From: Candidatus Phoenicimicrobium oleiphilum
Lineage (GTDB): Bacteria; Atribacterota; Phoenicimicrobiia; Phoenicimicrobiales; Phoenicimicrobiaceae
Direction: 5' to 3'
NCBI GenBank assembly: GCA_039638295.1
Contig: JBDIWJ010000005.1
Location: forward strand, 416 to 64,415
DNA: 64,000 bases
Under the pieces are notes generated by a model. The model was not told the DNA's origin. It did not search any database and saw nothing but the letters and a program-made list of their open reading frames with translations. The translations under genes and the position numbers were made by a program. Of this stretch, positions 1-64,000 are shown one piece after another. Within the stretch, counting starts at the first letter, position 1. Each line of letters starts with the position of its first letter.

Positions 1-234
1 TAAAGTTTTTCTGATTTAACCGGTTCTAACATAATAAATCTATCCTCATTTTATGGGTCTTATTATCAAAATACATCTATAATTTCAAATTTCAATTAAT
101 GTTAAAGTGGTAAATTGGCTAAGTGGCGATATCAATTATAAGTTTATTGATTATATTATACAATATAAATTTAAAAAATCCTTTTTTTTTTTTTTTTTAA
201 AATTTTTCATATTTTTCAAATAGATATAAAGCAA

Positions 235-276
235 ATAAAAAATAGGAGGCTTAAAAGCTCCTATTTTTTATTTCTC
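235..276. terminator. Palindromic hairpin (ATAGGAGGCTT-AA-AAGCTCCTAT) flanked by A-run upstream and T-run downstream; likely bidirectional intrinsic terminator ending the AOR-thiS transcript
   Basis: Inverted repeat read directly; U-tract on both strands; lies 3' of the minus-strand thiS-like gene; preceded by an 18-nt poly-T tract at 183-200. Confidence 0.55.
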
Positions 277-324
277 TATAATAGAATTATCAAATTTAAA
301 ACTTTTAATCTTGGGAAATTTTTA

Positions 325-522
325 TTACCCCCCAGCAATTGAATGGATGACCTGAACATCATCATTATCCTTAATTAAAGTATCTTTGTATTTTTCCTTG
401 GGAATATATTTTCCATTGACCTTTACTATTATTAAGGGAAAAGAATATTTACATTTTTTCAGCAGAAGATCAACGGTTAAATTTTCTTCCCATTCTCTAT
501 CTCTTCCATTTACTTTAATCAT
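325..522 (-). CDS. ThiS/MoaD-family sulfur-carrier protein (65 aa, C-terminal Gly-Gly)
   Basis: Small beta-grasp-like sequence ending in IAGG-GG; overlaps by 4 nt with upstream AOR gene (translational coupling). Confidence 0.6.
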   Translation of the reverse strand: MIKVNGRDREWEENLTVDLLLKKCKYSFPLIIVKVNGKYIPKEKYKDTLIKDNDDVQVIHSIAGG

Positions 523-2684
523 AACTGATATTTCTTCACCACTTCCAAGACTTCGGGAAAATCTATTTTTAATCTCTTAATAGTTTCTAAAGTAGGTACA
601 CCATTGGTATCCCATCCTCGTCGATTATAGACCGCATCGCAAAGTTTCTGATATTGCTCTTCTCTATACTTTCGTAGAGTTTTAATTTTTTCTTCAACTG
701 TTTTCGTCTTAATGTCAAAATCAGCTATCTCTTGAAGTTGTTGATCATAAAACTCCTTGTGTAATTCATATTCTTCCACAGTTACTGGTCCCATTGCTCG
801 ATAGGGAATTTTATCATATTCACGGGTACCAAAACCCATCCTTAAGTTGAATAGTCTTTGGAGGTTATGGACTCTTTCTGATTGTAAGATTAATTCTTCG
901 GGAGTAAGACGCTTACCAGTAACTCCTTCAAAAAGCCAACAATAATTTTCTACATGCTCCGGAACTTTTGCTGCCTCTATCCCGTGGTATTTTTGTTTGT
1001 TATCTTCGGGCTCGATATCGTTCCAGGGTAATTTACAGAGACCGACAATAGAAAACCAGGTTCGAAATAAAGGAAAATAATGGAGTGCTTCTGCTTTATC
1101 CTCAAAAGTAGGAATCTGATTATTCACCTGATCCATAAAGATAAGCCAGGATTCATCATGCTGCGGTCCTTTATTAGCTATTCCATATCCACCCTGTTGG
1201 GCTAAAGACTCTTTGGTTACATATTCAGAAAATTCCATCCCTTTACATTCCATGCCGATATCTTGTAAAAATTGTTCATCTGCCCCGTATTTCTCCACTA
1301 ATATTTTCTTTATCTGCCGAACCCCTAAACCAGCAATTTTACCGAACCCTTTTCCTTCTGCCATCTGGTGAATTAATTCTAAAGCTGCTTTGGTATTTCC
1401 AAAGTTAAGTTCTAACCCTTCAGTAATTTCCTTATTTATAATATTATTTTCGTAACATTCCATAAGAAAAGCCATAGTAGTACTGACTCCAATGGTATCT
1501 AATCCATAATTATCACAATAAAAATTAGCTTCTAAAACAAAATCAGGGTCAAAGCATCCGCAATTTCCTCCAAATCCGGCAGTGGTTTCATATTCTGGCC
1601 CATCTACCAGAACTCTTTCTCCTTTTAGGGGACCAGTTTCCAATTCAAAATTATCTACTCCATGAGAACAGCGTAAGTTACAACCGATCCAGCAGGAATC
1701 ACCTGCCTGATTCTGGGTCATCCGCTGATGCCACACTTTAGAATCTATTTTAAAAGCATCAGGATGTGAACCAAATTTAAAATTATGAACGGGTAAACAA
1801 TTATAATTCTGCATATGGTCTAACAGATTAACCGTTCCTATTTCTCTCATCCCATTCTGGATATGATCTAATTTTAATATTTCTCTGGTTATTCTTTGCC
1901 CTGCTTTTCTAATAAGCTCGGGATTAGCCACATTATTAGAATTTGCATTTACTCCAGAATATTTAATTACTATGGCCAAAATTTTTTTATTTCGAAATAC
2001 ACTCCCCGTCCCACCTCGACCAGCTTGCTTAACTCGTATATGTTTGCGTCGACTATCATACCAACTAACATTTAAGATCCCTAAATTAGTGTTCTCCGCA
2101 CCCTTTCCGGAGGAAACAATACTAATGTTTCTTCTATCTTTTTCGTTATCAGCATATCTTTCGATCAGTTTTTCGATAAGTAAATAGGTATCCGAATTCA
2201 ATCCTGTTGCTTCCTCAATAATAACTTTTCCTTGATTGCCGTCGATAAAAATAATCACATCCTGTTTGGCTTTACCTTGAATCTCTAAAAGGTCCCAACC
2301 AGAAAATTTTAAAAAAGGAGCAAAATAACCCCCTACATTATTATCATTAACTGTTGCGGTCTCGGGAGATAGGCTGACTATATGAGTCTTCCCAGTTCCT
2401 GAGTATTGGGTAATCCCACAAATTGGGCCGGTACAGAAAATTATTTCGTTTTCCGGGTCATTCCATTTAGTCCTATTAGATACAGCCTGCCACAAATACC
2501 ATATACCATAACCTCGTCCACCGGTGAAAGCTTCTTTCACCCGGGGATCAATGGGTTTTTCTTTAATCTTATTTTCTGAAAGATTTATATATAAACGCCT
2601 ATCCGTATACCCTTTTTCTACTTTTCCCGGTTCAAATTTAAAAGAGGTTAATATTTTTTTGCTTTCTTCGTTTTCTTTAAACAT
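519..2684 (-). CDS. Tungsten-containing aldehyde:ferredoxin oxidoreductase (AOR) family protein, long form (721 aa)
   Basis: N-terminal AOR_N-like GYT..R.L.INLS motif, GGRGYG, internal Cys cluster (DSCWIGCNLRC) typical of AOR 4Fe-4S/tungstopterin domain. Confidence 0.85.
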   Translation of the reverse strand: MFKENEESKKILTSFKFEPGKVEKGYTDRRLYINLSENKIKEKPIDPRVKEAFTGGRGYGIWYLWQAVSNRTKWNDPENEIIFCTGPICGITQYSGTGKTHIVSLSPETATVNDNNVGGYFAPFLKFSGWDLLEIQGKAKQDVIIFIDGNQGKVIIEEATGLNSDTYLLIEKLIERYADNEKDRRNISIVSSGKGAENTNLGILNVSWYDSRRKHIRVKQAGRGGTGSVFRNKKILAIVIKYSGVNANSNNVANPELIRKAGQRITREILKLDHIQNGMREIGTVNLLDHMQNYNCLPVHNFKFGSHPDAFKIDSKVWHQRMTQNQAGDSCWIGCNLRCSHGVDNFELETGPLKGERVLVDGPEYETTAGFGGNCGCFDPDFVLEANFYCDNYGLDTIGVSTTMAFLMECYENNIINKEITEGLELNFGNTKAALELIHQMAEGKGFGKIAGLGVRQIKKILVEKYGADEQFLQDIGMECKGMEFSEYVTKESLAQQGGYGIANKGPQHDESWLIFMDQVNNQIPTFEDKAEALHYFPLFRTWFSIVGLCKLPWNDIEPEDNKQKYHGIEAAKVPEHVENYCWLFEGVTGKRLTPEELILQSERVHNLQRLFNLRMGFGTREYDKIPYRAMGPVTVEEYELHKEFYDQQLQEIADFDIKTKTVEEKIKTLRKYREEQYQKLCDAVYNRRGWDTNGVPTLETIKRLKIDFPEVLEVVKKYQL

Positions 2685-2849
2685 TGAGCAATTTCCCCCA
2701 TTAATCTACTTAATCAAATAAAATATGTTTAAAAAATCTGTTTTCTCTAAACTCCACCAGATAAGGTTAATGAAGCCACCTTATCATCTTAAAAACCAGG
2801 ATACGATGGCTTCATTTTTGATTTTACCAATTATAAAACTAAATATGCT

Positions 2850-4529
2850 TTAAACTTCTTTTGCTTCCTTTACCTGAAGCTCAGGTAGAGGGAACGAAAT
2901 TCCAGCTGATTTTGCTGAAATACTGGAAAATAGGTAAAGCAAAATTCCTACCAATATTATTCCTAAAGGCAACACTAAAGCAACAGACATGCCACTTCCC
3001 GCCAAAATATAGCCCACTACAGCAACTCCCGCAGCAGTTAGGGAATAAGGTACCTGAGTCTTAACATGATCTATATGGTCAGAACCAGAAAACATTGAAG
3101 ACATAATAGTAGTATCAGAAAGTGGTGAACAATGGTCTCCCATAACTGAACCGGTTAATACCGCAGATATGCCTAAAGGTAAAGGAACACCCAAAGCAAG
3201 GGCTAAAGGAATAGCAATAGGCATAGCTATAGCCATAGTCCCCCAAGAAGTACCAGTGGAAAAAGAAATTATATTGCAGATTATAAATATAACCATAGGT
3301 AGTAAAACGGGAGAGATAACCCCTTTAGCAGCATTTACTACATAAGGAGCAGTTCCAATTTCATCACAAACACTACCAATTGACCAAGCAGAAATTAAGA
3401 TTAAGTTAGCTAAAACCATCATCTTAGCACCATCTATAAAGGCATCCATCATATCAGCCAGGGTTCCAATCCCCTGGGCTTTATACATTATTATGGCAAC
3501 GATTACTGCAAATACAGCGCCCCACAAAAGAGCAGTCATAGCATCAGCATCAGCAATTGCAGTAGTAAATGATTCAGCAGAGGTCCCTCCTCCAGTCCAC
3601 CACATTCCGAAAATACTCACTCCTACCAGAACTATAATGGGAACAACCATATTTATGGTCTTTTGAGGAACGCCTTCTAATACCTTTAATTTACTCCCCC
3701 CAGAAAGTGGAGTTGCTCCATCTGCAAAGACTTTACCAGTTGTCCTTGTTCGATGTTCAGCTTTTAACATAGGACCATAATCTCTTTGAGATAAGGCAAC
3801 AAATAAGACTAATAATATTGCAAAGATACTGTAGAAACGATAAGGTATAGATTGTAAAAAGATGGTATAAGGAGTCAGGGATACCGAAGTACCTTCGATA
3901 GCATCACCGATAAGTCCCACCTCATAGCCAATCCAGGTAGAAATCAGAGCTAGAGAAGCAACTGGTGCTGCAGTAGAATCGACAATGTAAGAAAACTTTT
4001 CTCGAGAAATACCCAATTTGTCGGTCACTGGTCTAAAAGCATTTCCCACTATAGCAGTATTAGCATAATCATCAAAGAAAATTATTAACCCAAAGAGCCA
4101 AGCAGTAAATTGGCCGCCGCGAGCGGTTTTTACTTTATCGGTAATGCTTTTTACAAAGGCATAAGCCCCACCAGATAGGTAGATTAAACCGATAAGTCCT
4201 CCAACTACAAAGTCAAACAATAAAATAGTAGCATTCCAACTGTCAGCAGTATTATCTACCAGGTAACCTAGGGTTTGAGTAACCCCAGCTAAAGGATTCC
4301 AACCCGTCAGTATAGTAGCACCTATCCAGATACCAATAAAGAGTGAGGCTAAAACTTGCTTGGTGATAAAGCATAAAACTATGGCTACCAATGGTGGTAA
4401 TAGAGATAAGAAACCATAACTTGCTGCAGTTTCTTCTTCTGCAGCCCAGGCAATTTCAGATAAGATAAAGAAAATTACTATCGAAAAAATTAAAAGCAAT
4501 CCAATTCTATTCTTGTGCCATTGATACAT
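2850..4529 (-). CDS. NhaC-family Na+/H+ antiporter-type membrane transporter (candidate LysW-like lysine transporter)
   Basis: 559 aa polytopic membrane protein with NhaC-like repeat architecture; last gene of a co-directional block downstream of a lysine riboswitch. Confidence 0.55.
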   Translation of the reverse strand: MYQWHKNRIGLLLIFSIVIFFILSEIAWAAEEETAASYGFLSLLPPLVAIVLCFITKQVLASLFIGIWIGATILTGWNPLAGVTQTLGYLVDNTADSWNATILLFDFVVGGLIGLIYLSGGAYAFVKSITDKVKTARGGQFTAWLFGLIIFFDDYANTAIVGNAFRPVTDKLGISREKFSYIVDSTAAPVASLALISTWIGYEVGLIGDAIEGTSVSLTPYTIFLQSIPYRFYSIFAILLVLFVALSQRDYGPMLKAEHRTRTTGKVFADGATPLSGGSKLKVLEGVPQKTINMVVPIIVLVGVSIFGMWWTGGGTSAESFTTAIADADAMTALLWGAVFAVIVAIIMYKAQGIGTLADMMDAFIDGAKMMVLANLILISAWSIGSVCDEIGTAPYVVNAAKGVISPVLLPMVIFIICNIISFSTGTSWGTMAIAMPIAIPLALALGVPLPLGISAVLTGSVMGDHCSPLSDTTIMSSMFSGSDHIDHVKTQVPYSLTAAGVAVVGYILAGSGMSVALVLPLGIILVGILLYLFSSISAKSAGISFPLPELQVKEAKEV

Positions 4530-4629
4530 TCTGAATTCACTCTCCTTTCTTTGTTTTAAGAATAAAAATTCACATAATTCAATTGCAAGCTAGACTTTTA
4601 AATATTTAAGCATTTTTAAACCTTCTAAA

Positions 4630-5955
4630 TCACCTCCTATCTTTAATTTTTTCGTTCAGGATTTCTTCTAAATCTGGTCTGCCAATTTCCTGTAATTCAT
4701 ATCTTACTCTTACTGATTTCTTGTTGATCTTAATAATTCGAGTTAGGTCTATAGGGGTACCAACGATCACTATATCGCAATCAGTAGAATTTATAGTATC
4801 TTCCAGTTCCTGAATCTGTTTTTTGCCATACCCCATTGCCGGTAATAATGTCCCTATCCCCGGATATTTAATATAAGTATCTTTAATACTGCCTACTGCA
4901 TAAGGTCGAGGATCTATAATCTCTTTTGCCCCAAACTTTTGAGCAGCTACTATACCTGCACCATACTTCATTTCTCCATGGGTTAATGTAGGCCCATCTT
5001 CAACTACCAGCACCCTTTTACCCCTAATAAGTTCGGGATAATCCACAGTAAGAGGGGAGGCAGCTTCAACTAAAATAGCATTAGGAGCAAGTTGATAGAT
5101 ATTTTCTCTGAGTAAATTTATTTTATCTGGTACAGCAGTATCTATTTTATTCATTACTACCACATCTGCCATTCTGAGATTTGCCTCTCCAGGATAGTAA
5201 GTCATTTCATGACCGGCTCGATGGGGGTCAGTAACAACAATATGCAAATCTGGTTTATAAAAGGGAATATCATTATTACCTCCATCCCAGATGATTATAT
5301 CTGCATCTTTTTCAGCTCTGGTTAATATCTCTTGATAATCGACTCCAGCATAAAGGATATTTCCTCTATCCAGATGAGGTTCATATTCTTCCCTTTCTTC
5401 AATAGTACAGTTGTAGCGGTCTAAATCGGAATAATTTTCATATCTTTGACAGATCTGTTCTTTTAGATCACCATAGGGCATTGGATGCCTGATTACAGCT
5501 ATTTTATAACCTTTCTTCTTCAAAATATCTGTAACTTTGCGAGTAGTCTGACTCTTGCCGCAACCAGTTCTAACTGCACAAATAGATACCACGGGCAGAT
5601 TGGACTTTAACATAGTACTCTTGGGTCCCATTAATCTAAAGTCCGCCCCACTGGCTAAAACTATTGAAGCTTTATCCATAACATATTGATGCGAAAGATC
5701 GCTATAAGCTAAAATTACCTGGTCAATCTGCTTCTCCCTTATTAGTGCAGGCAATTCTTCTTCGGGATATATAGGTATACCTTCGGGATATAAAGACCCA
5801 GAAAGTTCAGCGGGATATTTTCTACCGGCAATATCCGGAATTTGAGTAGCGGTAAAGGCAACTACCTCATAACCAGAATTATTTCTAAAATACACATTAA
5901 AATTATGGAAATCTCTTCCAGCAGCTCCCATAATTAAAACTTTAATTTTACTCAT
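4630..5955 (-). CDS. COG2403/DUF1611-like P-loop protein (cyclic 2,3-diphosphoglycerate synthetase-like predicted GTPase/ATPase)
   Basis: N-terminal Rossmann-like MSKIKVLIMGAAGRD, central Walker-A-like CAVRTGCGKSQTT; function not assignable from sequence. Confidence 0.4.
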   Translation of the reverse strand: MSKIKVLIMGAAGRDFHNFNVYFRNNSGYEVVAFTATQIPDIAGRKYPAELSGSLYPEGIPIYPEEELPALIREKQIDQVILAYSDLSHQYVMDKASIVLASGADFRLMGPKSTMLKSNLPVVSICAVRTGCGKSQTTRKVTDILKKKGYKIAVIRHPMPYGDLKEQICQRYENYSDLDRYNCTIEEREEYEPHLDRGNILYAGVDYQEILTRAEKDADIIIWDGGNNDIPFYKPDLHIVVTDPHRAGHEMTYYPGEANLRMADVVVMNKIDTAVPDKINLLRENIYQLAPNAILVEAASPLTVDYPELIRGKRVLVVEDGPTLTHGEMKYGAGIVAAQKFGAKEIIDPRPYAVGSIKDTYIKYPGIGTLLPAMGYGKKQIQELEDTINSTDCDIVIVGTPIDLTRIIKINKKSVRVRYELQEIGRPDLEEILNEKIKDRR

Positions 5956-6043
5956 TAAAATTCCTCCGTTTTATATTATATAATAATTATTCGACAAAAC
6001 TTTTTAAATTCCTCTTTTTTTTACCTATTTTTTCAATTTTTTA

Positions 6044-7348
6044 TCAAACTTTAGCTATTGCCTTCTCTAACACCTCTAAGGCCTCATCCAACTGCTCATC
6101 AGTAATCTCTAAAGAGACCAACATTCTCAAAACATTCTTGTTAATCCCTGCGCCAGCAATAAGTACTCCATTTTTTACACATTCCTGTATAACTTGAGCT
6201 GTCTCTTGGGTGGCTGGTTCTTTAGTCTTTCGGTCTTTTACCAGTTCTATAGCCATCATCGCCCCTATACCACGCACATCACCTACTATAGAATATCTAT
6301 CTTTCATCTTAAGAAAACGCTCTTTCAATCTTTCCCCAATCTTCAAGGCTCTTTCTAAGAGTTGTTCTTCTTCGATAATTTTTATCACCTCCAGGGCTGC
6401 CCGGCAGGCTAATGGATTACCTACATAGGTTCCACCAATACACCCGCCAGGAAGGGTATCGGTAATCTCTTTTTTGGTAATTACTGCCGAAAGAGGAAGG
6501 CCAGAAGCTAAAGACTTGCCCAGACAGATAAGGTCTGGCTCTATATTCCAGTTTTCTATGGCATAAAACTTTCCAGTCCGACCTATACCACTCTGAATCT
6601 CATCGGTGATAAGTAACATACCGTATTTCTCGGTCAATTCTCTTAAATATTCTAAAAATCCCTCCTGAGGGACATTAAATCCTCCTTCTCCCTGGATAGG
6701 TTCAACCACTATAGCAGCGACAGAGTCAGGGATTACAGTATTTACCAGTATCTTTTCAAAATCTTCTATATCAGCCATAGGATGAGAAGAACTGGGGAAA
6801 GGTAAGCGATATATCTCGGGGGCAAAGGGTCCGAAGTGGTATTTATAAGGCATAGCCTTGTGGGTCATAGTCATAGTAAGCAAAGTGCGACCATGGAAGG
6901 CATTTTCGAAGACAATAATAGCTGGTCTTTTGGTATGTGCCCTGGCAATCTTTACCGCATTTTCTATTGCCTCTGCTCCGGAGTTAAAAAAGGCGGCTGA
7001 CTTGGGAGTGCTCCCGGGGGCCAACTTAACTAATTTTTCAGCCAGTTCTACCAGAGGCTCGTAAGGGACAGCAGTAAAATCGGTATGCAGATATTTTTCT
7101 GCCTGGTCTTTAATAGCAGCTACCACTTTCTTGTGGGTATGGCCTACGGCCAGACATCCCCAGCCTCCAGTAAGATCGATTAATTGATTACCATCTACGT
7201 CAGTGACTAAAGCCCCCTCTCCATAGGCAATATAACAGGGGGAAAGAGAACCGCTCATAGGTTTGGCTACATACTTTTCTCTTTTTTTAGCAATTTCTTG
7301 AGATTTTGTTCCAGGTAGACTGGTTTTAAGAGAAATAAATTTACTCAT
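6044..7348 (-). CDS. Class-III PLP-dependent aminotransferase (GabT/acetylornithine/DABA aminotransferase family)
   Basis: Motifs ITDEIQSGIGRTGKFYA and LICLGKSLASGLPLSAV (PLP-lysine region) typical of class-III aminotransferases. Confidence 0.8.
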   Translation of the reverse strand: MSKFISLKTSLPGTKSQEIAKKREKYVAKPMSGSLSPCYIAYGEGALVTDVDGNQLIDLTGGWGCLAVGHTHKKVVAAIKDQAEKYLHTDFTAVPYEPLVELAEKLVKLAPGSTPKSAAFFNSGAEAIENAVKIARAHTKRPAIIVFENAFHGRTLLTMTMTHKAMPYKYHFGPFAPEIYRLPFPSSSHPMADIEDFEKILVNTVIPDSVAAIVVEPIQGEGGFNVPQEGFLEYLRELTEKYGMLLITDEIQSGIGRTGKFYAIENWNIEPDLICLGKSLASGLPLSAVITKKEITDTLPGGCIGGTYVGNPLACRAALEVIKIIEEEQLLERALKIGERLKERFLKMKDRYSIVGDVRGIGAMMAIELVKDRKTKEPATQETAQVIQECVKNGVLIAGAGINKNVLRMLVSLEITDEQLDEALEVLEKAIAKV

Positions 7349-7556
7349 TTAATCATTCTCCTTTAATCTAAATTTTTAATTAGTTAATAGTAAATAATCG
7401 CTGGTCGTTAGTTTAAAAATCAAAACTTTTTTCGTATAAATTATTGCTTTTTTACTCCATTTCGATTTTATATAAATCTTTTCCTGACAATCTTGTTAGA
7501 ATAAATATACTGTCTTTTAAACTTGTGCCCGTGAAAACGGGTAAAAGTATCCTTGT

Positions 7557-7591
7557 AAGAGCATCGGAATTTTAGAAATTCCGATGCTCTT
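7557..7591. terminator. 35-nt perfect palindrome (16-bp stem) 20 nt downstream of the stop of the 7613-8857 gene; intercistronic terminator/attenuator or protein-binding site
   Basis: AAGAGCATCGGAATTT-TAG-AAATTCCGATGCTCTT read directly; no clean U-tract on the mRNA strand. Confidence 0.4.
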
Positions 7592-7612
7592 AAATTATCT
7601 TTTAGTACCTTA

Positions 7613-8857
7613 TTATATCTTTTGAGAAACCTCAAGTATATTTATCTTTCTTCTTTTCAATTCTTCCAAGAAGTTCTGATAGACTTTTCCTTCTATAGCA
7701 TCCTCAGGAGCAACTATGCCCTTCTTGGTTATCTCTCCTTTTCCTAACATCACAGTAGTGATAGCCTCTGGAAAAGCAGTAACTCTTGCCATTGCTGAAA
7801 TACCATTCTCAGTATCTGCCTCCTCCCACATATAATAATCAATTCTCATTTTTTGGCTATCTTTTATCCCGGTAACTGTATTCCACATTACACATACATC
7901 AGTTTCACCTTCTAATGGTTTAAGTTTAGGTGTCATTATAAAGGACAAAAACTCACGGGGAGTAATTTTCATACTTTTAAATTCTACCGGAGTAGAATCT
8001 AACATTCCACATTCCTTCAATACCTTCGCCCCCTCCCAGTGACCTGGCCAACGAATGGTCTTCTCTGCACATTCTTTAAGTTGTGGTCTGGTATAAAGAA
8101 AGCTGGGCATCCCCGGAGTAATGGCGCAGGTTAATTCTTCATCTTTACCTAATTGATTAAATCGAAACTTTTCAAGATCATCCATTGCATTTGCTTCTAC
8201 GATTTTACCATTCTTGATTACATCTACCTTGATCATATATTCTCTTAAAACATGCTCAAATGCCCAGGTAATCATATATTTTAAAGGATGATTGTTAGCA
8301 TATTCTTTTGCCGGAATACCCCCACATCTGGCTATGGCTGATTCTGCCTGGCTCATTTTTTTGATTCCTTCACCTAAAGTAATATTAGTTAACCCTGGAG
8401 CAAAACCTGCTCCATCAACAATAGTCACTCCATTCTTTATTGCTCTTTGGTGGAGTGATTCACCATATTCATCCAGGGTCATCCCATCAGGAATTTCTAA
8501 TCCTTCAACCTCATATTTATCTGGTCTTCTATGATACTCTTCCAAAATATCAACAATATTAAGTCCAGCCTCCACAGCCATATTTACTACTTTGTAGCTA
8601 CTTCTTCTATCTGGCAGAGCAATTGCGCCTACATCATATTTTTCCATTAATTTCATAGTCTCTTTTCGATTGTTTACGTCAACAATATGTAATACTACCT
8701 TATCACTGCCTATCCATTTTTTAGTCTTTTCCAGGGTATTCTCTCTCCTACCAGTAATTCCTATAATTCCTACTTCTCCAACTTTGCTGTTTTTAGCCAA
8801 ATCCCAGGCAACTGCTGAACCCATTTTGCCTGAGCCTCCAAAAACTAAAACCTTCAT
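7613..8857 (-). CDS. Saccharopine dehydrogenase-family NAD(P)-binding oxidoreductase (paralog 1; LysDH/saccharopine reductase/carboxy(nor)spermidine DH-like)
   Basis: N-terminal Rossmann MKVLVFGGSGKMGSAVA, GFAPGLTNI motif, 414 aa; first gene after a lysine riboswitch. Confidence 0.7.
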   Translation of the reverse strand: MKVLVFGGSGKMGSAVAWDLAKNSKVGEVGIIGITGRRENTLEKTKKWIGSDKVVLHIVDVNNRKETMKLMEKYDVGAIALPDRRSSYKVVNMAVEAGLNIVDILEEYHRRPDKYEVEGLEIPDGMTLDEYGESLHQRAIKNGVTIVDGAGFAPGLTNITLGEGIKKMSQAESAIARCGGIPAKEYANNHPLKYMITWAFEHVLREYMIKVDVIKNGKIVEANAMDDLEKFRFNQLGKDEELTCAITPGMPSFLYTRPQLKECAEKTIRWPGHWEGAKVLKECGMLDSTPVEFKSMKITPREFLSFIMTPKLKPLEGETDVCVMWNTVTGIKDSQKMRIDYYMWEEADTENGISAMARVTAFPEAITTVMLGKGEITKKGIVAPEDAIEGKVYQNFLEELKRRKINILEVSQKI

Positions 8858-9099
8858 ATATTTTTCCTCCTTCTTTGGTTATTTAGTTATTAAAACAGTC
8901 GATAGTGAATAGTCGTTAGTCGTTAGTTTAAAACTCAAAACTTTTTCGTATAAGATATTGCTCTTAAAGTAGGGGTCGGATTTATTCGACCTGTTTTTAT
9001 TGCGGGTTCGATTAATGAGCACTTACGATAACAGGAAATTCCTATACCATTTAGTTAACTAGCTATCTTTAAGATGACATTTGCTAATAAAAAATCTAC

Positions 9100-9365
9100 C
9101 AAATAAAAAAGGCAATTAATGATAGAGCCTTCATTAATTGCCTAACTTTGTTCCCCCTAATTTAGATGAAGTACTCTATCTTGAGGTAGCGCTCCATCTA
9201 AATCGGGGGACAGATTTGATGACAGTCTTATAGTTATTCACTATAAGCCCAGCAAGAAGATTTTATCTGATCTTTCTTGCTTCGGCGGAAATACCTTTCT
9301 GGGCAAAGTTCTAAACTATTCACCCTTACTCATTATTATCCGCGCCTCTACCTTGTATTATTTTA
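9100..9365 (-). promoter_or_regulatory. Lysine riboswitch (L-box) with intrinsic-terminator expression platform
   Basis: On minus strand: GGTAGAGGCGCGG ... CGCCGAAGCAAG ... CTGGGCTTATAGTGAATAA ... AGACTGTCATC ... GGAGCGCTACCTC (L-box conserved blocks), then antiterminator GATAGAGTACTTCATC and terminator GGCAATTAATGA-AGGCTCTATC-ATTAATTGCC followed by TTTTTTATTT (9105-9142 on + strand). Confidence 0.8.
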
Positions 9366-9485
9366 AATACAAGTAAATATTAATTTGTGAAACTTATTTT
9401 AGTAGACTTAAATTCTTAAATTACCACCTCCTCATTTAATCTACCAATTATACAATTGACCAATTTACCAATCAAATTAATGTAA

Positions 9486-10622
9486 TCACACTTTAATTAT
9501 ATTTTCTTTATAGAACACATTTCTTTTTTCTAATTCTTTCATTACCCTCTGATATACTTTATGTTCCCTGCCTATATATTCTGGAGGAGAAATCCCTTTA
9601 CGGGAATATTCTCCCTGAGCTACCAGGCGAGCCATAATTGCACAGGGAAAACCAGTCGTACGTGACATAGAGGTAGCTTCCTCATTCTCGTCATAATAAT
9701 CTAATAAATCATAGATATAACATAGTCTTTTTTCTTCTTTCTTACCTTGAACAATTACCCTCATCACTGTTAACTCTCTTTCTCCTTCTTTTAATCCCCA
9801 TTTGGAAAAAAGCAATTTAGAGGCAACATCTATAGGGCTGACTTTTACCCCTCCTGCTTCTATAGGTTTTTCATTAAAAAATCCTGTCTCTCTTAACATC
9901 CGCATCTTTTCCGCATACCCTGGATAACGCAAGGTCTTCTCTCTCATAGAGGGAATTTTAATGGTGTAAAGTAGACTACGAAGTCCATCAGTATTAAAAG
10001 CTTCTAAAGTACCAATTCCTGGTAAATCAACCAATTCAAGATCAGAAAGCGCGGGTTTTTCTACAATTTTTCCGCATTCAATTAATCTTGCCGGTCTTAT
10101 ATATTCTTCTATAACATCTTTAGGAGACCAGGCAATTTTATATTCATAAGGCCATTCTCTTATTACTGGAAGCCCTCCTACTAAAATAGTAGCACTCTCG
10201 GTTTTATCCAACAGGCTATAGACATAACCTACAATCATATGACTCATCCCCGGAGCTACTCCCATATCCACCACAGCAGTTACTCCTCTACTTTTAGCAA
10301 GCCCATCCAGGCTTAAAGTATCTTCAGCCATAAATGATATATCAACTATGTTCTTACCAGCTTCAATAACCGACCGCAACATATTAAATCCTAAAAACCC
10401 TGGAACAGCACCAATTACAATATCTTGATCAGCAACTATCTTTTTAATATCACTCGAAACAGATAAATCTGCTTTTACACCTCTTATTCCTGCATCTTTT
10501 GTTAACTTATCCAATCTTTTTTCATCAATATCTGCTACAGTTACTTGAATATTTTTATCTTTTGCTAAATCTTTGGCAATTAATCCGCCTACCAAACCAC
10601 AACCCAGTACTATTGCTTTCAT
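9486..10622 (-). CDS. Saccharopine dehydrogenase-family NAD(P)-binding oxidoreductase (paralog 2)
   Basis: N-terminal MKAIVLGCGLVGGLIAKDLA Rossmann fold, 378 aa, same family as 7613-8857 but divergent. Confidence 0.7.
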   Translation of the reverse strand: MKAIVLGCGLVGGLIAKDLAKDKNIQVTVADIDEKRLDKLTKDAGIRGVKADLSVSSDIKKIVADQDIVIGAVPGFLGFNMLRSVIEAGKNIVDISFMAEDTLSLDGLAKSRGVTAVVDMGVAPGMSHMIVGYVYSLLDKTESATILVGGLPVIREWPYEYKIAWSPKDVIEEYIRPARLIECGKIVEKPALSDLELVDLPGIGTLEAFNTDGLRSLLYTIKIPSMREKTLRYPGYAEKMRMLRETGFFNEKPIEAGGVKVSPIDVASKLLFSKWGLKEGERELTVMRVIVQGKKEEKRLCYIYDLLDYYDENEEATSMSRTTGFPCAIMARLVAQGEYSRKGISPPEYIGREHKVYQRVMKELEKRNVFYKENIIKV

Positions 10623-10649
10623 ACTTTTATTGTTTCCTTTCCTTATTTT

Positions 10650-12023
10650 CTATTTATCGCTTACTAAAAGTTTCATATATTCTCCGATTTCATTGATATT
10701 CTCTAATTCCTTAGTGGCTTTTATAATATCCTCCATTCTGGAAGGAGAGATTTTTTTCTCAGAGTTGGCTTTAAATTTAGAAATAAGTTCTTCTTCGCTT
10801 AGAGGCCGCTCCGATTGGCCTTTGGCGAAATCTTCCTGTTTTTTATATTCTCCCTTGGAAGTTTTAATGGTCACAATAGCTCGTTTTACTTTGGGGAAGA
10901 GGGCATCTATTTCAGGGTTGGCTATTACCTTAATCTTTTCGAGCAATGACCAGACAAAAGGGTCTCGTAAGGCATCTTCTTCAAAATCAGAAGGAAGGAC
11001 ATTGCCCTTAGCTACTGCAACTGCTATACAGTAGGGTAGTGAATGGTCAGCAGTCTCTTTAGTAGTAGGTTTATATTTACTGGGGTCAGAAAGAATATCT
11101 GCCCCCCGAGTTGTAGTCTCTACTAAAACTTCTTTTACTTCTTTTGGGTCAATACTATTTTCTTGCATAACTTCTAAAGCAGCAGTAATGGGCTGATGAG
11201 TTAAAGCTTCAGTGGGAAAAGCTTTATAACCACATTGATTAATCAGAAATTTTTCTCCTAATCCTTTGGTTAAAACATCTCTATCCCATTTTACTTTATC
11301 CAATACTTCAAACAATCCTTCTTTACCTTCAAATACTTCTACCGGACCGGTATAACCTCTGCTGGCCAGTAAGGCAGCCCGTACACCCGCCTCCACAGCG
11401 AAAGGATCGGCCGCATTTTTCATATTAGTAAGATGACCGGCTACTACTCCTCCTAAAGTAAAATGAGAAGAACCGCTAATCCCGAGGGCAGCGACTATCT
11501 CATCTTCGCTTAGTTCCAACATCCTTCCGGCTACTACAGGACTTACCAATTGAGTTAGGGTTGCATGATGCCAGCCTATCTCCCGAACTCCCGGGGAAGC
11601 AGCCTGACATAGACGCATCTCTAATTCATAAGCAATCACTATCCCCAACAGTACTTCTTCCCCATTTTTCTTCATAAATTCTCCAGTACTAAGGACGGCA
11701 GGGATAATATCTGAAGGATGGGAGGGATCTTGTTCCCAGTAGATGTCATTATAATCCAAAGCCCTAATAAGTAAGGAATTCAACAAAGTAGCTAGTGGCA
11801 AATTGGTTTTCTCTCCCCACCCAATAACAGTACTTTGTTTCTTTCCACCTAAATCTCGAATGTAATTATAAGCTGCTTGGGTATCTTTATTATTCAAAGC
11901 AGAAAAGGCACACCCCACACTATCTAAAAGAAACCTTTTAGCCTCTTTTATAGCTACAAAAGGAATATCTTTATAATTTAATCCGAGGGTAAACTTAGCC
12001 CATTTTTGACTTATGGTCTCCAT
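10650..12023 (-). CDS. MmgE/PrpD-family dehydratase (2-methylcitrate dehydratase-like)
   Basis: 457 aa; N-terminal FLLDSVGCAFSA and overall MmgE/PrpD architecture. Confidence 0.75.
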   Translation of the reverse strand: METISQKWAKFTLGLNYKDIPFVAIKEAKRFLLDSVGCAFSALNNKDTQAAYNYIRDLGGKKQSTVIGWGEKTNLPLATLLNSLLIRALDYNDIYWEQDPSHPSDIIPAVLSTGEFMKKNGEEVLLGIVIAYELEMRLCQAASPGVREIGWHHATLTQLVSPVVAGRMLELSEDEIVAALGISGSSHFTLGGVVAGHLTNMKNAADPFAVEAGVRAALLASRGYTGPVEVFEGKEGLFEVLDKVKWDRDVLTKGLGEKFLINQCGYKAFPTEALTHQPITAALEVMQENSIDPKEVKEVLVETTTRGADILSDPSKYKPTTKETADHSLPYCIAVAVAKGNVLPSDFEEDALRDPFVWSLLEKIKVIANPEIDALFPKVKRAIVTIKTSKGEYKKQEDFAKGQSERPLSEEELISKFKANSEKKISPSRMEDIIKATKELENINEIGEYMKLLVSDK

Positions 12024-12255
12024 TTTTTCACCTTCCTTTTAATTTGGTTAGTTGATTACCTAGTTACCTGGTTCGCTAGTTAACCGGTCTTCTAGTCATT
12101 TCAGTCGTTAACCTCTACTGTATAGGTTTGAATTTATTCGACCAAAATTATTTGGTAATCTTTTTAGCGGGCTCGATGAATCGAGCCCCTACTTCTGGCT
12201 TCTGGATCTTTAACTCGTAACCTGTAATTTATAACCCATTACTTATTACTCATTA

Positions 12256-13383
12256 CTAATTACTTTGTATTTTTCTGGCTACTTCCCTGGCTACATCTAA
12301 AGTTGAGGCTGTTCCGCCTAAATCATAGGTCCTGACTTTTCCTTCCTCAATGACCTGAGCAATAGCATTTTCTAATCTTTGAGCCAATTCTTTTTCCCTT
12401 AAGTAATCCAACATTAATTTAACTGTTAAAAGCATGGCCATAGGATTTACTTTATACTGCCCTGCATACTTAGGAGCAGAGCCATGAGTAGGCTCAAAGA
12501 CGGCATAGTCATCACCAATGTTAGCACTAGAGGCAAAACCTAAACCTCCTACCAATTGTGCACATAAGTCAGAAATTATATCGCCGAACATATTAGAAGA
12601 AACCAAGACACTATAATTTTGAGGGTTCTTAACCAACCACATACACATTGCATCTACATTGGTTTCCCACAATTCAATCCCGGGATATTCTTGAGCAATC
12701 TTACGAGCTTCTCTTATCATTAATCCACTGGTTTCTCTGATTACATTAGGTTTTTCCACAACTGTAACTGAATTCCTTTTAAACTTCTTAGCATATTCGA
12801 AGGCTTGTCGAACAATTGATTGGCAAGCTTTTCTGGTAAAAATTCGGCAGGATAGAGCAATATCTTCTAAAGGAGTATCTTTGAATCTTTTCATTTTAGG
12901 ATGATTTTTTAAAAGAGAATCCATTACTTCTTTAGGTAGAGGATGAAATTCTATCCCACTGTATAACCCTTCGGTATTTTCTCGAAAAACTACCAAATCT
13001 ATATCGTCTCTATAATTCAAAGGATTTCCTTTGTAGGCTTTGCAGGGTCTCAGGTTAGTATGTAACTTAAATTCCTGGCGTAATCTTACAATAGGGCTCG
13101 AATAGACATAACCCTTTCCTTTAACTTCAGGAGCAAGTTCCTTTTCTGCTTCCTCTTTAGGTTTAGAGGTTATTGCTCCAAAGAGACAACAATCAGTTTC
13201 TTTAAGAATTTTTATGGTCCTATCAGGTAAAGGGTTTCCTTCTTTTTTCCAAAATTTCCAACCAACATCGCCGGGTATATAATCAGCATCCAGTTTTAGC
13301 ACATCTAATACGATCTTCGCTGCCTCCATTACATCATTTCCGATTCCATCACCCGGCAGCCAGGCTATCTTATATTTTGCCAT
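12256..13383 (-). CDS. Isocitrate/isopropylmalate dehydrogenase-family enzyme (LeuB/homoisocitrate DH-like)
   Basis: N-terminal IAWLPGDGIGNDV, 375 aa beta-decarboxylating dehydrogenase fold. Confidence 0.8.
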   Translation of the reverse strand: MAKYKIAWLPGDGIGNDVMEAAKIVLDVLKLDADYIPGDVGWKFWKKEGNPLPDRTIKILKETDCCLFGAITSKPKEEAEKELAPEVKGKGYVYSSPIVRLRQEFKLHTNLRPCKAYKGNPLNYRDDIDLVVFRENTEGLYSGIEFHPLPKEVMDSLLKNHPKMKRFKDTPLEDIALSCRIFTRKACQSIVRQAFEYAKKFKRNSVTVVEKPNVIRETSGLMIREARKIAQEYPGIELWETNVDAMCMWLVKNPQNYSVLVSSNMFGDIISDLCAQLVGGLGFASSANIGDDYAVFEPTHGSAPKYAGQYKVNPMAMLLTVKLMLDYLREKELAQRLENAIAQVIEEGKVRTYDLGGTASTLDVAREVARKIQSN

Positions 13384-13386
13384 TTT

Positions 13387-13890
13387 TTATTCTCCCTTCT
13401 CTGCTCTCAATATTTTTTTAATATGAGGAATAAGCCCCCCATCTTTAAGAATTCCTAATACCGATTCCGGTAAAGGAGGGAAATTAAAAACTCCCTTTTT
13501 ACAAGATAATTCGCCTTTCTCGAAATCAATAGTAATCTCCTCACCCGGAGATACATTTTCCGCTGCTTCTTTACACTGAACCAGGGGAAGTCCCTGATTA
13601 ATAGCATTTCGAAAAAATATTCGAGAAAATGATTTGGCAACAATTGCTCCTACACCGGCATATTTTAGGCAGGTTGCGGCTTGTTCCCGAGAACTACCAC
13701 AGCCAAAGTTCCTTCCCGCGACAATAATATCTTCCTTTTTAACTTCTTTGGCAAACTTCGGATCAAGGTCTTCTAGGGCATGAAGAGCCATCTCTTTGGG
13801 GTCTGTTATGGTATAAGTATATTTCCCCGGAAAAATAACATCGGTATTTACATCATCGCCATATTTCCATACTTTTCCTTTAATACTCAT
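13387..13890 (-). CDS. 3-isopropylmalate dehydratase/homoaconitase small subunit (LeuD-like)
   Basis: 167 aa aconitase swivel domain; overlaps the large-subunit gene by 4 nt. Confidence 0.8.
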
Positions 13891-15146
13891 TTTAAATCCC
13901 CCCTTATATCAGTAATTTCACCGTAAAGGGAAGAGATAGCGACGGTTGCCGGACTAGCTAAGTAAACTTCTGCCTCTTTACAGCCCATCCTTCCTTTAAA
14001 ATTTCTATTAGCTGTACTCAAGCAAACTTCTCCCGGAGCTAAGGCCCCTTCGTGAGCTCCTAAACAAGGGCCACATCCCGGATTCATTATTACTGCCCCA
14101 CTTTTAACTAATTCCTGAAGGATTCCTAATTCCATCGCCCGGGCAAAGACCTCCATCGAGGCCGGAAAGACTAAAAGTCTAACTCCGTTAGAAATCTTTT
14201 TACCACGAAGAATCTCGCTGGTAATTTTTAAATCTTCTATCCTTCCGTTGGTACAGGTCCCAATTAATGCTTGGTTAATCTTGGTCCCTGCCACTTCCGA
14301 AACAGGTTTTACATTGTCTACTGTGTGAGGGCAGGCAATTTGAGGTTCTAAACTACTTATATCGTAATCTATGATTTTTTCATACTCAGCATCAGTATCT
14401 GACTTTATTATTTCGTATTTTTTATTGGTTCTTGCGGTAAGCCACTGTATGGTTTTTTCATCCGGTTCTACATAGCCGATCTTTGCTCCCATCTCCACCG
14501 CCATATTGCATAGAGTCATCCTGCCCCCGATATCCATATCCCTAATTACTTTTCCGCTAAATTCTACTGCCCTATACAATGCTCCATCCGCACCTAAATC
14601 CCCAATAATGTGGAGGATTATGTCCTTGGGATATATTCCGGGGGGAATTTCCCCTTTAATATTTATTTTAATAGTCTCCGGCACTCTAAGCCAGATTTCA
14701 TCTGTAGCCCATATAGAAGCTACTTCACTTCTGCCAATCCCAGTTGAAAAAGCACCAAATGCTCCATAAGTAGTGGTATGTGAGTCGGCTCCTAAAATTA
14801 AAGTCCCTGGAAGTACATAACCCTTTTCCGGTAAAACCTGATGGCAGACTCCGGTATTAATATCATAAAAATTTTCAATTTTCTGTTCCTGGATAAATTC
14901 TCTTATCTCTTTATGATTAGTAGCATATTTCTCTGTTGCTGCCGGAACACAATGATCTAGAGGTATTACTATTTTTTCAGGATGTTTTACCTTATCAATT
15001 CCAATCTGATTGAATTTTTTGGCTATAGCAGCAGTATTATCGTGAGACATTACTATATCCGGAGATACAGTTACAATTTCTCCAGCAATTACACTTCCCT
15101 TACCCGATTTAAGAGCTAATATTTTCTCTGCAAAGGTTTTTCCCAT
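13887..15146 (-). CDS. 3-isopropylmalate dehydratase/homoaconitase large subunit, short (archaeal-type, ~420 aa) LeuC-like
   Basis: Aconitase-family Cys ligand region (GTCTNGR...GCGPCLG), 419 aa. Confidence 0.8.
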
Positions 15147-15160
15147 TTTTACCCTTCTCC

Positions 15161-15691
15161 TTATCTAAATTGTTCGAAGTTAGTAAAATCAGCATGATGA
15201 ACAATAATGGCTTCCGGGATTCTCTTAGAACGATCTCCTTCCCAGGAATGAGAGGCAATAATATGCATTACTTCTTCCGGAATTCCTTGACTGTAACAAA
15301 GACCTACTCCGGATATAGGATGACGTACCAGCTTCCCCAAATTACTCTGAATAAATTTTCCGTTCTTCTCTTTATATTCTACTAACTTCCCAATATCGTG
15401 AAGCAATGCCCCGGCAATAAGATAATCCTCATTTATTTTCACTTTATCTTCATAGATGCTTTGAAGAGCTTTCGCCGCCCCTATCGAAACATTTACTACT
15501 CCCCTAATATGTTCAATCATACTACAAGGACAGGGATCAATTAATAAAGTAAAAGGCATTCTCTGCAGGTCACTCACTTTCCATCCCCCAGCAGCAAGAG
15601 CAATCTCCCAAACTTTCAAAACCTTTTCCTTCAAATCTGAATCTTTGATTAAATTAAATTCCGGAATAAATTTTAATAAATCATCTCTCAT
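15161..15691 (-). CDS. HD-domain phosphohydrolase
   Basis: HD motif (LLHDIGK ... HHAD) in 176-aa protein. Confidence 0.65.
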   Translation of the reverse strand: MRDDLLKFIPEFNLIKDSDLKEKVLKVWEIALAAGGWKVSDLQRMPFTLLIDPCPCSMIEHIRGVVNVSIGAAKALQSIYEDKVKINEDYLIAGALLHDIGKLVEYKEKNGKFIQSNLGKLVRHPISGVGLCYSQGIPEEVMHIIASHSWEGDRSKRIPEAIIVHHADFTNFEQFR

Positions 15692-15702
15692 CTTTTCCCT
15701 CC

Positions 15703-16032
15703 TTATTCCTCGTAAGGTATTTTGATCTCCAAAAGTGGAGCGTGTTGTTGAGCACCATAAACATCAGTCTCCCCGATGCTGCCTGAATCTACTGGCCTTA
15801 CAATAGTTGCTTTTATAGCATTAGCGGGGTCAAATTCTACAAAATAAAGAACTTTTTCGATGGGAACATGGTAAAGTTTGGCAATAAGTTCTTTGGTAAT
15901 TACTTTGGTTTTCTTGACTTTTTCGTAAGTTTCCTTGTCTTTAAAAATTATATCAAAGGTCAACTCAAAGGGGCCAGCATTTTTACTTCTGATTACGCTT
16001 GCTAAGTCTATAATAGAAACCTCTTTAGTCAT
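15703..16032 (-). CDS. Small DUF4387-like protein (partner of AtuA-like DUF1446 proteins)
   Basis: 109 aa, directly downstream of and co-oriented with a DUF1446-like gene; assignment by recalled family pairing. Confidence 0.4.
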   Translation of the reverse strand: MTKEVSIIDLASVIRSKNAGPFELTFDIIFKDKETYEKVKKTKVITKELIAKLYHVPIEKVLYFVEFDPANAIKATIVRPVDSGSIGETDVYGAQQHAPLLEIKIPYEE

Positions 16033-16065
16033 TTATATACTCTCCTTTTTAAATTCCTTATTATT

Positions 16066-17424
16066 TTAAAATTCCACTATTTCTATAGAAAAAAGTTCAT
16101 CAGGGTTATCGACTTCTACTAAGTGATGAATATTAAATTTATATACCGCTCCGGTAGGTATATCTGAAGGAGCATAAGGAAAAGCTAAATTACCGGCAGT
16201 AGCAACGCGCCCCCTGTAAGAATAATGCATTAAAGTAGAACGAGCAAAAGCACAAATAGTATTGGCCAGCTCCTGGTCTTTAGCCACAACTTCCAGGATC
16301 AGACAAAGTTCATGAGAGGCAATCTCTTTTCGAGGCTCTAATTCTCCCATCACTCCGTTCTTCCCATAAATATGGAAGATTAATTGGTAATCTTCCGGAG
16401 AAATATCATTAAAGTAAGTAAGTACGGTATTACGGACATGTTTTTCACATTCATCAATCTGTTTAATCATAATAGGATCTCTTACGCCAGCAATACATAT
16501 AGTCCGATAAGCCACTTTGCTGGCACCTTCAAGTTTTATATTAATGGCTTCACTCTTATTTAGTTTAGAACCCGATACCTTTACCGCTCTTTCGCTATAC
16601 TGTTCGAATTTACATCCGCTAACATCAACCATCCCTTCCGGACCAATAATATGTAACGGGCTGGATTTTTCATAAAGAGTGTGAGCAGCTACTGTGCTGG
16701 GGATACATTTTCGCAGGGCATTAGTAGGTTCTACTATAAAACAATCCTCTCTTAAATATGCCATCATACAATCAGAGGTAGTCCCGGGAGTGGAAGCCAT
16801 AGCTCCACATTCTAAAATTTTTCCCATATGCAAAGCCAGTCCGGGGTTATATCCTTCCTTAATGGGAAGAGCGGCAAACATAGCCGGATCATTGGAACGA
16901 CCGGCAATAATAACCTCCGCCCCCATCTCTAAGGCTTTTATATAAGAGTGCACTCCCATTACCGCCACAATTCGAGTAGCTTCTTCTATATCTTTAGAAG
17001 TTAAGTCGGGGACGGGACCTAAGGGTTTTATCTTTCCTTGAGCTAACTTCTTTTGAAGATAATCTTTTTCAACTTCTGCATGAATTAAAGCCATCTTAAA
17101 GTGTAGATTTTTTTCTTTAGCAATTTCTTTTACTATTTCTAAAGTCCAATTAAGATGGACTTCTGCACCAGAACCTCCAGCAGAACCGATAATAACCGGG
17201 ATTTTATGTTCGCAACCCGCTGTTAACATTAAAGTAAGGTCTTTTTTGGTTGCTTCTTTGCTTACAATACCCACTCCTGCTCCTAATTTATGGGGGCCGG
17301 CATCAGTGGAGCCGGCATCAGCAGCAATAACATGAGGTTTCTTTTCTAAACCCTTTTGAAAAGATTCTGCCGGGAAACCATATCCTAACATCCCTACCGG
17401 TGATAGAACTCTTATCTCTTTCAT
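16066..17424 (-). CDS. AtuA-like DUF1446 family protein
   Basis: 452 aa, N-terminal PVGMLGYGF...AADAGSTD pattern recalled for acyclic-terpene-utilisation AtuA/DUF1446 family. Confidence 0.5.
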   Translation of the reverse strand: MKEIRVLSPVGMLGYGFPAESFQKGLEKKPHVIAADAGSTDAGPHKLGAGVGIVSKEATKKDLTLMLTAGCEHKIPVIIGSAGGSGAEVHLNWTLEIVKEIAKEKNLHFKMALIHAEVEKDYLQKKLAQGKIKPLGPVPDLTSKDIEEATRIVAVMGVHSYIKALEMGAEVIIAGRSNDPAMFAALPIKEGYNPGLALHMGKILECGAMASTPGTTSDCMMAYLREDCFIVEPTNALRKCIPSTVAAHTLYEKSSPLHIIGPEGMVDVSGCKFEQYSERAVKVSGSKLNKSEAINIKLEGASKVAYRTICIAGVRDPIMIKQIDECEKHVRNTVLTYFNDISPEDYQLIFHIYGKNGVMGELEPRKEIASHELCLILEVVAKDQELANTICAFARSTLMHYSYRGRVATAGNLAFPYAPSDIPTGAVYKFNIHHLVEVDNPDELFSIEIVEF

Positions 17425-17504
17425 AATATATATCTCCTCACTTCTACAAGATTGTCAGGGGAGTGAGCTCCCCTCCCATTCTTAATACATTTTTCAATCT
17501 AATT

Positions 17505-18263
17505 TTATATCTTACCCAAAACTTCTCTTATGTTTCTTAAATGTTTTAGCATAGCTTCTCCAGCTTTTTTAGCATTATGTTCTTTGATGGCCTGTAATAT
17601 TGCCTGATGTTCTTGATATTGTTTTTCTCGTCTTCCTGGTATTTGCCAGGTCTTTCCTCGAGTCTCTTTTAATAGGTCTAAATGTAATTTTATTATATTT
17701 ACAAAGACAAAATTATGAGAAGCGCTGGCAATAGCTAAATGAAATTCGGTATCTGATTCTGTTTCTTTGCCATATTTTAATTCTTCTTCTTCTTCGTTTA
17801 TTTTATTTAAAGCCTTTTCAATTAATTCTATATCCTCGATAGTGGCTTTCTGAGCAGCAATTTTAGCAATTTTAACCTCAAATACCTCTCTTGCCTCTAA
17901 AAGTTCTAAAATGGAAGATTTTTTTAAACTTGAGATAATATTTTCTGTACTGTCGTGGCCATTTTCCCTTATCTCTCGAATAAATCTTCCTCCGCCCGGT
18001 TTGCTTTTAATTAAACCTCTTGATTCTAAAACTCGGAAGGCTTCCCTTAGAGATCCTCTACTTATAGACAATTTTTCAGCTATTTCTCTCTCTGGAGGAA
18101 GTTTATCACCTGGTTTTAATTTATTATTTTTTACCAAATCCATAATTTGCTCTATTACACTTTCATATAAACGAACAGGAGTAATTTCTTTAAATTCCAT
18201 ATTTTCCTCTCTTTGGGTAATTGGGTAACTGGTCGACCCACTTTTATATTCATTATATAACAT
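17505..18263 (-). CDS. GntR-family (FadR/FCD subfamily) transcriptional regulator; true start probably internal Met (MEFKEI..., ~18200)
   Basis: wHTH EREIAEKLSISRGSLREAFRVLESRGLI plus C-terminal all-helical FCD-like domain. Confidence 0.8.
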   Translation of the reverse strand: MLYNEYKSGSTSYPITQREENMEFKEITPVRLYESVIEQIMDLVKNNKLKPGDKLPPEREIAEKLSISRGSLREAFRVLESRGLIKSKPGGGRFIREIRENGHDSTENIISSLKKSSILELLEAREVFEVKIAKIAAQKATIEDIELIEKALNKINEEEEELKYGKETESDTEFHLAIASASHNFVFVNIIKLHLDLLKETRGKTWQIPGRREKQYQEHQAILQAIKEHNAKKAGEAMLKHLRNIREVLGKI

Positions 18264-18269
18264 AAATTT

Positions 18270-18322
18270 AAAAAATCAATCTTTTTCTGAAAAAAATTTT
18301 AAAAATATTTTCGGAAGTAATA
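18270..18322 (-). promoter_or_regulatory. Sigma-70-type promoter with AT-rich UP element for the GntR gene (TTGATT-17-ATAATG)
   Basis: Minus strand TTGATTTTTTAAATTTATGTTATATAATG upstream of ATG at 18263; nearly identical UP/-35 block recurs at 24862-24915 upstream of the IclR gene (TTGATT-17-ATAATA). Confidence 0.45.
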
Positions 18323-18561
18323 CCATAAATATGATGTAAGAATAAAGATGTGAGAATAAAATTGAAGATAAACAGTTAGTTTATACAAGATTATGCATAT
18401 AGTGTGCTGTAGACAATTTTATAGTAAATTATAATTCTTGTTATAATTGAATTGTAGGGGCACAATGAATTGTGCCCCCTGTTTCATCGTTTTTCATTTA
18501 TATTGTGGGAACAAGGAATCGTACCCTTATATTAACATTTTGTTTTCCGTTTAGATTACAT

Positions 18562-20400
18562 TCATGCATCTAAAAACTTAAAAGGTGAAATTATATCTTC
18601 TCCAAATTTTGCTCTGGTTTCTTTTAACCTTTCAGTCTGTGCTTCTAATTCTTTAGTAAAGGCGGTAGGCATCTTAATATTTTTAAATATCTTGTTCATC
18701 CTTTCCATCTTCTCTATGTATTTTGTCACTCTTAAGGAGAACTGCTGAATATATTCGTCCATAGTGTAATCTTTGTCCAGCTCACTGATAAATAAACTTT
18801 TTAAATCTTCATATTTGGGTATTCGGCCTACCGGAGTTTCGATGGCTTCAAATTCGTGGTGCACTCTCCCTTCAGCCCAGAGTACCCAGACTTTCTTATC
18901 AAGTTTACCGTTCAGGTAATTACCAGACTCATCTTTTAAGAAATAATTGGTAGCATAAATTTTGGGGACCTCTTTGAGGCCATCGGCAAATTTCAGGTGA
19001 TTCTCTATGTAGGTATTAAACGGTACCGAGATAAAGTCAAGATTGGCCATCGGGTTATGTTTCCTTATCCCCTGGGCACCGATAGTAGCAGAGGTAGTCT
19101 CTGATTCTACGGTAGCCCCAAGAAAGACTCCTTGGAACCAACTGAGAGATTCTACTATTGGCATAGTGGTATCAGAATCTCTTCCTCCATAGATAATGGC
19201 CTGCACAGGTACACCTGCCGGGTCATCAGCCTTGGGGTCAATATTTTCTAAGGCATTTAGTCTTATGGTGTATCTGGCATTTTTATGGGAACAATCGATA
19301 ACATTACCTTTCTTATCTTTTTTACCTTTATACCACTCTCCTGAATGATTAATGCCTTTATCCGGTATATCTTTACCCATACCCAACCAATAAGGGACAC
19401 CATCATTAACAAGTACATTAGAAAAAATAAGTTCTCTCGGAGTGGTTAGGGCTTTATATATCAAGGGATCATCCTGGGGATTTACATCCTGAATGATACC
19501 AAATATACCATTTTCCACATTTACTGCTTTTATTATCCCGTTAATTTTTTTGAGGTAGGCGATATCATCACCAACTACGGTCTGCCCAGGAATCATGGCA
19601 GTGCTGGTCTTCCCACAGGCACTGGGGAAGGCACCAGTAAAATAGGTAATACGGCCTTTTGGACCATGGACACCCATTATAAACATATGCTCAGCTAACC
19701 ACCCTTCTTCATTGGCCTTCTTGATAGCTAATCGGAAGGCTAACTTTTTTAGTCCCAGAGAGTTACCAGCATATTGATTATTCACTGAATAGACCTTATT
19801 CTCTTCCAGGTCGATGTAGATCCTCCGTTTATCTATATCTTTACTCACACCATTTTCTAATCTTCCCGCTGAATGAAGAAAGAAAAAGAAATCAGGAGAT
19901 CCATCAAGTTTTTTAAATTGTTCATAGGCTGGCCGATAGAGGATATCTTCACTATGGGCGACATAAGCCGAATCAGTAATCTGTAAGGCTAAAATCGAGA
20001 ACATAGAATTAGTAGGACCAAGAGAAAAGAACCTTACTAACATCTCTTTCCCAGCCATACTTCCGTCAAGAAGAGAATATATTTCTTTTAGGCCTTTATC
20101 TTTTTCTATCGAATTTACCTTTATCCCCCAATCTACATCTTTAGATAATAAATATCTGGTATTGGCTTTATCTCTGGCCTGATCATAATAACCATCAAAG
20201 TGAATGGTATGTCCTCCCATCTTTAACTTCTTTTCTTCACCATTGATTAAAGCCAATTCTCTTACATAGGTAATATCTTCTTTTGAGTCAGTTATCACAG
20301 TTACCTTTTCCGGTTTACAGAGCTGGATGGCCTCTTGAACCACCTTTGTAACATATTGATTATTTAGTTCTTCTAACTTCCGTAAATAATTTTTATCCAT
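18562..20400 (-). CDS. pckG: Phosphoenolpyruvate carboxykinase (GTP)
   Basis: GTP-PEPCK kinase-1a motif GAFPSACGKTSTAM, 612 aa. Confidence 0.9.
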   Translation of the reverse strand: MDKNYLRKLEELNNQYVTKVVQEAIQLCKPEKVTVITDSKEDITYVRELALINGEEKKLKMGGHTIHFDGYYDQARDKANTRYLLSKDVDWGIKVNSIEKDKGLKEIYSLLDGSMAGKEMLVRFFSLGPTNSMFSILALQITDSAYVAHSEDILYRPAYEQFKKLDGSPDFFFFLHSAGRLENGVSKDIDKRRIYIDLEENKVYSVNNQYAGNSLGLKKLAFRLAIKKANEEGWLAEHMFIMGVHGPKGRITYFTGAFPSACGKTSTAMIPGQTVVGDDIAYLKKINGIIKAVNVENGIFGIIQDVNPQDDPLIYKALTTPRELIFSNVLVNDGVPYWLGMGKDIPDKGINHSGEWYKGKKDKKGNVIDCSHKNARYTIRLNALENIDPKADDPAGVPVQAIIYGGRDSDTTMPIVESLSWFQGVFLGATVESETTSATIGAQGIRKHNPMANLDFISVPFNTYIENHLKFADGLKEVPKIYATNYFLKDESGNYLNGKLDKKVWVLWAEGRVHHEFEAIETPVGRIPKYEDLKSLFISELDKDYTMDEYIQQFSLRVTKYIEKMERMNKIFKNIKMPTAFTKELEAQTERLKETRAKFGEDIISPFKFLDA

Positions 20401-20453
20401 TTATCCTTCCTCACTTTTCCTTAAAGTCTGCCTACAATTTTATTAAAAAAACA

Positions 20454-21836
20454 TCAGCTTCTATATACTTTTACAATCTCTCCATATCCCGGAGAGACAG
20501 TTATTTCACCATCATCAAAGACCACTTTCCCTCTAACAATAGTCTTTTCCGGCTTTCCATATACTCCCCATCCGTCATATACCAGGGCGCTGTCTCTACA
20601 TTTGGTAAACATTTTATCTTTGGAAATAATGTCTTTTTTGTTAGGATCAAAAATTACAAAATCTGCATCTGAACCAAGAGCAATTACCCCTTTTTTGGGA
20701 TACAAACCAAACACTTTTGCCGGATTTTCACAGATAAGCTCAACCATTCTTTCTAATTTAATCTTTCCTTCTTTTACTGCAGTAAAAAGTAAAGGTAATC
20801 TGGTTGATAAACCTGGAAATCCTGCAGGCGGAACAAAGATATCTTCACTCCCTCTTTCTTTTTCTTCTTTAGTATAAGGAGCATGGTCACTTCCGATAAT
20901 ATCGACACTTCCGTTATTTACCATTTCCCACATTCCCTGCCGCTTTTCTTCGCTCCTTAAGGGAGGATTAACCTTGGCAAATACTCCCAATTTATTAAGA
21001 ACATCCTCATTAAGAAACAAATAATGGGGACAAGTCTCTGCAATAGCATATACCCCTTTATATTTTGCTTCATTTACTAATTCTACTACTTCCGGAGTGG
21101 TAATATGACATATTTCAACTTTCGCCCCAGTCTTTTCGGCAAAGAGTAAAATCTTAGAAGCAGTTTCTATTTCTACGACTGGTGGGCGAGATCTACCATG
21201 GTAAATTGGAGAAGTTTTTCCTTCGCTTCTTAGCTTAGCTATATTCTTATTAACCATATCATTATTTTCTGCATGAAAACCGATCATCACACCGGTTTGG
21301 GCTACTTTTTCCATAAGCTCATATTGGTCTCCGGTGTTAGGAGCAGTTAGACCGATAAATTCTTCTCTTCTCCCTGGAGGAGCCTCATGTAAAAAAGTTT
21401 TAAAGGCAACAATCCCTGACTTTGCACAGGGGATAATATCATCTAGACAATCTGTCCCCGCTGCTCCAAAAAAAGCTATATCGACTACAGTTTCTTTATC
21501 CGCAATATCCATTCTTCTTTTTACTATTTCGGGAGAATGTGGTGGAGGAACAGAGATGGGCATTTCAATTATAGTGGTAACCCCGCCCAAGGCTGCATCT
21601 TTTGAACCGCTTTCAAAGGTCTCTCTTTCATCATGTCCGGGAGCTCGGATATGTACATGAGGATCAACGGTTCCGGGTAAAACCATTTTTCCTTCTGCAT
21701 CGATAAATTTTTTAGCCTCTAATTTTTCTTTACTTATTGTGGCAATTATTCCATCTTTCACTCCTACATAACAATCTATTAATCTGTCATCTATAAATAT
21801 CTTGTCCGACTTTATTACGAGGTCAAATTTGTTCAT
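20454..21836 (-). CDS. pyrC: Cyclic amidohydrolase of the dihydroorotase/allantoinase/dihydropyrimidinase family (PyrC-like)
   Basis: Metal-binding GTVDPHVHIRAPG motif, 460 aa; immediately downstream of pyrB. Confidence 0.65.
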   Translation of the reverse strand: MNKFDLVIKSDKIFIDDRLIDCYVGVKDGIIATISKEKLEAKKFIDAEGKMVLPGTVDPHVHIRAPGHDERETFESGSKDAALGGVTTIIEMPISVPPPHSPEIVKRRMDIADKETVVDIAFFGAAGTDCLDDIIPCAKSGIVAFKTFLHEAPPGRREEFIGLTAPNTGDQYELMEKVAQTGVMIGFHAENNDMVNKNIAKLRSEGKTSPIYHGRSRPPVVEIETASKILLFAEKTGAKVEICHITTPEVVELVNEAKYKGVYAIAETCPHYLFLNEDVLNKLGVFAKVNPPLRSEEKRQGMWEMVNNGSVDIIGSDHAPYTKEEKERGSEDIFVPPAGFPGLSTRLPLLFTAVKEGKIKLERMVELICENPAKVFGLYPKKGVIALGSDADFVIFDPNKKDIISKDKMFTKCRDSALVYDGWGVYGKPEKTIVRGKVVFDDGEITVSPGYGEIVKVYRS

Positions 21837-21999
21837 ATTTTATCCTCCGCATCGTTACTTTTCAACATTCCAGTTTATATTATGCCTAATATCTCTTGGG
21901 GGCACGATGCATTGTGTCTCTACACTACTGTTTTATTTACATTATAAGTTATAATTATATTATAGCTTAATACTGCTTCGTGGAAAAATTATTATTGGA

Positions 22000-22923
22000 T
22001 TATGCTTTACCAGTAACCAATGCCAAAAGTGCCATTCTAATGTAAAGGCCATTGTGGGCCTGTCTAAAATATGCAGCCCCTTCATAATCATCAACATCAG
22101 TAGATATTTCATCTACTCTCGGTAGGGGATGAAGAATAGTAATTCCCTCTTTAGCCTGATCAATCAGGGCTCTATTGATAACATATGAACCTTTAAGTTT
22201 TTCATATTCAGCAGGATCTTCAAACCGTTCTCTTTGTATCCGGGTTACATAAACAATATCACTTATCGCTAAAGCTTCTCTTAAATCTTCAGTCTCTTCA
22301 ATTTCTGCTCCTCGACTTCTTAGGTCAGCAGTTATCTTTTCAGGCATTTGTAAAGCTTTTGGGGAAACAAAGATCATCTTATTCTTATAGAGAGCCATAA
22401 AATAACCTAAAGAATGAACAGTTCGGCCATATTTTAAGTCACCAACAAAGGCAACTGTATGTCCTCCCAAAGCTCCCTTTTCTTTGCGTATGGTGTATAT
22501 ATCTAAAAGAGCCTGGGTAGGATGTTGACCACTTCCGTCTCCAGCATTAATAAAAGGGTGAACAGCATTGTCAGCAGCAATCTGGGCAGAGCCCTTCATA
22601 GGATGACGCATAACAATGACATCAGCATAACCATCTACTGTCCTAATAGTATCGGCTAAAGACTCTCCCTTAGCTACTGAAGAACTAGCTGGATTAGCTA
22701 CAGTAATTACTCGTGCTCCTAATCTATTGGCAGCAGTTTCAAAGGAAAGTCGAGTTCTGGTACTCGGTTCGAAAAATAAAGTAGCCACTACTTGCCCTTC
22801 CATATTTCTGATTATATTTCCATCCTTAACTTGTTTTTCAAAATTTGCTGCAGTATTCATAATTATATTAAGCTCCTGAGTTGAAAACTGAGCAGTGTTT
22901 AATATATCTTTTCCTTTAAGCAT
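22000..22923 (-). CDS. pyrB: Aspartate carbamoyltransferase catalytic chain
   Basis: STRTRLSFETA, KGESLADTI, VMRHP, GDGSGQHPTQALLD, VGDLKYGRTVHSL, HPLPRVDEI match E. coli PyrB block-for-block. Confidence 0.85.
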   Translation of the reverse strand: MLKGKDILNTAQFSTQELNIIMNTAANFEKQVKDGNIIRNMEGQVVATLFFEPSTRTRLSFETAANRLGARVITVANPASSSVAKGESLADTIRTVDGYADVIVMRHPMKGSAQIAADNAVHPFINAGDGSGQHPTQALLDIYTIRKEKGALGGHTVAFVGDLKYGRTVHSLGYFMALYKNKMIFVSPKALQMPEKITADLRSRGAEIEETEDLREALAISDIVYVTRIQRERFEDPAEYEKLKGSYVINRALIDQAKEGITILHPLPRVDEISTDVDDYEGAAYFRQAHNGLYIRMALLALVTGKA

Positions 22924-22963
22924 ATTATCATCTCCTTTTAATTTAATTTTTATAACTCTTACC

Positions 22964-23935
22964 CTAATCTTTTTCTATAATTGTTCCACTCTGCCCCCGA
23001 AAAGCTTCCAAAGCCTTATCAAGTGAGGCAATTATAGCTTTTTCCCCTCCATTTTCTAAAAATCGTAAGCAAGCTTTGACTTTTGGACCCATACTTCCCG
23101 CCATAAAATGCCCTTCATCAAAATATTGTTTTGCTTCTTTAAAATTTATTCTGCTTAAGCCTTTCTCATCAGGTCTACCATAATTAATTTTTGCTTCTTC
23201 TACATCGGTAAGAATTAAAAATATATTAGCACCTACTATTTCTGCTAATCTTTCTCCTGCAAGATCTTTGTCTATTACTGCCTCAATTCCTTGATAATTT
23301 CCTTCTTCATCTTCTAAAACGGGTATACCTCCCCCACCTGAAGCAATAACAATTACCCCCACATCAACTAATTTTTTAATAACCTCGGCTTCTAAATTTG
23401 ATATAGGATCAGGGGAAGGAACAGTTCTCCTCCAACATCTCTCACCATTTGGTTTAACCTTTTTGATTATATATTGTGGATTATTCTTTTTTATCTCTTT
23501 TGCTTCTTCTTCGGTTAAAAAATTCCCTACCGGCTTGGAAGCTTTATCCCCGAAAAACTCTGGATCATTTTTATCTACCAAGACTTGATTAATTATAGCA
23601 CACACTGGTATCTCAAGATCCATTTTTTTAAGATGATTCCTTAATGTTTGTTGTAACATATAACCAATTTGCCCCTGAGTCATTGCCCCTACTACATCCA
23701 TAGGATGAGCGGGAACAACATCTTCTGCTAATTTTTGCTGTACCATTAAATTGCCAACCTGGGGGCCATTCCCGTGAGTTATTATTAGTCGATCTTCTTT
23801 GCCAAGATTCTTTACAATTTCAGCAATGTACTTTGTTGTTTTCCAACAATTCCTGAATTGTTCTTCTGAAGTTCCTTTTTCATCTGCCTGTTTTATTGCA
23901 TTTCCACCTAAGGCTATTAAAACTACTTTCGACAT
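22964..23935 (-). CDS. arcC: Carbamate kinase
   Basis: N-terminal VVLIALGGNAI...THGNGPQVG amino-acid-kinase fold characteristic of carbamate kinase, 323 aa. Confidence 0.85.
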   Translation of the reverse strand: MSKVVLIALGGNAIKQADEKGTSEEQFRNCWKTTKYIAEIVKNLGKEDRLIITHGNGPQVGNLMVQQKLAEDVVPAHPMDVVGAMTQGQIGYMLQQTLRNHLKKMDLEIPVCAIINQVLVDKNDPEFFGDKASKPVGNFLTEEEAKEIKKNNPQYIIKKVKPNGERCWRRTVPSPDPISNLEAEVIKKLVDVGVIVIASGGGGIPVLEDEEGNYQGIEAVIDKDLAGERLAEIVGANIFLILTDVEEAKINYGRPDEKGLSRINFKEAKQYFDEGHFMAGSMGPKVKACLRFLENGGEKAIIASLDKALEAFRGQSGTIIEKD

Positions 23936-24004
23936 TTTCTTGCTACTCTCCTCCTAAATTTATTCTTGTATTAGTATTATACAAAATTATGAATTGCCTT
24001 ACTG

Positions 24005-24784
24005 TTAATTAACCTTCTTTAAAATACTTTCCTCTTTATATCCTAACTTTTTTGATATTTCCTGTGCTGAATCGGTAACGATTTTAATAAATCTTTCCAT
24101 ATTGCTCGAAGACATTCTTTTAGATAATCCTGTTATAGTAATGCTAGCTATTGTTTTTCCGTTAATATTCTTTATAGGGGCAGCAACTGCTTTTATTCCT
24201 TCTTCAAGTTCCTCGTCGCAAATTGCATAACCCTTATTTTTTATATCTAATAAGTGCATTATTAATCTTTTGGGCTTTGTAATTGTCTTTGAGGTATATT
24301 TTAAGAATTGTTTTTTATTAATAATTCTTCTTATATCTTCTAGTGGTTGATTAGCTAAAAGAATTTTTGAACTAGCGGCACAATGAAAAGGCATTCCCCT
24401 GCCAATTTCAACAAAAAGTTGAGTGTTTGTGTTTCTACTCGAAGAAATTGAATCAATACAAATCCCCTGGTCTTTTCTCCAAATAGTTAAGAAAGTAGTT
24501 TCTTGAGTTTCATTACAAACTTTTCTTAAAATAGGTTTGGCAATTTGTCTAATATCGAAGGATCTTAAAAGGGAATTAGAGTATTTGAGTAAGCGTAACC
24601 CGATTTTATACCTTGAAGTATCATTTTCTTTTTCTACTATTGAATATTTTAATAAATCCTTTAATATTCGATGAACTGTACTTTTTGGTAAATCTAATGC
24701 CAAGCTCAATTCTGTTATTCCCACATCTTTCTTTACATCGCTTAAATGATCCAAAATTTTTATTATTTTTTCTAATGATTTCAT
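24005..24784 (-). CDS. IclR-family transcriptional regulator
   Basis: N-terminal HTH (ILDHL...GITELSLALDLPKSTVHRIL) plus C-terminal IclR effector domain. Confidence 0.85.
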   Translation of the reverse strand: MKSLEKIIKILDHLSDVKKDVGITELSLALDLPKSTVHRILKDLLKYSIVEKENDTSRYKIGLRLLKYSNSLLRSFDIRQIAKPILRKVCNETQETTFLTIWRKDQGICIDSISSSRNTNTQLFVEIGRGMPFHCAASSKILLANQPLEDIRRIINKKQFLKYTSKTITKPKRLIMHLLDIKNKGYAICDEELEEGIKAVAAPIKNINGKTIASITITGLSKRMSSSNMERFIKIVTDSAQEISKKLGYKEESILKKVN

Positions 24785-24989
24785 TTATTCCTTATTATTT
24801 TTGTTCCGTAATGTAGAATGCTGTTCCATTTTATAACCCTAATTATATTATATATTATTATAATACATAATATTAAAAAATCAATCTTTTTAAAAAAATT
24901 TTAAAATTTTTGTATTTTTTTTATTAAAGTACGTTAAATCATTAACAATTGTAGGCTTTCAAAATGAATTTATTTTTCTAATTAAAAAA

Positions 24990-26042
24990 TTACTCACCAC
25001 CAGTAATAATTTTTAACTTTCGGGGAGCTAAAATTAACCATACTTCGTCGCCAGAACTTAAACTCATACCGACAAATATTTCCTTAGGCAGTTTTACTTT
25101 TAAAGAATTTTTCCCTGTTGTAACAGTACAACAGACTGTTGAAGATGATTCCTCAATTTCACTTAATCTTCCTATGACCCTGTTTACATCAGGTCCGGGA
25201 GGTCTGGCATCAGAAAGATAAATATCTTCCGGTAAAATTGCTACTTTTTTTATTTTCTCTCTTTCACTGTAAACCACTAGAGTAATATCACCACACTTTA
25301 CCTCTACTAACCCAAAACCCAATCTATTACAATAATCACAGTTTAAAATATTGGGTGCTCCAATAAAATCATTAACCGCTTCTGTAGGATGAAAAAATAT
25401 TTCCTTAGGGGATCCTATTTGCTCTACTCTGCCTTTGTCAAGTACCGCAATTCTTTCTGCCATTTCTTCTGCCTCATAAAAATTATGAGTAACATAAATA
25501 GTGGTAATACCCAATCTTTTCTGTAACATTTTAAACTCTGTCCTGAGATATTTAGAAGTACGATAATCCAAACTGTTCATCGGTTCATCAAGAAGTAAAA
25601 TGAGAGGAGAATTGGCTAAAGCCCGGGCCAAAGCTACCCTCTGTTTCTCGCCCCCGCTTAATTCTTTAGGATAACGAGAAGATAAATGTTTTATCTTCAT
25701 TATTTGAAGGAGTTCTTCAACTCTCGCTTTTATTTCATTTTTAGGTCTTTTTTGCATCTTCAAACCATAAGCAATATTAGCAGATACATCAAGGTGAGGA
25801 AATAAATTCAACTCTTGAAATAAGTAACCTATTCTTCTCTGATTAGCGGGCAACATATCTACCGGTTTATTGTCAAACAATACAGAACCTTCGTAGTCAA
25901 TTAAACCAGCGATGATATTTAATAAGGTGCTTTTCCCTGCCCCATTGGGCCCCAACAACACTAACAATTCTTTATCAAATATTTCCAAGTTAACATCTTT
26001 ACAAACATATTTAGAAATGTTTTTAAGCGTGATAGATGACAT
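24990..26042 (-). CDS. ABC transporter ATP-binding protein with C-terminal TOBE/MOP-like domain
   Basis: Walker A GPNGAGKST, signature LSGGEKQRVALARAL, ~100-aa C-terminal OB-like extension. Confidence 0.8.
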   Translation of the reverse strand: MSSITLKNISKYVCKDVNLEIFDKELLVLLGPNGAGKSTLLNIIAGLIDYEGSVLFDNKPVDMLPANQRRIGYLFQELNLFPHLDVSANIAYGLKMQKRPKNEIKARVEELLQIMKIKHLSSRYPKELSGGEKQRVALARALANSPLILLLDEPMNSLDYRTSKYLRTEFKMLQKRLGITTIYVTHNFYEAEEMAERIAVLDKGRVEQIGSPKEIFFHPTEAVNDFIGAPNILNCDYCNRLGFGLVEVKCGDITLVVYSEREKIKKVAILPEDIYLSDARPPGPDVNRVIGRLSEIEESSSTVCCTVTTGKNSLKVKLPKEIFVGMSLSSGDEVWLILAPRKLKIITGGE

Positions 26043-26043
26043 A

Positions 26044-26805
26044 TTACCTCCATCGATTAGTTAACTTATTTTCTAAGAAAGCAAAAAATTTCTCAAAAGA
26101 AAGACACATTACTCCCAAAACTATTAGACAGACTATAATAATATCTATACGAATAAGACTCTCAGCCTTCATCATCAAGGCACCAATCCCGGTAGGAATA
26201 GCTACCATCTCAGCTGCTATTATCACTCGCCAGGCCATCCCTGATTCTAATCTTAATCCGGTAAAAATATTAGGCAAAGCAAGAGGAATGACCACTGTAC
26301 TTAAAATTTTTAGGTCAGACGCACCTAATATCCTGGCCACAAAGATATAATTTTTGTCCACATTTTTAATTCCGGTAACTGTATTGTAAAGAATGGGAAA
26401 GAAGGAACAGATAAATATTATGGTAATCGGTAAGATTTCACCAATACCAAACCACAACATCAATAAAGGAAGCCAACCCAGAGCAGGAATAGGATAAATT
26501 AAGCTTATTATAGGGTTTAATGACCTATTAACCAGATTATTCCACCCCATTATAATTCCGATAAATAGCCCGGTAATAGAACCCGCAAAAAAACCTATGA
26601 GGACTCGAATTAAACTGCTCACGAAATTACTCCCCAATACCCCGCTGATTGTTAAATGCCAAAATTCTGTTAACACAACAGAAAAAGGAGGAAAAAAGAA
26701 TTGACCAGGGATTAAATTCAATCGGGCAATTATCTCCCATATTCCCAGAAATGTGATAATGGGGATTATCTCCCATTTTAATTTAAATATTTTATATCTT
26801 TTCAT
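26044..26805 (-). CDS. ABC transporter permease (NitT/TauT-family-like BPD_transp_1)
   Basis: 253 aa, 6 predicted TM segments, EAA-like loop region. Confidence 0.75.
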   Translation of the reverse strand: MKRYKIFKLKWEIIPIITFLGIWEIIARLNLIPGQFFFPPFSVVLTEFWHLTISGVLGSNFVSSLIRVLIGFFAGSITGLFIGIIMGWNNLVNRSLNPIISLIYPIPALGWLPLLMLWFGIGEILPITIIFICSFFPILYNTVTGIKNVDKNYIFVARILGASDLKILSTVVIPLALPNIFTGLRLESGMAWRVIIAAEMVAIPTGIGALMMKAESLIRIDIIIVCLIVLGVMCLSFEKFFAFLENKLTNRWR

Positions 26806-27815
26806 TGTTTTATAAAACTCAAATCTAAAATATCTTCAGCCTTAAAGCTACTCCTAATGTAACCTAATTCGGCAACATAATCTATTGCTTCCTGAACTAC
26901 TGCAAGATCGATATCGGTAGTATATTCCAACCTGCTCATAGACCTTAATAAAACTTTGGGAGTAATCTTTGTCTTGGTAGCTATATCGGCTATTTGCACC
27001 GGAAAAAGACTTCCCCCGGCTTCCCGTAATTGTCGAGTCACAATTTCTGCTGCTTCCTGAGGATGCTGATTAATCCAATCGTTCGCCCTTTGTGATATCT
27101 TTACTAATTTTTTAACGACTTCGGGATGGTCTCTTATCAATTCTTCCTTAACCACTAAAATACTCCCCTGCATTTCAGGCCAAACATCTTGACTCATCAG
27201 CAACATCTTAAAACCAAATTCCTCGGCCATAGTAGCCCATTGCTCAGGGAGAAAGGCAGCATCCAATTGCCCTGTTTTAATAGCCAAAACCTGTTTTGGT
27301 GGATTTATGCGCTGAATATTATTTGATATTTTCTTCTCATTCAAATTATATTTGTCTATCGTTTTGTGGAGAAGCACATCTACTGCCCCACCTTCCCTAA
27401 CACATCCAATACGAACCCCTGGTTCTTCTAAGTCTTTAACACTTTTTATCTTCTCAGGATTAACTACCAAGCCATAACCATACTTATGAGTTCCGGCAAC
27501 TATTTTTATAGGAACTTTGGCATTAGCATAAACATTTATGGCTGGGATTAAACACATATAGGCCACTTGAATATCCCCTCGAGCTAAAGCAGAAGCCAAA
27601 GCCATTCCAGTTACATAACTCTCATAGGAAGTTAAATTAAGCCCCTCTTCTTCAAACCAACCCTTATCCTGGCTTATATAAGCACAGGCAGCATGATCCA
27701 TAAATTCTACCGCCATACCGATAGGAGCCTTTTTTGGTGGAGCACATTCACCAAAGGATGCAAAAATCAATAAACTCATTATTAATATTAAAAATATAAA
27801 AACTTTTTTCATCAA
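26802..27815 (-). CDS. ABC transporter substrate-binding protein (NMT1/SsuA/COG0715-like), secreted
   Basis: Signal peptide, 337 aa periplasmic-binding fold resemblance. Confidence 0.6.
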   Translation of the reverse strand: MMKKVFIFLILIMSLLIFASFGECAPPKKAPIGMAVEFMDHAACAYISQDKGWFEEEGLNLTSYESYVTGMALASALARGDIQVAYMCLIPAINVYANAKVPIKIVAGTHKYGYGLVVNPEKIKSVKDLEEPGVRIGCVREGGAVDVLLHKTIDKYNLNEKKISNNIQRINPPKQVLAIKTGQLDAAFLPEQWATMAEEFGFKMLLMSQDVWPEMQGSILVVKEELIRDHPEVVKKLVKISQRANDWINQHPQEAAEIVTRQLREAGGSLFPVQIADIATKTKITPKVLLRSMSRLEYTTDIDLAVVQEAIDYVAELGYIRSSFKAEDILDLSFIKQ

Positions 27816-27863
27816 TTTTCCTCCTATAATTAGTGCTCTATTAAATAAAGTATGTTATATTTC

Positions 27864-27960
27864 TTGAGATTGCTTCCCCTATTTTCGCAGGGGCAGGCTT
27901 GCTTTGCTCCACGCAATGACACTTGGTGTTATGTCATTGTGAGGGTTAGCGAAGCAATCT
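27864..27960. repeat. Nested-palindrome intergenic element (outer 11-bp IR GAGATTGCTTC/GAAGCAATCTC; inner hairpins CCCCT..AGGGG and CAATGACA..TGTCATTG)
   Basis: Inverted repeats read directly; shares TGTCATTG...GAAGCAATCTC with element at 39033-39104. Confidence 0.5.
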
Positions 27961-28000
27961 CAAAACTATCCTACCTTAGTTAACTTAGCAGTAGTTATTT

Positions 28001-28729
28001 TCAATGTCCACAGAAACAATACTGTTCAAACCCTTTAAGATAGGCAATCCCGGCAATGGTAACGCCATAAAATATAATTGGCTTTTCTATTAAAAGTGAA
28101 GTTAAAGTATTATTAACTACTGAAGTACCAGTAGCTAAAATTACATCTGCCCAGGATAATATTTCTTTGGTATGGGCAGCATCCTCTATTAATACTCCAC
28201 ACTTTTTTTGACCCACATTATCTGGATCTAAGTCTACTACTCTAATTTCAAATTGAGCTGCTAAAACCTCCACCATAGCTGGCTGCATCCCGATAAAAGC
28301 TATACGGGGATTGCCAAATTGCTCTTTGATATAATCTACCAGGTGAGTGGCGCACTCTCTCGGTTCTTTATCTTTGCAGTGAACTGTTTTGGAAATATAA
28401 TTTAGGTATCGCAACACAGCATTTAAAGTAGCGATAAAAACTGCCCTTTTAAAATTATTATCCAGGGGCATAGTTAAAATTTCCCGTAAACTTCCGCTAT
28501 AATTCCCAGGCATATCGGTAAAGGCCTGGCCTAAACTCCCTTTAAAATCTGCTTGAAGCATTACTTCCTTCCCTTTTAATAGAGGAAAATCATCCCGTTC
28601 TGGTTTTCCGATAACTTCTTGAGGAGTTAATGTCCGGGCACTTACCACTTCTACCCTCGAAGAAATTAAATCTTTTTCTTTAATTAGATTAAAAAACCTT
28701 TCTTTTATTTCCTCATAAAAATCCGACAT
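28001..28729 (-). CDS. DUF4213/DUF364-like protein (putative heavy-metal chelation domain; Rossmann-like)
   Basis: 242 aa; family recollection only, typical neighbour of Mo/W-cofactor genes. Confidence 0.4.
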   Translation of the reverse strand: MSDFYEEIKERFFNLIKEKDLISSRVEVVSARTLTPQEVIGKPERDDFPLLKGKEVMLQADFKGSLGQAFTDMPGNYSGSLREILTMPLDNNFKRAVFIATLNAVLRYLNYISKTVHCKDKEPRECATHLVDYIKEQFGNPRIAFIGMQPAMVEVLAAQFEIRVVDLDPDNVGQKKCGVLIEDAAHTKEILSWADVILATGTSVVNNTLTSLLIEKPIIFYGVTIAGIAYLKGFEQYCFCGH

Positions 28730-28767
28730 CTTAATCTTAACCTCCTTTTCCCCTTTTATATTTACTT

Positions 28768-29832
28768 TTAACCAAACTCGTCCATCTTTACTCTTGTTGA
28801 CTTTGTTAAGATATCAAAACAGAAAAAACATCGAGGGTAACGACAAGCTTCGCAATTTAAACAAAATCCTCCCTCTCCCATCTTTATAAAATCCTCTTTG
28901 CTTAGAATTTCCCCTGTAAAAATTCGGGGTAGTATCACATCTAAAATAGTAGTCCTATAATACATAGCACAACCAGGAACTCCTAACAAAACAGTATCCC
29001 CCAGATAAGCCATCATAAACATATTCCCAGGTTGAACTGGCACTCCATAAGTTACTACTTTAGCTCCACTCCTTCTTATCGCCCCGGGAGTAAGGTCATC
29101 AGGGTCTACGGACATCCCTCCAGTTAGTATTATTAAATCAGCCCCCTTTTGTTTATAATGCAAAATTTCCCTTTTAATCTCTTCTATATCATCGGGACAA
29201 AAAGCTTGACCTAGATAATGGACATGAAAAAATTCTAATTTTTTTCTCATTACCGGCCCAAATTTATCCTGAATCCTTTTTTTATATATTTCATTACCGG
29301 TAGTTATTAGAGCAACTTTTAATTTTTTATATTTTTTAATTTCAAAGACCTTCCCTTTTTTCTGACATAAATCTTCCATCTGAATTAGATATTTCTCTTT
29401 AGTAGTAAGAGGAATAATCCGAACACCAGCTAACTTTTGACCTCGTTCTACAATAAAATTCTGAGGGAGAGAAGCTATGGAGATACCTTTAATAGAGTTT
29501 ATTTGGTATAAAAGGGTAGAGTTAATCTTTAGCAACCCTCTCTCTTTTGCTTTTAAGATAGATTTCCCTTCCTGGGGTTCATCATAATTTATATTTTCCC
29601 CTGAGACTGCCCGCGCTATACGGAGAGCAGCTTCATCTTCATGAATTTCCCCGGCTTTCGGTTCCCATACATATATCTGTTCTTTCCCTAATTCCAATAA
29701 TTTTTCTATATCTTCTTTCTGGATAATATGTCCCTTCTTAAAAGCCCTCCCTTTAAATTTTCCCGGGATAATTTGGGTAATATCGTGACACAAAATCATC
29801 CCTATTGCTTTTTCAACAGGTATCTTTTTCAT
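28768..29832 (-). CDS. MoeA/MogA-like molybdopterin-binding (MoCF-biosynthesis) domain protein with C-terminal Cys cluster
   Basis: VALITTGNEI ... LTGGMSVDPDDLT MoCF_biosynth motifs; C-terminal CLNCEACRYPRCFFC. Confidence 0.5.
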   Translation of the reverse strand: MKKIPVEKAIGMILCHDITQIIPGKFKGRAFKKGHIIQKEDIEKLLELGKEQIYVWEPKAGEIHEDEAALRIARAVSGENINYDEPQEGKSILKAKERGLLKINSTLLYQINSIKGISIASLPQNFIVERGQKLAGVRIIPLTTKEKYLIQMEDLCQKKGKVFEIKKYKKLKVALITTGNEIYKKRIQDKFGPVMRKKLEFFHVHYLGQAFCPDDIEEIKREILHYKQKGADLIILTGGMSVDPDDLTPGAIRRSGAKVVTYGVPVQPGNMFMMAYLGDTVLLGVPGCAMYYRTTILDVILPRIFTGEILSKEDFIKMGEGGFCLNCEACRYPRCFFCFDILTKSTRVKMDEFG

Positions 29833-30068
29833 AATATTTAAAGTTACACCCCCACTTTAATCATCTCCCTTAGGGGAAGAGAAATATAGAGCTTATCCTC
29901 TCCCTCAAGGAGAAAATTTAAAAAATATTCTCAGTGGGCACGATTCATCGTGCCCCTACATTACCATTTTGCTTAATTTTTGGGTTACAATCATATTATT
30001 TATTATTCATCTTAAAAGATTCAGTAATATTATACTTTTATTAGTATAACGCAAATCAAATAAAAAGT

Positions 30069-30425
30069 TTAATCTTCTTCCTTAAATTCTTTAAATGTTT
30101 CCTGATATAGTGAGATCAAACATTGGTCAGCTTTCTTGCGAAATATCTCAAATTTCATCATCAGCTCTCTGGCTTTATCGGTAATTTCTGATCCTCCTCC
30201 TCTTTTCCCTCCAACACTTCTTTTTAATAGATTAAATCCTAATCTTTTTTCCAAATCTTTCATTAAGTTCCAGGCCTGGGAGTAAGACATATTTATTTCC
30301 TCTGCAGCCTGTCTTAAAGAACCCGTCCTCTCTACCCGATGAAGAATATCCAGGGGGCCATCACCAAAGACTTTCTCTCCATTTTTTTCCAGCCAAATTT
30401 TATATCTTAATTTCAATGTCCTCAC
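30069..30425 (-). CDS. ModE-N-terminal-like winged-helix regulator (MOP-less, 118 aa)
   Basis: GSLRQAAEEINMSYSQAWNLMKDLEKRLG resembles the ModE HTH; short protein lacking MOP domains. Confidence 0.5.
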   Translation of the reverse strand: MRTLKLRYKIWLEKNGEKVFGDGPLDILHRVERTGSLRQAAEEINMSYSQAWNLMKDLEKRLGFNLLKRSVGGKRGGGSEITDKARELMMKFEIFRKKADQCLISLYQETFKEFKEED

Positions 30426-30714
30426 TTCCTATAGACATATTCTTTCGTCCCATCAAGTCTCGTTCGCAACTAAACGGGCGTATGCAATACGCCCCTACTT
30501 CTGGATTCTGGCTACTGACTTCTATTTCTTTCATTCTTTACTATATACTAATTATCTTATCCGCTATAGTATATACTAATGACTATTCACTATTCGCTAA
30601 TGACTAAATTGACGGGGCAAATATCTAACCGGTAAACTACTATGTAAGCCAATTGGTAAATTGGTAGATTGGCGAATTGGTCAATTTATTTTTCTTTTTT
30701 CGATTCGAAAGTAA

Positions 30715-30939
30715 TTATATTCTATAAATATTTTCATATTCAACTTTCCCATCTTGTAGAATTTTTTCTATCTTTGACTTATCTTCATTATTAAACCGTA
30801 AACAGATACCACAATCAGAACTTAAGTGTCGAGGAACCGGAATGAGTTTTATTTTTAAATTTTCTTTTTTGGTTAAACTTTCCGCTCTTATCGCAGCACT
30901 GTTAGAATAAAATATTACCACACTAAAATTATCCTTCAT
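30715..30939 (-). CDS. DUF3343 family small protein (putative Se/S carrier-like)
   Basis: 74 aa with conserved Cys in SSDCGICL context; sits next to EF2568-type cysteine desulfurase. Confidence 0.5.
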   Translation of the reverse strand: MKDNFSVVIFYSNSAAIRAESLTKKENLKIKLIPVPRHLSSDCGICLRFNNEDKSKIEKILQDGKVEYENIYRI

Positions 30940-30968
30940 TAGTAAAAACTCCTTATCACTTATACACC

Positions 30969-32120
30969 TTATACACGCTGAGCAATTTTTCTTACAGCTA
31001 AAATTGTCTTTTCCACTTCCTCGAAAGTATTAAACCAGCTCAAACTAAAACGAATCGTACCAGTAGGAAAAGTCCCGATAGTTTTATGGGCAGCCGGAGC
31101 ACAATGCAGGCCAACTCGAGACATAATATTATATTCCTCATCAAGTCTTAATCCTACCTCTGAAGGTAACTGGTCTTTAATATTAAAAGAAACTACTGCC
31201 ACCCTATCTTTCACCTGGTCTTCTCCATAAACTATAACTCCAGGAATTTCTTTTAGACCCTCAATTAACTTTTGTGTCAGCTCAAGTTCGTATTGGTGAA
31301 TTTTGTCAATCCCTTTTTTAAGGACAAAACGCACACCCTCTTTTAATCCGATTAGACCTACTATATTGGGAGTTCCACTCTCGTAGATATCAGGCAAAAA
31401 ATCTGGCTGTTCCTCTGACTCAGACCGACTACCAGTTCCTCCAAATTTTAAAGGTTTTAATTTTTTAATATCCACTCTTTCCCCAACTACCAACCCTCCC
31501 GTTCCTGTGGGTCCAAAAAGTGCTTTGTGTCCGGTAAAAGCTAAAAGGTCGAGGTTATCCTTTCTAATATCCAAAGGATAACAACCAGCAGTCTGGGCAG
31601 CATCTACTAAAAAAAGAATACTATGTTTTCTGGCAATTTCTCCTACTTCAGCAATAGGCAATAAAGTACCGATAACATTCGAACTATGATTTAATACAAT
31701 TAATTTTGTATTTTTTTTAATCGATTTCTTTATATCAACAGGGTCAAGGTCTCCCTGAGGAGAGCAAGGAACAACTTTGACTTCAACCCCTCTTTTTTCT
31801 AATTCACGAAGAGGCCGCATAACTGAATTGTGTTCCATACTGCTGGTAATTACCTGGTCCTCAGGCTGCAATAACCCTTTTAAGACCAGATTTATTGCCT
31901 CGGTTACATTTAAAGTAAAGATAATTCGCAAGGGGTCGGTAACATTAAATAATTCCGCTAAACTTTCTCGCGTCTGATAAAGCAAGCGTCCGGCTTCTAT
32001 AGAAAGCCGATGACCAGAACGACCAGGACTTGCTCCCACCTTTTCTAAAAAATGTAACATTGCCTTGCCTACCTCTTTGGGTTTGGGATAAGAGGTAGCT
32101 GCATTATCCAGATAAATCAT
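30969..32120 (-). CDS. Class-V aminotransferase, cysteine desulfurase/selenocysteine lyase family (EF2568-like)
   Basis: MIYLDNAATSYPKP start and PLP-lysine region FTGHKALFGPTGTG; 383 aa. Confidence 0.8.
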   Translation of the reverse strand: MIYLDNAATSYPKPKEVGKAMLHFLEKVGASPGRSGHRLSIEAGRLLYQTRESLAELFNVTDPLRIIFTLNVTEAINLVLKGLLQPEDQVITSSMEHNSVMRPLRELEKRGVEVKVVPCSPQGDLDPVDIKKSIKKNTKLIVLNHSSNVIGTLLPIAEVGEIARKHSILFLVDAAQTAGCYPLDIRKDNLDLLAFTGHKALFGPTGTGGLVVGERVDIKKLKPLKFGGTGSRSESEEQPDFLPDIYESGTPNIVGLIGLKEGVRFVLKKGIDKIHQYELELTQKLIEGLKEIPGVIVYGEDQVKDRVAVVSFNIKDQLPSEVGLRLDEEYNIMSRVGLHCAPAAHKTIGTFPTGTIRFSLSWFNTFEEVEKTILAVRKIAQRV

Positions 32121-32146
32121 AATTTATCCTCTCAAATTTTTCTTTT

Positions 32147-32359
32147 CTACTTGGAAATAGTAAGCAAATATTCCCCATTTTCTTCTCTTACTACTACTTT
32201 CCAGCCTTCATTTACAGCCATCCGAGTAATATTATCTTTGGATGTTCCGGTATCTATTAGAACTTCTAAAATTCCTTTTTCCATCTCCAGTAGCTTATTC
32301 CTAACCGCAACTACCGGAAGCGGACAGGAAAGTCCTCGAACATCAATATTTTGATTCAT
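32147..32359 (-). CDS. yedF: TusA/SirA-like sulfur (selenium) transferase, YedF-like
   Basis: 70 aa with CPxP active-site motif (GLSCPLPV). Confidence 0.65.
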   Translation of the reverse strand: MNQNIDVRGLSCPLPVVAVRNKLLEMEKGILEVLIDTGTSKDNITRMAVNEGWKVVVREENGEYLLTISK

Positions 32360-33453
32360 TTCTTATCCCCCATTTGCTTTTTCCCTAAATCACTCATACT
32401 AAAACCAATAATAAAACAGACAATTAATCCTGTAATAACTGAAGCTGGTCCCCAAAGACCCGGACCTTTTGGAGAACTGGCAGTAGCAAAATTATGGGCG
32501 AAACCTGCGCCCACAACCATCCCTAAAACAAAAATAGCGGCATCGGCATCGCCTTCTCCGGAAAGGAAAAGTTGGCGACCCGGACAACCACCGGCTAAAG
32601 TAAAAGCCAATCCTGCTAAGACCATCCCTCCAAAATTCCATAATTGACTGTTATGAGCAATGGGTTGACCTTGAAACCCCGGATGGAATTGTTTTAAGGT
32701 TAGATTGCTCACCAAAGCAGCCAATAACAGACTAACAACTCCTGTCAAAAGATAAGTGTCTTTAATAAGGATTGCATCTCGAACAGCTGCTACCGTACAA
32801 AACCTGGTTCTTTGAGCCAAAAATCCTATCGCTATAGCTATTATCAGAGAAATAAATATAGGAGCATGTTGGGCTCCCGGCCCCTTACTGCTGAAAAAAA
32901 CCGCCCCTGAAGATAAGTGGGGCTGAAAAATAAGAAGCAAAAAAATCCCTAACATTATAACCGGCATAATCCAACCGACCAGCTGGTGAGTTCTCTGATT
33001 TCGACCTAAATTATAACCAGATTTAATAAAAAATATTCCTATCCAAATTCCTACTATTAACCCAGCCAAACCGAAAAGGGCATTACCATCCCCACCGGCC
33101 AATCGAAGTAATGTCCGCCATGGACAACCTAAAAAGACTAATGCACCTACCATAGATAAAAAACCTAAAACAAAACGCACCAGCGGAGCTGAACCAGCTC
33201 GTGGTTTAAACTCCTTAAATATTAAAGCGGCTAATAAAGAACCTAAAATAAAACCGATAATCTCGGGACGAATATATTGCGCTACTTCTGCTCTATGCAA
33301 ACCTAAAGCTCCAGCAATATCCCGTAGCATACAGGCAACACAGATACCCATATTAGGTGGATTCCCTAATTTTTGCAAATACGCTGCAGAAATGCCTATA
33401 AATATACCGGTAAAGATAATATTCTTTCGAGAGTTAAAAAAATTTTTCCACAT
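32356..33453 (-). CDS. yedE: YedE/YeeE-family membrane protein (sulfur/selenium-compound transport)
   Basis: 365 aa, two-repeat polytopic membrane protein with conserved Cys in each repeat (GICVAC..., FCTVAA...), overlaps yedF-like gene. Confidence 0.7.
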   Translation of the reverse strand: MWKNFFNSRKNIIFTGIFIGISAAYLQKLGNPPNMGICVACMLRDIAGALGLHRAEVAQYIRPEIIGFILGSLLAALIFKEFKPRAGSAPLVRFVLGFLSMVGALVFLGCPWRTLLRLAGGDGNALFGLAGLIVGIWIGIFFIKSGYNLGRNQRTHQLVGWIMPVIMLGIFLLLIFQPHLSSGAVFFSSKGPGAQHAPIFISLIIAIAIGFLAQRTRFCTVAAVRDAILIKDTYLLTGVVSLLLAALVSNLTLKQFHPGFQGQPIAHNSQLWNFGGMVLAGLAFTLAGGCPGRQLFLSGEGDADAAIFVLGMVVGAGFAHNFATASSPKGPGLWGPASVITGLIVCFIIGFSMSDLGKKQMGDKK

Positions 33454-33457
33454 ATTA

Positions 33458-34246
33458 TTAAATAATTCCTCTCCTTCCTCTTCTAACCTGAATAATCTCA
33501 GCTATAATACTTACTGCAATCTCTTCGGGAGTTTGAGCTCCAATATCTAATCCAATAGGAGCATAAACTTTTTCTAACTCTTTTTCGGCTATTCCCTTTT
33601 CTTTTAAATGTTGAAATACTGTCGCATTCTTCTTTCTACTTCCAATCATCCCGATATAGTGAGCCCTTGTTTTAATGACCCCAGTAAGAACTTCTTCATC
33701 TTTTAAATGACCCCGCGTTACAATAATGATATAAGTAGAGGGAGTAACCTCCAATAATTTAAGGGCTTCTTCTACTTCTTCAGTCAATATTCTATCGGCC
33801 TCTGGGAATCTATCCTGATTGGCAAATTCTTCCCTTTCATCAATTATGGTCACTTTAAATCCTAACATCTTGGCTAATTTAGAAACACAAACTGCAATAT
33901 GGCCTGCCCCAAAAATTAATACTTCTTCTTTTGGTTGAAGGATTTCTATAAAAACTTTCATCTCTCCACCACAGATAGCCCCTTCATCCAAGGCAGCTTG
34001 TTCCTTGGTTAGATGATAATTCAAAAGTTTTCCTTTCCCATCTTTTAAAGCCTGTTTTGCCTCTTCTATTACTCTGGCTTCGGTTATCCCTCCTCCTATA
34101 GTGCCAGCTACTAAACCATTTTTAGTTACTAGCATCTTCGCCCCTATTTCTCTCGGGGTGGAACCCTTAGTTTCAACCACAGTAGCCAAAGCGATTGTTT
34201 CACCTTTATCGATTCTTCCCAAAGCTTTTTTTAAAATCTCTATCAC
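33458..34246 (-). CDS. xdhC: XdhC/CoxI-family molybdenum-hydroxylase maturation factor
   Basis: N-terminal XdhC_CoxI (ALATVVETKGSTPR) plus C-terminal Rossmann (IFGAGHIA). Confidence 0.75.
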   Translation of the reverse strand: MIEILKKALGRIDKGETIALATVVETKGSTPREIGAKMLVTKNGLVAGTIGGGITEARVIEEAKQALKDGKGKLLNYHLTKEQAALDEGAICGGEMKVFIEILQPKEEVLIFGAGHIAVCVSKLAKMLGFKVTIIDEREEFANQDRFPEADRILTEEVEEALKLLEVTPSTYIIIVTRGHLKDEEVLTGVIKTRAHYIGMIGSRKKNATVFQHLKEKGIAEKELEKVYAPIGLDIGAQTPEEIAVSIIAEIIQVRRGRRGII

Positions 34247-34335
34247 CTCTCCCCTCTCCCTCCTTGGATAAAATCTCTCTTATACTCTAATCGTTATTCT
34301 AATATAAATATAACGAAATGTAAAAATTTTCTCTA

Positions 34336-35133
34336 TTATTTTTTATTCAAATACGCACAGATGGCCTCTAATACTGCTCCGCCTATAGAGCGGGCCTTAT
34401 CAGAAACGGTAAAACAGTATTCTCTTATCCCTCGGGGGTCAATATCTCCCACCTTCATCCCTTTGGTCACCCAGCTTTCAGGATAAATTAATCCCCGTAG
34501 AACGCCAGATATTTCTGTTTTTAAAGAAACTCCCTCCACTTCAGCAATCACTTCTCCTGCCTTAACTAAATCTCCAATTTTGCACAAAGGGAAGATTCTG
34601 CCTTGGGCGGGTGCTCGTAATAATCTTTTTTTTGATTCTCTTCCTACTTCCCCAGGCACACCAGTATCTGGCTCTGCTTGACCGTTATAAATAACTCGAC
34701 CTAAATTATGTCCACGCTTGGTCTCTATTACTACATCAACATCTTCTCCTGCAGTAAAACCTGGGCCCAAACCAATAACTAAGGGAGCCTGATTTATCTT
34801 TGTTCCCAAATTACGTTTGGCCATAATAGCATCTACTAAAACATCAGGAGAAAGTTTTTCAATACAATAACCTTCGGGGTCTATTAAAACCGGAATCTTC
34901 CACTGTTTAAAGGTATCTCTCGCCTTTTCCCAGGAAGGAATCAAAACAGCTTCTACCTCTTCTACAACTGCCTTGCCTTCATAAACTGCTCGAGCAAAGG
35001 AAACAGGTAGACGGATAACTGTAGGATGGTCTATCTCTAAAACTAACACAGAAAATCCAGCTCGAAAGAGTCTCACCGCCACACCGGTTGCTAAATCTCC
35101 TCCACCTCGGATAATTACTAATATATTATTCAT
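34336..35133 (-). CDS. YqeB-like selenium-dependent molybdenum hydroxylase system protein (C-terminal-domain type)
   Basis: 265 aa; assignment from recollection of the EF2563/YqeB family and its position between xdhC and ygfJ-like genes. Confidence 0.45.
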   Translation of the reverse strand: MNNILVIIRGGGDLATGVAVRLFRAGFSVLVLEIDHPTVIRLPVSFARAVYEGKAVVEEVEAVLIPSWEKARDTFKQWKIPVLIDPEGYCIEKLSPDVLVDAIMAKRNLGTKINQAPLVIGLGPGFTAGEDVDVVIETKRGHNLGRVIYNGQAEPDTGVPGEVGRESKKRLLRAPAQGRIFPLCKIGDLVKAGEVIAEVEGVSLKTEISGVLRGLIYPESWVTKGMKVGDIDPRGIREYCFTVSDKARSIGGAVLEAICAYLNKK

Positions 35134-35753
35134 CTTATTAAATCTTTCCCTTTTTTTTGAAAAGAGTCAAAGATATTTTTCATCCTCTCGTAATCTTCCT
35201 CCCGGTCAATATCTACTAATATAGATTCATCTGACATCTTAAGCTTTTTTATTCTCTCAGGATGAGCTTTAATCAAAACTTTCCCTCCCACGTCACCGGA
35301 AAGTTTCATCAACTCATCTTTCCAATAACCATCAAAGAGCACAGGATTTCCTTGTCTATCTTTATAAAAGGGAACTACTATCTCTTTTTTACCCGGAGTA
35401 AAAGCCATAATCATCTTATGTAATACAGAGGGATTAATCAAAGGTTGGTCCCCTAAAATTATAAAAAATCCCTCTACCCCTTCAGACGGTATCCGGGAAA
35501 GACCTTTTCGGATTGAACTGCTCATCCCAGATTTATATTCGGGATTAAGGACAATTTCCGCCCCCCAGTTATTTCCTATTTCAATAATTTCTTTATCTTC
35601 AGGGCGAACCACCAAAAAACATCTATCCAGGGGAGTTAACTTTACTGCTTGCAACACCCACTCTATTAACTGCTTATCACCCAAAGGAAGAGTTAATTTT
35701 ACTTTCCCCATCCTTTTACCTTCCCCTGCCGCTAAAATTATTCCGTAAATCAC
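35130..35753 (-). CDS. MobA-like NTP transferase (YgfJ/MocA-like molybdenum cofactor nucleotidyltransferase)
   Basis: GIILAAGEGKRMG nucleotidyltransferase motif, 207 aa. Confidence 0.7.
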   Translation of the reverse strand: MIYGIILAAGEGKRMGKVKLTLPLGDKQLIEWVLQAVKLTPLDRCFLVVRPEDKEIIEIGNNWGAEIVLNPEYKSGMSSSIRKGLSRIPSEGVEGFFIILGDQPLINPSVLHKMIMAFTPGKKEIVVPFYKDRQGNPVLFDGYWKDELMKLSGDVGGKVLIKAHPERIKKLKMSDESILVDIDREEDYERMKNIFDSFQKKGKDLIR

Positions 35754-36562
35754 GATGATTTTATCCTCCTGATTACCTCAGTTACCACTTCCTTCTGACC
35801 GGCAGCTCCAACAATTATATTATTAATTCCTCGAGGACAAATCTTTAAAACCTGAAAGGTTAGTTCTTCAGCCATTTTTAGATTTTCTGGATTTTCTACT
35901 TTATTAATAAAAAGATGACGACAGCAACCTGGAGGGGCTCCTTTAAATAAACCTTTGGGGTGGCAAATTAAAAGGGCTAAGGTTTCTAACCCAACCTTTT
36001 CTCCAAATTCCAATCCGGTTATTTTGGAAAAAATCTCAGAACGAAAAACATTCTCTTCCCGCAAAGAAAGACCCAGGGCGTCTATACCAATTACCCCGAT
36101 TAAATCTGTAGTCGATAAGGGAATTATCGGCTCATAAGAAGCAGGGGCCTTTACTGGTCTTCCTGCTGCCCCATCGGCTTCTACTAAAAAGTAATCTGCT
36201 ATTTTATCCTCCCACCAGCTATCCAACCAATCCGGAGGCAGACCGATTAATTTCTCTTTTCCATTAATTTCCTCTATCTCCTCTCCTATAACTACCAATC
36301 TTCTTTCTTTACTCTCATACGAAAAATATTTTTCGATAGATTCCCGAACAGGTTTTTCATTGTGCCCTTCAATTAATCTACCTTTTTTTATAAAAGGAGC
36401 TATTTGCCAGCTAAACATTTTAGTAGTAGTGGTGAGAATCATCCGCTTATTTTTAAGATCCAGTTCTTCTGCTAATCGGTTAAAAAGAGTACTCTTCCCA
36501 CCTGCACCTACTAAAGATATAAAAGCTCTCTCTTTTAATTGCAAAACTTCACTGATTAACAT
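35750..36562 (-). CDS. yqeC: YqeC-like putative selenium-dependent hydroxylase accessory protein (P-loop-like)
   Basis: LVGAGGKSTLFNRLAEEL ... ILTTTTKMF pattern recalled for the YqeC family (TIGR03172-type). Confidence 0.55.
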   Translation of the reverse strand: MLISEVLQLKERAFISLVGAGGKSTLFNRLAEELDLKNKRMILTTTTKMFSWQIAPFIKKGRLIEGHNEKPVRESIEKYFSYESKERRLVVIGEEIEEINGKEKLIGLPPDWLDSWWEDKIADYFLVEADGAAGRPVKAPASYEPIIPLSTTDLIGVIGIDALGLSLREENVFRSEIFSKITGLEFGEKVGLETLALLICHPKGLFKGAPPGCCRHLFINKVENPENLKMAEELTFQVLKICPRGINNIIVGAAGQKEVVTEVIRRIKSS

Positions 36563-36638
36563 TTAGTTTAATCCTTTTTTTCTTTTATCGATTATCAATG
36601 ATTAAATTTTTTAAAATATCTTTAACTGGCTAAAATTT

Positions 36639-38948
36639 CTACTTTTCAAAGTACTCTTTTTTTAAGGCTCGAATTATTTTTTCCGGGGTTGCGGGCAAAT
36701 TCTTAATTCTTACACCGATAGCATCATAAATAGCATTTAAAATAGCCGGGGCTATAATACTACAAGCAGGCTCGCCAATCCCTTTAGCACCATAAGGTCC
36801 TAATCCCCCGCCAGACTCTACTAAAATAGCCTTTACATCCGGCACATCTGCTGCAGTAGGAATAATATACTCGGAAAAAGAGGGAGTCATAGTAATCCCC
36901 TTTTCTATAATCACTTCTTCCATTAGGGCATACCCCATTCCATATATTGAACCACCTTCCATCTGACCTTCTACACTTAACGGGTTAATGGCTTTACCCA
37001 CATCATAGCAGGTAATAAGTTTTAAGATTTCTACCTGACCGGTTTCTGTATCTACCGCCACTTCTACCGCCTGGGCACCAAAAGTAAAATCAGGGAAGGT
37101 CATTCCTCTAATATTTGATAAATCAGGTACAATAGTAAATGGAGCATTAAACTGTACCTCACAGAATAATTCAATTCCGGCAGTATTACAAGCTTTTATT
37201 ACTTCAACTAAAGGCAAGTATTGTGATTGGTTATATTTTACAATTACTTTCTCTTCAATAATATCTAATTTATCTGGATTAACATTCAACAATTCTGCAG
37301 CTTTACTTATAATTCGTTTTCTTATCTTTCGAGCAGCTTTAAGGGTAGCATTTCCAGACATATAAGTTTGTCTGGTAGCAGTAGTAGTCCCGGCAAGTGG
37401 TGTTAGTGCTGTATCACTATAATATATTTTTATCTTAGACATAGGTATGCCTAATTCTTCAGCGACAATCTGACAAAGTAAAGAAACCTGTCCACCTCCT
37501 AAATCAGGAATCCCGGATCTGATTAATACACTTCCATCTGACTCTAACCTTACATAACATCGAGAAGAATCATGGAGAAAAGTCATTCGACCATAACTCA
37601 TTAATCCTATAGCTAATCCTCGACCGACCTTCCTATTCTTATCTTCACATTTAGCAAGTTCACCCAGTGCCTCCCAGGCTTTCTCGGCAACTTCGGGAAG
37701 AGCAACATAAGTTTTAAAGACCTGACCAGTTGTAGATAAAGATTTTCCCGTAGTGAGACAATTTCTACGTCTAATTTCTAAGGGGCTTATATTGAGCTTA
37801 TGAGCTAATTCATCCATTAAACTCTCATACACTACATTTGGCTGAGGAGCCCCAAACCCCCTATTTGCACTGGTAAATGTATTATTAGTTAATACACAAT
37901 AAGTTCTAACCTTAACATTGGGAATACAATAGGGACCAGCTGCATTAACTGTTGCATATAAATTCACCCAGGGACTTAAATAAGGATAAGCTCCGGCATC
38001 AGAAATTAATTCCGCATTTAAAGCAACCAGTTTACCATCTTTTTTAGCCCCTACCTTATATTTCATAACAAAAGGATGCCTTTTGCTATGACATAAAATA
38101 GATTCCTCGCGAGTATAGAATAACCTCACGGGCTTCTTGGTTTTCCAGGTAAGAAGAGCTAAATAAGCCTCCACGGTAATATCCTCTTTGCCACCAAAAC
38201 CTCCGCCCATCATCGTACCTATATAGCGAACCTTATTATGGGATAAGCCCAGAACATCAGCAACATCTCTAAAATGCTCGATTACCTGAGAGCCCACCCT
38301 GATATTAATTACTCCATAATCATCTATCCAGGCAATACCCCCCTCAGTTTCCAGATAAGCATGGTCAACAAAAGGCACTTTATAGGTGTCTTCAATTATT
38401 ATATCAGCTTCAGCAAACCCCTTTATAATATCTCCCTGACTACAGCCAAATTGTCCTATTATATTACTATTATTCTCTCCCACCAAATAGGCTCCAGGTT
38501 TCATAGCTTCAACTGGATCAAAGACTCCTGGAAGGGTTTCATAATTTACTTCAATTAAATCTAAAGCTTTCTCGGCAATTTCTTCTGTATCAGCAGCAAC
38601 CAGAGCTACTGCCTCTCCCATAAATCTAACTTTCTTATCTGCTAAAACCCGGTATAACCCCTCAAATCCCTTACCTACTTCCGAACTCTGGCCAAATCTG
38701 GTTACAGTTTCATTATGAGGAACATCTTTAGCAGTTAAAACAGCTCGCACCCCATTTAATTTCTCTGCTTTCGCGGTATTTATAGAAATAATCTTAGCAG
38801 CTGGATATTTGCTGCGAAGCACTTTGGCATATAACATCCCGGGTAAAGAAAAATCATCAGCATATTTAAGTTCCCCGGTTACCTTTGCCCAGGCATCATC
38901 TCTGGGTATTGGTTTACCTACTATTTTAAATTCAGACATAAGCTTCAC
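36639..38948 (-). CDS. Xanthine dehydrogenase-family molybdopterin-binding large subunit (enzyme 1)
   Basis: Ald_Xan_dh a/b-hammerhead N-terminus and Mo-binding domains (GGGFGGK), 769 aa. Confidence 0.85.
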   Translation of the reverse strand: MKLMSEFKIVGKPIPRDDAWAKVTGELKYADDFSLPGMLYAKVLRSKYPAAKIISINTAKAEKLNGVRAVLTAKDVPHNETVTRFGQSSEVGKGFEGLYRVLADKKVRFMGEAVALVAADTEEIAEKALDLIEVNYETLPGVFDPVEAMKPGAYLVGENNSNIIGQFGCSQGDIIKGFAEADIIIEDTYKVPFVDHAYLETEGGIAWIDDYGVINIRVGSQVIEHFRDVADVLGLSHNKVRYIGTMMGGGFGGKEDITVEAYLALLTWKTKKPVRLFYTREESILCHSKRHPFVMKYKVGAKKDGKLVALNAELISDAGAYPYLSPWVNLYATVNAAGPYCIPNVKVRTYCVLTNNTFTSANRGFGAPQPNVVYESLMDELAHKLNISPLEIRRRNCLTTGKSLSTTGQVFKTYVALPEVAEKAWEALGELAKCEDKNRKVGRGLAIGLMSYGRMTFLHDSSRCYVRLESDGSVLIRSGIPDLGGGQVSLLCQIVAEELGIPMSKIKIYYSDTALTPLAGTTTATRQTYMSGNATLKAARKIRKRIISKAAELLNVNPDKLDIIEEKVIVKYNQSQYLPLVEVIKACNTAGIELFCEVQFNAPFTIVPDLSNIRGMTFPDFTFGAQAVEVAVDTETGQVEILKLITCYDVGKAINPLSVEGQMEGGSIYGMGYALMEEVIIEKGITMTPSFSEYIIPTAADVPDVKAILVESGGGLGPYGAKGIGEPACSIIAPAILNAIYDAIGVRIKNLPATPEKIIRALKKEYFEK

Positions 38949-39032
38949 CTTCTTCCCGTTTTTCTAAAACTTGACATAGGACGGTTATATGTCGGGTTTT
39001 ATCCGCCCCGCATTTTGTTCTAATAGATTTTT

Positions 39033-39104
39033 GTCATTGCGAACGAAGTGATGAAGCAATCTCAATTCCGAGATTGCCACGCTCCCTACGGTCGTTCGCA
39101 ATGA
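39033..39104. repeat. Nested-palindrome intergenic element (outer 13-bp IR GTCATTGCGAACG/CGTTCGCAATGAC; inner hairpin GCAATCTC-AATTCC-GAGATTGC)
   Basis: Read directly; related to element at 27864-27960. Confidence 0.5.
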
Positions 39105-39158
39105 CTTTATAGACAGGCTCTATGAAAACAATGAACGCCTGTCCTACAGAATTTGAAT

Positions 39159-39635
39159 TTATTTTGATCTTTGATTTTCTACAGCTACTGCATAAATGGC
39201 ATCAACAATCTTTTTATATCCAGTACACCTGCATAGATTTCCAGATATCGCTTTTTTAATTTCCTCTCTATTAGGAATAGGATTTTGGTCAAGATAATTT
39301 TTTGCAGTAATTATCATTCCTGGTGTACAAAAGCCACATTGTATTGCCCCATAATTTACAAAACTTTTCTGGAGTTTCCTGCCAAGTTCAAATTTTTCCA
39401 TACCCTTAACAGTCCATACTTCTTTATGATTAGCTTGAAGAGCTAAGGTGATGCAGGATTTAACGGCTTTCTCATTTAGAATAACTGTGCAAGTACCACA
39501 CTCCCCTTTTTCACAGCCACATTTCACCTCGGTAAAACCATTTCGACGTAAAAATTTTAATAGAGATTCTTCTGCTTTGGCAGTCGTACTTATTTTCTCA
39601 CCATTTACGGTTAAATCTATTTTATATTCTTCCAT
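39159..39635 (-). CDS. (2Fe-2S)-binding small subunit of molybdenum hydroxylase 1
   Basis: CGCEKGECGTCTV plant-type and CGFCTPG second 2Fe-2S motifs, 158 aa. Confidence 0.85.
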   Translation of the reverse strand: MEEYKIDLTVNGEKISTTAKAEESLLKFLRRNGFTEVKCGCEKGECGTCTVILNEKAVKSCITLALQANHKEVWTVKGMEKFELGRKLQKSFVNYGAIQCGFCTPGMIITAKNYLDQNPIPNREEIKKAISGNLCRCTGYKKIVDAIYAVAVENQRSK

Positions 39636-39755
39636 CTACACTCTCCTTTTTAGTAAGTAATAAGTAATGGGCGATGAGTGATAAGTAATTAGTAACAAGT
39701 AATAAGTTATATGCAATTCGTGTATCGACTAATTGGTTAATTATTTTCTCTCCTA

Positions 39756-40631
39756 TTAATTGGTAAATTGGTGAATCGATGAATCGGCTAATTTTTTAAA
39801 GGCCCGTTTGAATAAGAGCCCGGAGATATATCGGCGATATTCTTCAGATGCTCGAATATCACTAATAGGTTTAACTTCTTCGCGCACTCTATCTATAGCC
39901 TCTTCAACCAATTTATCATTTATTTCTTTATTTTTTAAAAAACTCTCTGCACCAGTCAATCTTACGGGCGTAGGAGCTACAGAGCCAGCAGCAATCCGAA
40001 TTTGATTAATTTTATTTTGTCTAACTTCTAAATTTACTGCTACCGTTGCAATGGAAATAGCCATCGCTTTCCTCTGTCCTATTTTAATAAAATAGCCATT
40101 TTTATTTACATCACTTTGTTCAAATTCGATTCCCACAATCATTTCATCATCCTGCAAGATTGTTTCACCTGGGCCCACAAAAAAATCTTTTAGCTTAACT
40201 TCTCTCTTATCTCTAGTGCTCTCTATTTTTATAAGAGCATCAAGAGTTAAAAGTGGTATGGCTATATCAGCTGCAGGTGAAGCAGTTACTAAATTTCCAC
40301 CTATAGTGGCAGTGTTCCTTACCAGTGGGTCAGCAAATTCTTGGGCAGCTTGGGTTAATACCTTATACTCTTTTGATGTAATATCTGAATAAATCAATTC
40401 ATTAATAGTAGTGAGGGGACCTAAGAATATTTTATCTTCTTTTTGGTAAATACCCTTTAATTGTTCGATATTAGTAATATCTATTAAAACCTTAGCTTTT
40501 ATTTCTTTATCCCTTATATTGGGTAAAACATTGGAACAACCTGCAACTATACAAGCATTAGACTTCTCTTTTTGTAAAATTTCTAAAACTTCATCTTTTG
40601 TCTTAGGAGAAATATATTTAAATAGGCTCAT
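39756..40631 (-). CDS. FAD-binding (CO-dehydrogenase-flavoprotein-like) medium subunit of molybdenum hydroxylase 1
   Basis: FAD_binding_5 N-terminus (AGCSNVLP) plus CO_deh_flav_C, 291 aa. Confidence 0.8.
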   Translation of the reverse strand: MSLFKYISPKTKDEVLEILQKEKSNACIVAGCSNVLPNIRDKEIKAKVLIDITNIEQLKGIYQKEDKIFLGPLTTINELIYSDITSKEYKVLTQAAQEFADPLVRNTATIGGNLVTASPAADIAIPLLTLDALIKIESTRDKREVKLKDFFVGPGETILQDDEMIVGIEFEQSDVNKNGYFIKIGQRKAMAISIATVAVNLEVRQNKINQIRIAAGSVAPTPVRLTGAESFLKNKEINDKLVEEAIDRVREEVKPISDIRASEEYRRYISGLLFKRAFKKLADSSIHQFTN

Positions 40632-40726
40632 TTTCCCCTCCTTTTATTTGGTCAATCCTTTAATTGTTTTCTCATACTATTTAGTTGATCGGTTTCTTGT
40701 ATTAATTATATTAATTGGTAAATTGG

Positions 40727-41203
40727 CTAATCGCTTTTTTGTTCTGCTACGCAAGACTTAATCGCCTTTACTATTTGCACATATCCGGTACAACGACAAA
40801 GATTTCCTCTCATATAATCCCTGATCTCGTTTTCGGTAGCATTAGGATTTTCTTTTAATAATGCCGTGGCAGTTAATATCATTCCCGGCGTACAAAAACC
40901 ACATTGCACAGCTCCATTCTCTAAAAACGCTTTCTGCACGGGATGTAGTTCATCACCCTTTGCCAGTCCTTCAATAGTGGTAATTTCTTTACCATTAACA
41001 GTTACCGCTAAAGTAAGACAAGATAAAACTGGTTCACCATCCAACAAAACGGTACAGGCTCCACATTCCCCAATACCACAACCATATTTACTCCCGGTTA
41101 GATATAAATCATTTCTTATTATATTAATTAAAAGGTCATTTGGTTTTACAAAAATCCTTCTCTTTTTACCATTAACGATAAACTCTATCTCTATTTTTTT
41201 CAT
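40727..41203 (-). CDS. (2Fe-2S)-binding small subunit of molybdenum hydroxylase 2
   Basis: CGIGECGACTV and CGFCTPG motifs, 158 aa. Confidence 0.85.
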   Translation of the reverse strand: MKKIEIEFIVNGKKRRIFVKPNDLLINIIRNDLYLTGSKYGCGIGECGACTVLLDGEPVLSCLTLAVTVNGKEITTIEGLAKGDELHPVQKAFLENGAVQCGFCTPGMILTATALLKENPNATENEIRDYMRGNLCRCTGYVQIVKAIKSCVAEQKSD

Positions 41204-41206
41204 ACC

Positions 41207-42106
41207 TTACAACTCACCTCCAGCTCTACCCCAGGCAAGTTTAAGGGCGTCTTCTGTCATTACCCGAGCTAGCTCAGTTCTATACTCAGCAGTAGAGCGA
41301 ATATCATCGATAGGTTTAATCACCTCTGAGGCTTTCTTCGCAGTTTTGATAATGAGATCATTGTTTATTACTTGCCCTCTTAAGAGCTCTTCTGCCTTTT
41401 TAGCCCGAACAGCTTTAATAAAAACTGAACCGAGTACTATTCGGCAATCTTTGCAGATCTCTCCTTCTCTTTTCAGGCAGACAGCTAAATTTATCTTGGC
41501 AATATCAGCTTTTACTCGACCTTTTTTTAAAAAAGCACCACCTGAATTTTTAGATATTTCAGGGATAATCACCTGGGTAAGCAGCTCGTCTCTCTTGATA
41601 ATAGTTTTCCCTACTCCAGTTATAAAATCTTCTACCAGAACTGTGCGTTCCCCCCTCTTACTGACCAATTTTAATTTTGCCTCATAGGCAATTAAGGGCG
41701 GAATAGTATCACCGGCTGGAGATGCATTGCAAATATTACCAGGCATTGTAGCCATATTTCTTATAGCAATTGCTGCCATAGACTTAATGCTTTCATATAA
41801 GGCAGGGTATTTTTCTCTGACTTTTTCTATCTTTTCAATGTGGGATAAAGGAACAGCTGCTCCTATCCTTAATCCCGCATCTGTATCAATAAATTTAAGT
41901 TCAGGAATTTCTTTTATACTTATCAGATAATCAGCATCAAGACCAATAGTCTTCATCTTAACTAAAAGGTCAGTACCCCCGGCTAATATCCTGGTATTCT
42001 TATCTTGATATCTATAAAGCAAGTCCAGGGCTCCAGCTAAAGTTTTAGGAGCAAAATATTCAAATTCTTGGGTTAAAATCTTGGTATTGTTAGTCAACCT
42101 TATCAC
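41207..42106 (-). CDS. FAD-binding medium subunit of molybdenum hydroxylase 2
   Basis: FAD_binding_5/CO_deh_flav_C architecture, 299 aa. Confidence 0.8.
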   Translation of the reverse strand: MIRLTNNTKILTQEFEYFAPKTLAGALDLLYRYQDKNTRILAGGTDLLVKMKTIGLDADYLISIKEIPELKFIDTDAGLRIGAAVPLSHIEKIEKVREKYPALYESIKSMAAIAIRNMATMPGNICNASPAGDTIPPLIAYEAKLKLVSKRGERTVLVEDFITGVGKTIIKRDELLTQVIIPEISKNSGGAFLKKGRVKADIAKINLAVCLKREGEICKDCRIVLGSVFIKAVRAKKAEELLRGQVINNDLIIKTAKKASEVIKPIDDIRSTAEYRTELARVMTEDALKLAWGRAGGEL

Positions 42107-44492
42107 CTACCCTTCTCCGACTTTCTTTTTCTTCTTCTTCCTTTCTTTTAAGAGCTTTCAGAACTTTTTCTGGAGTAATAGGCAGGTCATAAAATCTTAT
42201 CCCTATGGCATTATAAATCGCGTTAGCTACGGCAGAGCCTACAGAACTCAAAGCTGCTTCTCCTATCCCCTTTGCTCCAAATGGACCGGTAGGTTCATAA
42301 GTATGAGCAGAACGTACAATAATATTGTCTACTTTGGGCATCTCTACAGTAGTCGGAATCTTATAATCAGTTATCAACCCGTTACATTCTAATCCACCAC
42401 TATTTAAATCATATTTGGTCTCTTCTAAAAGACTGAATCCCAGTCCCCTACTAAAAGCACCAATTATTTGCCCTTCCCATAAATCAGGGTTGATGATAGT
42501 TCCTGAATCACCCATAATTACTGCTCTGGGGACTTTAACTTCTCCTGTTTTCGTATTTACTTCCACCTCCACAAAGTGGGTGATAAAACAGGGAGGACAA
42601 TTTTTCTGTCTTAGGGTAGATGTATAAGCGATAGCCCCCCAACTGGTAATATGGGCATGTTCTGCTATTTCTCCCAAGGTCATATAATTCTCGGGAATTT
42701 CTCGAGGGTAAATTACTGCCTGACCAAGCTTTTTATTACAGGCTAATTTTAAATTTTCCGGTAAATCTTTGAAAAGAGTCGCAGCGTAATTTAAAAGCAT
42801 CTCTTTGACTTTTTCAGCCACAAATTTTACAGCTCCACATCCGCAATATACCCCGCGAGTGGCATGAGTATTGACGTCAAAGACTGTGGTACGAGTATCT
42901 ACCTCATTATAAATACCAACTTTCTCATACGGTACCTTTAAAACTTCAGCCACCACTTTAGCTACGGCATCCCAGGTACCTCCCCCATGATCCATTAAGG
43001 CAGTCAATACATCTACTGAACCATCTTCATTAATTTTAATGGTTGCCCCTGAATAATCAATTACCTCACCAGGATTAGGACCACCAGTACCGGAAGTATG
43101 AAACCCTCTGGCTACGCCGATACCTCTCCTTAACTCTCCCTTCTTTTTAGAAGGGGGAGTTCTCTTCTCCCATTCAGCAAGTTTTGCTCCTTCAATCAAC
43201 ATCTCTTCCACTCCGCAACTCCTGATAATGGATCTTACTGTCGGACCCTGACCCCAAAATTCATCCCCTTTTCCTACATAATTTTTAAGACGAAGTTCAA
43301 TGGGATCTATATCCAATTTTTCAGCCAAAATATCCATTAAACTCTCTACTGCAAAATTTATCTGAGGATTTCCATATCCTTGCATTGCACAAGTAGGTAC
43401 TTTATTGGTATAGACAGCAGTTCCTTCATATTTTATGTTTTTCCACTTATAGAGAGAGGCGAACCATCCAGCCACACAACCTAAATAAGGATAAGCTTGA
43501 ATATTATGACCACCAATCTCCACCCAGACCCGACAGTGGGCAGCAGTTAATGTCCCATCTTTCTTAGCGCCGATTTTCAATATAGTTTTTAGAGGATATT
43601 TGGAATGATCGTAAATATCATCCTCTCTGGTAGATACCAATTTTACCGGTCTTTTTGCTTTTAAAGCTAAAGCAACACATATTGGAGTAATAGAATTCAT
43701 CTGGATACTTGAGCCAAAAGAACCGCCCAAAGTAATTCTCTTAACATTCACTTTATTTAAAGGAATATTAAAAATGTTTCCCAGGAGAATACGGACATTA
43801 TGAATCCCTTGAGAAGTTGTCCAGACGGTTATTCCTCCATCTGCTTCAGGGACACATACTGCAGACTTTGTCTCTAATTGCATATGATAAATTCTTTGAG
43901 TGTTAAAGGTTCTCTCTACAACTACCTCTGCCTCTTTAAAACCTTTATCAATATCGCCAACATCGATATTCCTCTCACAAGCTATATTATTCTTAATATC
44001 TACTTTTTCTTCACCTAAGTACACACAATCATATATGGAAGGTGCATCATCTTTTATAGCCTCATCAAGATCTATTAGTGGCTTCCATTTTTTACCCCAT
44101 TCTATTTTTATCTTTTTGAGGGCTGCAAATGCCTCTTCCTCTGTTTCAGCAGCACAGGCAGCAATAGCCTCTCCTATATGACGAACTTTATCTTTGGGTA
44201 AGACTGTTCTATCTCGATAGGTCTTTTCTGGTATGCTAACTATCCGCTCATTATATAAATAATCAGGGACATCATCAGGACCGATGCATATTGCCCCCAT
44301 CTTTTCTGCTTCTGTATAATCAATCTTTTTAATCTCGGCATGAGGGTAAGGGCTACACAGAACTACTGCGTATAGCTGACCAGGAATATTTATATCGGAA
44401 GAATACAACTCTTTGCCGGTTACTTTACCAATATTCTTTATGTCGAACTGTTTTCCAATAAATTCATATTGCTGTTTTTCCAATAAGATCAC
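42090..44492 (-). CDS. Xanthine dehydrogenase-family molybdopterin-binding large subunit (enzyme 2)
   Basis: 800 aa, aldehyde oxidase/xanthine DH Mo-binding domains, overlaps medium subunit gene. Confidence 0.85.
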   Translation of the reverse strand: MILLEKQQYEFIGKQFDIKNIGKVTGKELYSSDINIPGQLYAVVLCSPYPHAEIKKIDYTEAEKMGAICIGPDDVPDYLYNERIVSIPEKTYRDRTVLPKDKVRHIGEAIAACAAETEEEAFAALKKIKIEWGKKWKPLIDLDEAIKDDAPSIYDCVYLGEEKVDIKNNIACERNIDVGDIDKGFKEAEVVVERTFNTQRIYHMQLETKSAVCVPEADGGITVWTTSQGIHNVRILLGNIFNIPLNKVNVKRITLGGSFGSSIQMNSITPICVALALKAKRPVKLVSTREDDIYDHSKYPLKTILKIGAKKDGTLTAAHCRVWVEIGGHNIQAYPYLGCVAGWFASLYKWKNIKYEGTAVYTNKVPTCAMQGYGNPQINFAVESLMDILAEKLDIDPIELRLKNYVGKGDEFWGQGPTVRSIIRSCGVEEMLIEGAKLAEWEKRTPPSKKKGELRRGIGVARGFHTSGTGGPNPGEVIDYSGATIKINEDGSVDVLTALMDHGGGTWDAVAKVVAEVLKVPYEKVGIYNEVDTRTTVFDVNTHATRGVYCGCGAVKFVAEKVKEMLLNYAATLFKDLPENLKLACNKKLGQAVIYPREIPENYMTLGEIAEHAHITSWGAIAYTSTLRQKNCPPCFITHFVEVEVNTKTGEVKVPRAVIMGDSGTIINPDLWEGQIIGAFSRGLGFSLLEETKYDLNSGGLECNGLITDYKIPTTVEMPKVDNIIVRSAHTYEPTGPFGAKGIGEAALSSVGSAVANAIYNAIGIRFYDLPITPEKVLKALKRKEEEEKESRRRVGDKVD

Positions 44493-44544
44493 CTTCTTTT
44501 TATAGGAATAGACAATCTTTTGGGTATTAATTTAATTCGCTATC

Positions 44545-45225
44545 TTATAAAATCATCCGGGCATCAATTACCTGTAAACCCCTTTCAAAAACAAATATGG
44601 GATTTAGGTCTATTTCCTTAATTTCAGGATTTTCCATAGCAAGCTTAGAAACTTTCATTAAAACTTCTTCTATGGCCTTAATATCTCGGGGAGGTTCACC
44701 CCTTATCCCTTTTAGAATTTCATATCCTTTAATCTCGCTAATCATCTCCTGAGCATCTCTTTTTTTTAAAGGAATAATACGGAAGGAAACATCTTTTAGT
44801 ACCTCTACATATATCCCTCCCATACCAAACATTGCCACGGGGCCAAAATGAGGGTCTTTGATCATCCCTACAATAACTTCTACTTCCTTAGGGATTACCG
44901 GGTATGCTATCACCCCTTCAATCCTGGCTACTTTATTATAATTTTTAATATTGCGGATAATCTCTTTATAAGCAAATTTAGCTTCCTCCTCATCTTTTAA
45001 CCCTATCTTTACTCCTCCGGCATCTGATTTGTGGATAATGTCAGGAGAAACAATCTTCATGGCAATAGGAAAATTTATTTCTCTAGCCAATCCGGAAATT
45101 CCTTCTTCACTCTTTATCAATCTAAAATCTGGAACCGGGATATCATATTCCCTCAACAATTCCTTTGCCTCTGTCTCCAATAAAGACCTATCCTCTTTTT
45201 TAGCTCTTTGGATAATTCGATTCAC
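44545..45225 (-). CDS. Acetyl-CoA synthetase (ADP-forming) beta-subunit-type ATP-grasp domain protein
   Basis: 226 aa ATP-grasp_5-like (EAKELLREYDIPVP ... GGVKIGL). Confidence 0.7.
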   Translation of the reverse strand: MNRIIQRAKKEDRSLLETEAKELLREYDIPVPDFRLIKSEEGISGLAREINFPIAMKIVSPDIIHKSDAGGVKIGLKDEEEAKFAYKEIIRNIKNYNKVARIEGVIAYPVIPKEVEVIVGMIKDPHFGPVAMFGMGGIYVEVLKDVSFRIIPLKKRDAQEMISEIKGYEILKGIRGEPPRDIKAIEEVLMKVSKLAMENPEIKEIDLNPIFVFERGLQVIDARMIL

Positions 45226-45254
45226 CTACTACCTCTTTCTTTAAAACTATCAGT

Positions 45255-45995
45255 TTATATACCTAAATAATGTTTCTTTATATGTTCACTATTTAAAAGT
45301 TCCTTACTCCTCCCCTGCATAACAATTTTGCCATTTTCTAAGACATAAGCCCTTTCTGCAAATTTTAAAGCATAAATTATATTTTGCTCTATCAATAACA
45401 TAGTAAGACCCTTTTTCTTTAAAATAGATAGCTTTTGATAAATATTATCTACTAATTTCGGAGCTAACCCTTGAGAAGGCTCATCAAGCATTAAAAATCT
45501 TGGCTGACTTGCTAAACTCCTACCAATAGAGAGCATCTGCCTTTCACCACCACTTAATGTCTTTGCCAACTGCTTTTCTCTCTCTTTAAGTATAGGAAAA
45601 ATTTCATAGATCTCTTCCAAAATTTTCAGGTTTATTTTTTTTCTATTTCTATATGTTCCCATAAGAAGATTCTCATAAACAGTCATATTAGAGAAAAGTT
45701 TCCCACCTTCTGGTACATGGGCAATTCCAGCTTGAGAAATTAGGTGAGGTGGAAATTTGGTAATGTCTTGTCCTTCAAAAATAATTTCTCCAGCAAAAGG
45801 AGAAATTATTTTAGAAATTGTCTTTAAAAGCGTAGTCTTCCCTGCTCCATTTGAGCCAATAACAGCTACAACCTCATCTTCTTCTATTTGGAAATTAATA
45901 TCTCTTAAAATAGTGACTCTTCCATAACCTGAACTTAAATCTCTAACTTGCAGAACTTGACTCACTATAACCTCTCCTTCCAAGGTAAGCTTCAA
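45255..45995 (-). CDS. livF: Branched-chain amino-acid ABC transporter ATP-binding protein LivF
   Basis: GSNGAGKTTLL, VPEGGKLF, LSGGERQML. Confidence 0.85.
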   Translation of the reverse strand: MKLTLEGEVIVSQVLQVRDLSSGYGRVTILRDINFQIEEDEVVAVIGSNGAGKTTLLKTISKIISPFAGEIIFEGQDITKFPPHLISQAGIAHVPEGGKLFSNMTVYENLLMGTYRNRKKINLKILEEIYEIFPILKEREKQLAKTLSGGERQMLSIGRSLASQPRFLMLDEPSQGLAPKLVDNIYQKLSILKKKGLTMLLIEQNIIYALKFAERAYVLENGKIVMQGRSKELLNSEHIKKHYLGI

Positions 45996-46692
45996 TAACT
46001 CGCTGATTATTACTTATTTCGCTCGGAACACCTTTAGCGATAAGTTCCCCAGCATCCAAGACAAATATTCGCTCACAAAGTCCCATAACCATTTGCATTA
46101 CATGTTCAACTACACATATTGTAATTTTAGTTTCTTGGTTAAGTCTTTTGATTTCTGACATAAGTCGAAATAGTTCAGTAGAAGTAAGTCCAGCTCCCAC
46201 CTCATCAAGAAGTAAAAGATCAGGTTCGGTGGCAGTTGCTCTGGCTACTTCCACTTTACGTAAAGATGCTAACCCCAAATCACTGCATTTATAATTTCTG
46301 ATATCCTCCAGTTCGAAAAATTTAATCACCCAATCTACTTTTTCTTGCACTTCTTTTTCCTTTTTTCTATTATAAGCCCCTACTCTTATAACCTCTTCAA
46401 CAGACATTTCGGTAAAAGAACGTGCAACTTGAAAGGTACGTGACATTCCCAATTGGCAAATTTTATGTGGGGGTATAGCAGTAATATCAGTACCTTTAAA
46501 AACAACTTGGCCTTCGTCAGGAATTTCCAATCCGGTTATCAAATTAAAAAAAGTAGTCTTTCCAGCACCGTTTGGCCCAATAAGGCCAACAACCTCTTCT
46601 TTATAAATCTCCAAATTGACATGATTAACTGCAATGAGGTTGCCAAAGCTTTTGGTAAGCTTGGAGGTTTTAAGAATCTGCTCATTAGACAT
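45943..46692 (-). CDS. livG: Branched-chain amino-acid ABC transporter ATP-binding protein LivG
   Basis: GPNGAGKTTFFN, RTFQVARSF. Confidence 0.85.
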   Translation of the reverse strand: MSNEQILKTSKLTKSFGNLIAVNHVNLEIYKEEVVGLIGPNGAGKTTFFNLITGLEIPDEGQVVFKGTDITAIPPHKICQLGMSRTFQVARSFTEMSVEEVIRVGAYNRKKEKEVQEKVDWVIKFFELEDIRNYKCSDLGLASLRKVEVARATATEPDLLLLDEVGAGLTSTELFRLMSEIKRLNQETKITICVVEHVMQMVMGLCERIFVLDAGELIAKGVPSEISNNQRVIEAYLGRRGYSESSSAS

Positions 46693-47722
46693 CTTCCTTC
46701 TTCACCTCCCGACGTATAAGCTTTTGATAAATACCCTGAAAAATAGTAGCAATCCCCTTAGGTCTAAAAAGAACAACTAATATTAAAATAACTGAATATA
46801 TTACTAAATATAAACCTGATACTTCTCCGCCAATACTCGCTCTTAAAAATTCTTGGATGCCCACTAACAGCAGAGCAGCCAAAAGGGGACCATAAGCAAT
46901 ACCTCTGCCTCCCACAATTCCCAATATTGCTACTTTAATGCTTTCTTGACCATTAAAAAAACTGGGATGGACATAACCATACATATTGGCATAAATTCCC
47001 CCAGCTACACCAATTAAAAAAGAATAGTATACCAATGCTCTCAATTTACAAACCCGAGTATTAACTCCCAGTGCTTCTGCTGCAATCTCATCCTCCCCCA
47101 AAGCCTTTAAGTAATAGCCAAGCTTTGTCTTAGTAATTCGGTAGTTTACCAACAATACTATTAATAAAAGACCTAATATAAGATAATAATAAGGAATATA
47201 AGAACCAAAACGCATATGATAAAGTGAACCACGATAGTAAGGTAAATATCTTTCTACTGGGCCACCTACTTCTTCCCACATAGTAAAAACTACCTTTAGT
47301 ATCTCAACGAGGGCACAGGTAGTTAAAGCATACCATACTTCCCGTATTCGGAAGCGAAACAAAGGAATACCAATTAATAGGGCAAATCCAACTGCCACTA
47401 AACCCCCTATAACCATTCCAATCCAGGGAGAAAAATTATAACGAATAAACAAGGTACCGGAGGTAAAAGCCCCTAATCCCAGATAAGCAAATGAAGCTAG
47501 ATCAAGTTGCCCAGCTAGACCACCAATAATATTCCAAGAAGTAGCCATTACCCCATATAGTAATACAGTGGTAACTAAAAGTACATTGTATTGATTTGAA
47601 CCAATTATCAAAGGTATAATTAAAGCGAAAATCAATAACAATAGTAATAAAAATTTTTCGATAATACGGTCTTTTTTATGTTTCATTACTTCCTCCCAAA
47701 AATACCTCGAGGTCGTAACCAA
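46685..47722 (-). CDS. livM: Branched-chain amino-acid ABC transporter permease LivM
   Basis: 345 aa polytopic permease in liv operon context. Confidence 0.8.
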   Translation of the reverse strand: MVTTSRYFWEEVMKHKKDRIIEKFLLLLLLIFALIIPLIIGSNQYNVLLVTTVLLYGVMATSWNIIGGLAGQLDLASFAYLGLGAFTSGTLFIRYNFSPWIGMVIGGLVAVGFALLIGIPLFRFRIREVWYALTTCALVEILKVVFTMWEEVGGPVERYLPYYRGSLYHMRFGSYIPYYYLILGLLLIVLLVNYRITKTKLGYYLKALGEDEIAAEALGVNTRVCKLRALVYYSFLIGVAGGIYANMYGYVHPSFFNGQESIKVAILGIVGGRGIAYGPLLAALLLVGIQEFLRASIGGEVSGLYLVIYSVILILVVLFRPKGIATIFQGIYQKLIRREVKKEDV

Positions 47723-48546
47723 AGAACCAAAATAAAGATAAGATATATTACTAGTGATCTGGCTCTAGGATCCCAAAAGGTCATAGCCAGTGATTCGCCC
47801 ACCCCTACAATCAAACCAGAGATTAATAACCCTGGGATCGAACCTAATCCTGCAAGAGCAAGAATACACCAGCTAAGTAATCCAAAACGCAGCCCCATAG
47901 TAGGATCTACTTGTTGAAAAGTCATTAATAAACTTCCAGCTATAGCGGTTAAGCTTGAACCTAATCCAAAGGCAAGAGCATAAGTCTTTTGGAAATCAAC
48001 CCCCATAAGGGAAGCTGCATCAAGATCATCAGAAGTTGCCCTAATTGTACGTCCTGGCCAAGTCTTACTTAAGAAAAAAGATATACCTGCAATTATAATT
48101 AGACTTATTGTTGCTGAGGTTAATCGGGAAAGAGCGATGACATACCCTCCAAGATGAATATTGCCTTGAATAAAAGAATAAGGAAGAGCTCGTGGTTGGG
48201 CATGCCACACCAATTGAGTAATAGCACGTAAAAAGGTCATTAATCCCACTGTTACAGCTATTTGTATAGTATAGTGTTCTCGGAGTGTCCGATTAATCAA
48301 TCCATAATAAACAATTATACCAAATGAAAATAATAGAGGAAAGGTAATCAAAGGTGTTAGAGCAGCGTCAACTCCCCATATTGAGCCAGCCCAAAAAGTA
48401 AAATACATAGAAAGCATCACAAAATCCCCATGCGCAAAATTAACTACATTCATTACTCCAAATATAAGCGATAATCCTAAAGCAATTAGGGCATATGTAC
48501 AACCCATTAATGCTCCATTAAAAACACCTTGAATAATTGTTTCCAT
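47686..48546 (-). CDS. livH: Branched-chain amino-acid ABC transporter permease LivH
   Basis: 286 aa polytopic permease in liv operon context. Confidence 0.8.
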   Translation of the reverse strand: METIIQGVFNGALMGCTYALIALGLSLIFGVMNVVNFAHGDFVMLSMYFTFWAGSIWGVDAALTPLITFPLLFSFGIIVYYGLINRTLREHYTIQIAVTVGLMTFLRAITQLVWHAQPRALPYSFIQGNIHLGGYVIALSRLTSATISLIIIAGISFFLSKTWPGRTIRATSDDLDAASLMGVDFQKTYALAFGLGSSLTAIAGSLLMTFQQVDPTMGLRFGLLSWCILALAGLGSIPGLLISGLIVGVGESLAMTFWDPRARSLVIYLIFILVLWLRPRGIFGRK

Positions 48547-48749
48547 TTTTTATCCTTAATTCCTTCCTTCAGTCTTACACATATTCGCAATTCAATATAA
48601 ACTTTTGCCTGGCAAAAAATCAAAAAAATTCAAGCTTCGCCAGACAAAAGTTTATAAAGTTCGTTCAATAGTCGACAGTAAATACTGCTTTAATAATTTT
48701 ACACCCTACTGAAAGTATTGTTCAAAACTCAAGTTGTTAATAAATAAAA

Positions 48750-50021
48750 TTAATAAGTAGCATCTAACCTTGGGAAGACACACTCAGTTTCAGCATCTTC
48801 AAAAGGCCAAACTACCTTGGATTCACCATTAATTACTTGTATAATTGTTGCTCTAGCATAAGGATTGTCTCCTTTTCCATCAAAAGTTACACGATTTACT
48901 GGAAAAGTTTCCACCGCAGGACCAGAGGTTAAATCGAGTGCTAAAAATGCTTTCCGTAAATTGTCTGGGTTTAGCGGATCATCTGGAGAAAGATTCCCCG
49001 AAAGTTCAAGTGCTTCTTTTAATATCCACATGCCATAATAGTTCATTCCCGCAGCTTCAGTAGGTATATGTCCAACTTTAGCGGCATATTCTTCAACAAA
49101 TTTGTTATTTTGGGGAGTATTTTTAGCCGGGTTATAACTGTAAGTATTGGAATAATGTTCAGATATTTCTCCTAATGATTTTATAGATTCAGGATCCGTG
49201 TATCCACATGCGCCCATACCCGAAATAAATTTGGGAATTTTCCCTAATTCTTTAAAGGTCTTGGCAAATATAATTGCATCCATAAAATAAGGGCAGTGAA
49301 CCACAAAGTCTGATTTGGCTGTAGCAATTCCATGGACAATAGAGGAAGCATCGGTAATATCATAAGGATATTCCTTTTGGTACACAATAGTAAGACCATT
49401 ATCTAAGGCAGCTTGAACAGCACCTATTGCATTACTTCTTCCAAAAGAAGAGTCCTCATTTAAGATGGCAATTTTTTCGATAGAGACTCCGGCTTTTTCA
49501 GCTGCTTCTAAGACAAATTCAACAGCAGATCTGCCATGCATACTCGCTTTCGGTGCAGGTCTAAATAGATATTGACGTCCCATCTCAGTTACACTATCTA
49601 CTAAAGCATCAGCAACTAGAATAACTCTTTCTCTTTCGGTAATTTCAGATGCTGCTGTAGTTAGTCGGCTAATATAAAGGCCTAAAATAGCTACAGGATG
49701 ATGTTTACTTATCAGACTTTCCGCTGCTAAGCGAGCACTCATTGCAGTTTCTCCTACATCTTCCGTTACCAATTCTAAAGGAATGTTACCTAATGATTGA
49801 ATTCCGCCAGATTCATTGATATGCTGTACAGCAAGCTCCATCCCTATTTTCGCTTCGGTGCCAAATACTGCGTGAGCACCAGTAAGGGGTTCGAGACATC
49901 CAACTATAATTTTTTCAGGTAATTTCTCAGCTAAAACTGCAGAACTGAATATTAATAAACTCGCCAAAACAATAATTGAAAATTTTCCGACAAAACATAA
50001 ATTAAATTTCTTCCCCAACAT
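48750..50021 (-). CDS. livK: Branched-chain amino-acid ABC transporter substrate-binding protein (LivK/LivJ-like), secreted
   Basis: Signal peptide, Peripla_BP_6-like 423 aa. Confidence 0.75.
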   Translation of the reverse strand: MLGKKFNLCFVGKFSIIVLASLLIFSSAVLAEKLPEKIIVGCLEPLTGAHAVFGTEAKIGMELAVQHINESGGIQSLGNIPLELVTEDVGETAMSARLAAESLISKHHPVAILGLYISRLTTAASEITERERVILVADALVDSVTEMGRQYLFRPAPKASMHGRSAVEFVLEAAEKAGVSIEKIAILNEDSSFGRSNAIGAVQAALDNGLTIVYQKEYPYDITDASSIVHGIATAKSDFVVHCPYFMDAIIFAKTFKELGKIPKFISGMGACGYTDPESIKSLGEISEHYSNTYSYNPAKNTPQNNKFVEEYAAKVGHIPTEAAGMNYYGMWILKEALELSGNLSPDDPLNPDNLRKAFLALDLTSGPAVETFPVNRVTFDGKGDNPYARATIIQVINGESKVVWPFEDAETECVFPRLDATY

Positions 50022-50282
50022 TTTCCTTATTGCCTCCTTTTTTAAATTTTAACCATTTTTAAAAAACTATTATTTTAAATAAGCATCCACCTCCTTAACA
50101 AAGTTATCTATTTTTGGTATATTCATTATATTTTAAAAAAATATTCTGGTCAAGAAGGGTGTTTGTAGGGGTATGGCGCATCGTGTCCCTACTTCTGACT
50201 CCTGGCTTCTGGATTCCGATTCCTTCTTTTATAACTAAACGTTAAATGCTAAATGCCATAAATTCCTTGTTAGATGTATTTA

Positions 50283-51623
50283 CTAGTAACTATTTTTCAA
50301 AGTCTGTAAAACTATCTTTTGGATTACTTTAGCACATCTTTCCCCGGTTTTATAATTAGGAATTCCATATCTTTTTAACTCTTCGATTCCTTCCTTTACC
50401 GATCTACCAGCCATAAAGCAAGCAAATATCGGTCTCTTTATGCTCTTTTTTGCTTCCCCTACGGCTTGGGCAATTCTTACAGAATCCATATAAGCAGTAG
50501 GAACAAATATAACAATTATGGCATCATATTCAGGAGCAATAGCCTTACATACAGAAGCAAAGGTCTCTGCACTGCCATAAGCTAAAAGGTCAAAAGGATT
50601 CCTTAAAGAAACATGGGGAGGAAGTAAATTTTTTAGTCTATTCTTTAAGGTAGATGAAGGTTCTGGGACCTGTAAACCTAAATCTTCTAACTTATCGGTA
50701 GTCATAACTGCTGGGCCTCCTGCGTTAGTTACTACAGCAATCCTCTCTCCCTCAATCCGAGGATAATAAATTAACCCTCGACTTAAATCAAACATCTCTT
50801 CCACATCATCAACCCGTAAAATTCTAAACTGTTTAAAAGCTGCATCATATATCCTATCCTCTCCAGCTAAAGAGCCAGTATGAGAGGAAGTAGCCCTTAT
50901 CCCTGCTTCGTATTTGCCAGCTTTAATAGCAATAATAGGTTTCTTGCTCACAGTTTCTCTGGCCTCTTTTAAAAACTTTCTCCCCTCCTGTAACCCTTCA
51001 ATATATATAGTAATAACTTGAGTTTGAGGGTCCTCTCGCAAATAACTGATTAAATCTGCTTCATCGACATCACATCTATTCCCATAACTTACAAATTTGG
51101 AAAAACCGAAACCTAATTCCTCTGCCATCATTAAGACTGCTCCACCCAGAGCACCACTCTGGGTAATAAAACCAGTATTACCTGAAAGAGCACGAACTTC
51201 AATACTGGCAAAGAGATTATTTTCAGTATTCATAATACCAGCACAATTAGGACCGATAATCCTCATCTGATATTTTCTGGCAATTTGTTTTATCCTCTCC
51301 TCTTCTTCAAAATTCCCTACCTCAGAAAATCCCGCAGATATTATTATTACTGAATCAACCCTTTGGTTACCTAAATCTTCTAAAAGAGGAGGAATTAATT
51401 GACTCGGGATGGCAATAACTGCCAAATCAATATCTAATTTTTTAAAGTCCGGATATATATTTAATCCGAAGATTTTGCCGCCACTCTGACTTATGGGATA
51501 TATATCCCCCTTAAATCCTCCCTCAACCATATTTTTTACTATCTCAAAACCAGTCTTTCCCTCTTTCATAGATCCAAAAATTGCCACCGACTGAGGGTTA
51601 AAAAAATTTTTCATCCCTTTCAT
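50283..51623 (-). CDS. Acetyl-CoA synthetase (ADP-forming) alpha-subunit-type protein (CoA-binding + succinyl-CoA-synthetase-like domains)
   Basis: PQSVAIFGSMKEGKTGFEI CoA-binding N-terminus, 446 aa. Confidence 0.75.
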   Translation of the reverse strand: MKGMKNFFNPQSVAIFGSMKEGKTGFEIVKNMVEGGFKGDIYPISQSGGKIFGLNIYPDFKKLDIDLAVIAIPSQLIPPLLEDLGNQRVDSVIIISAGFSEVGNFEEEERIKQIARKYQMRIIGPNCAGIMNTENNLFASIEVRALSGNTGFITQSGALGGAVLMMAEELGFGFSKFVSYGNRCDVDEADLISYLREDPQTQVITIYIEGLQEGRKFLKEARETVSKKPIIAIKAGKYEAGIRATSSHTGSLAGEDRIYDAAFKQFRILRVDDVEEMFDLSRGLIYYPRIEGERIAVVTNAGGPAVMTTDKLEDLGLQVPEPSSTLKNRLKNLLPPHVSLRNPFDLLAYGSAETFASVCKAIAPEYDAIIVIFVPTAYMDSVRIAQAVGEAKKSIKRPIFACFMAGRSVKEGIEELKRYGIPNYKTGERCAKVIQKIVLQTLKNSY

Positions 51624-52207
51624 ACTACCGTTCCTTCTGCTACTTCATAGCCTTGTTTAAAAGCAGCAATATTCTTATCTAATTCATAAGGTATATGTTT
51701 CTTTAAAACCGCTAACATAACTTCTTTATCAAATGAAGAGAGATAGGTTATCACCCCTAACAAGACAATATTTTCTGCTAAAGGAAGTCCGACTTCCGAA
51801 GCAATTTTCCCCGCATCTATCCAGATTATCCTTGCCTTCGACTCTTTAAATAACCTGATTATCTCCTCATCTTGAGGGTATTTTTCGGGATGGGCCATCA
51901 TATCAATAGGATATATCCTTTTTCTATTTAAAATAACTGTTCCTCCGGGCTTAATAAATTCTAAAGTTTTCAATCCTTCGGATAATTCCATTACTACTAT
52001 TATATCAGCAGAGAGGGGAGGAATTCTTGACCCAAACACTTCGCCTATCCTGACTTCGCAATGAACTGGACCACCTCTCTGAGCCATCCCTACTTCTTTA
52101 TAAAATTTAATCTTTTCACCTTTTTCCAGGGCATAACCAGCAATGATTTGTCCCAATCTTATTACTCCCTGTCCACCTACTCCGATTAAATAAAAATTAT
52201 TTTCCAT
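51620..52207 (-). CDS. iorB: Indolepyruvate:ferredoxin oxidoreductase subunit beta
   Basis: YLIGVGGQGV 2-oxoacid:Fd oxidoreductase gamma-like domain, 195 aa, overlaps iorA. Confidence 0.8.
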   Translation of the reverse strand: MENNFYLIGVGGQGVIRLGQIIAGYALEKGEKIKFYKEVGMAQRGGPVHCEVRIGEVFGSRIPPLSADIIVVMELSEGLKTLEFIKPGGTVILNRKRIYPIDMMAHPEKYPQDEEIIRLFKESKARIIWIDAGKIASEVGLPLAENIVLLGVITYLSSFDKEVMLAVLKKHIPYELDKNIAAFKQGYEVAEGTVV

Positions 52208-54080
52208 CTTTTACCACCTCTATCGTCCCTGTCGGACAAGTAAATTCACACAATCCGCAGCCGAAACAAGCAGAAGTAATTTCCATATAAGGTTTACTAT
52301 TGGCACCTTTGGGATGAAATACCATTGCCGGACAAGCTAAAGAATTCAAGCATACCTGACAGCCTGTACACTGGTCGGTATTTACTTTTCGCTGCGGGAG
52401 TCTAACCTTTCTTTTTTTAGCCTGAAGGGCACACTCCCTTCGGGAGACTACTACCGAAACTCCCGGATACTCTATAGACTTCATCATTATTTTTATAGCT
52501 TCTTCGGGTCTAAAGGGATCAATGATGTTTACCTGTTCTACCCCGCAACCTCGACATATTTCTATAATATCTATACGTGTATGGTCGCTTCCATTTAAAG
52601 GGATGGTCCCGGGGTTCTCTTCAAAACCGGTCATTGCAGTCCAACCATTATCTAAAATAATAATTGTTAAAGGGGCATTTTGATATACAGCATTAATAAG
52701 AGGAGGTATACCAGCATGGAAGAAAGTAGAATCTCCTATGGTGGCTATTACCGGTTTTTTAATTCCTGCCCATTTAAATCCCTGGGCTAAACCTATACTT
52801 GCCCCCATAGCCACTTCTGTCCAACAAGACTCAAAGGGTTTATTCATCCCTAAAATAGTACATCCGATATCACCAGTGATAATAATTTCATCTTTTCTAT
52901 ACTTCAAATTTTTTATCGCTCTGTTTAAAGCAAAATAAGTTCCTCGATGAGGACAACCTATACAGAAAGAAGTAGGACGTTTAATTTCTAATTCTTTAGC
53001 TTTCTCTAAAATTTTAGGGTCTTGCTCAGATTCAAGTCTTGTTTTTAAAAGTACTTCTAGAGCATTTTTTATCTTTTTAAAGGAATAATTTCCGAGTAAA
53101 GGCAGGGTTTTATCCAATTTTCCTAAAATTTCCACTTTTTTATCATTAAGAGAAGCAATCCTTAACACTTCTGCTTCTACAAAGGGGTCTAATTCTTCTA
53201 AGATAAGCACCTTATCTACTCTTTCTAAAAATCTTCTTATCCTTTCCTCGGGCAAGGGGTGAACCATACCTATCTTTAACCAGGAAAATTTTAAATTATA
53301 TTTTTTTAAAGCCTCCTTAAAATTTCCTTCCACTGCCCCGGCATAAATTACTCCACATTTACTATCTTGTTCTAAGTGTGTTTCGTTTACTTTTATTCCA
53401 GATTCAGTAGTATAATTATCGACAATCTTTGAAGCTTGCACTAATCGATTAAGGGCATCCTGGTGTTGAGCTATACACCAGGTAGCACCTGCCTTAGTAT
53501 ATTTAGCTATATTACGTTCGAAACTTGCTTCCCTTTTTTCTAATTTTAATTTCTTATCTATTTCAACATCAGAAGCAACATGGGAAACATCAGTGGTTGA
53601 CCTTAGAAAAATGGGACCCCCAATCTTTTCCGAAATTTCAAAGGCAAGTTTTATATAATCTAAACATTCCTGTTGAGAAGCAAGATCAAGCATAGGAATT
53701 ACCATTGACCTGGCATAATATCGGGAATCTTGTTCTGGCATCCCTGCATTTGCCCCCGGGTCATCAGCCACGAAAATGACAAATCCTCCGCGGCATCCAC
53801 TATATGCAATAGAAGCTAAAGAATCAGCCGCTACATTCACTCCTGACATCTTCATAGTAACCAGAGATCTTTTCCCTGCCCAGGCTGCACCTGCCGCAAT
53901 TTCCAAAGCCACTTTTTCATTTATACTCCATTCTATATGAATTCCCAGATCTTTTGCCTCAGATAGTAGAGTAAGAATTACCTCTGTTGAGGGAGTGCCC
54001 GGATATCCGCAGATTACTTCTACTCCCGATTCAATTACTCCTTCAGCAATAGCTTCGTTTCCGGTTAATAATTTTTTCAA
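52197..54080 (-). CDS. iorA: Indolepyruvate:ferredoxin oxidoreductase subunit alpha (TPP-binding, two C-terminal 4Fe-4S clusters)
   Basis: 627 aa, TPP motif GDIGCT, ferredoxin CxxCxxCxxxCP motifs near C-terminus. Confidence 0.8.
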   Translation of the reverse strand: MKKLLTGNEAIAEGVIESGVEVICGYPGTPSTEVILTLLSEAKDLGIHIEWSINEKVALEIAAGAAWAGKRSLVTMKMSGVNVAADSLASIAYSGCRGGFVIFVADDPGANAGMPEQDSRYYARSMVIPMLDLASQQECLDYIKLAFEISEKIGGPIFLRSTTDVSHVASDVEIDKKLKLEKREASFERNIAKYTKAGATWCIAQHQDALNRLVQASKIVDNYTTESGIKVNETHLEQDSKCGVIYAGAVEGNFKEALKKYNLKFSWLKIGMVHPLPEERIRRFLERVDKVLILEELDPFVEAEVLRIASLNDKKVEILGKLDKTLPLLGNYSFKKIKNALEVLLKTRLESEQDPKILEKAKELEIKRPTSFCIGCPHRGTYFALNRAIKNLKYRKDEIIITGDIGCTILGMNKPFESCWTEVAMGASIGLAQGFKWAGIKKPVIATIGDSTFFHAGIPPLINAVYQNAPLTIIILDNGWTAMTGFEENPGTIPLNGSDHTRIDIIEICRGCGVEQVNIIDPFRPEEAIKIMMKSIEYPGVSVVVSRRECALQAKKRKVRLPQRKVNTDQCTGCQVCLNSLACPAMVFHPKGANSKPYMEITSACFGCGLCEFTCPTGTIEVVKDGK

Positions 54081-54171
54081 ACCTATTCCTCCTATACACC
54101 AGTTTATACTGGTTTAAGATAGTTTTCTTTTTTAAAAACTTTAATAATCTAAATAAATTTCATCTTTCTTT

Positions 54172-54837
54172 CTACCCCAATCCGGGAATTTCTAATTTTT
54201 TCTCTAACATATCAAGAAACTTGGTAACTACAGAAACCATTAATAGATATATTATCCCTACAACCAGAAAAACCTCAGTATACTTAAAATAACGGGTAGC
54301 AATAATCTTTCCGGCACCAGTTAATTCTACGCAAGTTACCATAAAAGCCAGGGAAGAATATTTTACTAAATAGATAATTTCGTTGGAACAGCCTGGAATG
54401 GCTCTCCTCAAGGCTTGAGGAAGAATTATATATAAAATTGCTTGAACTCTGCTCATCCCCAAGGCCTCAGCAGCCATCATTTGACCACTTTTAATTGACT
54501 GTATTGCTCCCCTTATATATTCAGAATGATAGGCACAACTACAAAGAATAAAACCGATAACCGCAGCTACAAAGGGAGAAAAGAAAATACCCACCGAGGG
54601 TAGACCATAATAAAGGATAAAAAGTTGAACCAGTAAGGGGGTACCTCGGAAAAAAATTACATAGACAGCACAAAGAAATGAGATAATTCTATTTCCATAA
54701 ACCCTACCTACTGCTATTAAAACCCCCAAAATTAGACCCAGAGGGATGGAAAAAATTATTAGTTTAATGGTAACTAAAGTCCCCTCAAATAAGGAGGGTA
54801 AGAGAATCTCTCGAATAAAATAATAAAATTCATTCAT
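54172..54837 (-). CDS. Polar amino-acid ABC transporter permease
   Basis: His/Glu/Gln/Arg/opine permease pattern, 221 aa. Confidence 0.75.
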   Translation of the reverse strand: MNEFYYFIREILLPSLFEGTLVTIKLIIFSIPLGLILGVLIAVGRVYGNRIISFLCAVYVIFFRGTPLLVQLFILYYGLPSVGIFFSPFVAAVIGFILCSCAYHSEYIRGAIQSIKSGQMMAAEALGMSRVQAILYIILPQALRRAIPGCSNEIIYLVKYSSLAFMVTCVELTGAGKIIATRYFKYTEVFLVVGIIYLLMVSVVTKFLDMLEKKLEIPGLG

Positions 54838-54848
54838 ATTTTTTCACT

Positions 54849-55613
54849 CTATTCTCCGTATAATTCAGTTATCTTTTTAAGAAATCTTTTAGTACGTTCA
54901 TATTTAGGATTATTAAAAAGTTGATAAGGTGGTCCGCTTTCTAATATTTTACCATCTTCCATAAATATTATTTCGTTTGCCACAGAACGGGCAAAACCCA
55001 TTTCATGAGTTACCAAGATCATAGTCATCCCTTGTATTGCTAAATTTTTTATAACTTCCAGTACTTCTCCGATTAACTCAGGGTCGAGGGCAGAAGTAGG
55101 TTCATCAAAAAGCATAACTTTTGGGTCCATTGCCAAAGCCCTGGCAATAGAAACTCGCTGTTTCTGTCCTCCCGAAAGCTGAGCAGGATATAAATTAGCC
55201 TGTTCTTCTAAACCAACCTTCTTCAACTCTTCTATTGCTTTCTGTCTGGCTTCATCTTTGTCCATTCTTTTTACCCTGGTTAATCCTATTTCCACATTCC
55301 CCAAAGCAGTTAAATGATCAAACAAATTAAAATCCTGAAAAACCATCCCCATCTTCTGACGGAATTGATTGATATTCTTTTTTGTGTGAATCACTTCTTC
55401 CCCCTCTAACCAGATTCGTCCTTTATCTGGTATCGTTAATTGATTTATACAACGAAGAAGGGTACTCTTGCCTGTTCCCGAAGGACCAATAATAACTTTA
55501 GTCTCACCCTTTCTCACCTTAAAAGATATGCCTTTCAATATATCTTGACCCCTATATTTTTTATGAATATCTTCAACCTCTAAAACTACAACTTTATCTA
55601 TACCTTTTTGCAT
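54849..55613 (-). CDS. Polar amino-acid ABC transporter ATP-binding protein (GlnQ-like)
   Basis: IIGPSGTGKSTLLRCIN, LSGGQKQRVSIARAL. Confidence 0.85.
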   Translation of the reverse strand: MQKGIDKVVVLEVEDIHKKYRGQDILKGISFKVRKGETKVIIGPSGTGKSTLLRCINQLTIPDKGRIWLEGEEVIHTKKNINQFRQKMGMVFQDFNLFDHLTALGNVEIGLTRVKRMDKDEARQKAIEELKKVGLEEQANLYPAQLSGGQKQRVSIARALAMDPKVMLFDEPTSALDPELIGEVLEVIKNLAIQGMTMILVTHEMGFARSVANEIIFMEDGKILESGPPYQLFNNPKYERTKRFLKKITELYGE

Positions 55614-55618
55614 TTAGT

Positions 55619-56302
55619 TTAAATCTCCCTTCTCCCATATGCATAACCAGGAATTCTTACTTTTTTCTCCAAAAGATTAAGAACTTTTACTCCACCATAA
55701 GTTAAAAGGAGAAAAATTAGGGCACAGGTAAGAAAAACTGGCATCGGTTTATAGGTACGAGTAGAAATAAAATTTGCTCTGGTTAAAAGCTCCATTACAC
55801 CGATAGCATAACTAACTGCTGAATCCTTTAAGATAATTGAATACTCATTTGACCATCCTGGGATAGAAATTCTCAGGGCTTGAGGTAAGATAATATTCCA
55901 GATAGCCTGAATCTTACTCATTCCTAAAGATCGAGCAGCTAACATCTGCCCTTCTCCGAGTGACTGTATACTTCCCCTAAAAATCTGCGACTGATAAGCA
56001 GCACTTCTTAAACCCAAAACCAGGATAGCAGAGGTAAAAGCAGGTAAATTAAGCCCCATAAGAGAAAATAATCCAAAATAAAAAAGAAAAAGGAGGACCA
56101 AAACGGGAAGTCCTCGGAAGAACCAGACATAAAAGAAAATCAGATTAGCAATTAATTTATTACCATAGACCTGTCCCACGGCCATAGGAATACCCATAAT
56201 AAATCCCAAAAATAAAGCTCCTCCCACTAATCCTATGGTTACCAGGGAACCTCTAAGTAGATAAGGAAGAGCTTGAAAAATCATTAAAAAATTTTCAACC
56301 AT
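55619..56302 (-). CDS. Polar amino-acid ABC transporter permease (second)
   Basis: 227 aa, same family as 54172-54837. Confidence 0.75.
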   Translation of the reverse strand: MVENFLMIFQALPYLLRGSLVTIGLVGGALFLGFIMGIPMAVGQVYGNKLIANLIFFYVWFFRGLPVLVLLFLFYFGLFSLMGLNLPAFTSAILVLGLRSAAYQSQIFRGSIQSLGEGQMLAARSLGMSKIQAIWNIILPQALRISIPGWSNEYSIILKDSAVSYAIGVMELLTRANFISTRTYKPMPVFLTCALIFLLLTYGGVKVLNLLEKKVRIPGYAYGRREI

Positions 56303-56408
56303 AACTTTACCTTTTTTATTTTTAAATATAGAGGGATGCTAATGATTAACAAAACATCCCTCTATATTTAGATTTTTATAATTAATTTATTTAATTTTCT
56401 CCTTTATT

Positions 56409-57182
56409 CTATTCAGTGAAATATTTAGCTATTAACTCATCCCATTTTGGCGACTTTTTCAATCTGTTTATTCCTTCATTAAGCATTTCTTTTAATTCTT
56501 TATCTTCTTTCCGGACTGCTACTCCATATTCTTCACCAGTCTTAATTATCCCCACAATCTTAATAGGTTGCCCTTTCCTTAAAGCATCTTCAATCATAAC
56601 ATCATCCATCATAGCTGAATCTATTCTTCCATTTATTAAATCTTTTAAGGCTAAAGAAAAACTTTCATACAATTTTAGATTATCTTTTGGAAGTATGCCA
56701 GTTTTTATTAGATGTTCTTCAATCCACTCAGCAGCCGTACAACCCCTCTGACTTCCTACAGTATATTTACCGCATAAAGCAGCTATAATATTGAGGTCTG
56801 AATCTTCACGAACACAAAGTGCCTGATTGATTTCCCAGTAAGCTATGGAAAAATCTACTACCTTCTTTCTCTCTTCGGTGATAGACATACCTGAATAGAT
56901 GAGATCTATCTTCCCGGCTAATAAACTGGGTATTATACCATCCCAGGCTGTTGGTTGATGTTTAACCTCAAAGCCCATCTCTTGAGCAATCCAATCTAAA
57001 CACTCTACATCAAATCCAGCAGGATTACCCTTTTCGTCTACATAGGCAAAGGGAGGATAATCTGGATCAATACCGTTAACATATACTTTCTCTGCTGCCA
57101 ATAAATTACTCCCCCAAATACCAACAAATAACAAGATGAAAATCACCATTAATATCAATTTATTATTTCTCATTTTTTTCAC
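56409..57182 (-). CDS. Amino-acid ABC transporter substrate-binding protein (SBP_bac_3), secreted
   Basis: Signal peptide, 257 aa family-3 binding-protein fold. Confidence 0.75.
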   Translation of the reverse strand: MKKMRNNKLILMVIFILLFVGIWGSNLLAAEKVYVNGIDPDYPPFAYVDEKGNPAGFDVECLDWIAQEMGFEVKHQPTAWDGIIPSLLAGKIDLIYSGMSITEERKKVVDFSIAYWEINQALCVREDSDLNIIAALCGKYTVGSQRGCTAAEWIEEHLIKTGILPKDNLKLYESFSLALKDLINGRIDSAMMDDVMIEDALRKGQPIKIVGIIKTGEEYGVAVRKEDKELKEMLNEGINRLKKSPKWDELIAKYFTE

Positions 57183-57354
57183 CTCCTTCCTATTTTTATT
57201 TTTTGAAATCAGATATAATTTCTTTTTGACTAAAAGAGTCCCTCTTCTTGTCCTTTATATATATTCCACAAAAACTTTTAAAATCCTGCTTTATTTCAAT
57301 AAAATTACAAAAAATTTAAATTAATTTTCTTTCTATAATTCCTTTTTAGAATTT

Positions 57355-58155
57355 TTAAGTCACAAATAACAACATCCTTAAAATTTCAAAATAATTATCG
57401 GTTTCAAACACTAAATTGGTAGAAGAAATCTGTTTTATCCCTGGATAAAAAGATGCTTTATAAGCTCTCCCATGATTTCTAAAAGATAATTCCATTTCAA
57501 AATGCTCAGGTAGTTTTATTTGGCATTTATTGATGTCTCCTTTTAGTACGGACTCAACCCCTTCTTTTATTTTTTCTACCGCAAGCTTAGGATGAATACT
57601 AATTACGGAATTACCCATGCCTTTATTTACTGCCACAGTTTTGATATTTTTATTGACTTTGTTAGCTTCTATACAAATCCCCTCATCTCCACTAATAAAA
57701 GTCACCGGAACTCCCTTAGTTGCAGCAGCATAACTATGAATTAAAAATTCACTGGCAAATTCCCCATTTAATTTTATATAATTAAAAGTAGAAGAACTAA
57801 GCGTATGAGATAAAGGATTAGAACTTGAACTAGCAAAAGAATGATAACCAATCATTAATAAAGCATCAAATGATTCGTCCAATTCCTGAACCATTAAATA
57901 GGGATGTTCACTCCAACCCCGAACCAATTTAATCGTTTGCGGCAAATCATCTGCTAAGATATTTCTTCCGGTACCATGAGCATCTTTAATCCAAATTTCT
58001 TTTGCCCCTGCCTTCATTGCCCCTTCACAGGCTGCCTTGACTTCATTAGTCATTTGCTGGGCAAACCTCTGATAATCAGATTTTGATTTTTCAGTTTCAT
58101 TCCAATGGGTAATTCCAGTAACTCCCTCGATATCTGCACTGATATAAATTTTCAT
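57355..58155 (-). CDS. Peptidase M55 D-aminopeptidase DppA-like
   Basis: MKIYISADIEGVTGI start typical of DppA/M55. Confidence 0.6.
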   Translation of the reverse strand: MKIYISADIEGVTGITHWNETEKSKSDYQRFAQQMTNEVKAACEGAMKAGAKEIWIKDAHGTGRNILADDLPQTIKLVRGWSEHPYLMVQELDESFDALLMIGYHSFASSSSNPLSHTLSSSTFNYIKLNGEFASEFLIHSYAAATKGVPVTFISGDEGICIEANKVNKNIKTVAVNKGMGNSVISIHPKLAVEKIKEGVESVLKGDINKCQIKLPEHFEMELSFRNHGRAYKASFYPGIKQISSTNLVFETDNYFEILRMLLFVT

Positions 58156-58326
58156 AATTCCCTCCTGTAATGATCAATTTTTAAATAAATATATCTTTTG
58201 TATAATATCTTAAAATTACATTAACTATTGTATTTTCCAATCTCGTATTTTATCTTCACACCAGTAGCAAACTTCGAATCGAATAACACTAAACCGGGGA
58301 ACTGGCAAACCGCTTAACTACTTAAT

Positions 58327-59265
58327 CTAAGGTACATAATTTTTTCGCATATGTTCTGATTTTTGGACTAAATTTTTTATATAAATAACTTTATCTTCTT
58401 CTATTTCTAGTGCTGTAACTATATCTGCAAGTTTCCACCCCTTTTCTAAGGCTAATAAAATCAAATCCATCTTTTCATAAGAAATTCTAATTACTTCTTC
58501 GTCATCAGCAAGACCTGGCATCACATCGGGTGAGGGAGACTTCTCAATAATTCTTGCTGGAATATTTAAATAGCGGGCAAGTTCCCTTACCTGAGTTTTA
58601 TATAAATTTCGAAGGGGCATAATGTCAGTGGCATCATCACATCCATATTTTACAAAATATCCAATTTTATATTCAGTTTTATTAGCTGCTCCCACCACCA
58701 ATCTGTTCTCTAATTCAGCATAAAGGTAGAGTAAAATCATCCTTAAGCGATGCTTTATTCGATAATAAGCATTGCCCCTGGCCAGATAAGAACTGTATTC
58801 TTTGTCTTTAAATCCTGAAAGACTTTCTAAAAAAGGGATCTTTCCAGTCTTTCTTTCATAAAAATGATAAGCTTTTTTGACTAAAACACCTTTCAATTTC
58901 CCCCAGGATAGAGTTTTATCCCAGGGGAATAGCTTATATACGCCAAGTTTTTCGAGATAAGGAGTTATATCAACTAATTTTGCTTCAATATTTAATTCCC
59001 GGGCAAAGTTTAGAGCATTTTTAGTGTGTTCTTTTTTCGAATCTTTCTCGGGCATAACTAAAGCCAAAACTTTCTCTGGGCCAAGTGCTCGCTCACATAA
59101 TGCAGCTACTACCGCCGAATCAACTCCTCCACTTAAACCAAATATAACTCCTTCTCTTTCTAATTTATCAGTATATTCTCTGATAAAACTTTCCAAAGAA
59201 AGAGCCACTTTCTCAGTTTCAATCTGCATTTCTGCCTTCAATTTTTCTAAAAGAATATTATTCAA
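58327..59265 (-). CDS. nadE: NAD+ synthetase (PP-loop ATP pyrophosphatase)
   Basis: SGGVDS PP-loop motif in NadE-like context, 312 aa. Confidence 0.6.
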   Translation of the reverse strand: MNNILLEKLKAEMQIETEKVALSLESFIREYTDKLEREGVIFGLSGGVDSAVVAALCERALGPEKVLALVMPEKDSKKEHTKNALNFARELNIEAKLVDITPYLEKLGVYKLFPWDKTLSWGKLKGVLVKKAYHFYERKTGKIPFLESLSGFKDKEYSSYLARGNAYYRIKHRLRMILLYLYAELENRLVVGAANKTEYKIGYFVKYGCDDATDIMPLRNLYKTQVRELARYLNIPARIIEKSPSPDVMPGLADDEEVIRISYEKMDLILLALEKGWKLADIVTALEIEEDKVIYIKNLVQKSEHMRKNYVP

Positions 59266-59317
59266 TCTTTCTTACATCCCGTGAGATATTTTTAAAATTT
59301 TTCAAGCCTTAGCTTTT

Positions 59318-59914
59318 TTAATACTGCAAGTATTTTATAAGTTCAATTTGACTTTGTAATTCATCATCCTCAAATATCTTACTCCTAAGAGGTAGGGCTA
59401 ATTCTGGGTCAATAACCCATTCAGCTACCATTTTATCTTCTTCTTCAGCTGAAAAGAGCTGGCAGATAAATCCTTCTCTTCCGGCAATCTTTTCTTTCCC
59501 TATTATCTTTACTATTCCTGCTCCAAAAAAACTCATCTTTTCTCCTTCCTTTAAATCCATCTGGCTAAAGAAGAAGGCATAAGCAGGATTGATAACCAGC
59601 ATATTTAAGGATATTCCATAAACTCCCCATAGGCCGAAAGCTGTCTCTGGGCCTAACTCATCTTTAGCCAAGGTTCCTTTAGTTGTGTAGGTAACTTCAA
59701 AGACATCTTCATCTTTTTCAGATTTCTTGATATCTAAGATATAGATAACTTCACTTTCTTCCTCATCTTCTTCCAATAATATTTTATACTCAAAGCGTTC
59801 ATTCCCTCTAAATTGGAAAGGTTCCCATTTTCCTGCCCAGACTACCTGTCCTATTCCTGATAAAAATAAGATAATCAACAATACAATTATAAATTTTTTG
59901 CCTACCACTCTCAT
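59318..59914 (-). CDS. Hypothetical secreted protein
   Basis: N-terminal signal peptide; no recognisable family. Confidence 0.4.
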   Translation of the reverse strand: MRVVGKKFIIVLLIILFLSGIGQVVWAGKWEPFQFRGNERFEYKILLEEDEEESEVIYILDIKKSEKDEDVFEVTYTTKGTLAKDELGPETAFGLWGVYGISLNMLVINPAYAFFFSQMDLKEGEKMSFFGAGIVKIIGKEKIAGREGFICQLFSAEEEDKMVAEWVIDPELALPLRSKIFEDDELQSQIELIKYLQY

Positions 59915-60001
59915 TTTATTGTCCCTCCTTTTTAAAATTTTTCTTTATATTTATTTGTATTCGACAAAAGACCTAAAAATCCTTCCTATTTGAGAAATAT
60001 A

Positions 60002-61291
60002 TTATGGTAAAAAAGATAACCACCGGGGAGCAGATATGATTAAAATTTTATTCTTTTGATTTGTGACTATTTTCCCGACATGTTTTTTATTTACTAGTTG
60101 AATAGCAGGTATGTTGAGTTTATTCTGGAATTTTATCAAGTTATTTGAGATATTTTCACCTGATAACTTACATTCGATCAACAGTATAGGATAATGATCC
60201 TTACAAATAAGAAAATCAATCTCTTCTTTTTCTTTATTACGAATATAATGCAGGGAGAAATTTGCTAATCCCAAATCGTTCCAATTCAAAATTGCCCGAT
60301 ATAACTCTAAAGCAATCATATTTTCAAAACGAATACCTCTATCATTTATCTGGGCATAATCAAAAAGATAAATCTTCTTTTCCTTTTTAATTGCCCGAGG
60401 AATTTTATGTGTCCATGGTAATATTCGAAATATCAAATAATGGATTTCAAATACTTCAAGCCAGGTTTTGACACTGTCCACGGATACCTGGACATCTGTA
60501 TTTAATGAACTTAAAGAGAGAGGATTACCCACTTTTAGAGGTAAGAGTGAATATAAAATTTCCAGGGAATCAAACTTTTTAATTTGGGTCAAATCTCGAA
60601 TATCCTCCCGAATTAACTGGTGCTGATAATTATTGGACCACAATCGGTAAAAATCCTTTTTGCCTTTCAAGAATGGTTCAGGAAATCCACTAAGTTCAAA
60701 AAGATCATCCCATAAACTATAATCCGTTTTATTATCTTCTTGAAAATGAAGAGGATGTTTAACGAAAGAAGGTATAGAGTTCTGGTAATGCGTCAATTCC
60801 GAATAGGTAAAAGGTAGCAAGTGGAATTTCATATATCTGCCAGCCAAGGAATCTCCACCTTTTTGATACAAATCTAATCTACCGCTGCCGGTAACCAGAA
60901 ACTTGTATTCCTTGGCAAATCTATCATAAACTCCTTTGAGATAATTCTTCCAATTGCTGTATTTATGAATTTCGTCAAAAATAACCAGCGGGATCGATTC
61001 ATCCCTCCGGTCGACTTTCTCAAAAAAGTAAGGATTTTGAATCAACTCTCTCTTGCTGGGAATATCATCCCAGTTAAAGTAAACTTGGTTGCTAAAATCC
61101 CCGGCTATCATCTTTGCCAGGGTCGTCTTCCCGCTTTGCCTGGGACCAGACAAAAATACCATATTTTTATAAGATGATAGCTTTTGCCATATTTTTTGAT
61201 AAATGATTCTTTCTTTCATAGTAACTATAATACTAACTAATTCGAAAAAAGTCAAGACTTTTTTCGATAAGACTCGGAAAAAGTCATTCAA
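60002..61291 (-). CDS. AAA+ ATPase of the COG1373/DUF4143 family (true start probably MKERII at ~61219)
   Basis: Walker A GPRQSGKTT, Walker B VIFDEIH. Confidence 0.6.
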   Translation of the reverse strand: MNDFFRVLSKKVLTFFELVSIIVTMKERIIYQKIWQKLSSYKNMVFLSGPRQSGKTTLAKMIAGDFSNQVYFNWDDIPSKRELIQNPYFFEKVDRRDESIPLVIFDEIHKYSNWKNYLKGVYDRFAKEYKFLVTGSGRLDLYQKGGDSLAGRYMKFHLLPFTYSELTHYQNSIPSFVKHPLHFQEDNKTDYSLWDDLFELSGFPEPFLKGKKDFYRLWSNNYQHQLIREDIRDLTQIKKFDSLEILYSLLPLKVGNPLSLSSLNTDVQVSVDSVKTWLEVFEIHYLIFRILPWTHKIPRAIKKEKKIYLFDYAQINDRGIRFENMIALELYRAILNWNDLGLANFSLHYIRNKEKEEIDFLICKDHYPILLIECKLSGENISNNLIKFQNKLNIPAIQLVNKKHVGKIVTNQKNKILIISAPRWLSFLP

Positions 61292-61306
61292 GGATTTAAA
61301 TAAATT

Positions 61307-61583
61307 TTATATAAGATAGTAAGTCTGAAAGCCTTTTTTTATAAGGGTTTTGGAGGTAGATTGCGAAATAATGCGTATAAGAAAAAATTTTTGCCTTTGC
61401 CATACTTTATCCCTCGAAAATTACCTTTTTTTAACCAATTTTTTCATACTCTCAAATGCTGAAAGTGGCTATTTATAAGGGGTTTTAAGATTTTAGAGGA
61501 GTAAAAATACCTCAAAATCAGGGTAGTTAAATAGCTACACTTTTCTAAATTTAAACGCTAAAAAAGGCACTTTACGTGTGGTT
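61307..61583. repeat. Copy 1 of a ~277-bp direct repeat (ends ...GGCACTTTACGTGTGGTT); internally contains two CTGAAAG-N-TTTATAAGGGTTTT sub-repeats
   Basis: ~88% identical to 63343-63618 by eye alignment. Confidence 0.7.
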
Positions 61584-61874
61584 CTTGTGTCTTTAGTCCA
61601 ATTTGGGGAAAGCCCTTAAATATCCATACGGTTTTTTCTTAATTTAAAGTTCTATTACATATCGAAACCTAGTCACTCTTACTCACATTATTATATATGG
61701 GTAACAGAAATTTTTTTATAACATTCATTACATATGCAAATTCAATATCCTGTTGGCCTATCTTTTTTAGAAACAATTTCCATTGATTTATTCTATTATT
61801 ATCTTCGATAAAGTCTTTCTTAAAAACCTGATCAAATTTTAAAATATCTGTTCCTCTTCTCTTAAAAGTTTCTA

Positions 61875-62529
61875 CTATGGCCTTCTGTAAAAAATCTCTA
61901 TTAAATTTTTTTCAGATAGCAAAATAAAAATGTCGTAAAAATCTTTCATTCTGCTGTTCAGCTCTCCCAGAGAAACAATGGCCTCAAATTTTTCTGCTAT
62001 AACAGATTCAAAAGAATACATTTTTATTTTAGGATAATCCATATCCAGAAATACAGGATAATCAGCTATAATAACTTCCGGCATAACAATATCATTAAAA
62101 CCTATATCTACCCAAAGCATTTCCTTAGCTTTCCCAAGATGCCCAGTTAATTTTACTCTTACTCCTTCATATTTAGCTTCTTTCCTGATCTCTTCAACTA
62201 AAACAGAATTAGAATCAAATACAACGCTATCATCGTATTCAATCTTACATATATTTTTAAATATCTCTTTTATATTCTCCATATCATTTGATATTTGATA
62301 AGCCAGAAAATCTATATCTCTGGTCGGCCTACCCGTAAATTCAGACATTGAAAATAATAACAACCCACCTTTTAATATAAAATATCTTTATACTCAGAAA
62401 CACTTAAACGATATAATAATCTCTCTTGCATGTATAACTGCAGGATAAGATTAAAAGTTTTTTTGTAATCTTTGGCAATATTTTTAAGCCTTGCTATAAC
62501 TGAAGCCTCCATATTTCTTACTTCATTTC
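61875..62529 (-). pseudogene. AbiEii/AbiGii-family nucleotidyltransferase toxin (type IV TA), frameshifted into two pieces
   Basis: N-terminal piece (62371-62529; MRNEVRNMEASVIARLKNIAKDYKKTF...SVSEYKDILY*) ends at a TAA; an alternative reading frame continues (F)ILKGGLLLFSMSEFTGRPTRDIDFLA into ORF 61875-62363; an indel in the ATATTTTATATTAAAAGG run. Confidence 0.6.
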
Positions 62530-63141
62530 TCATACAAGTACCTCTATATATTTTTGAACGATTTCCTTAACCTTTGCTTTGGCCGCATAATTCATAAGTT
62601 TAGAAATATTTTTATCTCTTCTTTTAACATATTCCTTGATACTTTCTATAATAATATCTTTACTGATTTTATCTTCATATCTTAGGCAATCACATATAGT
62701 TTTTTCAATATTATATATCTTAATAATATTCCCATTTATATCTATTTTTTCCACTCCATCCATATAATATTTATCAGAAAAATAATAAAGTTTTATCGGC
62801 GGGTAATCAGGTAGTTTTATATTATAATTTCTCCTGACCGCTATCGTATATTCCCCCGGGGTATAAGTTGTAAGCTCATGGTAAGCCAGGGCTGATACAA
62901 GGCAAATAATTCCATGTTGAACAATTTTGGATACATTAATCAGTTCTTCTTCAACATCAAATTTAGCATCCTTCCATCTATACAAACCCCGCTTTATTCT
63001 TTCAATAGCATCCTCATTAATTAAATCTCTCAGGTATTTTCTATTTGTGCCTTTAGAACTTAGGTCTTTTGTTCTAATATAACCATGATTAACATAAAAA
63101 ACTTCTTTGATTTTCTCTTTAATTTTATTTTTCAATTTCAT
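62530..63141 (-). CDS. AbiEi-family antitoxin/transcriptional regulator (type IV TA)
   Basis: N-terminal GYIRTKDL...IERIKRGLYRW pattern of AbiEi; immediately upstream of AbiEii with overlapping stop/start. Confidence 0.55.
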   Translation of the reverse strand: MKLKNKIKEKIKEVFYVNHGYIRTKDLSSKGTNRKYLRDLINEDAIERIKRGLYRWKDAKFDVEEELINVSKIVQHGIICLVSALAYHELTTYTPGEYTIAVRRNYNIKLPDYPPIKLYYFSDKYYMDGVEKIDINGNIIKIYNIEKTICDCLRYEDKISKDIIIESIKEYVKRRDKNISKLMNYAAKAKVKEIVQKYIEVLV

Positions 63142-63342
63142 TCCCTTGCTTTTACAAAACTACGGCATTATGCTTTATTGCCGTAGATTTGTATATTTCT
63201 TTCCTTATTATACTTCTCTTCTCTATTTTTTCAAGTATGCATCTAATATTTTAAATATATTTTTATAGGAAGCATCAAGCGACCCCATAATTTAACATTA
63301 ATAAAATTATAATATAAATAAGCTTTTTGGCAGGGATAAACT

Positions 63343-63618
63343 TTATATAAGATAGTAAGTCTGAAAGCCTTATTTTATAAGGGTTTTAGGGACAGATTGC
63401 GAGATTTTGTTTATATGAAGAAATTTTTACCCTGGCTATAGTTTATCCCTCGAAAATTGCTCTTTTTTAACCAATTTTTTCACCCTTCTAAATACTGAAA
63501 GTGGCTATTTATAAGGGTTTTAAGATTTTATAGGAGTAAAAATACCCCAAAATTAGGGTAGTTAAATGGCTAATTTTTCGAAAATTTAAACGCTAAAAAA
63601 GGCACTTTCCGTGTGGTT
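63343..63618. repeat. Copy 2 of the ~277-bp direct repeat
   Basis: Aligned to 61307-61583. Confidence 0.7.
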
Positions 63619-63736
63619 TAAAACTTCCTAAAGGGATTTAATTTTCATTTTCTAAATAACGCTTAAATCCTTATAAATAAAAGCTTACATATACTAAATG
63701 AAGCAAGTATGATATGTATTATCGATTCGTTTCTTA

Positions 63737-63943
63737 TTAAAAGGCATCTTCGTGTTTTACTATAGCCAGAATATATACTTCCTCTCTTTCTTTTCTATAT
63801 ATACACCTATAGTTTTTATTGATGCTAAATTCCCATATATTAATAGTGCCTTTTACTGTTTTATTTCGTAAAGAAGGATGCTGCGGATTCTTTATAAGCA
63901 TTTCTAAACACCAATAAAATTTTCCTTTTATAGGTTCTGACAA
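63737..63943 (-). CDS. RelE/ParE-family type II toxin
   Basis: 68 aa; C-terminal YRCIYRKEREEVYILAIVKHED matches the RelE/ParE signature. Confidence 0.5.
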   Translation of the reverse strand: MSEPIKGKFYWCLEMLIKNPQHPSLRNKTVKGTINIWEFSINKNYRCIYRKEREEVYILAIVKHEDAF

Positions 63944-64000
63944 CTTTTTCTTGTTTTTAAGTTCCTTTATTAGATGATCTGGAATATTTATTTTTTTAAT

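Follow-up and report, generated by a model that had tools for sequence, protein, structure and literature searches.

We identified, in a subsurface, JS1-type member of the Atribacterota, a gene cluster in which an authentic aspartate carbamoyltransferase (ATCase) is coupled to carbamate kinase and followed by a cyclic amidohydrolase. With somewhat more confidence than doubt, we propose that this cluster is an ATP-yielding "reverse pyrimidine" module, which would ferment orotate/dihydroorotate or 5-carboxymethylhydantoin via phosphorolysis of N-carbamoyl-L-aspartate and carbamate kinase. A preliminary description of this DNA had offered two readings without ranking them; gene context across the Atribacterota favors the catabolic, ATP-yielding one, although its direction of flux, like the ring substrate and the IclR effector, is something that we infer. 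We established the identities of the genes, their active-site residues, and the conservation of their synteny as follows.

All four open reading frames previously assigned to the cluster were found on the minus strand of the window (the whole 64-kb stretch of DNA that was analyzed). At the head lies an IclR-family transcription regulator (24005 to 24784; 259 amino acids [aa]), confirmed as such by PF09339 and PF01614; its best NCBIfam matches, BhcR, KdgR, and PcaR, each fall under the cutoff. Carbamate kinase (arcC; 22964 to 23935; 323 aa) scores 371.6 bits against TIGR00746 (cutoff, 358.25) and is separated by 40 nt from the downstream ATCase catalytic chain (22000 to 22923; 307 aa). The earlier observation that carbamate kinase, not carAB, lies upstream and that no pyrI follows was borne out, as tblastn detected no homologs of PyrI, CarA/B, or PyrD/K/E/F across the 64-kb window. 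A 163-bp spacer (21837 to 21999), with, at 21899 to 21920, a degenerate version of the palindrome GGGGCACAATnnATTGTGCCCC, separates ATCase from the amidohydrolase (20454 to 21836; 460 aa). A gene for GTP-dependent PEP carboxykinase (PEPCK; 18562 to 20400, minus strand; NF003253, 639 bits; cutoff, 504) starts 53 nt 3' of the amidohydrolase gene. No consensus terminator was detected between the cluster genes. The perfect 10+10 palindrome GGGGCACAATgaATTGTGCCCC, found 3' of PEPCK at 18457 to 18478, has three copies in the window, every one intergenic, where none is expected; the copy after PEPCK probably marks the end of the transcription unit. No dihydroorotate dehydrogenase (DHOD), aspartase, or aminotransferase gene lies beside the trio within the window.

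The earlier identification of a bona fide PyrB holds, with a TIGR00670 score of 379 bits (cutoff, 237) and a full set of active-site residues. Over 310 aa it shares 46% identity with E. coli PyrB, and it retains all catalytic and aspartate-binding residues (S52, T53, R54, T55, K84, R105, H134, Q137, R167, R229, Q231, and HPLP). Its STRT, HPTQ, HPLP, and RIQ motifs follow the pattern of genuine ATCases (PMC4016543, Table 1), the active-site columns are invariant in an alignment of 80 homologs, and the YgeW profile scores it at only 45 bits, in the N-terminal domain. Among the matches listed, the same ATCase sequence recurs unchanged on 15 metagenome contigs, and at least 120 homologs, making up the whole listing, share 84% identity or more with it; this recurrence on other contigs indicates that the cluster genes are real.

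The amidohydrolase, previously labeled pyrC, is indeed a member of the dihydroorotase (DHOase)/hydantoinase/allantoinase superfamily. It is no canonical pyrC, however, and falls under every dihydroorotase equivalog cutoff. Its binuclear-metal ligands are all in place (H60, H62, K146, H188, H244, and D317), and it has the dihydroorotase-type HxHxR motif (HVHIRAPG), with the DHOase Arg at position 64, where AllB has Ser63. Of the three residues with which DHOases bind carboxylate, it keeps only one, with MPIS for the DHOase MPN and DHAPY for DHAPH, and S95 and A319 stand where AllB has its substrate residues N94 and S317. The best NCBIfam match is ErtD hydantoin-5-propionate amidohydrolase (365; cutoff, 650); allantoinase TIGR03178 scores 352.8, just under its cutoff of 357.85, and pyrC_multi scores 304 (cutoff, 279). 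The best PDB match is the L-hydantoinase 1GKR (288 bits), with allantoinases at about 240 and DHOase at 198. Both PGAP and JGI name the protein "allantoinase AllB." By sequence, it is a subfamily of its own rather than a canonical dihydroorotase, hydantoinase-like apart from HxHxR, and its ring substrate could be either dihydroorotate or 5-carboxymethylhydantoin.

Orthologous ATCases sit behind IclR and/or carbamate kinase in 27 Atribacterota loci, with carbamate kinase adjoining in 14 and IclR directly before ATCase or the kinase-ATCase pair in at least 17. Within the flanks of these loci, pyrE, pyrF, pyrI, and carAB occur in 0 of 27. Fuller loci add a class B DHOD (DHOD-B; PyrK/PyrD), a Liv-type ABC importer, and an SsnA-like hydrolase after ATCase, and further partners are fumarase, malic enzyme, aspartase, a hydantoin-family racemase, amidohydrolase, and PEPCK. 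The PyrD of this pair scores above the DHOD-B equivalog cutoff and only 124 against PreA. On one 264-kb MAG contig, the order is IclR-ATCase-PyrK-PyrD-LivHMGFK-FumC-malic enzyme-AspA-racemase-amidohydrolase-PEPCK, with scores of 359 for PyrD (NF005574; cutoff, 269), 756 for FumC (cutoff, 665), and 676 for AspA (cutoff, 510), and with an amidohydrolase 87% identical to that of the window. Two loci carry PyrK-PyrD-LivHMGFK-FumC-malic enzyme-AspA-racemase between ATCase and amidohydrolase, and this PyrK-to-racemase block of the fuller relatives corresponds in position to the window's 163-bp spacer. The amidohydrolase-PEPCK adjacency is kept in six loci. Divergent Atribacterota have the order IclR-(carbamate kinase)-ATCase-PyrK-PyrD-LivHMGFK-SsnA-like hydrolase-fumarase-malic enzyme-AspA; this gene set lies there in unrelated surroundings and is therefore a discrete operon.

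Outside the phylum, carbamate kinase also adjoins ATCase in one Clostridiales, three Sediminispirochaeta, one Leptolinea, and one Anaerolineales locus, and IclR directly precedes (carbamate kinase-)ATCase in orthologous loci of Bacillota, Anaerolineae, and Spirochaetes. The Bacillota order is racemase-IclR-ATCase-amidohydrolase-aspartate aminotransferase Ic (592; cutoff, 435), and the amidohydrolase there has all three DHOase residues, Arg, Asn, and His. The Sediminispirochaeta ortholog of ATCase has genuine pyrE (113; cutoff, 107) and pyrF (172; cutoff, 111), a PyrD-PyrK fusion, and carbamate kinase as neighbors, and in one Anaerolineae locus the ortholog clusters with PRPP synthetase. Canonical pyr operons of Anaerolineales, recovered in the same scan, do show biosynthetic partners and have ATCases that fall into a clade of their own.

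The previously suggested link to an N-heterocycle hydroxylase locus gained support from synteny. Two XDH-family Mo-hydroxylase sets lie on the minus strand at 36639 to 44492: one (Mo subunit of 800 aa, FAD, and FeS) at 40727 to 44492 and the other (FAD, FeS, and Mo subunit of 769 aa) at 36639 to 40631. Together with Se-dependent Mo-cofactor maturation genes (YqeB, YqeC, MocA, XdhC, SclA, and YedE), they are 4 to 20 kb upstream of the cluster on the same strand. In eight loci of Anaerolineae and Spirochaetes, homologs of both sets share a same-strand run with ATCase orthologs. Judging from synteny, the Mo-hydroxylases may act earlier in the pathway to which the cluster belongs.

In the catabolic reading, the amidohydrolase would open a carboxylated cyclic ureide, L-dihydroorotate and/or L-5-carboxymethylhydantoin, to N-carbamoyl-L-aspartate; in the fuller operons, DHOD-B would make the dihydroorotate from orotate. 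ATCase would then convert N-carbamoyl-L-aspartate and Pi to L-aspartate and carbamoyl phosphate. The ATCase equilibrium lies strongly on the carbamoyl-aspartate side, and carbamate kinase, forming ATP and carbamate (CO2 and NH3) from carbamoyl phosphate and ADP, would pull this unfavorable step. Aspartate would leave as C4/C3 acids, through PEPCK in the window (aspartate/oxaloacetate to PEP) and, in relatives, either through aspartase, fumarase, and malic enzyme or through an aspartate aminotransferase, and IclR would render the genes inducible. Every step is reversible, and sequence cannot demonstrate direction.

We regard the catabolic reading as the best one because the gene set is aspartate consuming, import linked, and IclR controlled. 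A less probable reading, although one to be taken seriously, is purely anabolic: in a host without carAB, carbamate kinase would supply carbamoyl phosphate from CO2/NH3 and ATP for de novo pyrimidine synthesis, ATCase and the amidohydrolase (as an unusual dihydroorotase) would be the first committed steps, and PEPCK, aspartase, and other C4 enzymes would supply aspartate. The canonical catalytic residues of ATCase, its very high conservation within the phylum, the HxHxR Arg of the amidohydrolase, the pyr operon-like ATCase-PyrK-PyrD neighborhood, and the Sediminispirochaeta locus are all consistent with this. JS1 single-cell genomes are moreover reported without carAB, yet expressing UMP synthesis (PMC6469976), and no second pyrB was found, with no genome occurring twice among 80 loci in a scan not designed for second copies. 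Weighing against it are the importer, aspartase, fumarase, malic enzyme, racemase, and SsnA-like hydrolase partners, the presence of IclR in place of pyrimidine-type control, and the absence of adjacent pyrE/pyrF from all 27 Atribacterota loci. Cultured Atribacter laminatus also has a separate canonical pyrE-D-K-F-C-B cluster plus carAB (PMC7736352 supplement), and arcC deletion in Thermococcus kodakarensis has little effect, carbamoyl phosphate coming from arginine (PMC13260591). The catabolic interpretation is thus only partly supported, given its inferred direction, the Sediminispirochaeta pyrE/pyrF/pyrD neighbors, and the reported JS1 carAB absence. The lack of DHOD, aspartase, and aminotransferase genes beside the window's trio, the PRPP synthetase neighbor in Anaerolineae, and the loss of two DHOase carboxylate-binding residues from the amidohydrolase also count against it. 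If JS1 Atribacterota lack both carAB and a second pyrB, the reversible enzymes would have to serve biosynthesis too, in an amphibolic role.

Two further alternatives invoke other rings. It is improbable that the cluster serves a reductive, 2,8-dioxopurine-like pathway, in which the ATCase homolog would replace YgeW and act on another ureido compound, e.g., a diureido acid, and PyrK/PyrD would be a UacX-like heterocycle reductase. The parts do match (Mo enzymes, PF01180 reductase, SsnA-like and HyuA-like hydrolases, PF00185 transcarbamylase, and carbamate kinase), and Se-dependent Mo-cofactor genes are adjacent, but the aspartate-binding residues are invariant in all 80 sequences and PyrD scores as DHOD-B rather than PreA. 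Neither YgeX nor YgeY is present, aspartase, fumarase, and aspartate aminotransferase lie downstream instead, and, by chemical reasoning, the four-carbon skeleton of aspartate is not obtainable from purine C4-C5-C6. Least credible of all is allantoin degradation, published for Baltic Sea Atribacteria and implied by the PGAP names, with the amidohydrolase as allantoinase, the transcarbamylase acting on oxamate or ureidoglycine, and carbamate kinase making ATP. Beyond the near-cutoff TIGR03178 score, it draws on the sediment allantoin and operon transcripts reported by Bird et al. and on a Rubrobacter allantoinase/pseudo-ATCase/carbamate kinase cluster with proven ureidoglycine carbamoyltransferase activity. 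The active-site residues of the amidohydrolase and ATCase largely refute it: HPLP and RIQ stand where ureidoglycine carbamoyltransferase has HPLA and AIA/AIS/SIA, and the AllB substrate residues are replaced. In addition, the oxamate transcarbamylase of E. coli, AllFGH, belongs to an unrelated family (PMC11326118); allantoate amidohydrolase, ureidoglycolate dehydrogenase, and glyoxylate genes occur in no locus, and the neighboring genes use aspartate, not glyoxylate.

The catabolic reading has a precedent in the 2,8-dioxopurine pathway (XdhD, YgfK/UacX, SsnA, HyuA, YgeW, YqeA, YgeY, and YgeX), for which ATP formation has been demonstrated and whose architecture recurs in the fuller relatives, with Se/Mo hydroxylase-family enzymes, a PyrD/DPD-like reductase, SsnA-like and hydantoinase-like amidohydrolases, transcarbamylase and carbamate kinase (ATP), and then a lyase leading into central metabolism. 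Here, however, ATCase stands in for the knotted YgeW, the ring would be a pyrimidine- or hydantoin-carboxylate instead of a purine, and the product would be aspartate (aspartase/fumarase) rather than 2,3-diaminopropionate. In the 1950s, Lieberman and Kornberg reportedly described in Clostridium oroticum an NADH-linked dihydroorotate dehydrogenase, dihydroorotase, 5-carboxymethylhydantoinase (EC 3.5.2.4), and ureidosuccinase (EC 3.5.1.7). That fermentation shares the route from orotate through dihydroorotate and N-carbamoyl-aspartate to aspartate, with DHOD-B as orotate reductase and a carboxymethylhydantoin-opening enzyme alongside; it ends in hydrolysis by ureidosuccinase, without energy conservation, whereas the last step proposed here would be a phosphorolysis linked to carbamate kinase. 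No description of its genes was found in the literature searched. Rubrobacter xylanophilus has the same triad of cyclic amidohydrolase, ATCase-like transcarbamylase, and carbamate kinase (PMC4016543), but its pseudo-ATCases are of the HPLA type and not HPLP with RxQ, and the window amidohydrolase lacks allantoinase substrate residues. Thermococcales likewise combine an "anabolic" carbamate kinase with ATCase where carbamoyl-phosphate synthetase is missing; arcC is dispensable there, whereas the window kinase belongs to an IclR-controlled operon with aspartate-catabolic genes.

A further parallel is offered by the arginine and agmatine deiminase pathways, in which an upstream hydrolase produces a ureide, a transcarbamylase phosphorolyses it, and one ATP is gained by substrate-level phosphorylation (PMC6022934). 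Cotranscription with carbamate kinase is a hallmark of such catabolic transcarbamylases, among which the same source lists no catabolic ATCase. Those pathways use catabolic ornithine or putrescine carbamoyltransferase and deimination; the window has ATCase with an unaltered PyrB active site, and its ureide would be N-carbamoyl-aspartate formed by ring opening. If our reading is true, the module would extend the catabolic transcarbamylase-carbamate kinase theme to ATCase.

The genes of the cluster lie in transcription order on the minus strand of the window, whose GC content is low (about 36%). An IclR-family regulator (24784-24005, 259 aa, PF09339 and PF01614) is followed by a carbamate kinase (CK; 23935-22964, 323 aa), an aspartate carbamoyltransferase (ATCase; 22923-22000, 307 aa), a cyclic amidohydrolase (here AMH; 21836-20454, 460 aa), and a GTP-dependent PEPCK (20400-18562, 612 aa; NF003253 score 639, cutoff 504), with intergenic gaps of 69, 40, 163, and 53 nt in that order. 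CK and ATCase are co-directional and 40 nt apart, and CK is a full-length match to the arcC equivalog above its curated cutoff (TIGR00746, 371.6 versus 358.25). These open reading frames and profile matches confirm the coordinates and gene calls of the preliminary description, as well as its remark that no pyrI follows, since a PyrI-like ORF is absent from the entire window. Likewise, no pyrE, pyrF, pyrD, or carAB gene was found in the 64 kb.

None of the gaps between the cluster genes holds a terminator-like site in a consensus scan, whose two minus-strand matches both fall in coding sequence. Scans of the AT-rich intergenic regions for promoters, terminators, and inverted repeats gave counts at shuffle level and were uninformative. 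One palindrome, GGGGCACAATnnATTGTGCCCC, is present in 3 copies (18457-18478, 21899-21920, and 29935-29956), all intergenic, with 0 expected from 100 shuffles. The copy 3' of PEPCK is perfect (10+10), and the other two have 3 mismatches. Two of the three copies bracket the AMH-PEPCK pair. The palindrome may act as a terminator or an operator, or may be a REP-like element. Elsewhere in the window, three sizeable ORFs, at 4630-5955 (441 aa), 7613-8857 (414 aa), and 60002-61291 (429 aa), drew no NCBIfam match at the thresholds applied.

The preliminary description called the transcarbamylase a bona fide PyrB catalytic chain, and its diagnostic motifs are indeed complete. The protein shows 46% identity to E. 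coli PyrB across 310 residues, scores 379 against TIGR00670 (cutoff 237), and has STRTR, K84, R105, HPTQ, R167, RIQ (R229/Q231), and HPLP. Of these, STRT and HPTQ are the carbamoyl phosphate motifs, and K84, R167, R229, and Q231 are aspartate-binding residues. In an alignment of 80 homologs, only two active-site columns vary: position 56, which is Arg, Ser, or Met, and position 267, which is Phe in L063. ATCases are distinguished by HP[LG]P and RxQ, and the ureidoglycine carbamoyltransferase group, which adjoins allantoinase and CK in Rubrobacter, by HPLA and AIA, AIS, or SIA (Barba et al., PMC4016543). The HPLP and RIQ of the window protein rule out such a pseudo-ATCase. A YgeW-type enzyme is also ruled out, as YgeW models reach only 43 to 45 bits, in the N-terminal domain. 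By motif pattern the protein is a genuine ATCase, with carbamoyl phosphate + L-aspartate <-> N-carbamoyl-L-aspartate as its predicted reaction. Identical copies occur on 15 metagenome contigs from oil-reservoir and subsurface samples, and the nearest species representatives are "Candidatus Sediminicultor tertius" (93% identity) and UBA4082 (92%).

The downstream gene, described previously as a dihydroorotase (DHOase)-family amidohydrolase, belongs to that superfamily yet is not a canonical pyrC. AMH has the complete set of binuclear-metal ligands (H60, H62, K146 at the carboxylated-Lys position, H188, H244, and D317), a set that is common to the whole amidohydrolase superfamily. No curated equivalog model accepts it, and every DHOase equivalog falls below its cutoff. 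The best NCBIfam match is the ErtD hydantoin-5-propionate amidohydrolase model (365, cutoff 650), followed by the allantoinase model TIGR03178 (352.8, cutoff 357.85), the archaeal DHOase model (327, cutoff 452), and the D-hydantoinase model (323, cutoff 393); the subfamily-domain model pyrC_multi is passed (304, cutoff 279). The closest PDB relative is 1GKR, an L-hydantoinase from Arthrobacter, at 288 bits; allantoinases reach about 240 and the Bacillus anthracis DHOase 198.

We then compared AMH motifs with those of the canonical PyrC of Anaerolineales pyr operons, E. coli AllB, and E. coli HyuA. We take the substrate carboxylate triad of DHOases, as matched against the Anaerolineales PyrC, to be the Arg of HxHxR(E)PG, the Asn of MPN, and the His of DHAPH. 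AMH keeps the DHOase-type Arg of HxHxR-x-PG (HVHIRAPG) and the PPxGFPGL loop, but it reads MPIS instead of MPN and DHAPY instead of DHAPH, leaving the triad incomplete. Nor does it resemble AllB at N94 and S317, the substrate-binding residues of that enzyme (numbering verified on the sequence): these are S95 and A319 in AMH, and the HTHISEPG of AllB is HVHIRAPG, even though PGAP names the protein "allantoinase AllB" in Atribacteria metagenome-assembled genomes (MAGs). Scoring below the equivalog cutoffs and keeping the DHOase residues only in part, AMH is, by sequence criteria, a separate subfamily, whose substrate is most likely a carboxylated cyclic ureide. In two related loci (L096 and L097), a hydantoin-family racemase gene lies directly 5' of the AMH ortholog. 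This racemase and the kinship of AMH to ErtD and L-hydantoinase make 5-carboxymethylhydantoin a serious substrate candidate.

A search of GTDB species genomes for the ATCase, based on query-specific peptides and returning each genome once, identified 80 loci; their annotation drew on the proteins of the window, the Pyr proteins of E. coli, and Pfam/NCBIfam. The loci fall into two groups, which a neighbor-joining tree keeps apart, with the window ATCase in clade B. Clade A (51 to 54% identity, Anaerolineales) has the order pyrC-like, pyrB, an ORF of ~285 aa, and pyrE, with pyrD slightly further away, which is a canonical pyr arrangement. Clade B (55 to 100% identity) contains all Atribacterota along with Bacillota, Anaerolineae, Spirochaetes, Thermotogaceae, and Bipolaricaulota/Acetothermia. 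Its neighbors include IclR, CK, hydantoinase/DHOase-like amidohydrolases of three subtypes, an Asp/Glu/hydantoin-family racemase, aminotransferases, IOR with an ADP-forming acyl coenzyme A (acyl-CoA) synthetase, DHOD-B (PyrK/PyrD), Liv-type ABC transporters, and homologs of both Mo-hydroxylase sets of the window. Among the 27 Atribacterota loci, CK adjoins the ATCase gene in 14, an adjacency also seen in four other lineages; PyrK/PyrD follows in 12 and AMH in 6. The flanks of these 27 loci contain no pyrE, pyrF, pyrI, or carAB, whereas such genes are present in the clade A Anaerolineales loci. In Bacillota the order is racemase-IclR-ATCase-amidohydrolase-aspartate aminotransferase type Ic (592, cutoff 435), and this amidohydrolase carries the DHOase Arg, Asn, and His. 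In one Anaerolineales operon (L035; Mo769-AMH-IorA-IorB-acyl-CoA synthetase-HisC-CK-aminotransferase-ATCase, where Mo769 is a homolog of the 769-aa Mo subunit of the window), the CK ORF (8158-8652, 164 aa) covers the N-terminal half only and may be a pseudogene or frameshifted.

A fuller form of the operon is found on a 264-kb Atribacterota MAG contig (L095/L096): IclR-ATCase-PyrK-PyrD-LivH-LivM-LivG-LivF-LivK-FumC-malic enzyme-AspA-racemase-AMH-PEPCK, then GntR-AtuA, preceded by an XdhC-SelD-ModE-MoeA-DUF364(x2)-NMT1-type ABC(x3) block. Scores for PyrD (DHOD-B equivalog, 359), FumC (756), and AspA (676) exceed their cutoffs of 269, 665, and 510, respectively. More divergent Atribacterota (PyrD 61 to 65% identical) have IclR-(CK)-ATCase-PyrK-PyrD-LivHMGFK-SsnA/TRZ-ATZ-like amidohydrolase-fumarase (class I)-malic enzyme-AspA, flanked by ribosomal-protein and DnaB genes in one locus and by cobalamin genes in another. 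Because these flanking genes differ, the run from IclR to AspA is a discrete unit. The window cluster is a compact version, in which the block from PyrK to the racemase is missing at the 163-bp spacer between ATCase and AMH and CK is present; some other relatives have ATCase-AMH-PEPCK without IclR and CK. In two UBA4082-like relatives (L100 and L101), a UPF0236 transposase lies directly 3' of IclR-CK-ATCase, at about 11.5 to 12.7 kb, which together with the several alternative layouts 3' of the ATCase gene points to a rearrangement hot spot. Next after PEPCK in the window is a GntR-AtuA-DUF4387-HD-LeuCD-like dehydratase-isopropylmalate/tartrate-dehydrogenase-like-PrpD-like-saccharopine-dehydrogenase-like module (9486-18263), also found 3' of PEPCK in several JS1-type Atribacterota loci (L001, L011, L096, and L097) and in part in L013 and L102. 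This conserved module resembles a pathway for tricarboxylates or alkylmalates.

The preliminary description left two readings of the cluster, with CK either supplying carbamoyl phosphate for biosynthesis or harvesting ATP from it. Comparative gene context favors the latter, and we consider a catabolic, possibly amphibolic, module somewhat more probable than not, with the direction of flux predicted from gene content. Genes that would produce ureides and consume the resulting amine share the operon (AMH and PEPCK in the window; DHOD-B, aspartase, fumarase, malic enzyme, and aspartate aminotransferase in relatives). With importer, DHOD-B, hydrolases, ATCase, CK, and aspartate enzymes in one same-strand run under IclR, catabolism is the most natural reading. 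Moreover, cotranscription of a transcarbamylase with CK is a recognized signature of catabolic transcarbamylases (PMC6022934). Orotate would be reduced to dihydroorotate by the NAD-linked DHOD-B of the fuller operons and opened by the hydrolase to N-carbamoyl-L-aspartate, which ATCase would convert to aspartate and carbamoyl phosphate. CK would then yield ATP, CO2, and NH3, and aspartate would proceed to fumarate, malate, and pyruvate or to oxaloacetate and PEP. With no DHOD in the window, and unless the genome encodes PyrK/PyrD at another site, the cluster would itself start from dihydroorotate, carbamoyl-aspartate, or 5-carboxymethylhydantoin. Literature searches returned nothing relevant on the genetics of orotate degradation, ureidosuccinase, or orotate reductase and no paper joining Atribacter with carbamate kinase; two of the Atribacterota papers are silent on pyrimidines, carbamoyl phosphate, and allantoin.

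A purely anabolic cluster is unlikely but persists as the main alternative. All reactions of the proposed pathway are reversible, and 15 JS1 single-cell genomes are reported to lack carAB while UMP synthesis is expressed (Bird et al., PMC6469976). In Sediminispirochaeta, a divergent CK and an SsnA-like gene come after the clade B ATCase gene, and beyond them lie an amidohydrolase of D-hydantoinase type, genuine pyrE and pyrF genes, and a fused PyrD-PyrK. One Anaerolineae locus has a PRPP synthetase between ATCase and the Mo hydroxylase. Together, these observations make amphibolic use possible. The archaeal precedent for an anabolic CK, however, is weakened by the small effect of an arcC deletion in T. 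kodakarensis (PMC13260591). In addition, Atribacter laminatus RT761, a member of the OP9 class, carries both carAB and an ordinary pyrE-pyrD-pyrK-pyrF-pyrC-pyrB cluster (RT761_00270-00275) (PMC7736352, supplementary file 5), so that the biosynthetic genes of this phylum can be a different set. That strain also has, away from this cluster, extra and well-expressed DHOD-B genes, RT761_00819 (catalytic) and RT761_00433 (electron transfer) (PMC7736352).

Other ureide pathways were also considered. Bird et al. (mBio 2019, PMC6469976) described an "allantoinase + carbamoyltransferase" operon in Baltic Sea Atribacteria, with assignments of allantoinase, oxamate carbamoyltransferase, and CK, and the allantoin claim was repeated in bioRxiv 536078. 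We reject the allantoin, ureidoglycine carbamoyltransferase, and oxamate transcarbamylase readings on the active-site motifs and the AllB residues. Genes for allantoate, ureidoglycolate, or glyoxylate are absent around the cluster, whose neighbors are aspartate enzymes. The oxamate transcarbamylase of E. coli has meanwhile been identified as AllFGH, which is from a different family (PMC11326118). Membership in the 2,8-dioxopurine (reductive uric acid) pathway is not supported, as the knotted YgeW is lacking and the annotated genes of the window and of the flanks of relatives include neither the diaminopropionate lyase YgeX nor the peptidase YgeY. Classical clostridial purine fermentation via 4-ureido-5-imidazolecarboxylate and the urocanate/hydantoin-5-propionate (carbamoyl-glutamate) routes were not adopted, given that the ATCase retains the sites for both carboxylates of aspartate and that its neighbors are aspartate-specific.

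The suggested link to the neighboring hydroxylase locus (36639-44492) draws support from synteny in Anaerolineae and Spirochaetes. There, homologs of both XDH-family sets share same-strand runs with clade B ATCases, in orders such as IclR-ATCase-Mo800-FAD-FAD-FeS-Mo769(-AMH), IclR-Mo800-FAD-FeS-ATCase, and PyrDK-Mo800-FAD-ATCase (Mo800 being a homolog of the 800-aa Mo subunit of the window), which argues for a connection with the ATCase cluster. PDB matches of the two Mo subunits of the window are distant and nondiagnostic, with 4-hydroxybenzoyl-CoA reductase on top. A complete maturation set for Se-dependent Mo hydroxylases lies at 28001-36562 (YqeC, MocA, YqeB, XdhC, YedE, an SclA-like selenocysteine lyase, ModE-like, MoeA-like, and DUF364). 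At the position of this set, L095 has an additional AIRS-family gene (PF00586/PF02769), taken to be a SelD-like selenophosphate synthetase. The NMT1/SsuA-type ABC transporter 5' of IclR (24990-27815) is probably not the substrate importer of the cluster. Its ATPase is WtpC/ModC-like, and in Atribacterota it is always accompanied by ModE, MoeA-like, and DUF364 genes (here among the cofactor genes at 28001-30425), even without IclR and CK. A place in the Mo/Se cofactor module is therefore the likelier assignment, and the transporter may import an oxyanion (Mo, W, or Se) for that module rather than an organic substrate.

On one strand at 44545-54080, 52 nt from the 800-aa Mo subunit, is a split ADP-forming acyl-CoA synthetase (beta, 44545-45225; alpha, 50283-51623). 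Its two parts enclose a Liv-type ABC operon of five genes, and IorB and IorA lie on its 5' side. A speculative and rather doubtful idea is that the same-strand island at 18.5 to 57 kb serves anaerobic fermentation of histidine or imidazole-4-acetate. The substrate would enter through an amino acid ABC importer, and histidine/imidazole-pyruvate would yield imidazole-4-acetate and ATP through an aminotransferase, IorAB, and the acyl-CoA synthetase. Hydroxylation at C2 and C5 by the two Se-dependent Mo hydroxylases would give 5-carboxymethylhydantoin, which hydantoin racemase and the ErtD/L-hydantoinase-like AMH would convert to N-carbamoyl-L-aspartate, with ATCase and CK then producing aspartate and a second ATP. 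The IorAB and acyl-CoA synthetase genes upstream, the HisC-family aminotransferase in the L035-type Anaerolineales operon, and the recurrent racemase fit this scheme. It agrees with the core of the catabolic reading, from which it departs only as to where the ring comes from.

Deep marine sediments and oil reservoirs count Atribacterota (JS1) among their most abundant bacteria, and the operon is highly conserved in JS1 Atribacterota. Our analysis revises a published functional assignment, to allantoin, in a globally abundant subsurface phylum. Reassignment to orotate, dihydroorotate, or carboxymethylhydantoin, as pyrimidine or imidazole derivatives from necromass, would change the presumed diet of JS1 and, if correct, provide a candidate gene set for the 70-year-old orotate fermentation. 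The cluster also draws attention to two uncharacterized Se-dependent Mo hydroxylases with genetic ties to an ATCase in at least three phyla. Were the histidine scheme true, it would parallel, without a need for oxygen, the aerobic imidazoleacetate-to-aspartate route and supply a natural substrate for hydantoinases. The catabolic reading is further supported by the recently demonstrated 2,8-dioxopurine pathway, which has the same architecture and was shown to form ATP via YgeW and YqeA. If the catabolic reading holds, ATCase would join the ornithine, putrescine, ureidoglycine, and YgeW carbamoyltransferases as enzymes that can be reversed with CK for energy, and one of the best-studied biosynthetic enzymes would also be fermentative.

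Follow-up and report, generated by a model that had tools for sequence, protein, structure and literature searches.

Gene content of the locus

Working along the window (the whole 64,000-nucleotide stretch of DNA analysed here) in the direction of transcription, every flagged ORF is found on the minus strand at the coordinates assigned to it in the preliminary description, and the co-directional run claimed there holds up; all features given below share this strand. At one end of the run sit two hydroxylase gene sets, ordered L1-M1-S1 (44492–40727) and M2-S2-L2 (40631–36639); both are complete and of the XDH family, in agreement with the two full L/M/S molybdenum hydroxylases previously described as lying downstream. 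Set 1 comprises a molybdopterin-binding large subunit (L1, 42090–44492; 800 aa), an FAD-binding subunit with FAD_binding_5 and CO_deh_flav_C domains and XdhB-like matches below cut-off (M1, 41207–42106), and a 2x[2Fe-2S] subunit with Fer2 and Fer2_2 domains (S1, 40727–41203); set 2 comprises the equivalent FAD-binding (M2, 39756–40631), 2x[2Fe-2S] (S2, 39159–39635) and large subunits (L2, 36639–38948; 769 aa).

Beyond these lie the maturation genes. When scored with NCBIfam and Pfam profiles against their curated cut-offs, YqeB, YqeC, YedE, the EF2568-type lyase, DUF3343 and DUF364 exceed their thresholds, with MocA/YgfJ and XdhC missing theirs narrowly. YqeC (35750–36562) carries a P-loop GAGGKST motif and scores 167.5 against 73 on TIGR03172 (PF19842, 133); YqeB (34336–35133) scores 370.6 against 220 on TIGR03309. 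Between them, and overlapping each neighbour by 4 bases, is a MocA/YgfJ-like molybdenum cofactor cytidylyltransferase (35130–35753). The preliminary description had taken a sub-threshold score for any of these three families as counting against its own reading, and the YgfJ assignment must be called borderline, since TIGR03310 falls slightly under its cut-off (174.2 versus 186.45); NTP_transf_3 is passed (121.9 versus 27), and the assignment is rescued by synteny and by the fusion of YqeC and MocA into one protein in Moorella. The XdhC-family Moco chaperone (33458–34246) contains PF02625 and PF13478, well above the Pfam XdhC_CoxI and XdhC_C cut-offs, but lies just under the equivalog models (NF045664, 322.5 versus 350; TIGR02964, 151.6 versus 161.6). 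On these profile scores, YqeB and YqeC, whose joint presence marks the ‘third selenium trait’, are both in the locus, along with MocA and XdhC.

At the far end of the run are a ModE-N-terminal-like regulator (30069–30425; TIGR00637, 64.7 versus 98.5; HTH_1, 44), consisting of the HTH only and without a Mop/TOBE domain; a MoeA-like MoCF-domain protein (28768–29832; PF00994, 83.6); and a DUF364 protein (28001–28729), which exceeds the PF04016 cut-off (41.5 versus 23) and whose family has been reported beside molybdate/tungstate uptake genes. Residues 2–304 of the MoCF protein align to P. horikoshii MoeA (1uz5), and its tail, CLNCEACRYPRC, bears a conserved CxxCxxCxYPxC motif that is kept as far as Moorella. 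Immediately beyond lies an ABC transporter (24990–27815; an NMT1/SsuA-type binding protein, a permease, and an ATPase with a ModC/WtpC-like C-terminus), left out of the preliminary description and probably serving, on homology, for uptake of oxyanions (Mo/W, possibly Se). Relatives keep the transporter, ModE-like, MoCF and DUF364 genes as one block; together they probably form a Mo/W uptake and handling module.

The next module (18562–24784) encodes an IclR-family regulator (24005–24784), a carbamate kinase (22964–23935; TIGR00746, 371.6 versus 358), an aspartate carbamoyltransferase (ATCase) catalytic chain with no adjacent PyrI (22000–22923; TIGR00670, 379 versus 237), a hydantoinase/allantoinase-like cyclic amidohydrolase (20454–21836) and a GTP-dependent PEP carboxykinase (PEPCK; 18562–20400; NF003253, 639 versus 504). 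The ATCase has full carbamoyl-phosphate and aspartate motifs (STRTR, KGES, HPTQ, GDLKYGRTVHS, TRIQRER, HPLPR); the amidohydrolase has its metal ligands (DPHVH, K, H, H, D) and finds its best PDB match in L-hydantoinase (1gkr, 288 bits), ahead of allantoinase (245) and DHOase (198). The island is thus larger than first flagged, taking in both this module and the Mo/W module (24990–30425). On the other side of the hydroxylases, a profile scan places an upstream block (44545–54080) of an indolepyruvate-type 2-oxoacid:ferredoxin oxidoreductase (IORa/b), an ADP-forming acyl-CoA synthetase (alpha, 50283–51623; beta, 44545–45225) and a Liv-type ABC transporter (45255–50021).

The order L1M1S1-M2S2L2-YqeC-MocA-YqeB-XdhC recurs across Atribacterota, all close loci coming from MAGs of this phylum and proteins that match the window at 100% identity being listed under ‘Candidatus Atribacteria bacterium’; as gene order is identical in dozens of related contigs, the arrangement is not a matter of chance. 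Taken together, profiles and synteny identify the run as an island supplying and maturing the cofactor of two molybdenum hydroxylases in an uncultured Atribacterota (JS1-type) host, and so bear out the core of the preliminary description: a selenium-dependent molybdenum hydroxylase (SDMH) accessory set, a selenium supply cassette and two XDH-family enzymes.

Selenium supply and selD

Four genes lying between those for XdhC and the ModE-like regulator make up what profile scores and synteny mark as a selenium-supply cassette. The YedE-family protein, a putative selenium transporter (32356–33453), scores 494 against 200 on TIGR04112 and only 24–47 bits on thiosulfate TsuA models. Its partner (32147–32359) had been paired with it as YedF; the YedE half of that claim stands, whilst the partner is a 70-residue TusA/SirA-like carrier with a CPLP motif (PF01206, 64 versus 28.6). 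We rejected a two-domain YedF identity, as only the TusA domain is there and both YedF models are below cut-off (TIGR03527, 53.8 versus 110; NF008242, 38.4 versus 79). The remaining two assignments were upheld: an EF2568-family PLP cysteine desulfurase/selenocysteine lyase (30969–32120; TIGR01977, 497 versus 377; 404 versus 525 on the SclA exception model) and a DUF3343 putative Se/S carrier (30715–30939; PF11823, 85 versus 25).

No SelD profile match was obtained among the scanned ORFs of the window, nor any SelD signature in its six-frame translations, as the preliminary description had it; the 7.8 kb of the 72-kb contig outside the window likewise yielded no selD. Calling the maturation locus ‘complete’ is consequently too strong, even with YqeB, YqeC, MocA and XdhC all present, and selenium activation in the host is putative, a point against our main reading. 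In a sister Atribacterota MAG whose L1 is 89% identical, a selD gene (TIGR00476, 364 versus 125) is located between xdhC and the ModE-like gene, that is, in the slot taken in the window by YedE-TusA-lyase-DUF3343. Genetics has shown selD to be required for SDMH-dependent purine use in C. difficile and C. sporogenes, and yqeB likewise in C. difficile; yqeC is dispensable in the latter, which also counts against our reading, as do the archaeal L1 orthologs, within 10 kb of which neither YqeB nor YqeC was found, the sub-threshold MocA and XdhC scores and the reduction of YedF to a TusA domain.

Hydroxylase identity and gene neighbourhoods

All NCBIfam equivalogs fall below cut-off for both large subunits. 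The nearest PDB matches of L1 are 4-HBCR alpha and nicotinate dehydrogenase (NDH); L2 matches 4-HBCR (402 bits) and both NdhL (301.6 bits) and NdhM (232.7 bits) of Eubacterium barkeri NDH (PDB 3HRD), a structurally defined Se-containing molybdenum hydroxylase. L2 shares with NDH the FAD-FeS-Mo gene order and equivalents of the catalytic Glu, Arg912 and Phe914, but is one fused chain of 769 aa, has Glu/Tyr rather than Leu/Arg at the Glu802/Arg880 columns of the rat enzyme, and lies near no nicotinate-pathway genes. Read at rat XDH positions 802/880/912/914/1261, the active-site columns are E/Y/R/F/E in L2, conserved in its orthologs, and I/C/Q/Y/E in L1, whose orthologs conserve 802, 914 and 1261, usually have C at 880 and have Q or R at 912. 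A xanthine dehydrogenase identity was rejected for both, since no XDH or PucD equivalog model is passed and neither has the xanthine-binding pair of Glu802 plus Arg880; both residues are present in a Se-XDH-like protein neighbouring the Desulfosporosinus cluster.

Orthologs of L1 (51–89% identity) are found in Atribacterota, Moorella, Formimonas and archaea, and L1 and L2 each represent a conserved orthologous group, the two groups co-occurring in Moorella, Desulfosporosinus, Formimonas, Anaeroselena, Chloroflexi and others. In the first four of these, L1/L2 likewise lie with YqeB, YqeC, MocA, XdhC and the MoCF protein, YqeC-MocA and YqeB-XdhC fusions included; the clusters of Formimonas, Anaeroselena and Desulfosporosinus each contain an IclR gene as well. 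Outside Atribacterota, 20 loci spanning 12 kb or more carry an L1 ortholog; 15 of them also carry L2, 14 an ATCase, 9 a carbamate kinase and 15 a cyclic amidohydrolase, and in 17 one or more of ATCase, carbamate kinase and amidohydrolase are present. The ATCase adjacency is repeated in very distant lineages with differing gene orders, every aspartate and carbamoyl-phosphate motif of the cluster ATCases being intact and PyrI absent; two lineages have, in place of ATCase and carbamate kinase, an M20 N-carbamoyl-amino-acid amidohydrolase. Aspartase, PEPCK or an aminotransferase is found alongside: PEPCK in Caldisericota and Formimonas, aspartase in Formimonas, and an APC permease with an aminotransferase in two further loci (L111 and L118). 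This association with carbamate kinase, ATCase and hydantoinase genes (20454–23935 in the window), missed by the preliminary description, is the best clue to the role of the enzymes. Saying this, in Atribacterota these genes are some 13–20 kb from L1/L2 and could be housekeeping pyrimidine genes.

Proposed pathway, alternatives and comparison with known systems

Our functional statements draw throughout on homology and gene context. Molybdate or tungstate would be brought in and sensed by the ABC transporter, DUF364 and the ModE-like regulator; Mo-molybdopterin would be handled by the Cys-tailed MoeA-like protein, and CMP added by MocA to give a cytidine dinucleotide cofactor held by XdhC. Selenium, entering via YedE and/or released from selenocysteine by the lyase, would be passed on by the small carriers and activated by a SelD encoded elsewhere; YqeB, aided by the P-loop protein YqeC, would then place it as a labile Mo ligand before the cofactor is inserted into L1 and L2. 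From neighbourhoods conserved across phyla, we suggest that L1 and L2 act as a pair, oxidising an N-heterocycle (imidazole-4-acetate being our leading guess) to a cyclic ureide, which the hydantoinase-like amidohydrolase would open to N-carbamoyl-L-aspartate; ATCase running in reverse would release aspartate and carbamoyl phosphate, the latter yielding ATP through carbamate kinase and the former passing onward via oxaloacetate and PEPCK. A selenium maturation island with paired L1/L2 feeding such an N-heterocycle-to-aspartate route is, in our judgement, the best overall explanation and a reasonably probable one.

Sulfur could take the place of selenium: the lyase, TusA-like, DUF3343 and YedE-family proteins would deliver sulfur and XdhC install a cyanolysable sulfido ligand, with L1/L2 conventional S-type molybdenum hydroxylases and YqeB/YqeC acting in general cofactor maturation. 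Relatives that handle sulfur are known for every one of the four ‘selenium’ families (SufS/NifS, TusA, YeeE/TsuA), DUF3343 being without a Se-specific subfamily; the contig lacks selD, and the cassette is entirely missing from some Atribacterota loci. XdhC plus a NifS-like desulfurase is, furthermore, the known route to a sulfido ligand, the two working together in Rhodobacter capsulatus, and we know of no feature in the sequence by which Se-type and S-type enzymes can be told apart. Weighed against the preference of the membrane protein for the Se-linked YedE model over TsuA models, the passing of the EF2568-family cut-off by the lyase, the reporting of YqeB from selD-positive genomes only and the presence of selD in exactly the same slot of the sister MAG, we consider sulfur delivery quite unlikely.

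As to substrate, L1/L2 might be counterparts of the purine hydroxylase and xanthine dehydrogenase of Clostridium purinolyticum, with ATCase, carbamate kinase and amidohydrolase as biosynthetic pyrimidine genes or unrelated neighbours. Nicotinate hydroxylase excepted, the characterised SDMHs in the surveyed literature act on purines; PucR-type regulators occur in Moorella and Chloroflexi clusters, a xanthine/uracil-family permease in one archaeal cluster and an adenine deaminase gene adjoining one cluster; L2 keeps the Glu802 equivalent; and PyrK/PyrD adjoin ATCase in two loci (L035 and L039), a point against our pathway. Purine catabolism nevertheless seems unlikely to us given the sub-threshold XDH and PucD scores, the replacement of the residue pair (Tyr at 880 in L2; Ile and Cys in L1), the recurrence of ATCase in very distant lineages, the failure to find YgeW, YgeX, YgeY, SsnA or YgfK in the window, and a purine three-carbon chain that cannot yield aspartate. 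We hold it highly improbable that L1/L2 are 4-HBCR-like enzymes acting on aryl-CoA thioesters from the adjacent IOR and acyl-CoA synthetase, in a cluster that would ferment aromatic amino acids and not hydroxylate N-heterocycles. Among single PDB chains, 4-HBCR alpha of Thauera aromatica (PDB 1RM6) is indeed the top match to L1 and to L2, and Atribacterota carry these genes directly upstream of L1 (of 32 loci 12 kb or longer, 23 have ACDb and 16 have IORa), but TIGR03194, TIGR03195 and TIGR03193 all miss their cut-offs by a wide margin, the M subunits (291 and 299 aa) are shorter than the 321 positions of the HcrB profile and match it in two stretches only, and the NDH scores added together exceed that for 4-HBCR; outside Atribacterota, moreover, IOR and acyl-CoA synthetase are missing from the clusters, with ATCase, carbamate kinase and amidohydrolase present.

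The favoured route, from N-heterocycle to aspartate, resembles known systems in logic. Conversion by SDMH, cyclic amidohydrolase, carbamoyltransferase and carbamate kinase to ATP is proven for urate, in the 2,8-dioxopurine (reductive urate) pathway of Clostridium sporogenes and E. coli (bioRxiv 10.1101/2025.04.24.650524), where two SelD-dependent Mo hydroxylases likewise precede the amidohydrolases; in the window an ATCase would substitute for YgeW, and the proposed product is the four-carbon aspartate rather than diaminopropionate and pyruvate. The aerobic histamine/imidazole-4-acetate (Hin) pathway of Pseudomonas putida (PMC8231116) also ends in aspartate and then fumarate and employs an APC permease and an aminotransferase, of the kinds found beside L1/L2 in L111 and L118; in Formimonas, L1/L2 have an aspartase gene as neighbour. 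Its enzymes are of other kinds, the likeness being in logic only. Ring opening in the Hin route uses an O2-dependent monooxygenase and proceeds via formiminoaspartate.

Compared with the known SDMH accessory loci of Enterococcus faecalis (EF2563-EF2570), E. coli (ygeV-ygfT) and C. difficile (Haft and Self 2008, PMC2276186; Johnstone and Self 2024, PMC11448449), the locus is alike in that YqeB, YqeC and YgfJ/MocA adjoin XDH-family subunits, with an EF2568-type lyase and a SirA/TusA-type protein close by and carbamate kinase and a carbamoyltransferase in the wider region. It differs in having no selD, a short TusA protein as the partner of YedE, a true ATCase instead of the knotted YgeW, hydroxylases of other orthologous groups and a built-in Mo/W uptake module. 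Our literature search found no report of the SDMH trait in Atribacterota; the locus is a new example of this known trait, here in Atribacterota (JS1), and the genes for a cyclic amidohydrolase, an ATCase and a carbamate kinase that lie beside its two hydroxylase groups across lineages imply a fermentation of N-heterocycles, not described before, that would end in N-carbamoyl-aspartate.

Maturation genes beside two molybdenum hydroxylases

Working along the island in its direction of transcription (all function-assigned genes of the 64-kb window lie on the minus strand), we see the two hydroxylase gene sets, L1-M1-S1 (44492-40727) and M2-S2-L2 (40631-36639), both full, as the preliminary description had them; here L, M and S are the molybdenum, FAD and [2Fe-2S] subunits. 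S2 and L2 are separated by 210 bases (38949-39158), an unusually long gap in an otherwise tight enzyme operon (about 130 bases in L009; three-digit L numbers denote related loci on other contigs). The end of L2 lies 76 bases from the start of yqeC, and linkage to the xanthine-dehydrogenase (XDH) family is kept in relatives.

YqeC (35750-36562) and YqeB (34336-35133), encoded two genes apart, both score over their trusted cut-offs (TIGR03172, 167.5 versus 73 bits; TIGR03309, 370.6 versus 220 bits); co-occurrence of the two is the published signature of selenium-dependent molybdenum hydroxylases (SDMH), for which YqeB, YqeC and YgfJ are the markers defined by Haft and Self (PMC2276186). The calls of MocA/YgfJ (35130-35753) and XdhC (33458-34246) stand at the level of Pfam domains, with NTP_transf_3 clearly recognised in the former and both XdhC domains well over cut-off in the latter, but fall slightly short as equivalogs (TIGR03310, 174.2 versus 186.45; NF045664, 322.5 versus 350; TIGR02964, 151.6 versus 161.6). 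These genes are closely packed: mocA shares 4 bases with yqeC and another 4 with yqeB (in Moorella, YqeC and MocA are fused), yedE and the tusA-type gene share a further 4-base overlap, and larger gaps occur solely around the ModE-like gene. Promoter and terminator scans gave no excess over shuffled sequence (49 versus 52.5 and 15 versus 13.6, respectively) and were not used to place operon boundaries. In C. difficile, yqeB is needed for the use of xanthine and urate, yqeC being dispensable (PMC11448449).

All the reading frames named in the preliminary description were found where it had placed them, and its finding of an SDMH maturation locus is real, the interpretation being essentially right as judged by profile scores and conserved linkage. 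The maturation system is a further example of the known SDMH kind, in a phylum for which we found no earlier report; our literature search returned no paper connecting Atribacterota with SDMH or XDH.

A slot for selenium genes and the neighbouring putative Mo/W module

Beyond xdhC lies the selenium cassette, beginning with YedE (32356-33453; TIGR04112, 494 versus 200) and a 70-residue TusA-type protein with a CPLP (CPxP) motif (32147-32359). The first half of the ‘YedE/YedF pair’ originally described is thereby upheld; the second is a lone TusA domain that scores under both YedF models (TIGR03527, 53.8 versus 110; NF008242, 38.4 versus 79), published YedF consisting of a SirA-like domain plus an additional DsrE-like domain. 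An EF2568-type lyase follows (30969-32120; TIGR01977, 497 versus 377; under cut-off on the SclA exception model NF040779, 404 versus 525), and then a DUF3343 protein (30715-30939; PF11823, 85 versus 25), both as first called. In the 289-base gap between the DUF3343 and ModE-like genes there is an 8-bp GC-rich hairpin without a clear T-tract, GGGCGTATTGCATACGCCC (30476-30494, minus strand), a possible dividing point between the transcripts of the selenium cassette and of the molybdenum module, the terminator scan overall not rising above shuffled sequence.

As noted at the outset, the window holds no selD: we found no profile match among the scanned ORFs and no SelD signature in the six-frame translation. 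Neither is there one in the 7.8 kb of the 72-kb contig outside the window, nor within 10 kb of L033-L035, and the 10-kb flanks of the related loci are negative with the exception of L023 (Atribacterota MAG CSMAG_2281), whose L1 is 89% identical to that of the window. Here a SelD-signature match falls in a 347-residue ORF (15378-16421, plus strand) that is a bona fide SelD (TIGR00476, 364 versus 125; NF002098, 336 versus 299); the lineage therefore has selD, here flanked by xdhC on one side and the ModE-like gene on the other. In the window, L009, L033, L034 and L035 the same slot contains the YedE and TusA genes, then those for the lyase and DUF3343 protein where the locus reaches so far; in L015, L017, L018 and L020 it is empty, with some 170 bases from xdhC to the ModE-like gene. 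That one position accommodates two different selenium-related inserts argues for selenium handling by the genes on either side. Published genetics accord with these roles: C. difficile needs selD to use xanthine and urate (PMC11448449), and C. sporogenes needs it for purine degradation (bioRxiv 10.1101/2025.04.24.650524).

Below the slot, the ‘ModE-like regulator’ (30069-30425) has the helix-turn-helix expected of it, but comprises the N-terminal part only. The MoCF protein with a cysteine cluster (28768-29832) bears out its description: residues 2-304 align with archaeal MoeA, and a four-cysteine motif toward the C-terminus, CxxCxxCxYPxC, is kept as far as Moorella. In the window, this motif is followed by a 15-residue C-terminal extension, DILTKSTRVKMDEFG (28768-28815), missing in five of six aligned orthologs, L018 having a short one. 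The DUF364 call (28001-28729) is likewise confirmed (PF04016, 41.5 versus 23). The island extends beyond the region first flagged; in L033 and L035 (and in L034, with some calls missing) the gene order runs ModE-like, MoCF, DUF364, NMT1/SsuA-type binding protein, permease, ATPase, IclR, carbamate kinase and aspartate carbamoyltransferase (ATCase). DUF364 proteins have been reported beside molybdate or tungstate transporters and the transporter ATPase is most similar to WtpC and ModC, and we therefore read 24990-30425 as a putative Mo/W uptake and handling module. A PDB search with the binding protein gave remote taurine, nitrate and bicarbonate binders only. The window encodes a second pterin enzyme, a tungsten-type aldehyde:ferredoxin oxidoreductase (with AFOR_N and AFOR_C domains; 519-2684, minus strand), which could share the uptake module.

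Across the whole window, an Rfam scan at gathering threshold returned no Moco riboswitch; its sole match is a lysine riboswitch (RF00168, 111.5 bits; 9179-9358, minus strand) upstream of a saccharopine-dehydrogenase-like gene (7613-8857). Together with a second such gene and genes for a PrpD/MmgE-like protein, homoaconitase-type large and small subunits, a homoisocitrate/isocitrate-dehydrogenase-like protein and a class III aminotransferase (6044-15146), it appears to form a pathway block for lysine, of the aminoadipate type. An AtuA-like protein (452 residues) is paired with a DUF4387 protein (109 residues) and followed by an HDIG protein (15703-17424, minus strand). At 60002-63141 (minus strand) lie an AbiEi/AbiEii toxin-antitoxin pair and an AAA_14/DUF4143 ATPase; a related contig has an rve-type integrase at this position, marking the region as variable. 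Just outside the window (L030), the contig encodes a MazE/ParE pair, SerRS, RtcB and archease.

Two hydroxylase families and their carbamoyltransferase module

Neither hydroxylase set reaches any substrate-specific equivalog cut-off. Against 4-hydroxybenzoyl-CoA reductase (4-HBCR), the scores fall far enough short to reject that assignment (TIGR03194, 542 and 407 versus 994; TIGR03195, 127 and 97 versus 404; TIGR03193, 147 and 181 versus 258), and the M subunits, at 291 and 299 residues, are shorter than the 4-HBCR beta (HcrB) profile and match it in two stretches only. With the nicotinate dehydrogenase of E. barkeri, L2 scores 301.6 (NdhL) and 232.7 (NdhM), the sum exceeding its 402 for 4-HBCR; a nicotinate dehydrogenase assignment is itself ruled out on cut-offs and active-site columns. 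These columns, numbered through an alignment to rat XDH, were read in 30 large subunits. L2 orthologs (58-89% identical, from seven phyla) have Glu802, Tyr880, Arg912, Phe914 and Glu1261; L1 orthologs have Ile802, mostly Cys880, Gln or Arg912, Tyr914 and Glu1261. The canonical Glu802/Arg880 pair is seen in a Desulfosporosinus Se-XDH-like protein (Glu802, Arg880, Arg912, Phe914, Glu1261) and not in L1 or L2; with the XDH and PucD equivalogs all under cut-off as well, neither is a canonical xanthine dehydrogenase. Judged by their sequences, both look catalytically competent.

In a one-genome-per-species scan, L1 orthologs at 73-89% identity were confined to Atribacterota MAGs, with more distant ones in Aerophobetes, Caldisericota and Desulfurococcales. 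The window itself belongs to JGI metagenome contig Ga0181304_100043 (72,188 bases, of which base 395 corresponds to window base 1); NCBI files proteins identical to those of the window under ‘Candidatus Atribacteria bacterium’, at least one of them from MAG GCA_003513845.1. L1 and L2 occur together in Moorella humiferrea, M. glycerini, Anaeroselena agilis, Desulfosporosinus, Candidatus Formimonas warabiya, a Chloroflexi MAG, Caldisericota and a contig whose L1 is annotated as deltaproteobacterial; a metagenome scan added 80 more loci. In the window, 13-20 kb from L1/L2, lie genes for carbamate kinase (22964-23935), ATCase (22000-22923; TIGR00670, 379 versus 237), a cyclic amidohydrolase (20454-21836) and PEPCK (18562-20400), the maturation, selenium and Mo-uptake genes standing in between in Atribacterota. 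We examined 20 loci of 12 kb or more whose L1 is 50-70% identical, and which are hence counted as outside Atribacterota: L2 is present in 15, ATCase in 14, carbamate kinase in nine and a cyclic amidohydrolase in 15, and in 17 of the 20 one or more of ATCase, carbamate kinase and amidohydrolase occurs.

Scored on TIGR00670, the ATCases from Formimonas, from the deltaproteobacterial contig and from the window are all bona fide (365-385 versus 237). Taking the binding motifs for carbamoyl phosphate and aspartate to be those of the E. coli enzyme, we find that the four ATCases inspected retain those for aspartate and at least most of those for carbamoyl phosphate (in the window: STRTR, HPTQ, R167, R229/Q231, HPLPR). 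No PyrI adjoins the ATCase copies of the window or the archaeal L025. Genes for aspartate disposal are found nearby: aspartase in Formimonas (687 versus 510 bits), PEPCK in the Caldisericota and Formimonas clusters as in the window, and a class I/II aminotransferase in one archaeal cluster. In L117 and in Desulfosporosinus, an M20-family peptidase takes the place of ATCase and carbamate kinase; that of L117 scores as an N-carbamoyl-L-amino-acid amidohydrolase. We found no literature describing a cluster of XDH-family enzyme, ATCase and carbamate kinase.

The gene design matches that of the proven urate route, in which two SelD-dependent hydroxylases are followed by cyclic amidohydrolases, and a carbamoyltransferase and carbamate kinase pair makes ATP (bioRxiv 10.1101/2025.04.24.650524). 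It differs in its carbamoyltransferase, which is an ATCase (the YgeW models give 43-45 bits, versus 379 on the ATCase model); YgeX, YgeY, SsnA, HyuA and YgfK were not found among the scanned window ORFs. With an ATCase at this step, the product of ring opening should, by analogy, be N-carbamoyl-L-aspartate.

Candidate substrates and their implications

Which ring could yield such an intermediate? The longest carbon chain in a purine is three carbons, so purines cannot give aspartate and are rejected as its source by their skeleton. Among natural rings of five carbons and two nitrogens that contain an N-C-N unit, we infer that two would fit: orotate-type pyrimidine carboxylates and imidazole-4-acetate. 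We tentatively put forward, as a possibility of rather low probability, that the island and its counterparts in Moorella, Formimonas, Anaeroselena, Desulfosporosinus, Chloroflexi, Caldisericota, Aerophobetes and Desulfurococcales could constitute an O2-independent route from imidazole-4-acetate to aspartate with a gain of ATP, not previously described. Imidazole-4-acetate would be made in Atribacterota from histidine, by a 2-oxoacid:ferredoxin oxidoreductase and an ADP-forming acyl-CoA synthetase, and elsewhere from histamine by an omega-aminotransferase; L2 and L1, as selenium/molybdenum hydroxylases, would place water oxygen onto the two ring carbons beside nitrogen, giving L-hydantoin-5-acetate; a hydantoinase-like enzyme would open the ring to N-carbamoyl-L-aspartate; and reversed ATCase with carbamate kinase would harvest ATP.

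Imidazole-4-acetate has exactly two C-H positions beside nitrogen, matching the two hydroxylases, which counts in its favour. So does the window amidohydrolase, closest to L-hydantoinase and allantoinase, for which we reject the label ‘DHOase’; its Moorella counterpart is a true type-I dihydroorotase, so this likeness does not settle between a five- and a six-membered ring. The same Moorella enzyme suggests instead that the ring is an orotate-type pyrimidine carboxylate, as do PyrK and PyrD (class 1B dihydroorotate dehydrogenase), encoded inside or beside the L1/L2 island in M. glycerini (L039:1-1590; PyrD, 384 versus 269 on NF005574) and in one Atribacterota relative, the JS1 MAG RBG_19FT_COMBO_35_14 (L035:11712-13422); an imidazole substrate would offer no explanation for their presence. 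A PreA-like reductase in one Chloroflexi cluster, a xanthine/uracil-family permease in one archaeal cluster and PucR regulators in two clusters point the same way.

On the side of imidazole-4-acetate again, an indolepyruvate-type oxidoreductase (IOR) and an ADP-forming acyl-CoA synthetase are encoded directly upstream in Atribacterota, and could convert an amino acid to an arylacetate. The APC permease of L111 and L118 and the putrescine-type aminotransferase of L118 echo the aerobic Hin pathway of Pseudomonas, which leads from histamine via imidazole-4-acetate to aspartate (PMC8231116). Our literature search returned no paper on an imidazole-4-acetate or pyrimidine-carboxylate route with these enzymes, and none describing how imidazole-acetate or carboxymethylhydantoin is metabolised anaerobically. 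Immediately upstream of the IOR genes, the window has a polar amino-acid ABC transporter (two permeases, ATPase, SBP_bac_3) and a D-aminopeptidase (Peptidase_M55; 54172-58155, minus strand), a block in keeping with a supply of amino acids or peptides to the island.

Of the ways in which organisms use selenium, its role as a cofactor of molybdenum hydroxylases is, to our knowledge, the least understood, and we know of only a handful of enzymes and hosts, mostly purine-degrading Firmicutes and their relatives. Going by its accessory genes, the SDMH trait now reaches Atribacterota, a dominant and barely cultured subsurface phylum, where a single chromosomal slot with interchangeable inserts (selD, or a transporter/lyase/carrier cassette) offers natural evidence for selenium handling by its neighbours. 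Two widespread, uncharacterised hydroxylase families are consistently linked with carbamate kinase and an ATCase predicted to run in reverse, and this genetic linkage predicts an uncharacterised fermentation of an N-heterocycle, testable in cultured carriers (Moorella humiferrea, M. glycerini and Anaeroselena agilis) and in the sequenced enrichment organism Candidatus Formimonas warabiya. If true, the route would be a new ATP-yielding N-heterocycle fermentation; it would parallel, under anaerobic conditions, the Hin pathway of Pseudomonas, and would be the second case in nature of the design that joins SDMH to a carbamoyltransferase and carbamate kinase.

Follow-up and report, generated by a model that had tools for sequence, protein, structure and literature searches.

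What are the short, degenerate units that repeat in a register of 7 or 8 nt between the genes of this stretch of DNA, and how did they come to lie there? The stretch, called the window below, comprises 64,000 nucleotides from Candidatus Phoenicimicrobium oleiphilum of the Atribacterota. The focal junction is the spacer between the gene of a FAD-binding subunit and the downstream gene of a 2Fe-2S subunit. All genes of the window lie on the minus strand.

Periodicity and placement of the arrays

We scanned the 31 intergenic spacers of the window for local periodic segments (+1/-1 scoring, threshold 10) and used 300 dinucleotide shuffles as control. Ten period-7 and seven period-8 segments were found, compared to 0.96 and 0.89 in the shuffles, and 0 of the 300 shuffles equalled either observed count. 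Periods 7 and 8 were the only enriched ones among the periods scanned; periods 4-6, 10, 12, 13 and 15 were at chance level in these spacers, and periods 9 and 11 were slightly up because of AT-rich low-complexity tracts. The autocorrelation pooled over the same 31 spacers peaks at period 7 (z 3.8) and period 8 (z 3.2) with harmonics at 14 and 16, while a period-3 signal (z 3.7) is due to small unlisted ORFs inside spacers. The 7/8-nt phasing reported in the initial annotation is real and non-random by both measures, its comparison with shuffled sequence gave enrichment, and chance in AT-rich DNA is excluded as the origin of the arrays by the shuffle controls.

Over 270 kb of DNA from Atribacterota, non-coding sequence holds 1.80 arrays per kb and coding sequence 0.10, an 18-fold difference. 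Tandem Repeats Finder annotated 39654-39711 as period 7 with 8.3 copies, 74% matches and no indels, and 39758-39776 as period 8. Further arrays were called at 8910-8927, 9453-9472, 12056-12082, 12238-12265, 30575-30607, 30651-30686 and 50235-50256. The units are degenerate, with 73-92% matches, and the arrays at 100-127 and 50236-50256 are weak with about 3 units each. A CRISPR array, with repeats of 24-48 nt and unique spacers, was considered and rejected, as the units here are 7-8 nt long and run head to tail with no spacers between them.

The arrays and the features next to them are listed in Table 1. They are placed as first described, both behind stop codons and in the gaps between the cistrons of the molybdenum-hydroxylase operon, but their extent is smaller: the arrays are real, yet they are confined to roughly a third of the spacers, where many had been said to be filled. 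Of the octamers originally placed at 39725-39790, those at 39756-39790 hold up, whereas 39725-39757 is not periodic. Two further regions of the initial annotation, 7381-7412 and 40690-40740, are under the periodicity threshold; even so, the first contains a homologue of the 8.9k array (74% identity) and the second one of the 39.77k array (92% identity, matching 39754-39778).

Table 1. Arrays and neighbouring features in the window; coordinates are window positions
Feature	Position	Strand	Units or sequence	Context
Heptamer array	39651..39711	-	About 8.5 units NATTACT on the sense strand (ACTTATT, ACTTGTT, ACTAATT ...)	Stops 15 nt short of the 2Fe-2S subunit gene start codon (start 39635), directly next to the SD sequence AAAAAGGAGAG; 61 nt with G 2 and C 14; MFE -0.2 kcal/mol, unstructured
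Non-periodic linker	39712..39755	-	One solitary AACCAATT unit	Between heptamer and octamer arrays; relic SD-like TAGGAGAG just past the stop codon; homologous to L212 and L209 sequence
Octamer array	39756..39790	-	GATTCATC GATTCACC AATTTACC AATT + AA	Last 11 codons and TAA stop of the FAD-binding subunit gene 39756..40631
Two-unit copy of the focal octamer family	40709..40733	-		Starts at the stop codon of the 2Fe-2S gene 40727..41203
Octamer array	30651..30690	-	Sense strand ATTGACCA ATTCGCCA ATCTACCA ATTTACCA ATT	28 nt past the stop of the small ORF 30715..30939
Heptamer array	30565..30607	-	Sense strand TAGTCAT TAGCGAA TAGTGAA TAGTCAT TAGTAT	AACGACT family in the G-containing orientation
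CCAGAAG-type heptamers	30476..30523	-	AGAAGTC AGTAGCC AGAATCC AGAA	Continue in register into the GTAG-tagged hairpin GTAGGGGCGTATTGCATACGCCC (30476-30498)
Heptamer array	12192..12273	-	AGTAATT AGTAATG AGTAATA AGTAATG GGTTATA AATTACA GGTTACG AGTTAAA GATCCAG AAGCCAG	Begins in the last codons of an isocitrate/isopropylmalate-dehydrogenase-family gene (12256..13383), giving its TAG stop; reverse complement of the 39.65k family
GTAG-tagged hairpin	12169..12192	-	GTAGGGGCTCGATTCATCGAGCCC	Directly after CCAGAAG heptamers; its place holds another hairpin sequence in orthologous spacers
Octamer array	12044..12096	-	ACCGGTTA ACTAGCGA ACCAGGTA ACTAGGTA ATCAACTA ACCAA	Ends 20 nt before a PrpD/MmgE-family gene start, just 5' of the SD AAAAGGAAGG
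Octamers, ACCAATTN family in opposite orientation	9445..9478	-	Sense strand ATTGGTAA ATTGGTCA ATTGTATA ATTGG	13 nt past the stop of gene 9486..10622, upstream of the lysine riboswitch
Heptamers	8897..8942	-	AACGACT AACGACT ATTCACT ATCGACT, with GTTTTGA GTTTTAA before them	5' UTR, past the lysine-riboswitch terminator and ahead of the SD; a composite element of about 140 nt, reaching about 9010, has them as its 3' part
Degenerate second copy of the composite element, with heptamers	7375..7451	-	AACGACC AGCGATT ATTTACT ATTAACT	Upstream of the aminotransferase gene 6044..7348
Weak octamer array, ACCAATTN family	100..150	-	GCCACTTA GCCAATTT ACCACTTT	
Heptamer region	50168..50262	-	GCATTTA heptamers at 50236-50262 (about 3 units)	CCAGAAG-type heptamers at 50191-50216 lead into the GTAG hairpin 50168-50192

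Arrays of the unit families AGTAATN, ACCAATTN, AACYAGNT, AACGACT and CCAGAAG turn up again at unlinked junctions, in either orientation and often with a GTAG-tagged GC hairpin as neighbour, or they form the two arms of palindromic inserts. The flanking hairpins have the features of GTAG-tagged REP stem-loops (20-40 nt, with an unpaired terminal GTAG), and the micro-repeats themselves are not palindromic. The genes that carry arrays are housekeeping metabolic genes without a common function. The lysine riboswitch is the sole Rfam hit in the window and no tRNA was found there; the Rfam 15 covariance models gave no hit with E<=1 against 39550-39850 and 12000-12300. Promoter and terminator scans gave counts at or below shuffle expectation, except for terminator-like sites in 1-19000 (29 vs 14.7), and nothing informative was seen in the focal spacer.

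Array turnover at orthologous junctions

We compared orthologous junctions in about 20 related contigs (loci with L numbers; about 220 kb of relatives plus the 64 kb window), among which the arrays occur as presence/absence insertions. At the focal junction the closest relative, L207 with 91% amino acid identity, has an 11-nt spacer from stop codon to SD, ACCAAT TAA GGAGG. The same spacer has 120 nt in the window, 63-133 nt across the window, L208, L210, L212 and L213, and 220 nt in L214 and L215. Another example is the icd->prpD junction with 19 nt in L040 vs 65-296 nt elsewhere. The aconitase junction is compact in the window, L010, L014 and L019 (12-14 nt) and has 65-160 nt in five other loci, with two different families among them. 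Different lineages can hold different unit families at the same junction.

As these alignments with relatives at 73-92% protein identity show, the ancestral junctions were compact, their stop codons touching or overlapping the SD, and the same junction has been expanded by 50-300 nt in different lineages via modules of 7-/8-nt units. The comparison of orthologous spacers proposed in the initial annotation has thus brought up empty, lightly filled and heavily filled versions of the same junctions. The arrays are fast-evolving and swell gene junctions that were once compact.

The arrays also change by whole units. At the focal junction there are 3 heptamer units in L209, 7 in L210 and 9 in the window, L010 and L011 have 14 nt more of CCAGAAG units than the window, and in the 12.2k array the period-14 match of 92% is higher than the period-7 match of 85% (Tandem Repeats Finder). 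The focal octamers grew in situ from an 8-nt seed at the 3' end of the gene, adding 8 codons: the 283-aa homologues of the FAD-binding subunit end in KLTN followed by the stop codon, and the 291-aa forms have 8 additional residues, which correspond to three octamers in frame (+24 nt). An array grown from such a seed can read into the gene and provide it with a new C-terminal tail and stop codon. The slippage-generated spacer class that had been suggested at the outset fits these whole-unit indels, the 14-nt higher-order repeats and the octamer growth from an 8-nt seed.

No copy-number variation was found at the focal spacer among six independent metagenome assemblies of the same species (seven identical copies with the window), so slippage is slow or not occurring now. 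Some arrays are conserved far better than 4-fold degenerate sites, with 46/46 positions identical to L013 vs 0.59 at 4-fold sites, and conservation is above neutral at 8.9k. Pure in-situ slippage does not account for the same unit families at unlinked junctions.

Orientation, RNA structure and origin of the arrays

We call an array SD-proximal if it lies within 40 nt of a start codon. In 17 of the 19 SD-proximal arrays C exceeds G on the sense strand (binomial p 0.0007), although the 19 cases are not all independent because many are orthologous, and they represent about 10 independent junction-by-family cases. An array beside a start codon almost always gives the mRNA a stretch poor in G and rich in C, the reverse of ordinary leaders: leaders with arrays have C 0.21 and G 0.08, and 74 array-less leaders have C 0.11 and G 0.15. 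G-poor leaders as a general property of the genome were rejected, since array-less leaders have G>C. The rule is also true for the minus-strand genes in L213, while stop-proximal copies are found in either orientation.

The directions of transcription and replication are confounded in this comparison because nearly all sampled genes are co-oriented, the exception being one small minus-strand island in L213. Furthermore, ordinary leaders are not G-poor, so the orientation rule may reflect strand-specific insertion or the polarity of palindromic inserts and not selection on the mRNA. Avoidance of structure at the SD was rejected as the cause of the orientation, as the unpaired probability from SD to AUG, compared between the native and the reverse-complemented array at 10 loci, showed no consistent direction. 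ATG and GTG are absent from the native arrays in 10/10 cases and occur 0-5 times in the reverse complement; this gives no more than a weak lead. Three-frame stop codons were rejected as the general purpose of the arrays, since they occur on the sense strand in some arrays only. In an unfiltered metagenome sample, the CCAAT strand of CCAAT octamers is the sense strand near ORF starts in 30 vs 17 cases, a weak bias with ORF calls that are unreliable in high-GC contigs; arrays of CCAAT-core octamers occur in contigs of 28-67% GC.

On balance, we consider the arrays to be probably satellite-like DNA of the STRR or long-simple-sequence-repeat type, which colonises junctions of co-transcribed genes in an Atribacterota genome. 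Arrays would grow by slipped-strand mispairing or unequal recombination, and a family could spread between junctions by recombination or by mobilisation of the REP/MITE type. Because the arrays are transcribed inside operons, they would pass a survival filter and be held to one orientation next to the SD, and the surviving copies may be those that are harmless to the expression of the downstream gene. A single-stranded A/C/U-rich array next to the SD would most likely act as a ribosome standby site or S1-type landing platform, which would substitute for the lost translational coupling between stop codon and SD. Where both arms are present, their pairing could fold the insert away and rejoin stop codon and SD.

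A possible but unlikely alternative to satellite-like growth is that small non-autonomous mobile elements (REP/RAYT- or MITE-type) have the arrays as arms or leave them as by-products. The arrays would then arrive ready-made, in an orientation fixed by a strand-specific way of inserting, and have no role in expression. Such elements would explain why one junction holds different families by lineage, why arrays adjoin GTAG-tagged hairpins with CCAGAAG units in register with the GTAG tag, and why hairpin sequences are interchangeable at one position. The insert of L214, L215 and L211 has perfect 11-nt inverted termini, TTAATTAGTCG...CGACTAATTAA, 2-3 loci of the window share a composite element of about 140 nt, and the composition of array-bearing leaders is opposite to that of normal ones. 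Moreover, IS elements in Geobacter are found at fixed distances from similar arrays (PMC2700814). However, no clear target-site duplication was found around the inserts, and a 7-nt candidate around the focal insert, AGGAGAG, was rejected because the upstream copy is ACGAGAA in L209. Arrival as a finished element also fits poorly with the in-frame growth of the focal gene-end octamers from a local seed, with whole-unit copy-number differences within homologous arrays and with the conservation of some arrays well above the neutral rate.

A reading that adds function to mobility, and which we regard as rather unlikely, is that the 7-/8-nt arrays are functional, orientation-dependent leaders of operon junctions: single-stranded C-rich, G-poor platforms that are read by a factor of the ribosome or of termination (S1, Csp or Rho-like), installed by a mobile mechanism of array plus hairpin and widespread in uncultured phyla. 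If true, they would constitute a general layer of post-transcriptional control, and heptamer-type repeats would gain a function.

It is doubtful that the arrays are reiterated mRNA sites of one global post-transcriptional regulon, bound by a single-strand RNA-binding protein such as S1, a cold-shock-domain protein covering 6-7 nt, Rho on C-rich G-poor RNA or another factor. As RNA the units read ACUUAUU, ACCAAUUU and AACUAGCU, and isolated arrays are unstructured with an MFE of about 0. The orientation rule on the SD side, where the RNA is C-rich, G-poor and unstructured, and the conservation at 8.9k are consistent with such a protein, and the same hypothesis has been raised for the TAACTGA repeats just upstream of starts in Beggiatoaceae (PMC4679880) and for the Nostoc heptamers. 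A single binding protein is nevertheless hard to reconcile with unrelated unit sequences of two lengths that interchange at one site, with a closest relative that has no array at the focal junction, with genes that share no function and with stop-proximal copies in either orientation.

The initial annotation had also suggested a reiterated site for a DNA-binding global regulator or nucleoid protein, and double-stranded DNA sites of this kind are very improbable. In favour are the regular phasing of the units, their recurrence at many loci and a precedent in the IHF/HU hypothesis for G. metallireducens (PMC2700814). Yet the arrays lie inside operons, between stop codon and SD and not at promoters, occur in both orientations and have an orientation bias relative to transcription that would be unexpected for such sites; one family replaces another at the same junction, relatives at 73-92% identity differ in their presence or absence, and with a phase of 7/8 bp, neighbouring sites point to different sides of the helix.

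We find it equally improbable that long RNA stems between inverted copies are what the arrays are for, whether to serve as processing sites, to stabilise mRNA or to act as coupling devices. Inverted arms do pair in L213 (30-bp stem, z -6.0), L214 (z -2.5) and L008 (z -2.4), and the insert of L214/L215 pairs along its arms. In contrast, the L012 stem is not significant (z -1.45), no inverted arms were found in the focal spacer of the window, most window arrays lack a partner arm, and the whole focal spacer is less structured than its shuffles (z +1.09).

Hypermutable contingency loci (phase variation) or chance in AT-rich DNA would be in line with short tandem repeats near gene starts, but can hardly be credited given the degenerate units, six assemblies that are identical at the focal spacer, the housekeeping nature of the associated genes and the shuffle controls.

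Relation to known repeat classes

The claim that no element of this kind has been described was wrong, because the repeat kind is already known: heptamer arrays occur in cyanobacteria (STRR), many bacteria (long simple sequence repeats), Beggiatoaceae (TAACTGA) and Xanthomonas, and octamers together with heptamers in Geobacter metallireducens. New here are the host phylum, the sequences of the units and the combination of features. Among the papers searched by text, none combined Atribacter with an intergenic tandem repeat, and the few combining Atribacter with repetitive and intergenic were off-topic by title.

Known since 1990, intergenic heptamer arrays are in use for strain typing. The window and its relatives offer a natural allelic series, in which the same junction is empty, lightly or heavily filled and holds different families, and which is absent from the classic cases. 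Together with the orientation rule and the C-terminus rewritten by an array, this series makes the slippage, translation-enhancer and mobile-element ideas testable. The phenomenon is extended to Atribacterota and to an 8-nt class that is seemingly common in metagenomes. Furthermore, annotators should be aware that repeat invasion shapes spacers and the ends of genes in genomes like these.

The STRR heptanucleotide arrays of heterocystous cyanobacteria (Calothrix/Nostoc) were reportedly described by Mazel and colleagues in 1990. The consensus units of STRR1-3 are CCCCAGT, TTGGTCA and CAACAGT. To our knowledge, neither the origin nor the function of intergenic heptamer arrays has been settled. 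Like STRR, the heptamer arrays here (and not the octamer arrays) consist of tandem 7-nt units, and in the 64 kb and about 220 kb of relatives they belong to a few degenerate families at many dispersed intergenic sites, in both orientations and near small GC hairpin repeats. Unlike STRR, their host belongs to the Atribacterota, the STRR1-3 units give 0 tandem dimers in 281 kb, an 8-nt class coexists, and there are compact empty sites and an SD-side orientation rule. STRR heptamers are mentioned in PMC4692102, and their use in fingerprinting in PMC5088731.

The long simple sequence repeats of Mrazek et al. 2007, as summarised in later papers (PMC4679880, PMC4692102), have units of 5-11 nt, are over-represented, intergenic and dominated by heptamers, and polymerase slippage was proposed for them. 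As far as that summary goes, the arrays here likewise exceed the length expected by chance for units of 1-11 nt, as judged by dinucleotide shuffles, and change in length by whole units between species (+24 nt, 3/7/9 heptamers, +14 nt), with no such change seen within the species at the focal spacer. Compared to the repeats outlined there, they are more degenerate and more modular, with octamers just as prominent as heptamers, and the same units at unlinked loci need more than local slippage.

Direct TAACTGA repeats were described in marine Beggiatoaceae, some cyanobacteria and Bacteroidetes (MacGregor 2015, PMC4679880). They are mostly 'forward', a few nt from start codons, differ between strains in 7-nt indel steps, and are suspected of a translational role via S1, Csp or CsrA; in Beggiatoa, where SDs are rare, they overlap the expected ribosome binding site (PMC4679880). 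The one-orientation rule of the SD-proximal arrays is analogous, and the TAAC core resembles the AACTAACT/AACCAGNT units. On the other hand, TAACTGA itself has 46 single occurrences and 0 tandem dimers in 281 kb, and the arrays here keep a canonical SD downstream, fall into several families and have an 8-nt period too.

GTAG-tagged REP elements were described by Di Nocera et al. 2013, and Atribacterota are not among the listed phyla (PMC3733652). The GC hairpins here, though not the micro-repeats, resemble them in that they start with GTAG and are singletons in either orientation. Nostoc SDR hairpins of unrelated sequence are said to sit within heptamer arrays, according to work by Elhai and colleagues in 2008. 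The interchangeable hairpins next to the arrays here are similar to this reported arrangement. PMC3116915 also cites Elhai et al. 2008 on the small dispersed Nostoc repeats.

A parallel for two unit lengths is Geobacter metallireducens, in which Aklujkar et al. 2009 described multicopy sites of an octanucleotide, GTTGCTYN x4, and a heptanucleotide, MTYCTGA x5 (PMC2700814). These arrays are intergenic, also between proB and proA, often form inverted pairs at variable distance and are unique to one species of the genus; they were read as sites of an IHF/HU-type global regulator, and no analysis of orientation or empty sites was reported (PMC2700814). The window differs from G. metallireducens in unit sequences and GC content, and it shares with it the presence of both 8-nt and 7-nt arrays in one genome, in multiple copies and between genes.

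Periodicity of the spacer arrays

The initial annotation had described short units in strict 7- or 8-nt register filling many intergenic spacers. The control proposed with it, a periodicity analysis against shuffled sequence, found the signal enriched rather than at shuffle level. With 31 intergenic spacers pooled, the autocorrelation maxima lie at period 7 (z 3.8) and period 8 (z 3.2), and their harmonics appear at 14 and 16. A local scan found 10 period-7 segments (0.96 in shuffles) and seven period-8 segments (0.89 in shuffles), and either count was reached in none of 300 dinucleotide-preserving shuffles, which makes chance an unlikely explanation. Pattern searches agree with this excess, and other non-harmonic periods showed none comparable in the scan. 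The arrays are real and limited to periods 7 and 8.

Tandem Repeats Finder called arrays at 39654-39711 (period 7, 8.3 copies), at 39758-39776 (period 8) and at most of the other annotated sites, none of them with indels. Some details needed correction. Octamers had been placed at 39725-39790, of which 39756-39790 is periodic but 39725-39757 is not; the sites at 7381-7412 and 40690-40740 are below threshold, yet are clear homologues of stronger arrays; and the "many" spacers amount to about a third. In 270 kb of related DNA, array density is 18 times higher in non-coding than in coding sequence.

The arrays belong to a few unit families (see table), some of them shared between loci in both orientations. 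An independent repeat finder linked the array loci as direct or inverted copies, for example the heptamers 12238-12265 and 39683-39710 (89% complementary) and the octamers 39754-39778 and 40709-40733 (92% identity). Arrays can begin inside genes: the dehydrogenase gene 12256..13383 takes its final codons and its TAG stop from the AGTAATN array, and octamers encode the FAD subunit C-terminus ...ADSSIHQFTN*. CCAGAAG units continue in register into GC hairpins starting with GTAG. These hairpins are REP-like and of the GTAG-tagged type defined by Di Nocera et al. (PMC3733652), although Atribacterota is absent from the phyla listed for GTAG-tagged REPs.

Repeat features of the window and related loci (L numbers denote loci or contigs fetched for comparison; k, thousands of nt)
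Feature	Position	Strand or reading	Remarks
Heptamer array TAGTAAGTAATAAGTAATGGGCGATGAGTGATAAGTAATTAGTAACAAGTAATAAGTTATA	39651-39711	plus	read from sequence
Octamer array TTAATTGGTAAATTGGTGAATCGATGAATCGGC	39756-39790	plus	read from sequence
AGTAATN / complement NATTACT	12.2k and 39.65k	sense	family
NACCAATT / complement AATTGGTN	39.77k, 40.7k, 30.67k, 0.1k vs 9.45k	sense	family
AACYAGNT/AACCAGGT	12.05k	sense	family
AACGACT/ATTCACT / complement TAGTSRW	8.9k, 7.4k vs 30.58k	sense	family
CCAGAAG	12.2k, 30.5k, 50.2k	sense	family
GCATTTA	50.24k	sense	family
GTAG-initial GC-rich hairpins (GTAGGGGC...GCCCC)	12169-12192, 30476-30498, 50168-50192, 21898-21923	minus
	18454-18479	plus
	one in 29.9k spacer
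Composite dispersed element, ~140 nt	8897-9010	minus
Partial copies	7375-7451, 12100-12192	minus
Composite element in relatives	L013 ~12985-13110; L007 ~3190-3320; L012 ~10080-10200
Long imperfect palindromes, 73 and 96 nt	39033-39105 and 27866-27961		common motifs GAGATTGC / GTCATTGCG
Conserved box TTGATTTTTTAAATTTATGTTATATAAT, three copies	155-196, 18252-18293, 24857-24898	sense	promoter with -35/-10 close to consensus; precedes three operon starts
Direct repeat, ~290 nt	61300-61583 and 63336-63618		85-89% identity, spaced 2 kb; AT-rich window end, beside small ORFs

Compact and filled gene junctions

All long ORFs in the window lie on the minus strand, at a GC content of about 36%. The focal spacer falls within a two-copy molybdenum-hydroxylase gene cluster, where it has the FAD-binding subunit gene (39756..40631) on one side and the gene for the 2Fe-2S subunit (39159..39635) on the other. 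No sense-strand terminator-like site was found between the two genes, which suggests that the spacer is probably co-transcribed with both neighbours. It is present at 100% identity in six metagenome contigs. The FAD-binding subunit matches, at 100% identity, a protein assigned to 'Candidatus Atribacteria bacterium', and the best matches of a PrpD-family protein of the window are in Atribacterota MAGs (81-92%).

We compared this junction in the DNA of nine related contigs. In L207, the closest relative (91% protein identity), it is 11 nt long (AAATTGACCAAT TAA GGAGGCTTTAGATG), the stop codon touches the Shine-Dalgarno sequence (SD), and a single TTGACCAAT stands there as a seed. Homologues of the FAD subunit mostly have 282-284 residues, ending ...FKRAFxKLTN*; in the window and some others it has 291, ending ...KLTD SPIH QLTN*. 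The window protein has an 8-residue C-terminal extension (…KLADSSIHQFTN*), which corresponds to 24 nt or three octamers, and other lineages carry tails of +4 or +15 residues at the same point. L209 has in-frame TTGACCAA TTCACCAA TTCACCAA TCGACCGA and then about three NATTACT units, L210 an earlier stop codon followed by octamers plus seven heptamers, the window nine heptamers, and L213 a reversed GTAG hairpin with five heptamers. AACTAGGT/AACCAACT octamers sit in the place of the heptamers in L212 and L208. L211, L214 and L215 have TAGTGAA heptamers behind the stop codon and CTATACG heptamers ahead of the SD; in these three a 220-nt palindromic insert separates the two genes (L214 10855-11084, with perfect 11-nt inverted termini TTAATTAGTCG...CGACTAATTAA). 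In every case compared the array abuts the SD and the following block GGAGGCTTTAGATGGAAGAATATA is conserved. Pieces related to the window's long palindromes lie in spacers of L007, L013, L212 and L214.

Other junctions were likewise compact or filled, by differing unit families. The icd-prpD junction is compact (19 nt) in L040 and the outgroups Aerophobetes and Bipolaricaulota. Ten Atribacterota loci have 65 to 296 nt there, holding a mosaic of modules: AGTAATN heptamers, GGTTACA and CCAGAAG heptamers with a GTAG hairpin (or TAGTTANN octamers in their stead), AACGAAA heptamers and, ahead of the SD, AACCAGGT octamers. Hairpins that occupy one position vary in sequence by lineage, and orthologous spacers have GGGGCTCGATTCATCGAGCCC versus GGGGCGTATTGCATACGCCC. 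The window shares a short aconitase-family junction of 12-14 nt (TAAGGAGG) with three relatives; the place is taken by a AACTAGTT/AACCAACT array in L012 and L040 and by a GTAATCA-type repeat in L008, L011 and L031. Upstream of a saccharopine-dehydrogenase-family gene, a heptamer array sits between the terminator of a lysine riboswitch (9179-9358, minus strand, 111.5 bits) and the SD; its AACGACT units are shared by the window, L007 and L013, AACTAACC octamers replace them in L011 and L012, and L016 has neither. Arrays have been inserted into, or have expanded in, compact junctions, and they are associated with GTAG hairpins and palindromic inserts.

Homologous arrays differ by whole units (+24 nt; 3, 7 or 9 units; +14 nt of CCAGAAG), and the suggestion of a slippage-generated spacer class in the initial annotation was near the mark. 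At 12.2k, period 14 (92% matches) fits better than period 7 (85%), which indicates duplication of two-unit blocks. Identity to relatives at 4-fold degenerate sites is only 59-68%, whereas the 46 nt of heptamers at 8.9k are unchanged in L013 and about 91% identical in L007. Modules thus turn over fast, but some copies are kept much tighter than neutral sites. The composite element to which these heptamers belong (GC hairpin, AATAAAAAC, hairpin GGTCGRATAAATCCGACC, TTATACGAAAAAGTTTTGAGTTTTAAAC, AACGACT heptamers) is retained in three species as well as in a second copy, at about 90-100% between species with 4-fold sites only about 60% identical; it may be either a structured part of the 5' UTR or a mobile element of young age.

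Orientation and predicted RNA structure

Nineteen arrays end no more than 40 nt from a start codon. In 17 of these, about ten of them independent junction-by-family cases, C exceeds G on the sense strand; the other two consist of a purine-rich SD repeat and an A-rich tract. Leaders with arrays have C 0.21 and G 0.08, against C 0.11 and G 0.15 in leaders without arrays from the same loci (n=74), and coding sense strands are G-rich. Two L213 spacers between minus-strand genes follow the rule relative to transcription. Stop-codon-adjacent arrays favour the G-containing orientation (14 versus 6), not strictly. Nearly all sampled genes are co-oriented, so a strand-specific DNA mechanism for the polarity is possible, and SD accessibility in silico showed no consistent dependence on array orientation.

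The arrays themselves lack self-structure. SD-proximal arrays have minimum free energies of 0 to -2.5 kcal/mol, and the focal spacer is predicted to fold more weakly than its shuffles (z +1.09). Where both orientations occur in one spacer, the arms are predicted to pair, in L213 (15.6k spacer, 30-bp stem, z -6.0), L008 (z -2.4) and L214 (z -2.5), where the base of the long helix would bring the stop codon beside the SD. This pattern is not universal (L012 stem, z -1.45), and no matching arms were found in the window's own spacers; a purely structural RNA role is unlikely. The L213 spacers at 15.6k and 16.0k lie in an island of small minus-strand genes (14000-18000; peptidase M15, DUF2922, DUF1659, sigma-70 r4), and each has an inverted AGTAATN/NATTACT pair; the two also share a hairpin, GCAATTAACCGGCAGGTTAATTGC, immediately before the SD.

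Origin of the arrays and comparison with known repeats

We lean towards a satellite of the short tandemly repeated repetitive or long simple sequence repeat (STRR/LSSR) type, which would grow by slippage or unequal recombination and may spread by recombination or REP/MITE-type mobilisation, with only expression-compatible copies surviving; SD-proximal copies might act as a standby platform that makes up for lost stop-SD coupling. The descriptive core of this account is much more secure than its functional step. Of the main rivals, a purely selfish mobile element with strand-specific insertion is improbable, and slightly less probable still is a dedicated RNA-binding-protein regulon. Sites for a double-stranded-DNA global regulator are unlikely, and so is phase variation.

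Metagenome contigs scanned for exact matches to CCAAT at 8-nt spacing three times point to CCAAT-core octamers as an apparently uncharacterised, widespread repeat class. Among the matches listed, arrays of 3-21 units occur in contigs of 28-67% GC (L087-L166, e.g. L101, L119, L098, L118, L153). The unit is often (T/C)TACCAAT, also at 62-67% GC; some arrays form inverted pairs with a short centre between them, one immediately precedes an SD and ATG, and several low-GC contigs repeat the window's module order. Anaerolineae loci also have heptamer arrays (L042 2231-2256, 13336-13383; L080 9911-9984, 13972-14028), with units GGACTGA, TGCAATY and an AGTCAGT inverted pair.

The initial annotation knew of no described element of this kind, which does not hold. 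Among long SSRs, heptanucleotides form the most abundant class in many bacteria, and polymerase slippage has been proposed as their origin (Mrazek et al., as summarised in PMC4679880). TAACTGA repeats lie just 5' of start codons and show 7-nt indels between strains; candidates for a protein that binds them are S1, Csp or CsrA (MacGregor, PMC4679880). Xanthomonas has GGGAATC repeats (Rehm et al., PMC4692102, who mention Calothrix heptamers), GAC(C/T)AAT and TTTTGAA heptamers are reported to affect expression in a Nostoc preprint that establishes no mechanism, and the Geobacter metallireducens genome has paired tandem octanucleotide and heptanucleotide multicopy sites (PMC2700814). We found no literature on repeats in Atribacterota, and the units of the TAACTGA, GGGAATC, Nostoc and Geobacter repeats do not occur as tandem repeats across 281 kb of Atribacterota DNA. 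The observation is genuine and would gain in interest if the orientation rule reflected RNA-level selection. This kind of repeat is already known; new here are the phylum, the unit sequences and the prominent 8-nt class, together with unusually clear empty and filled junctions and the orientation rule.
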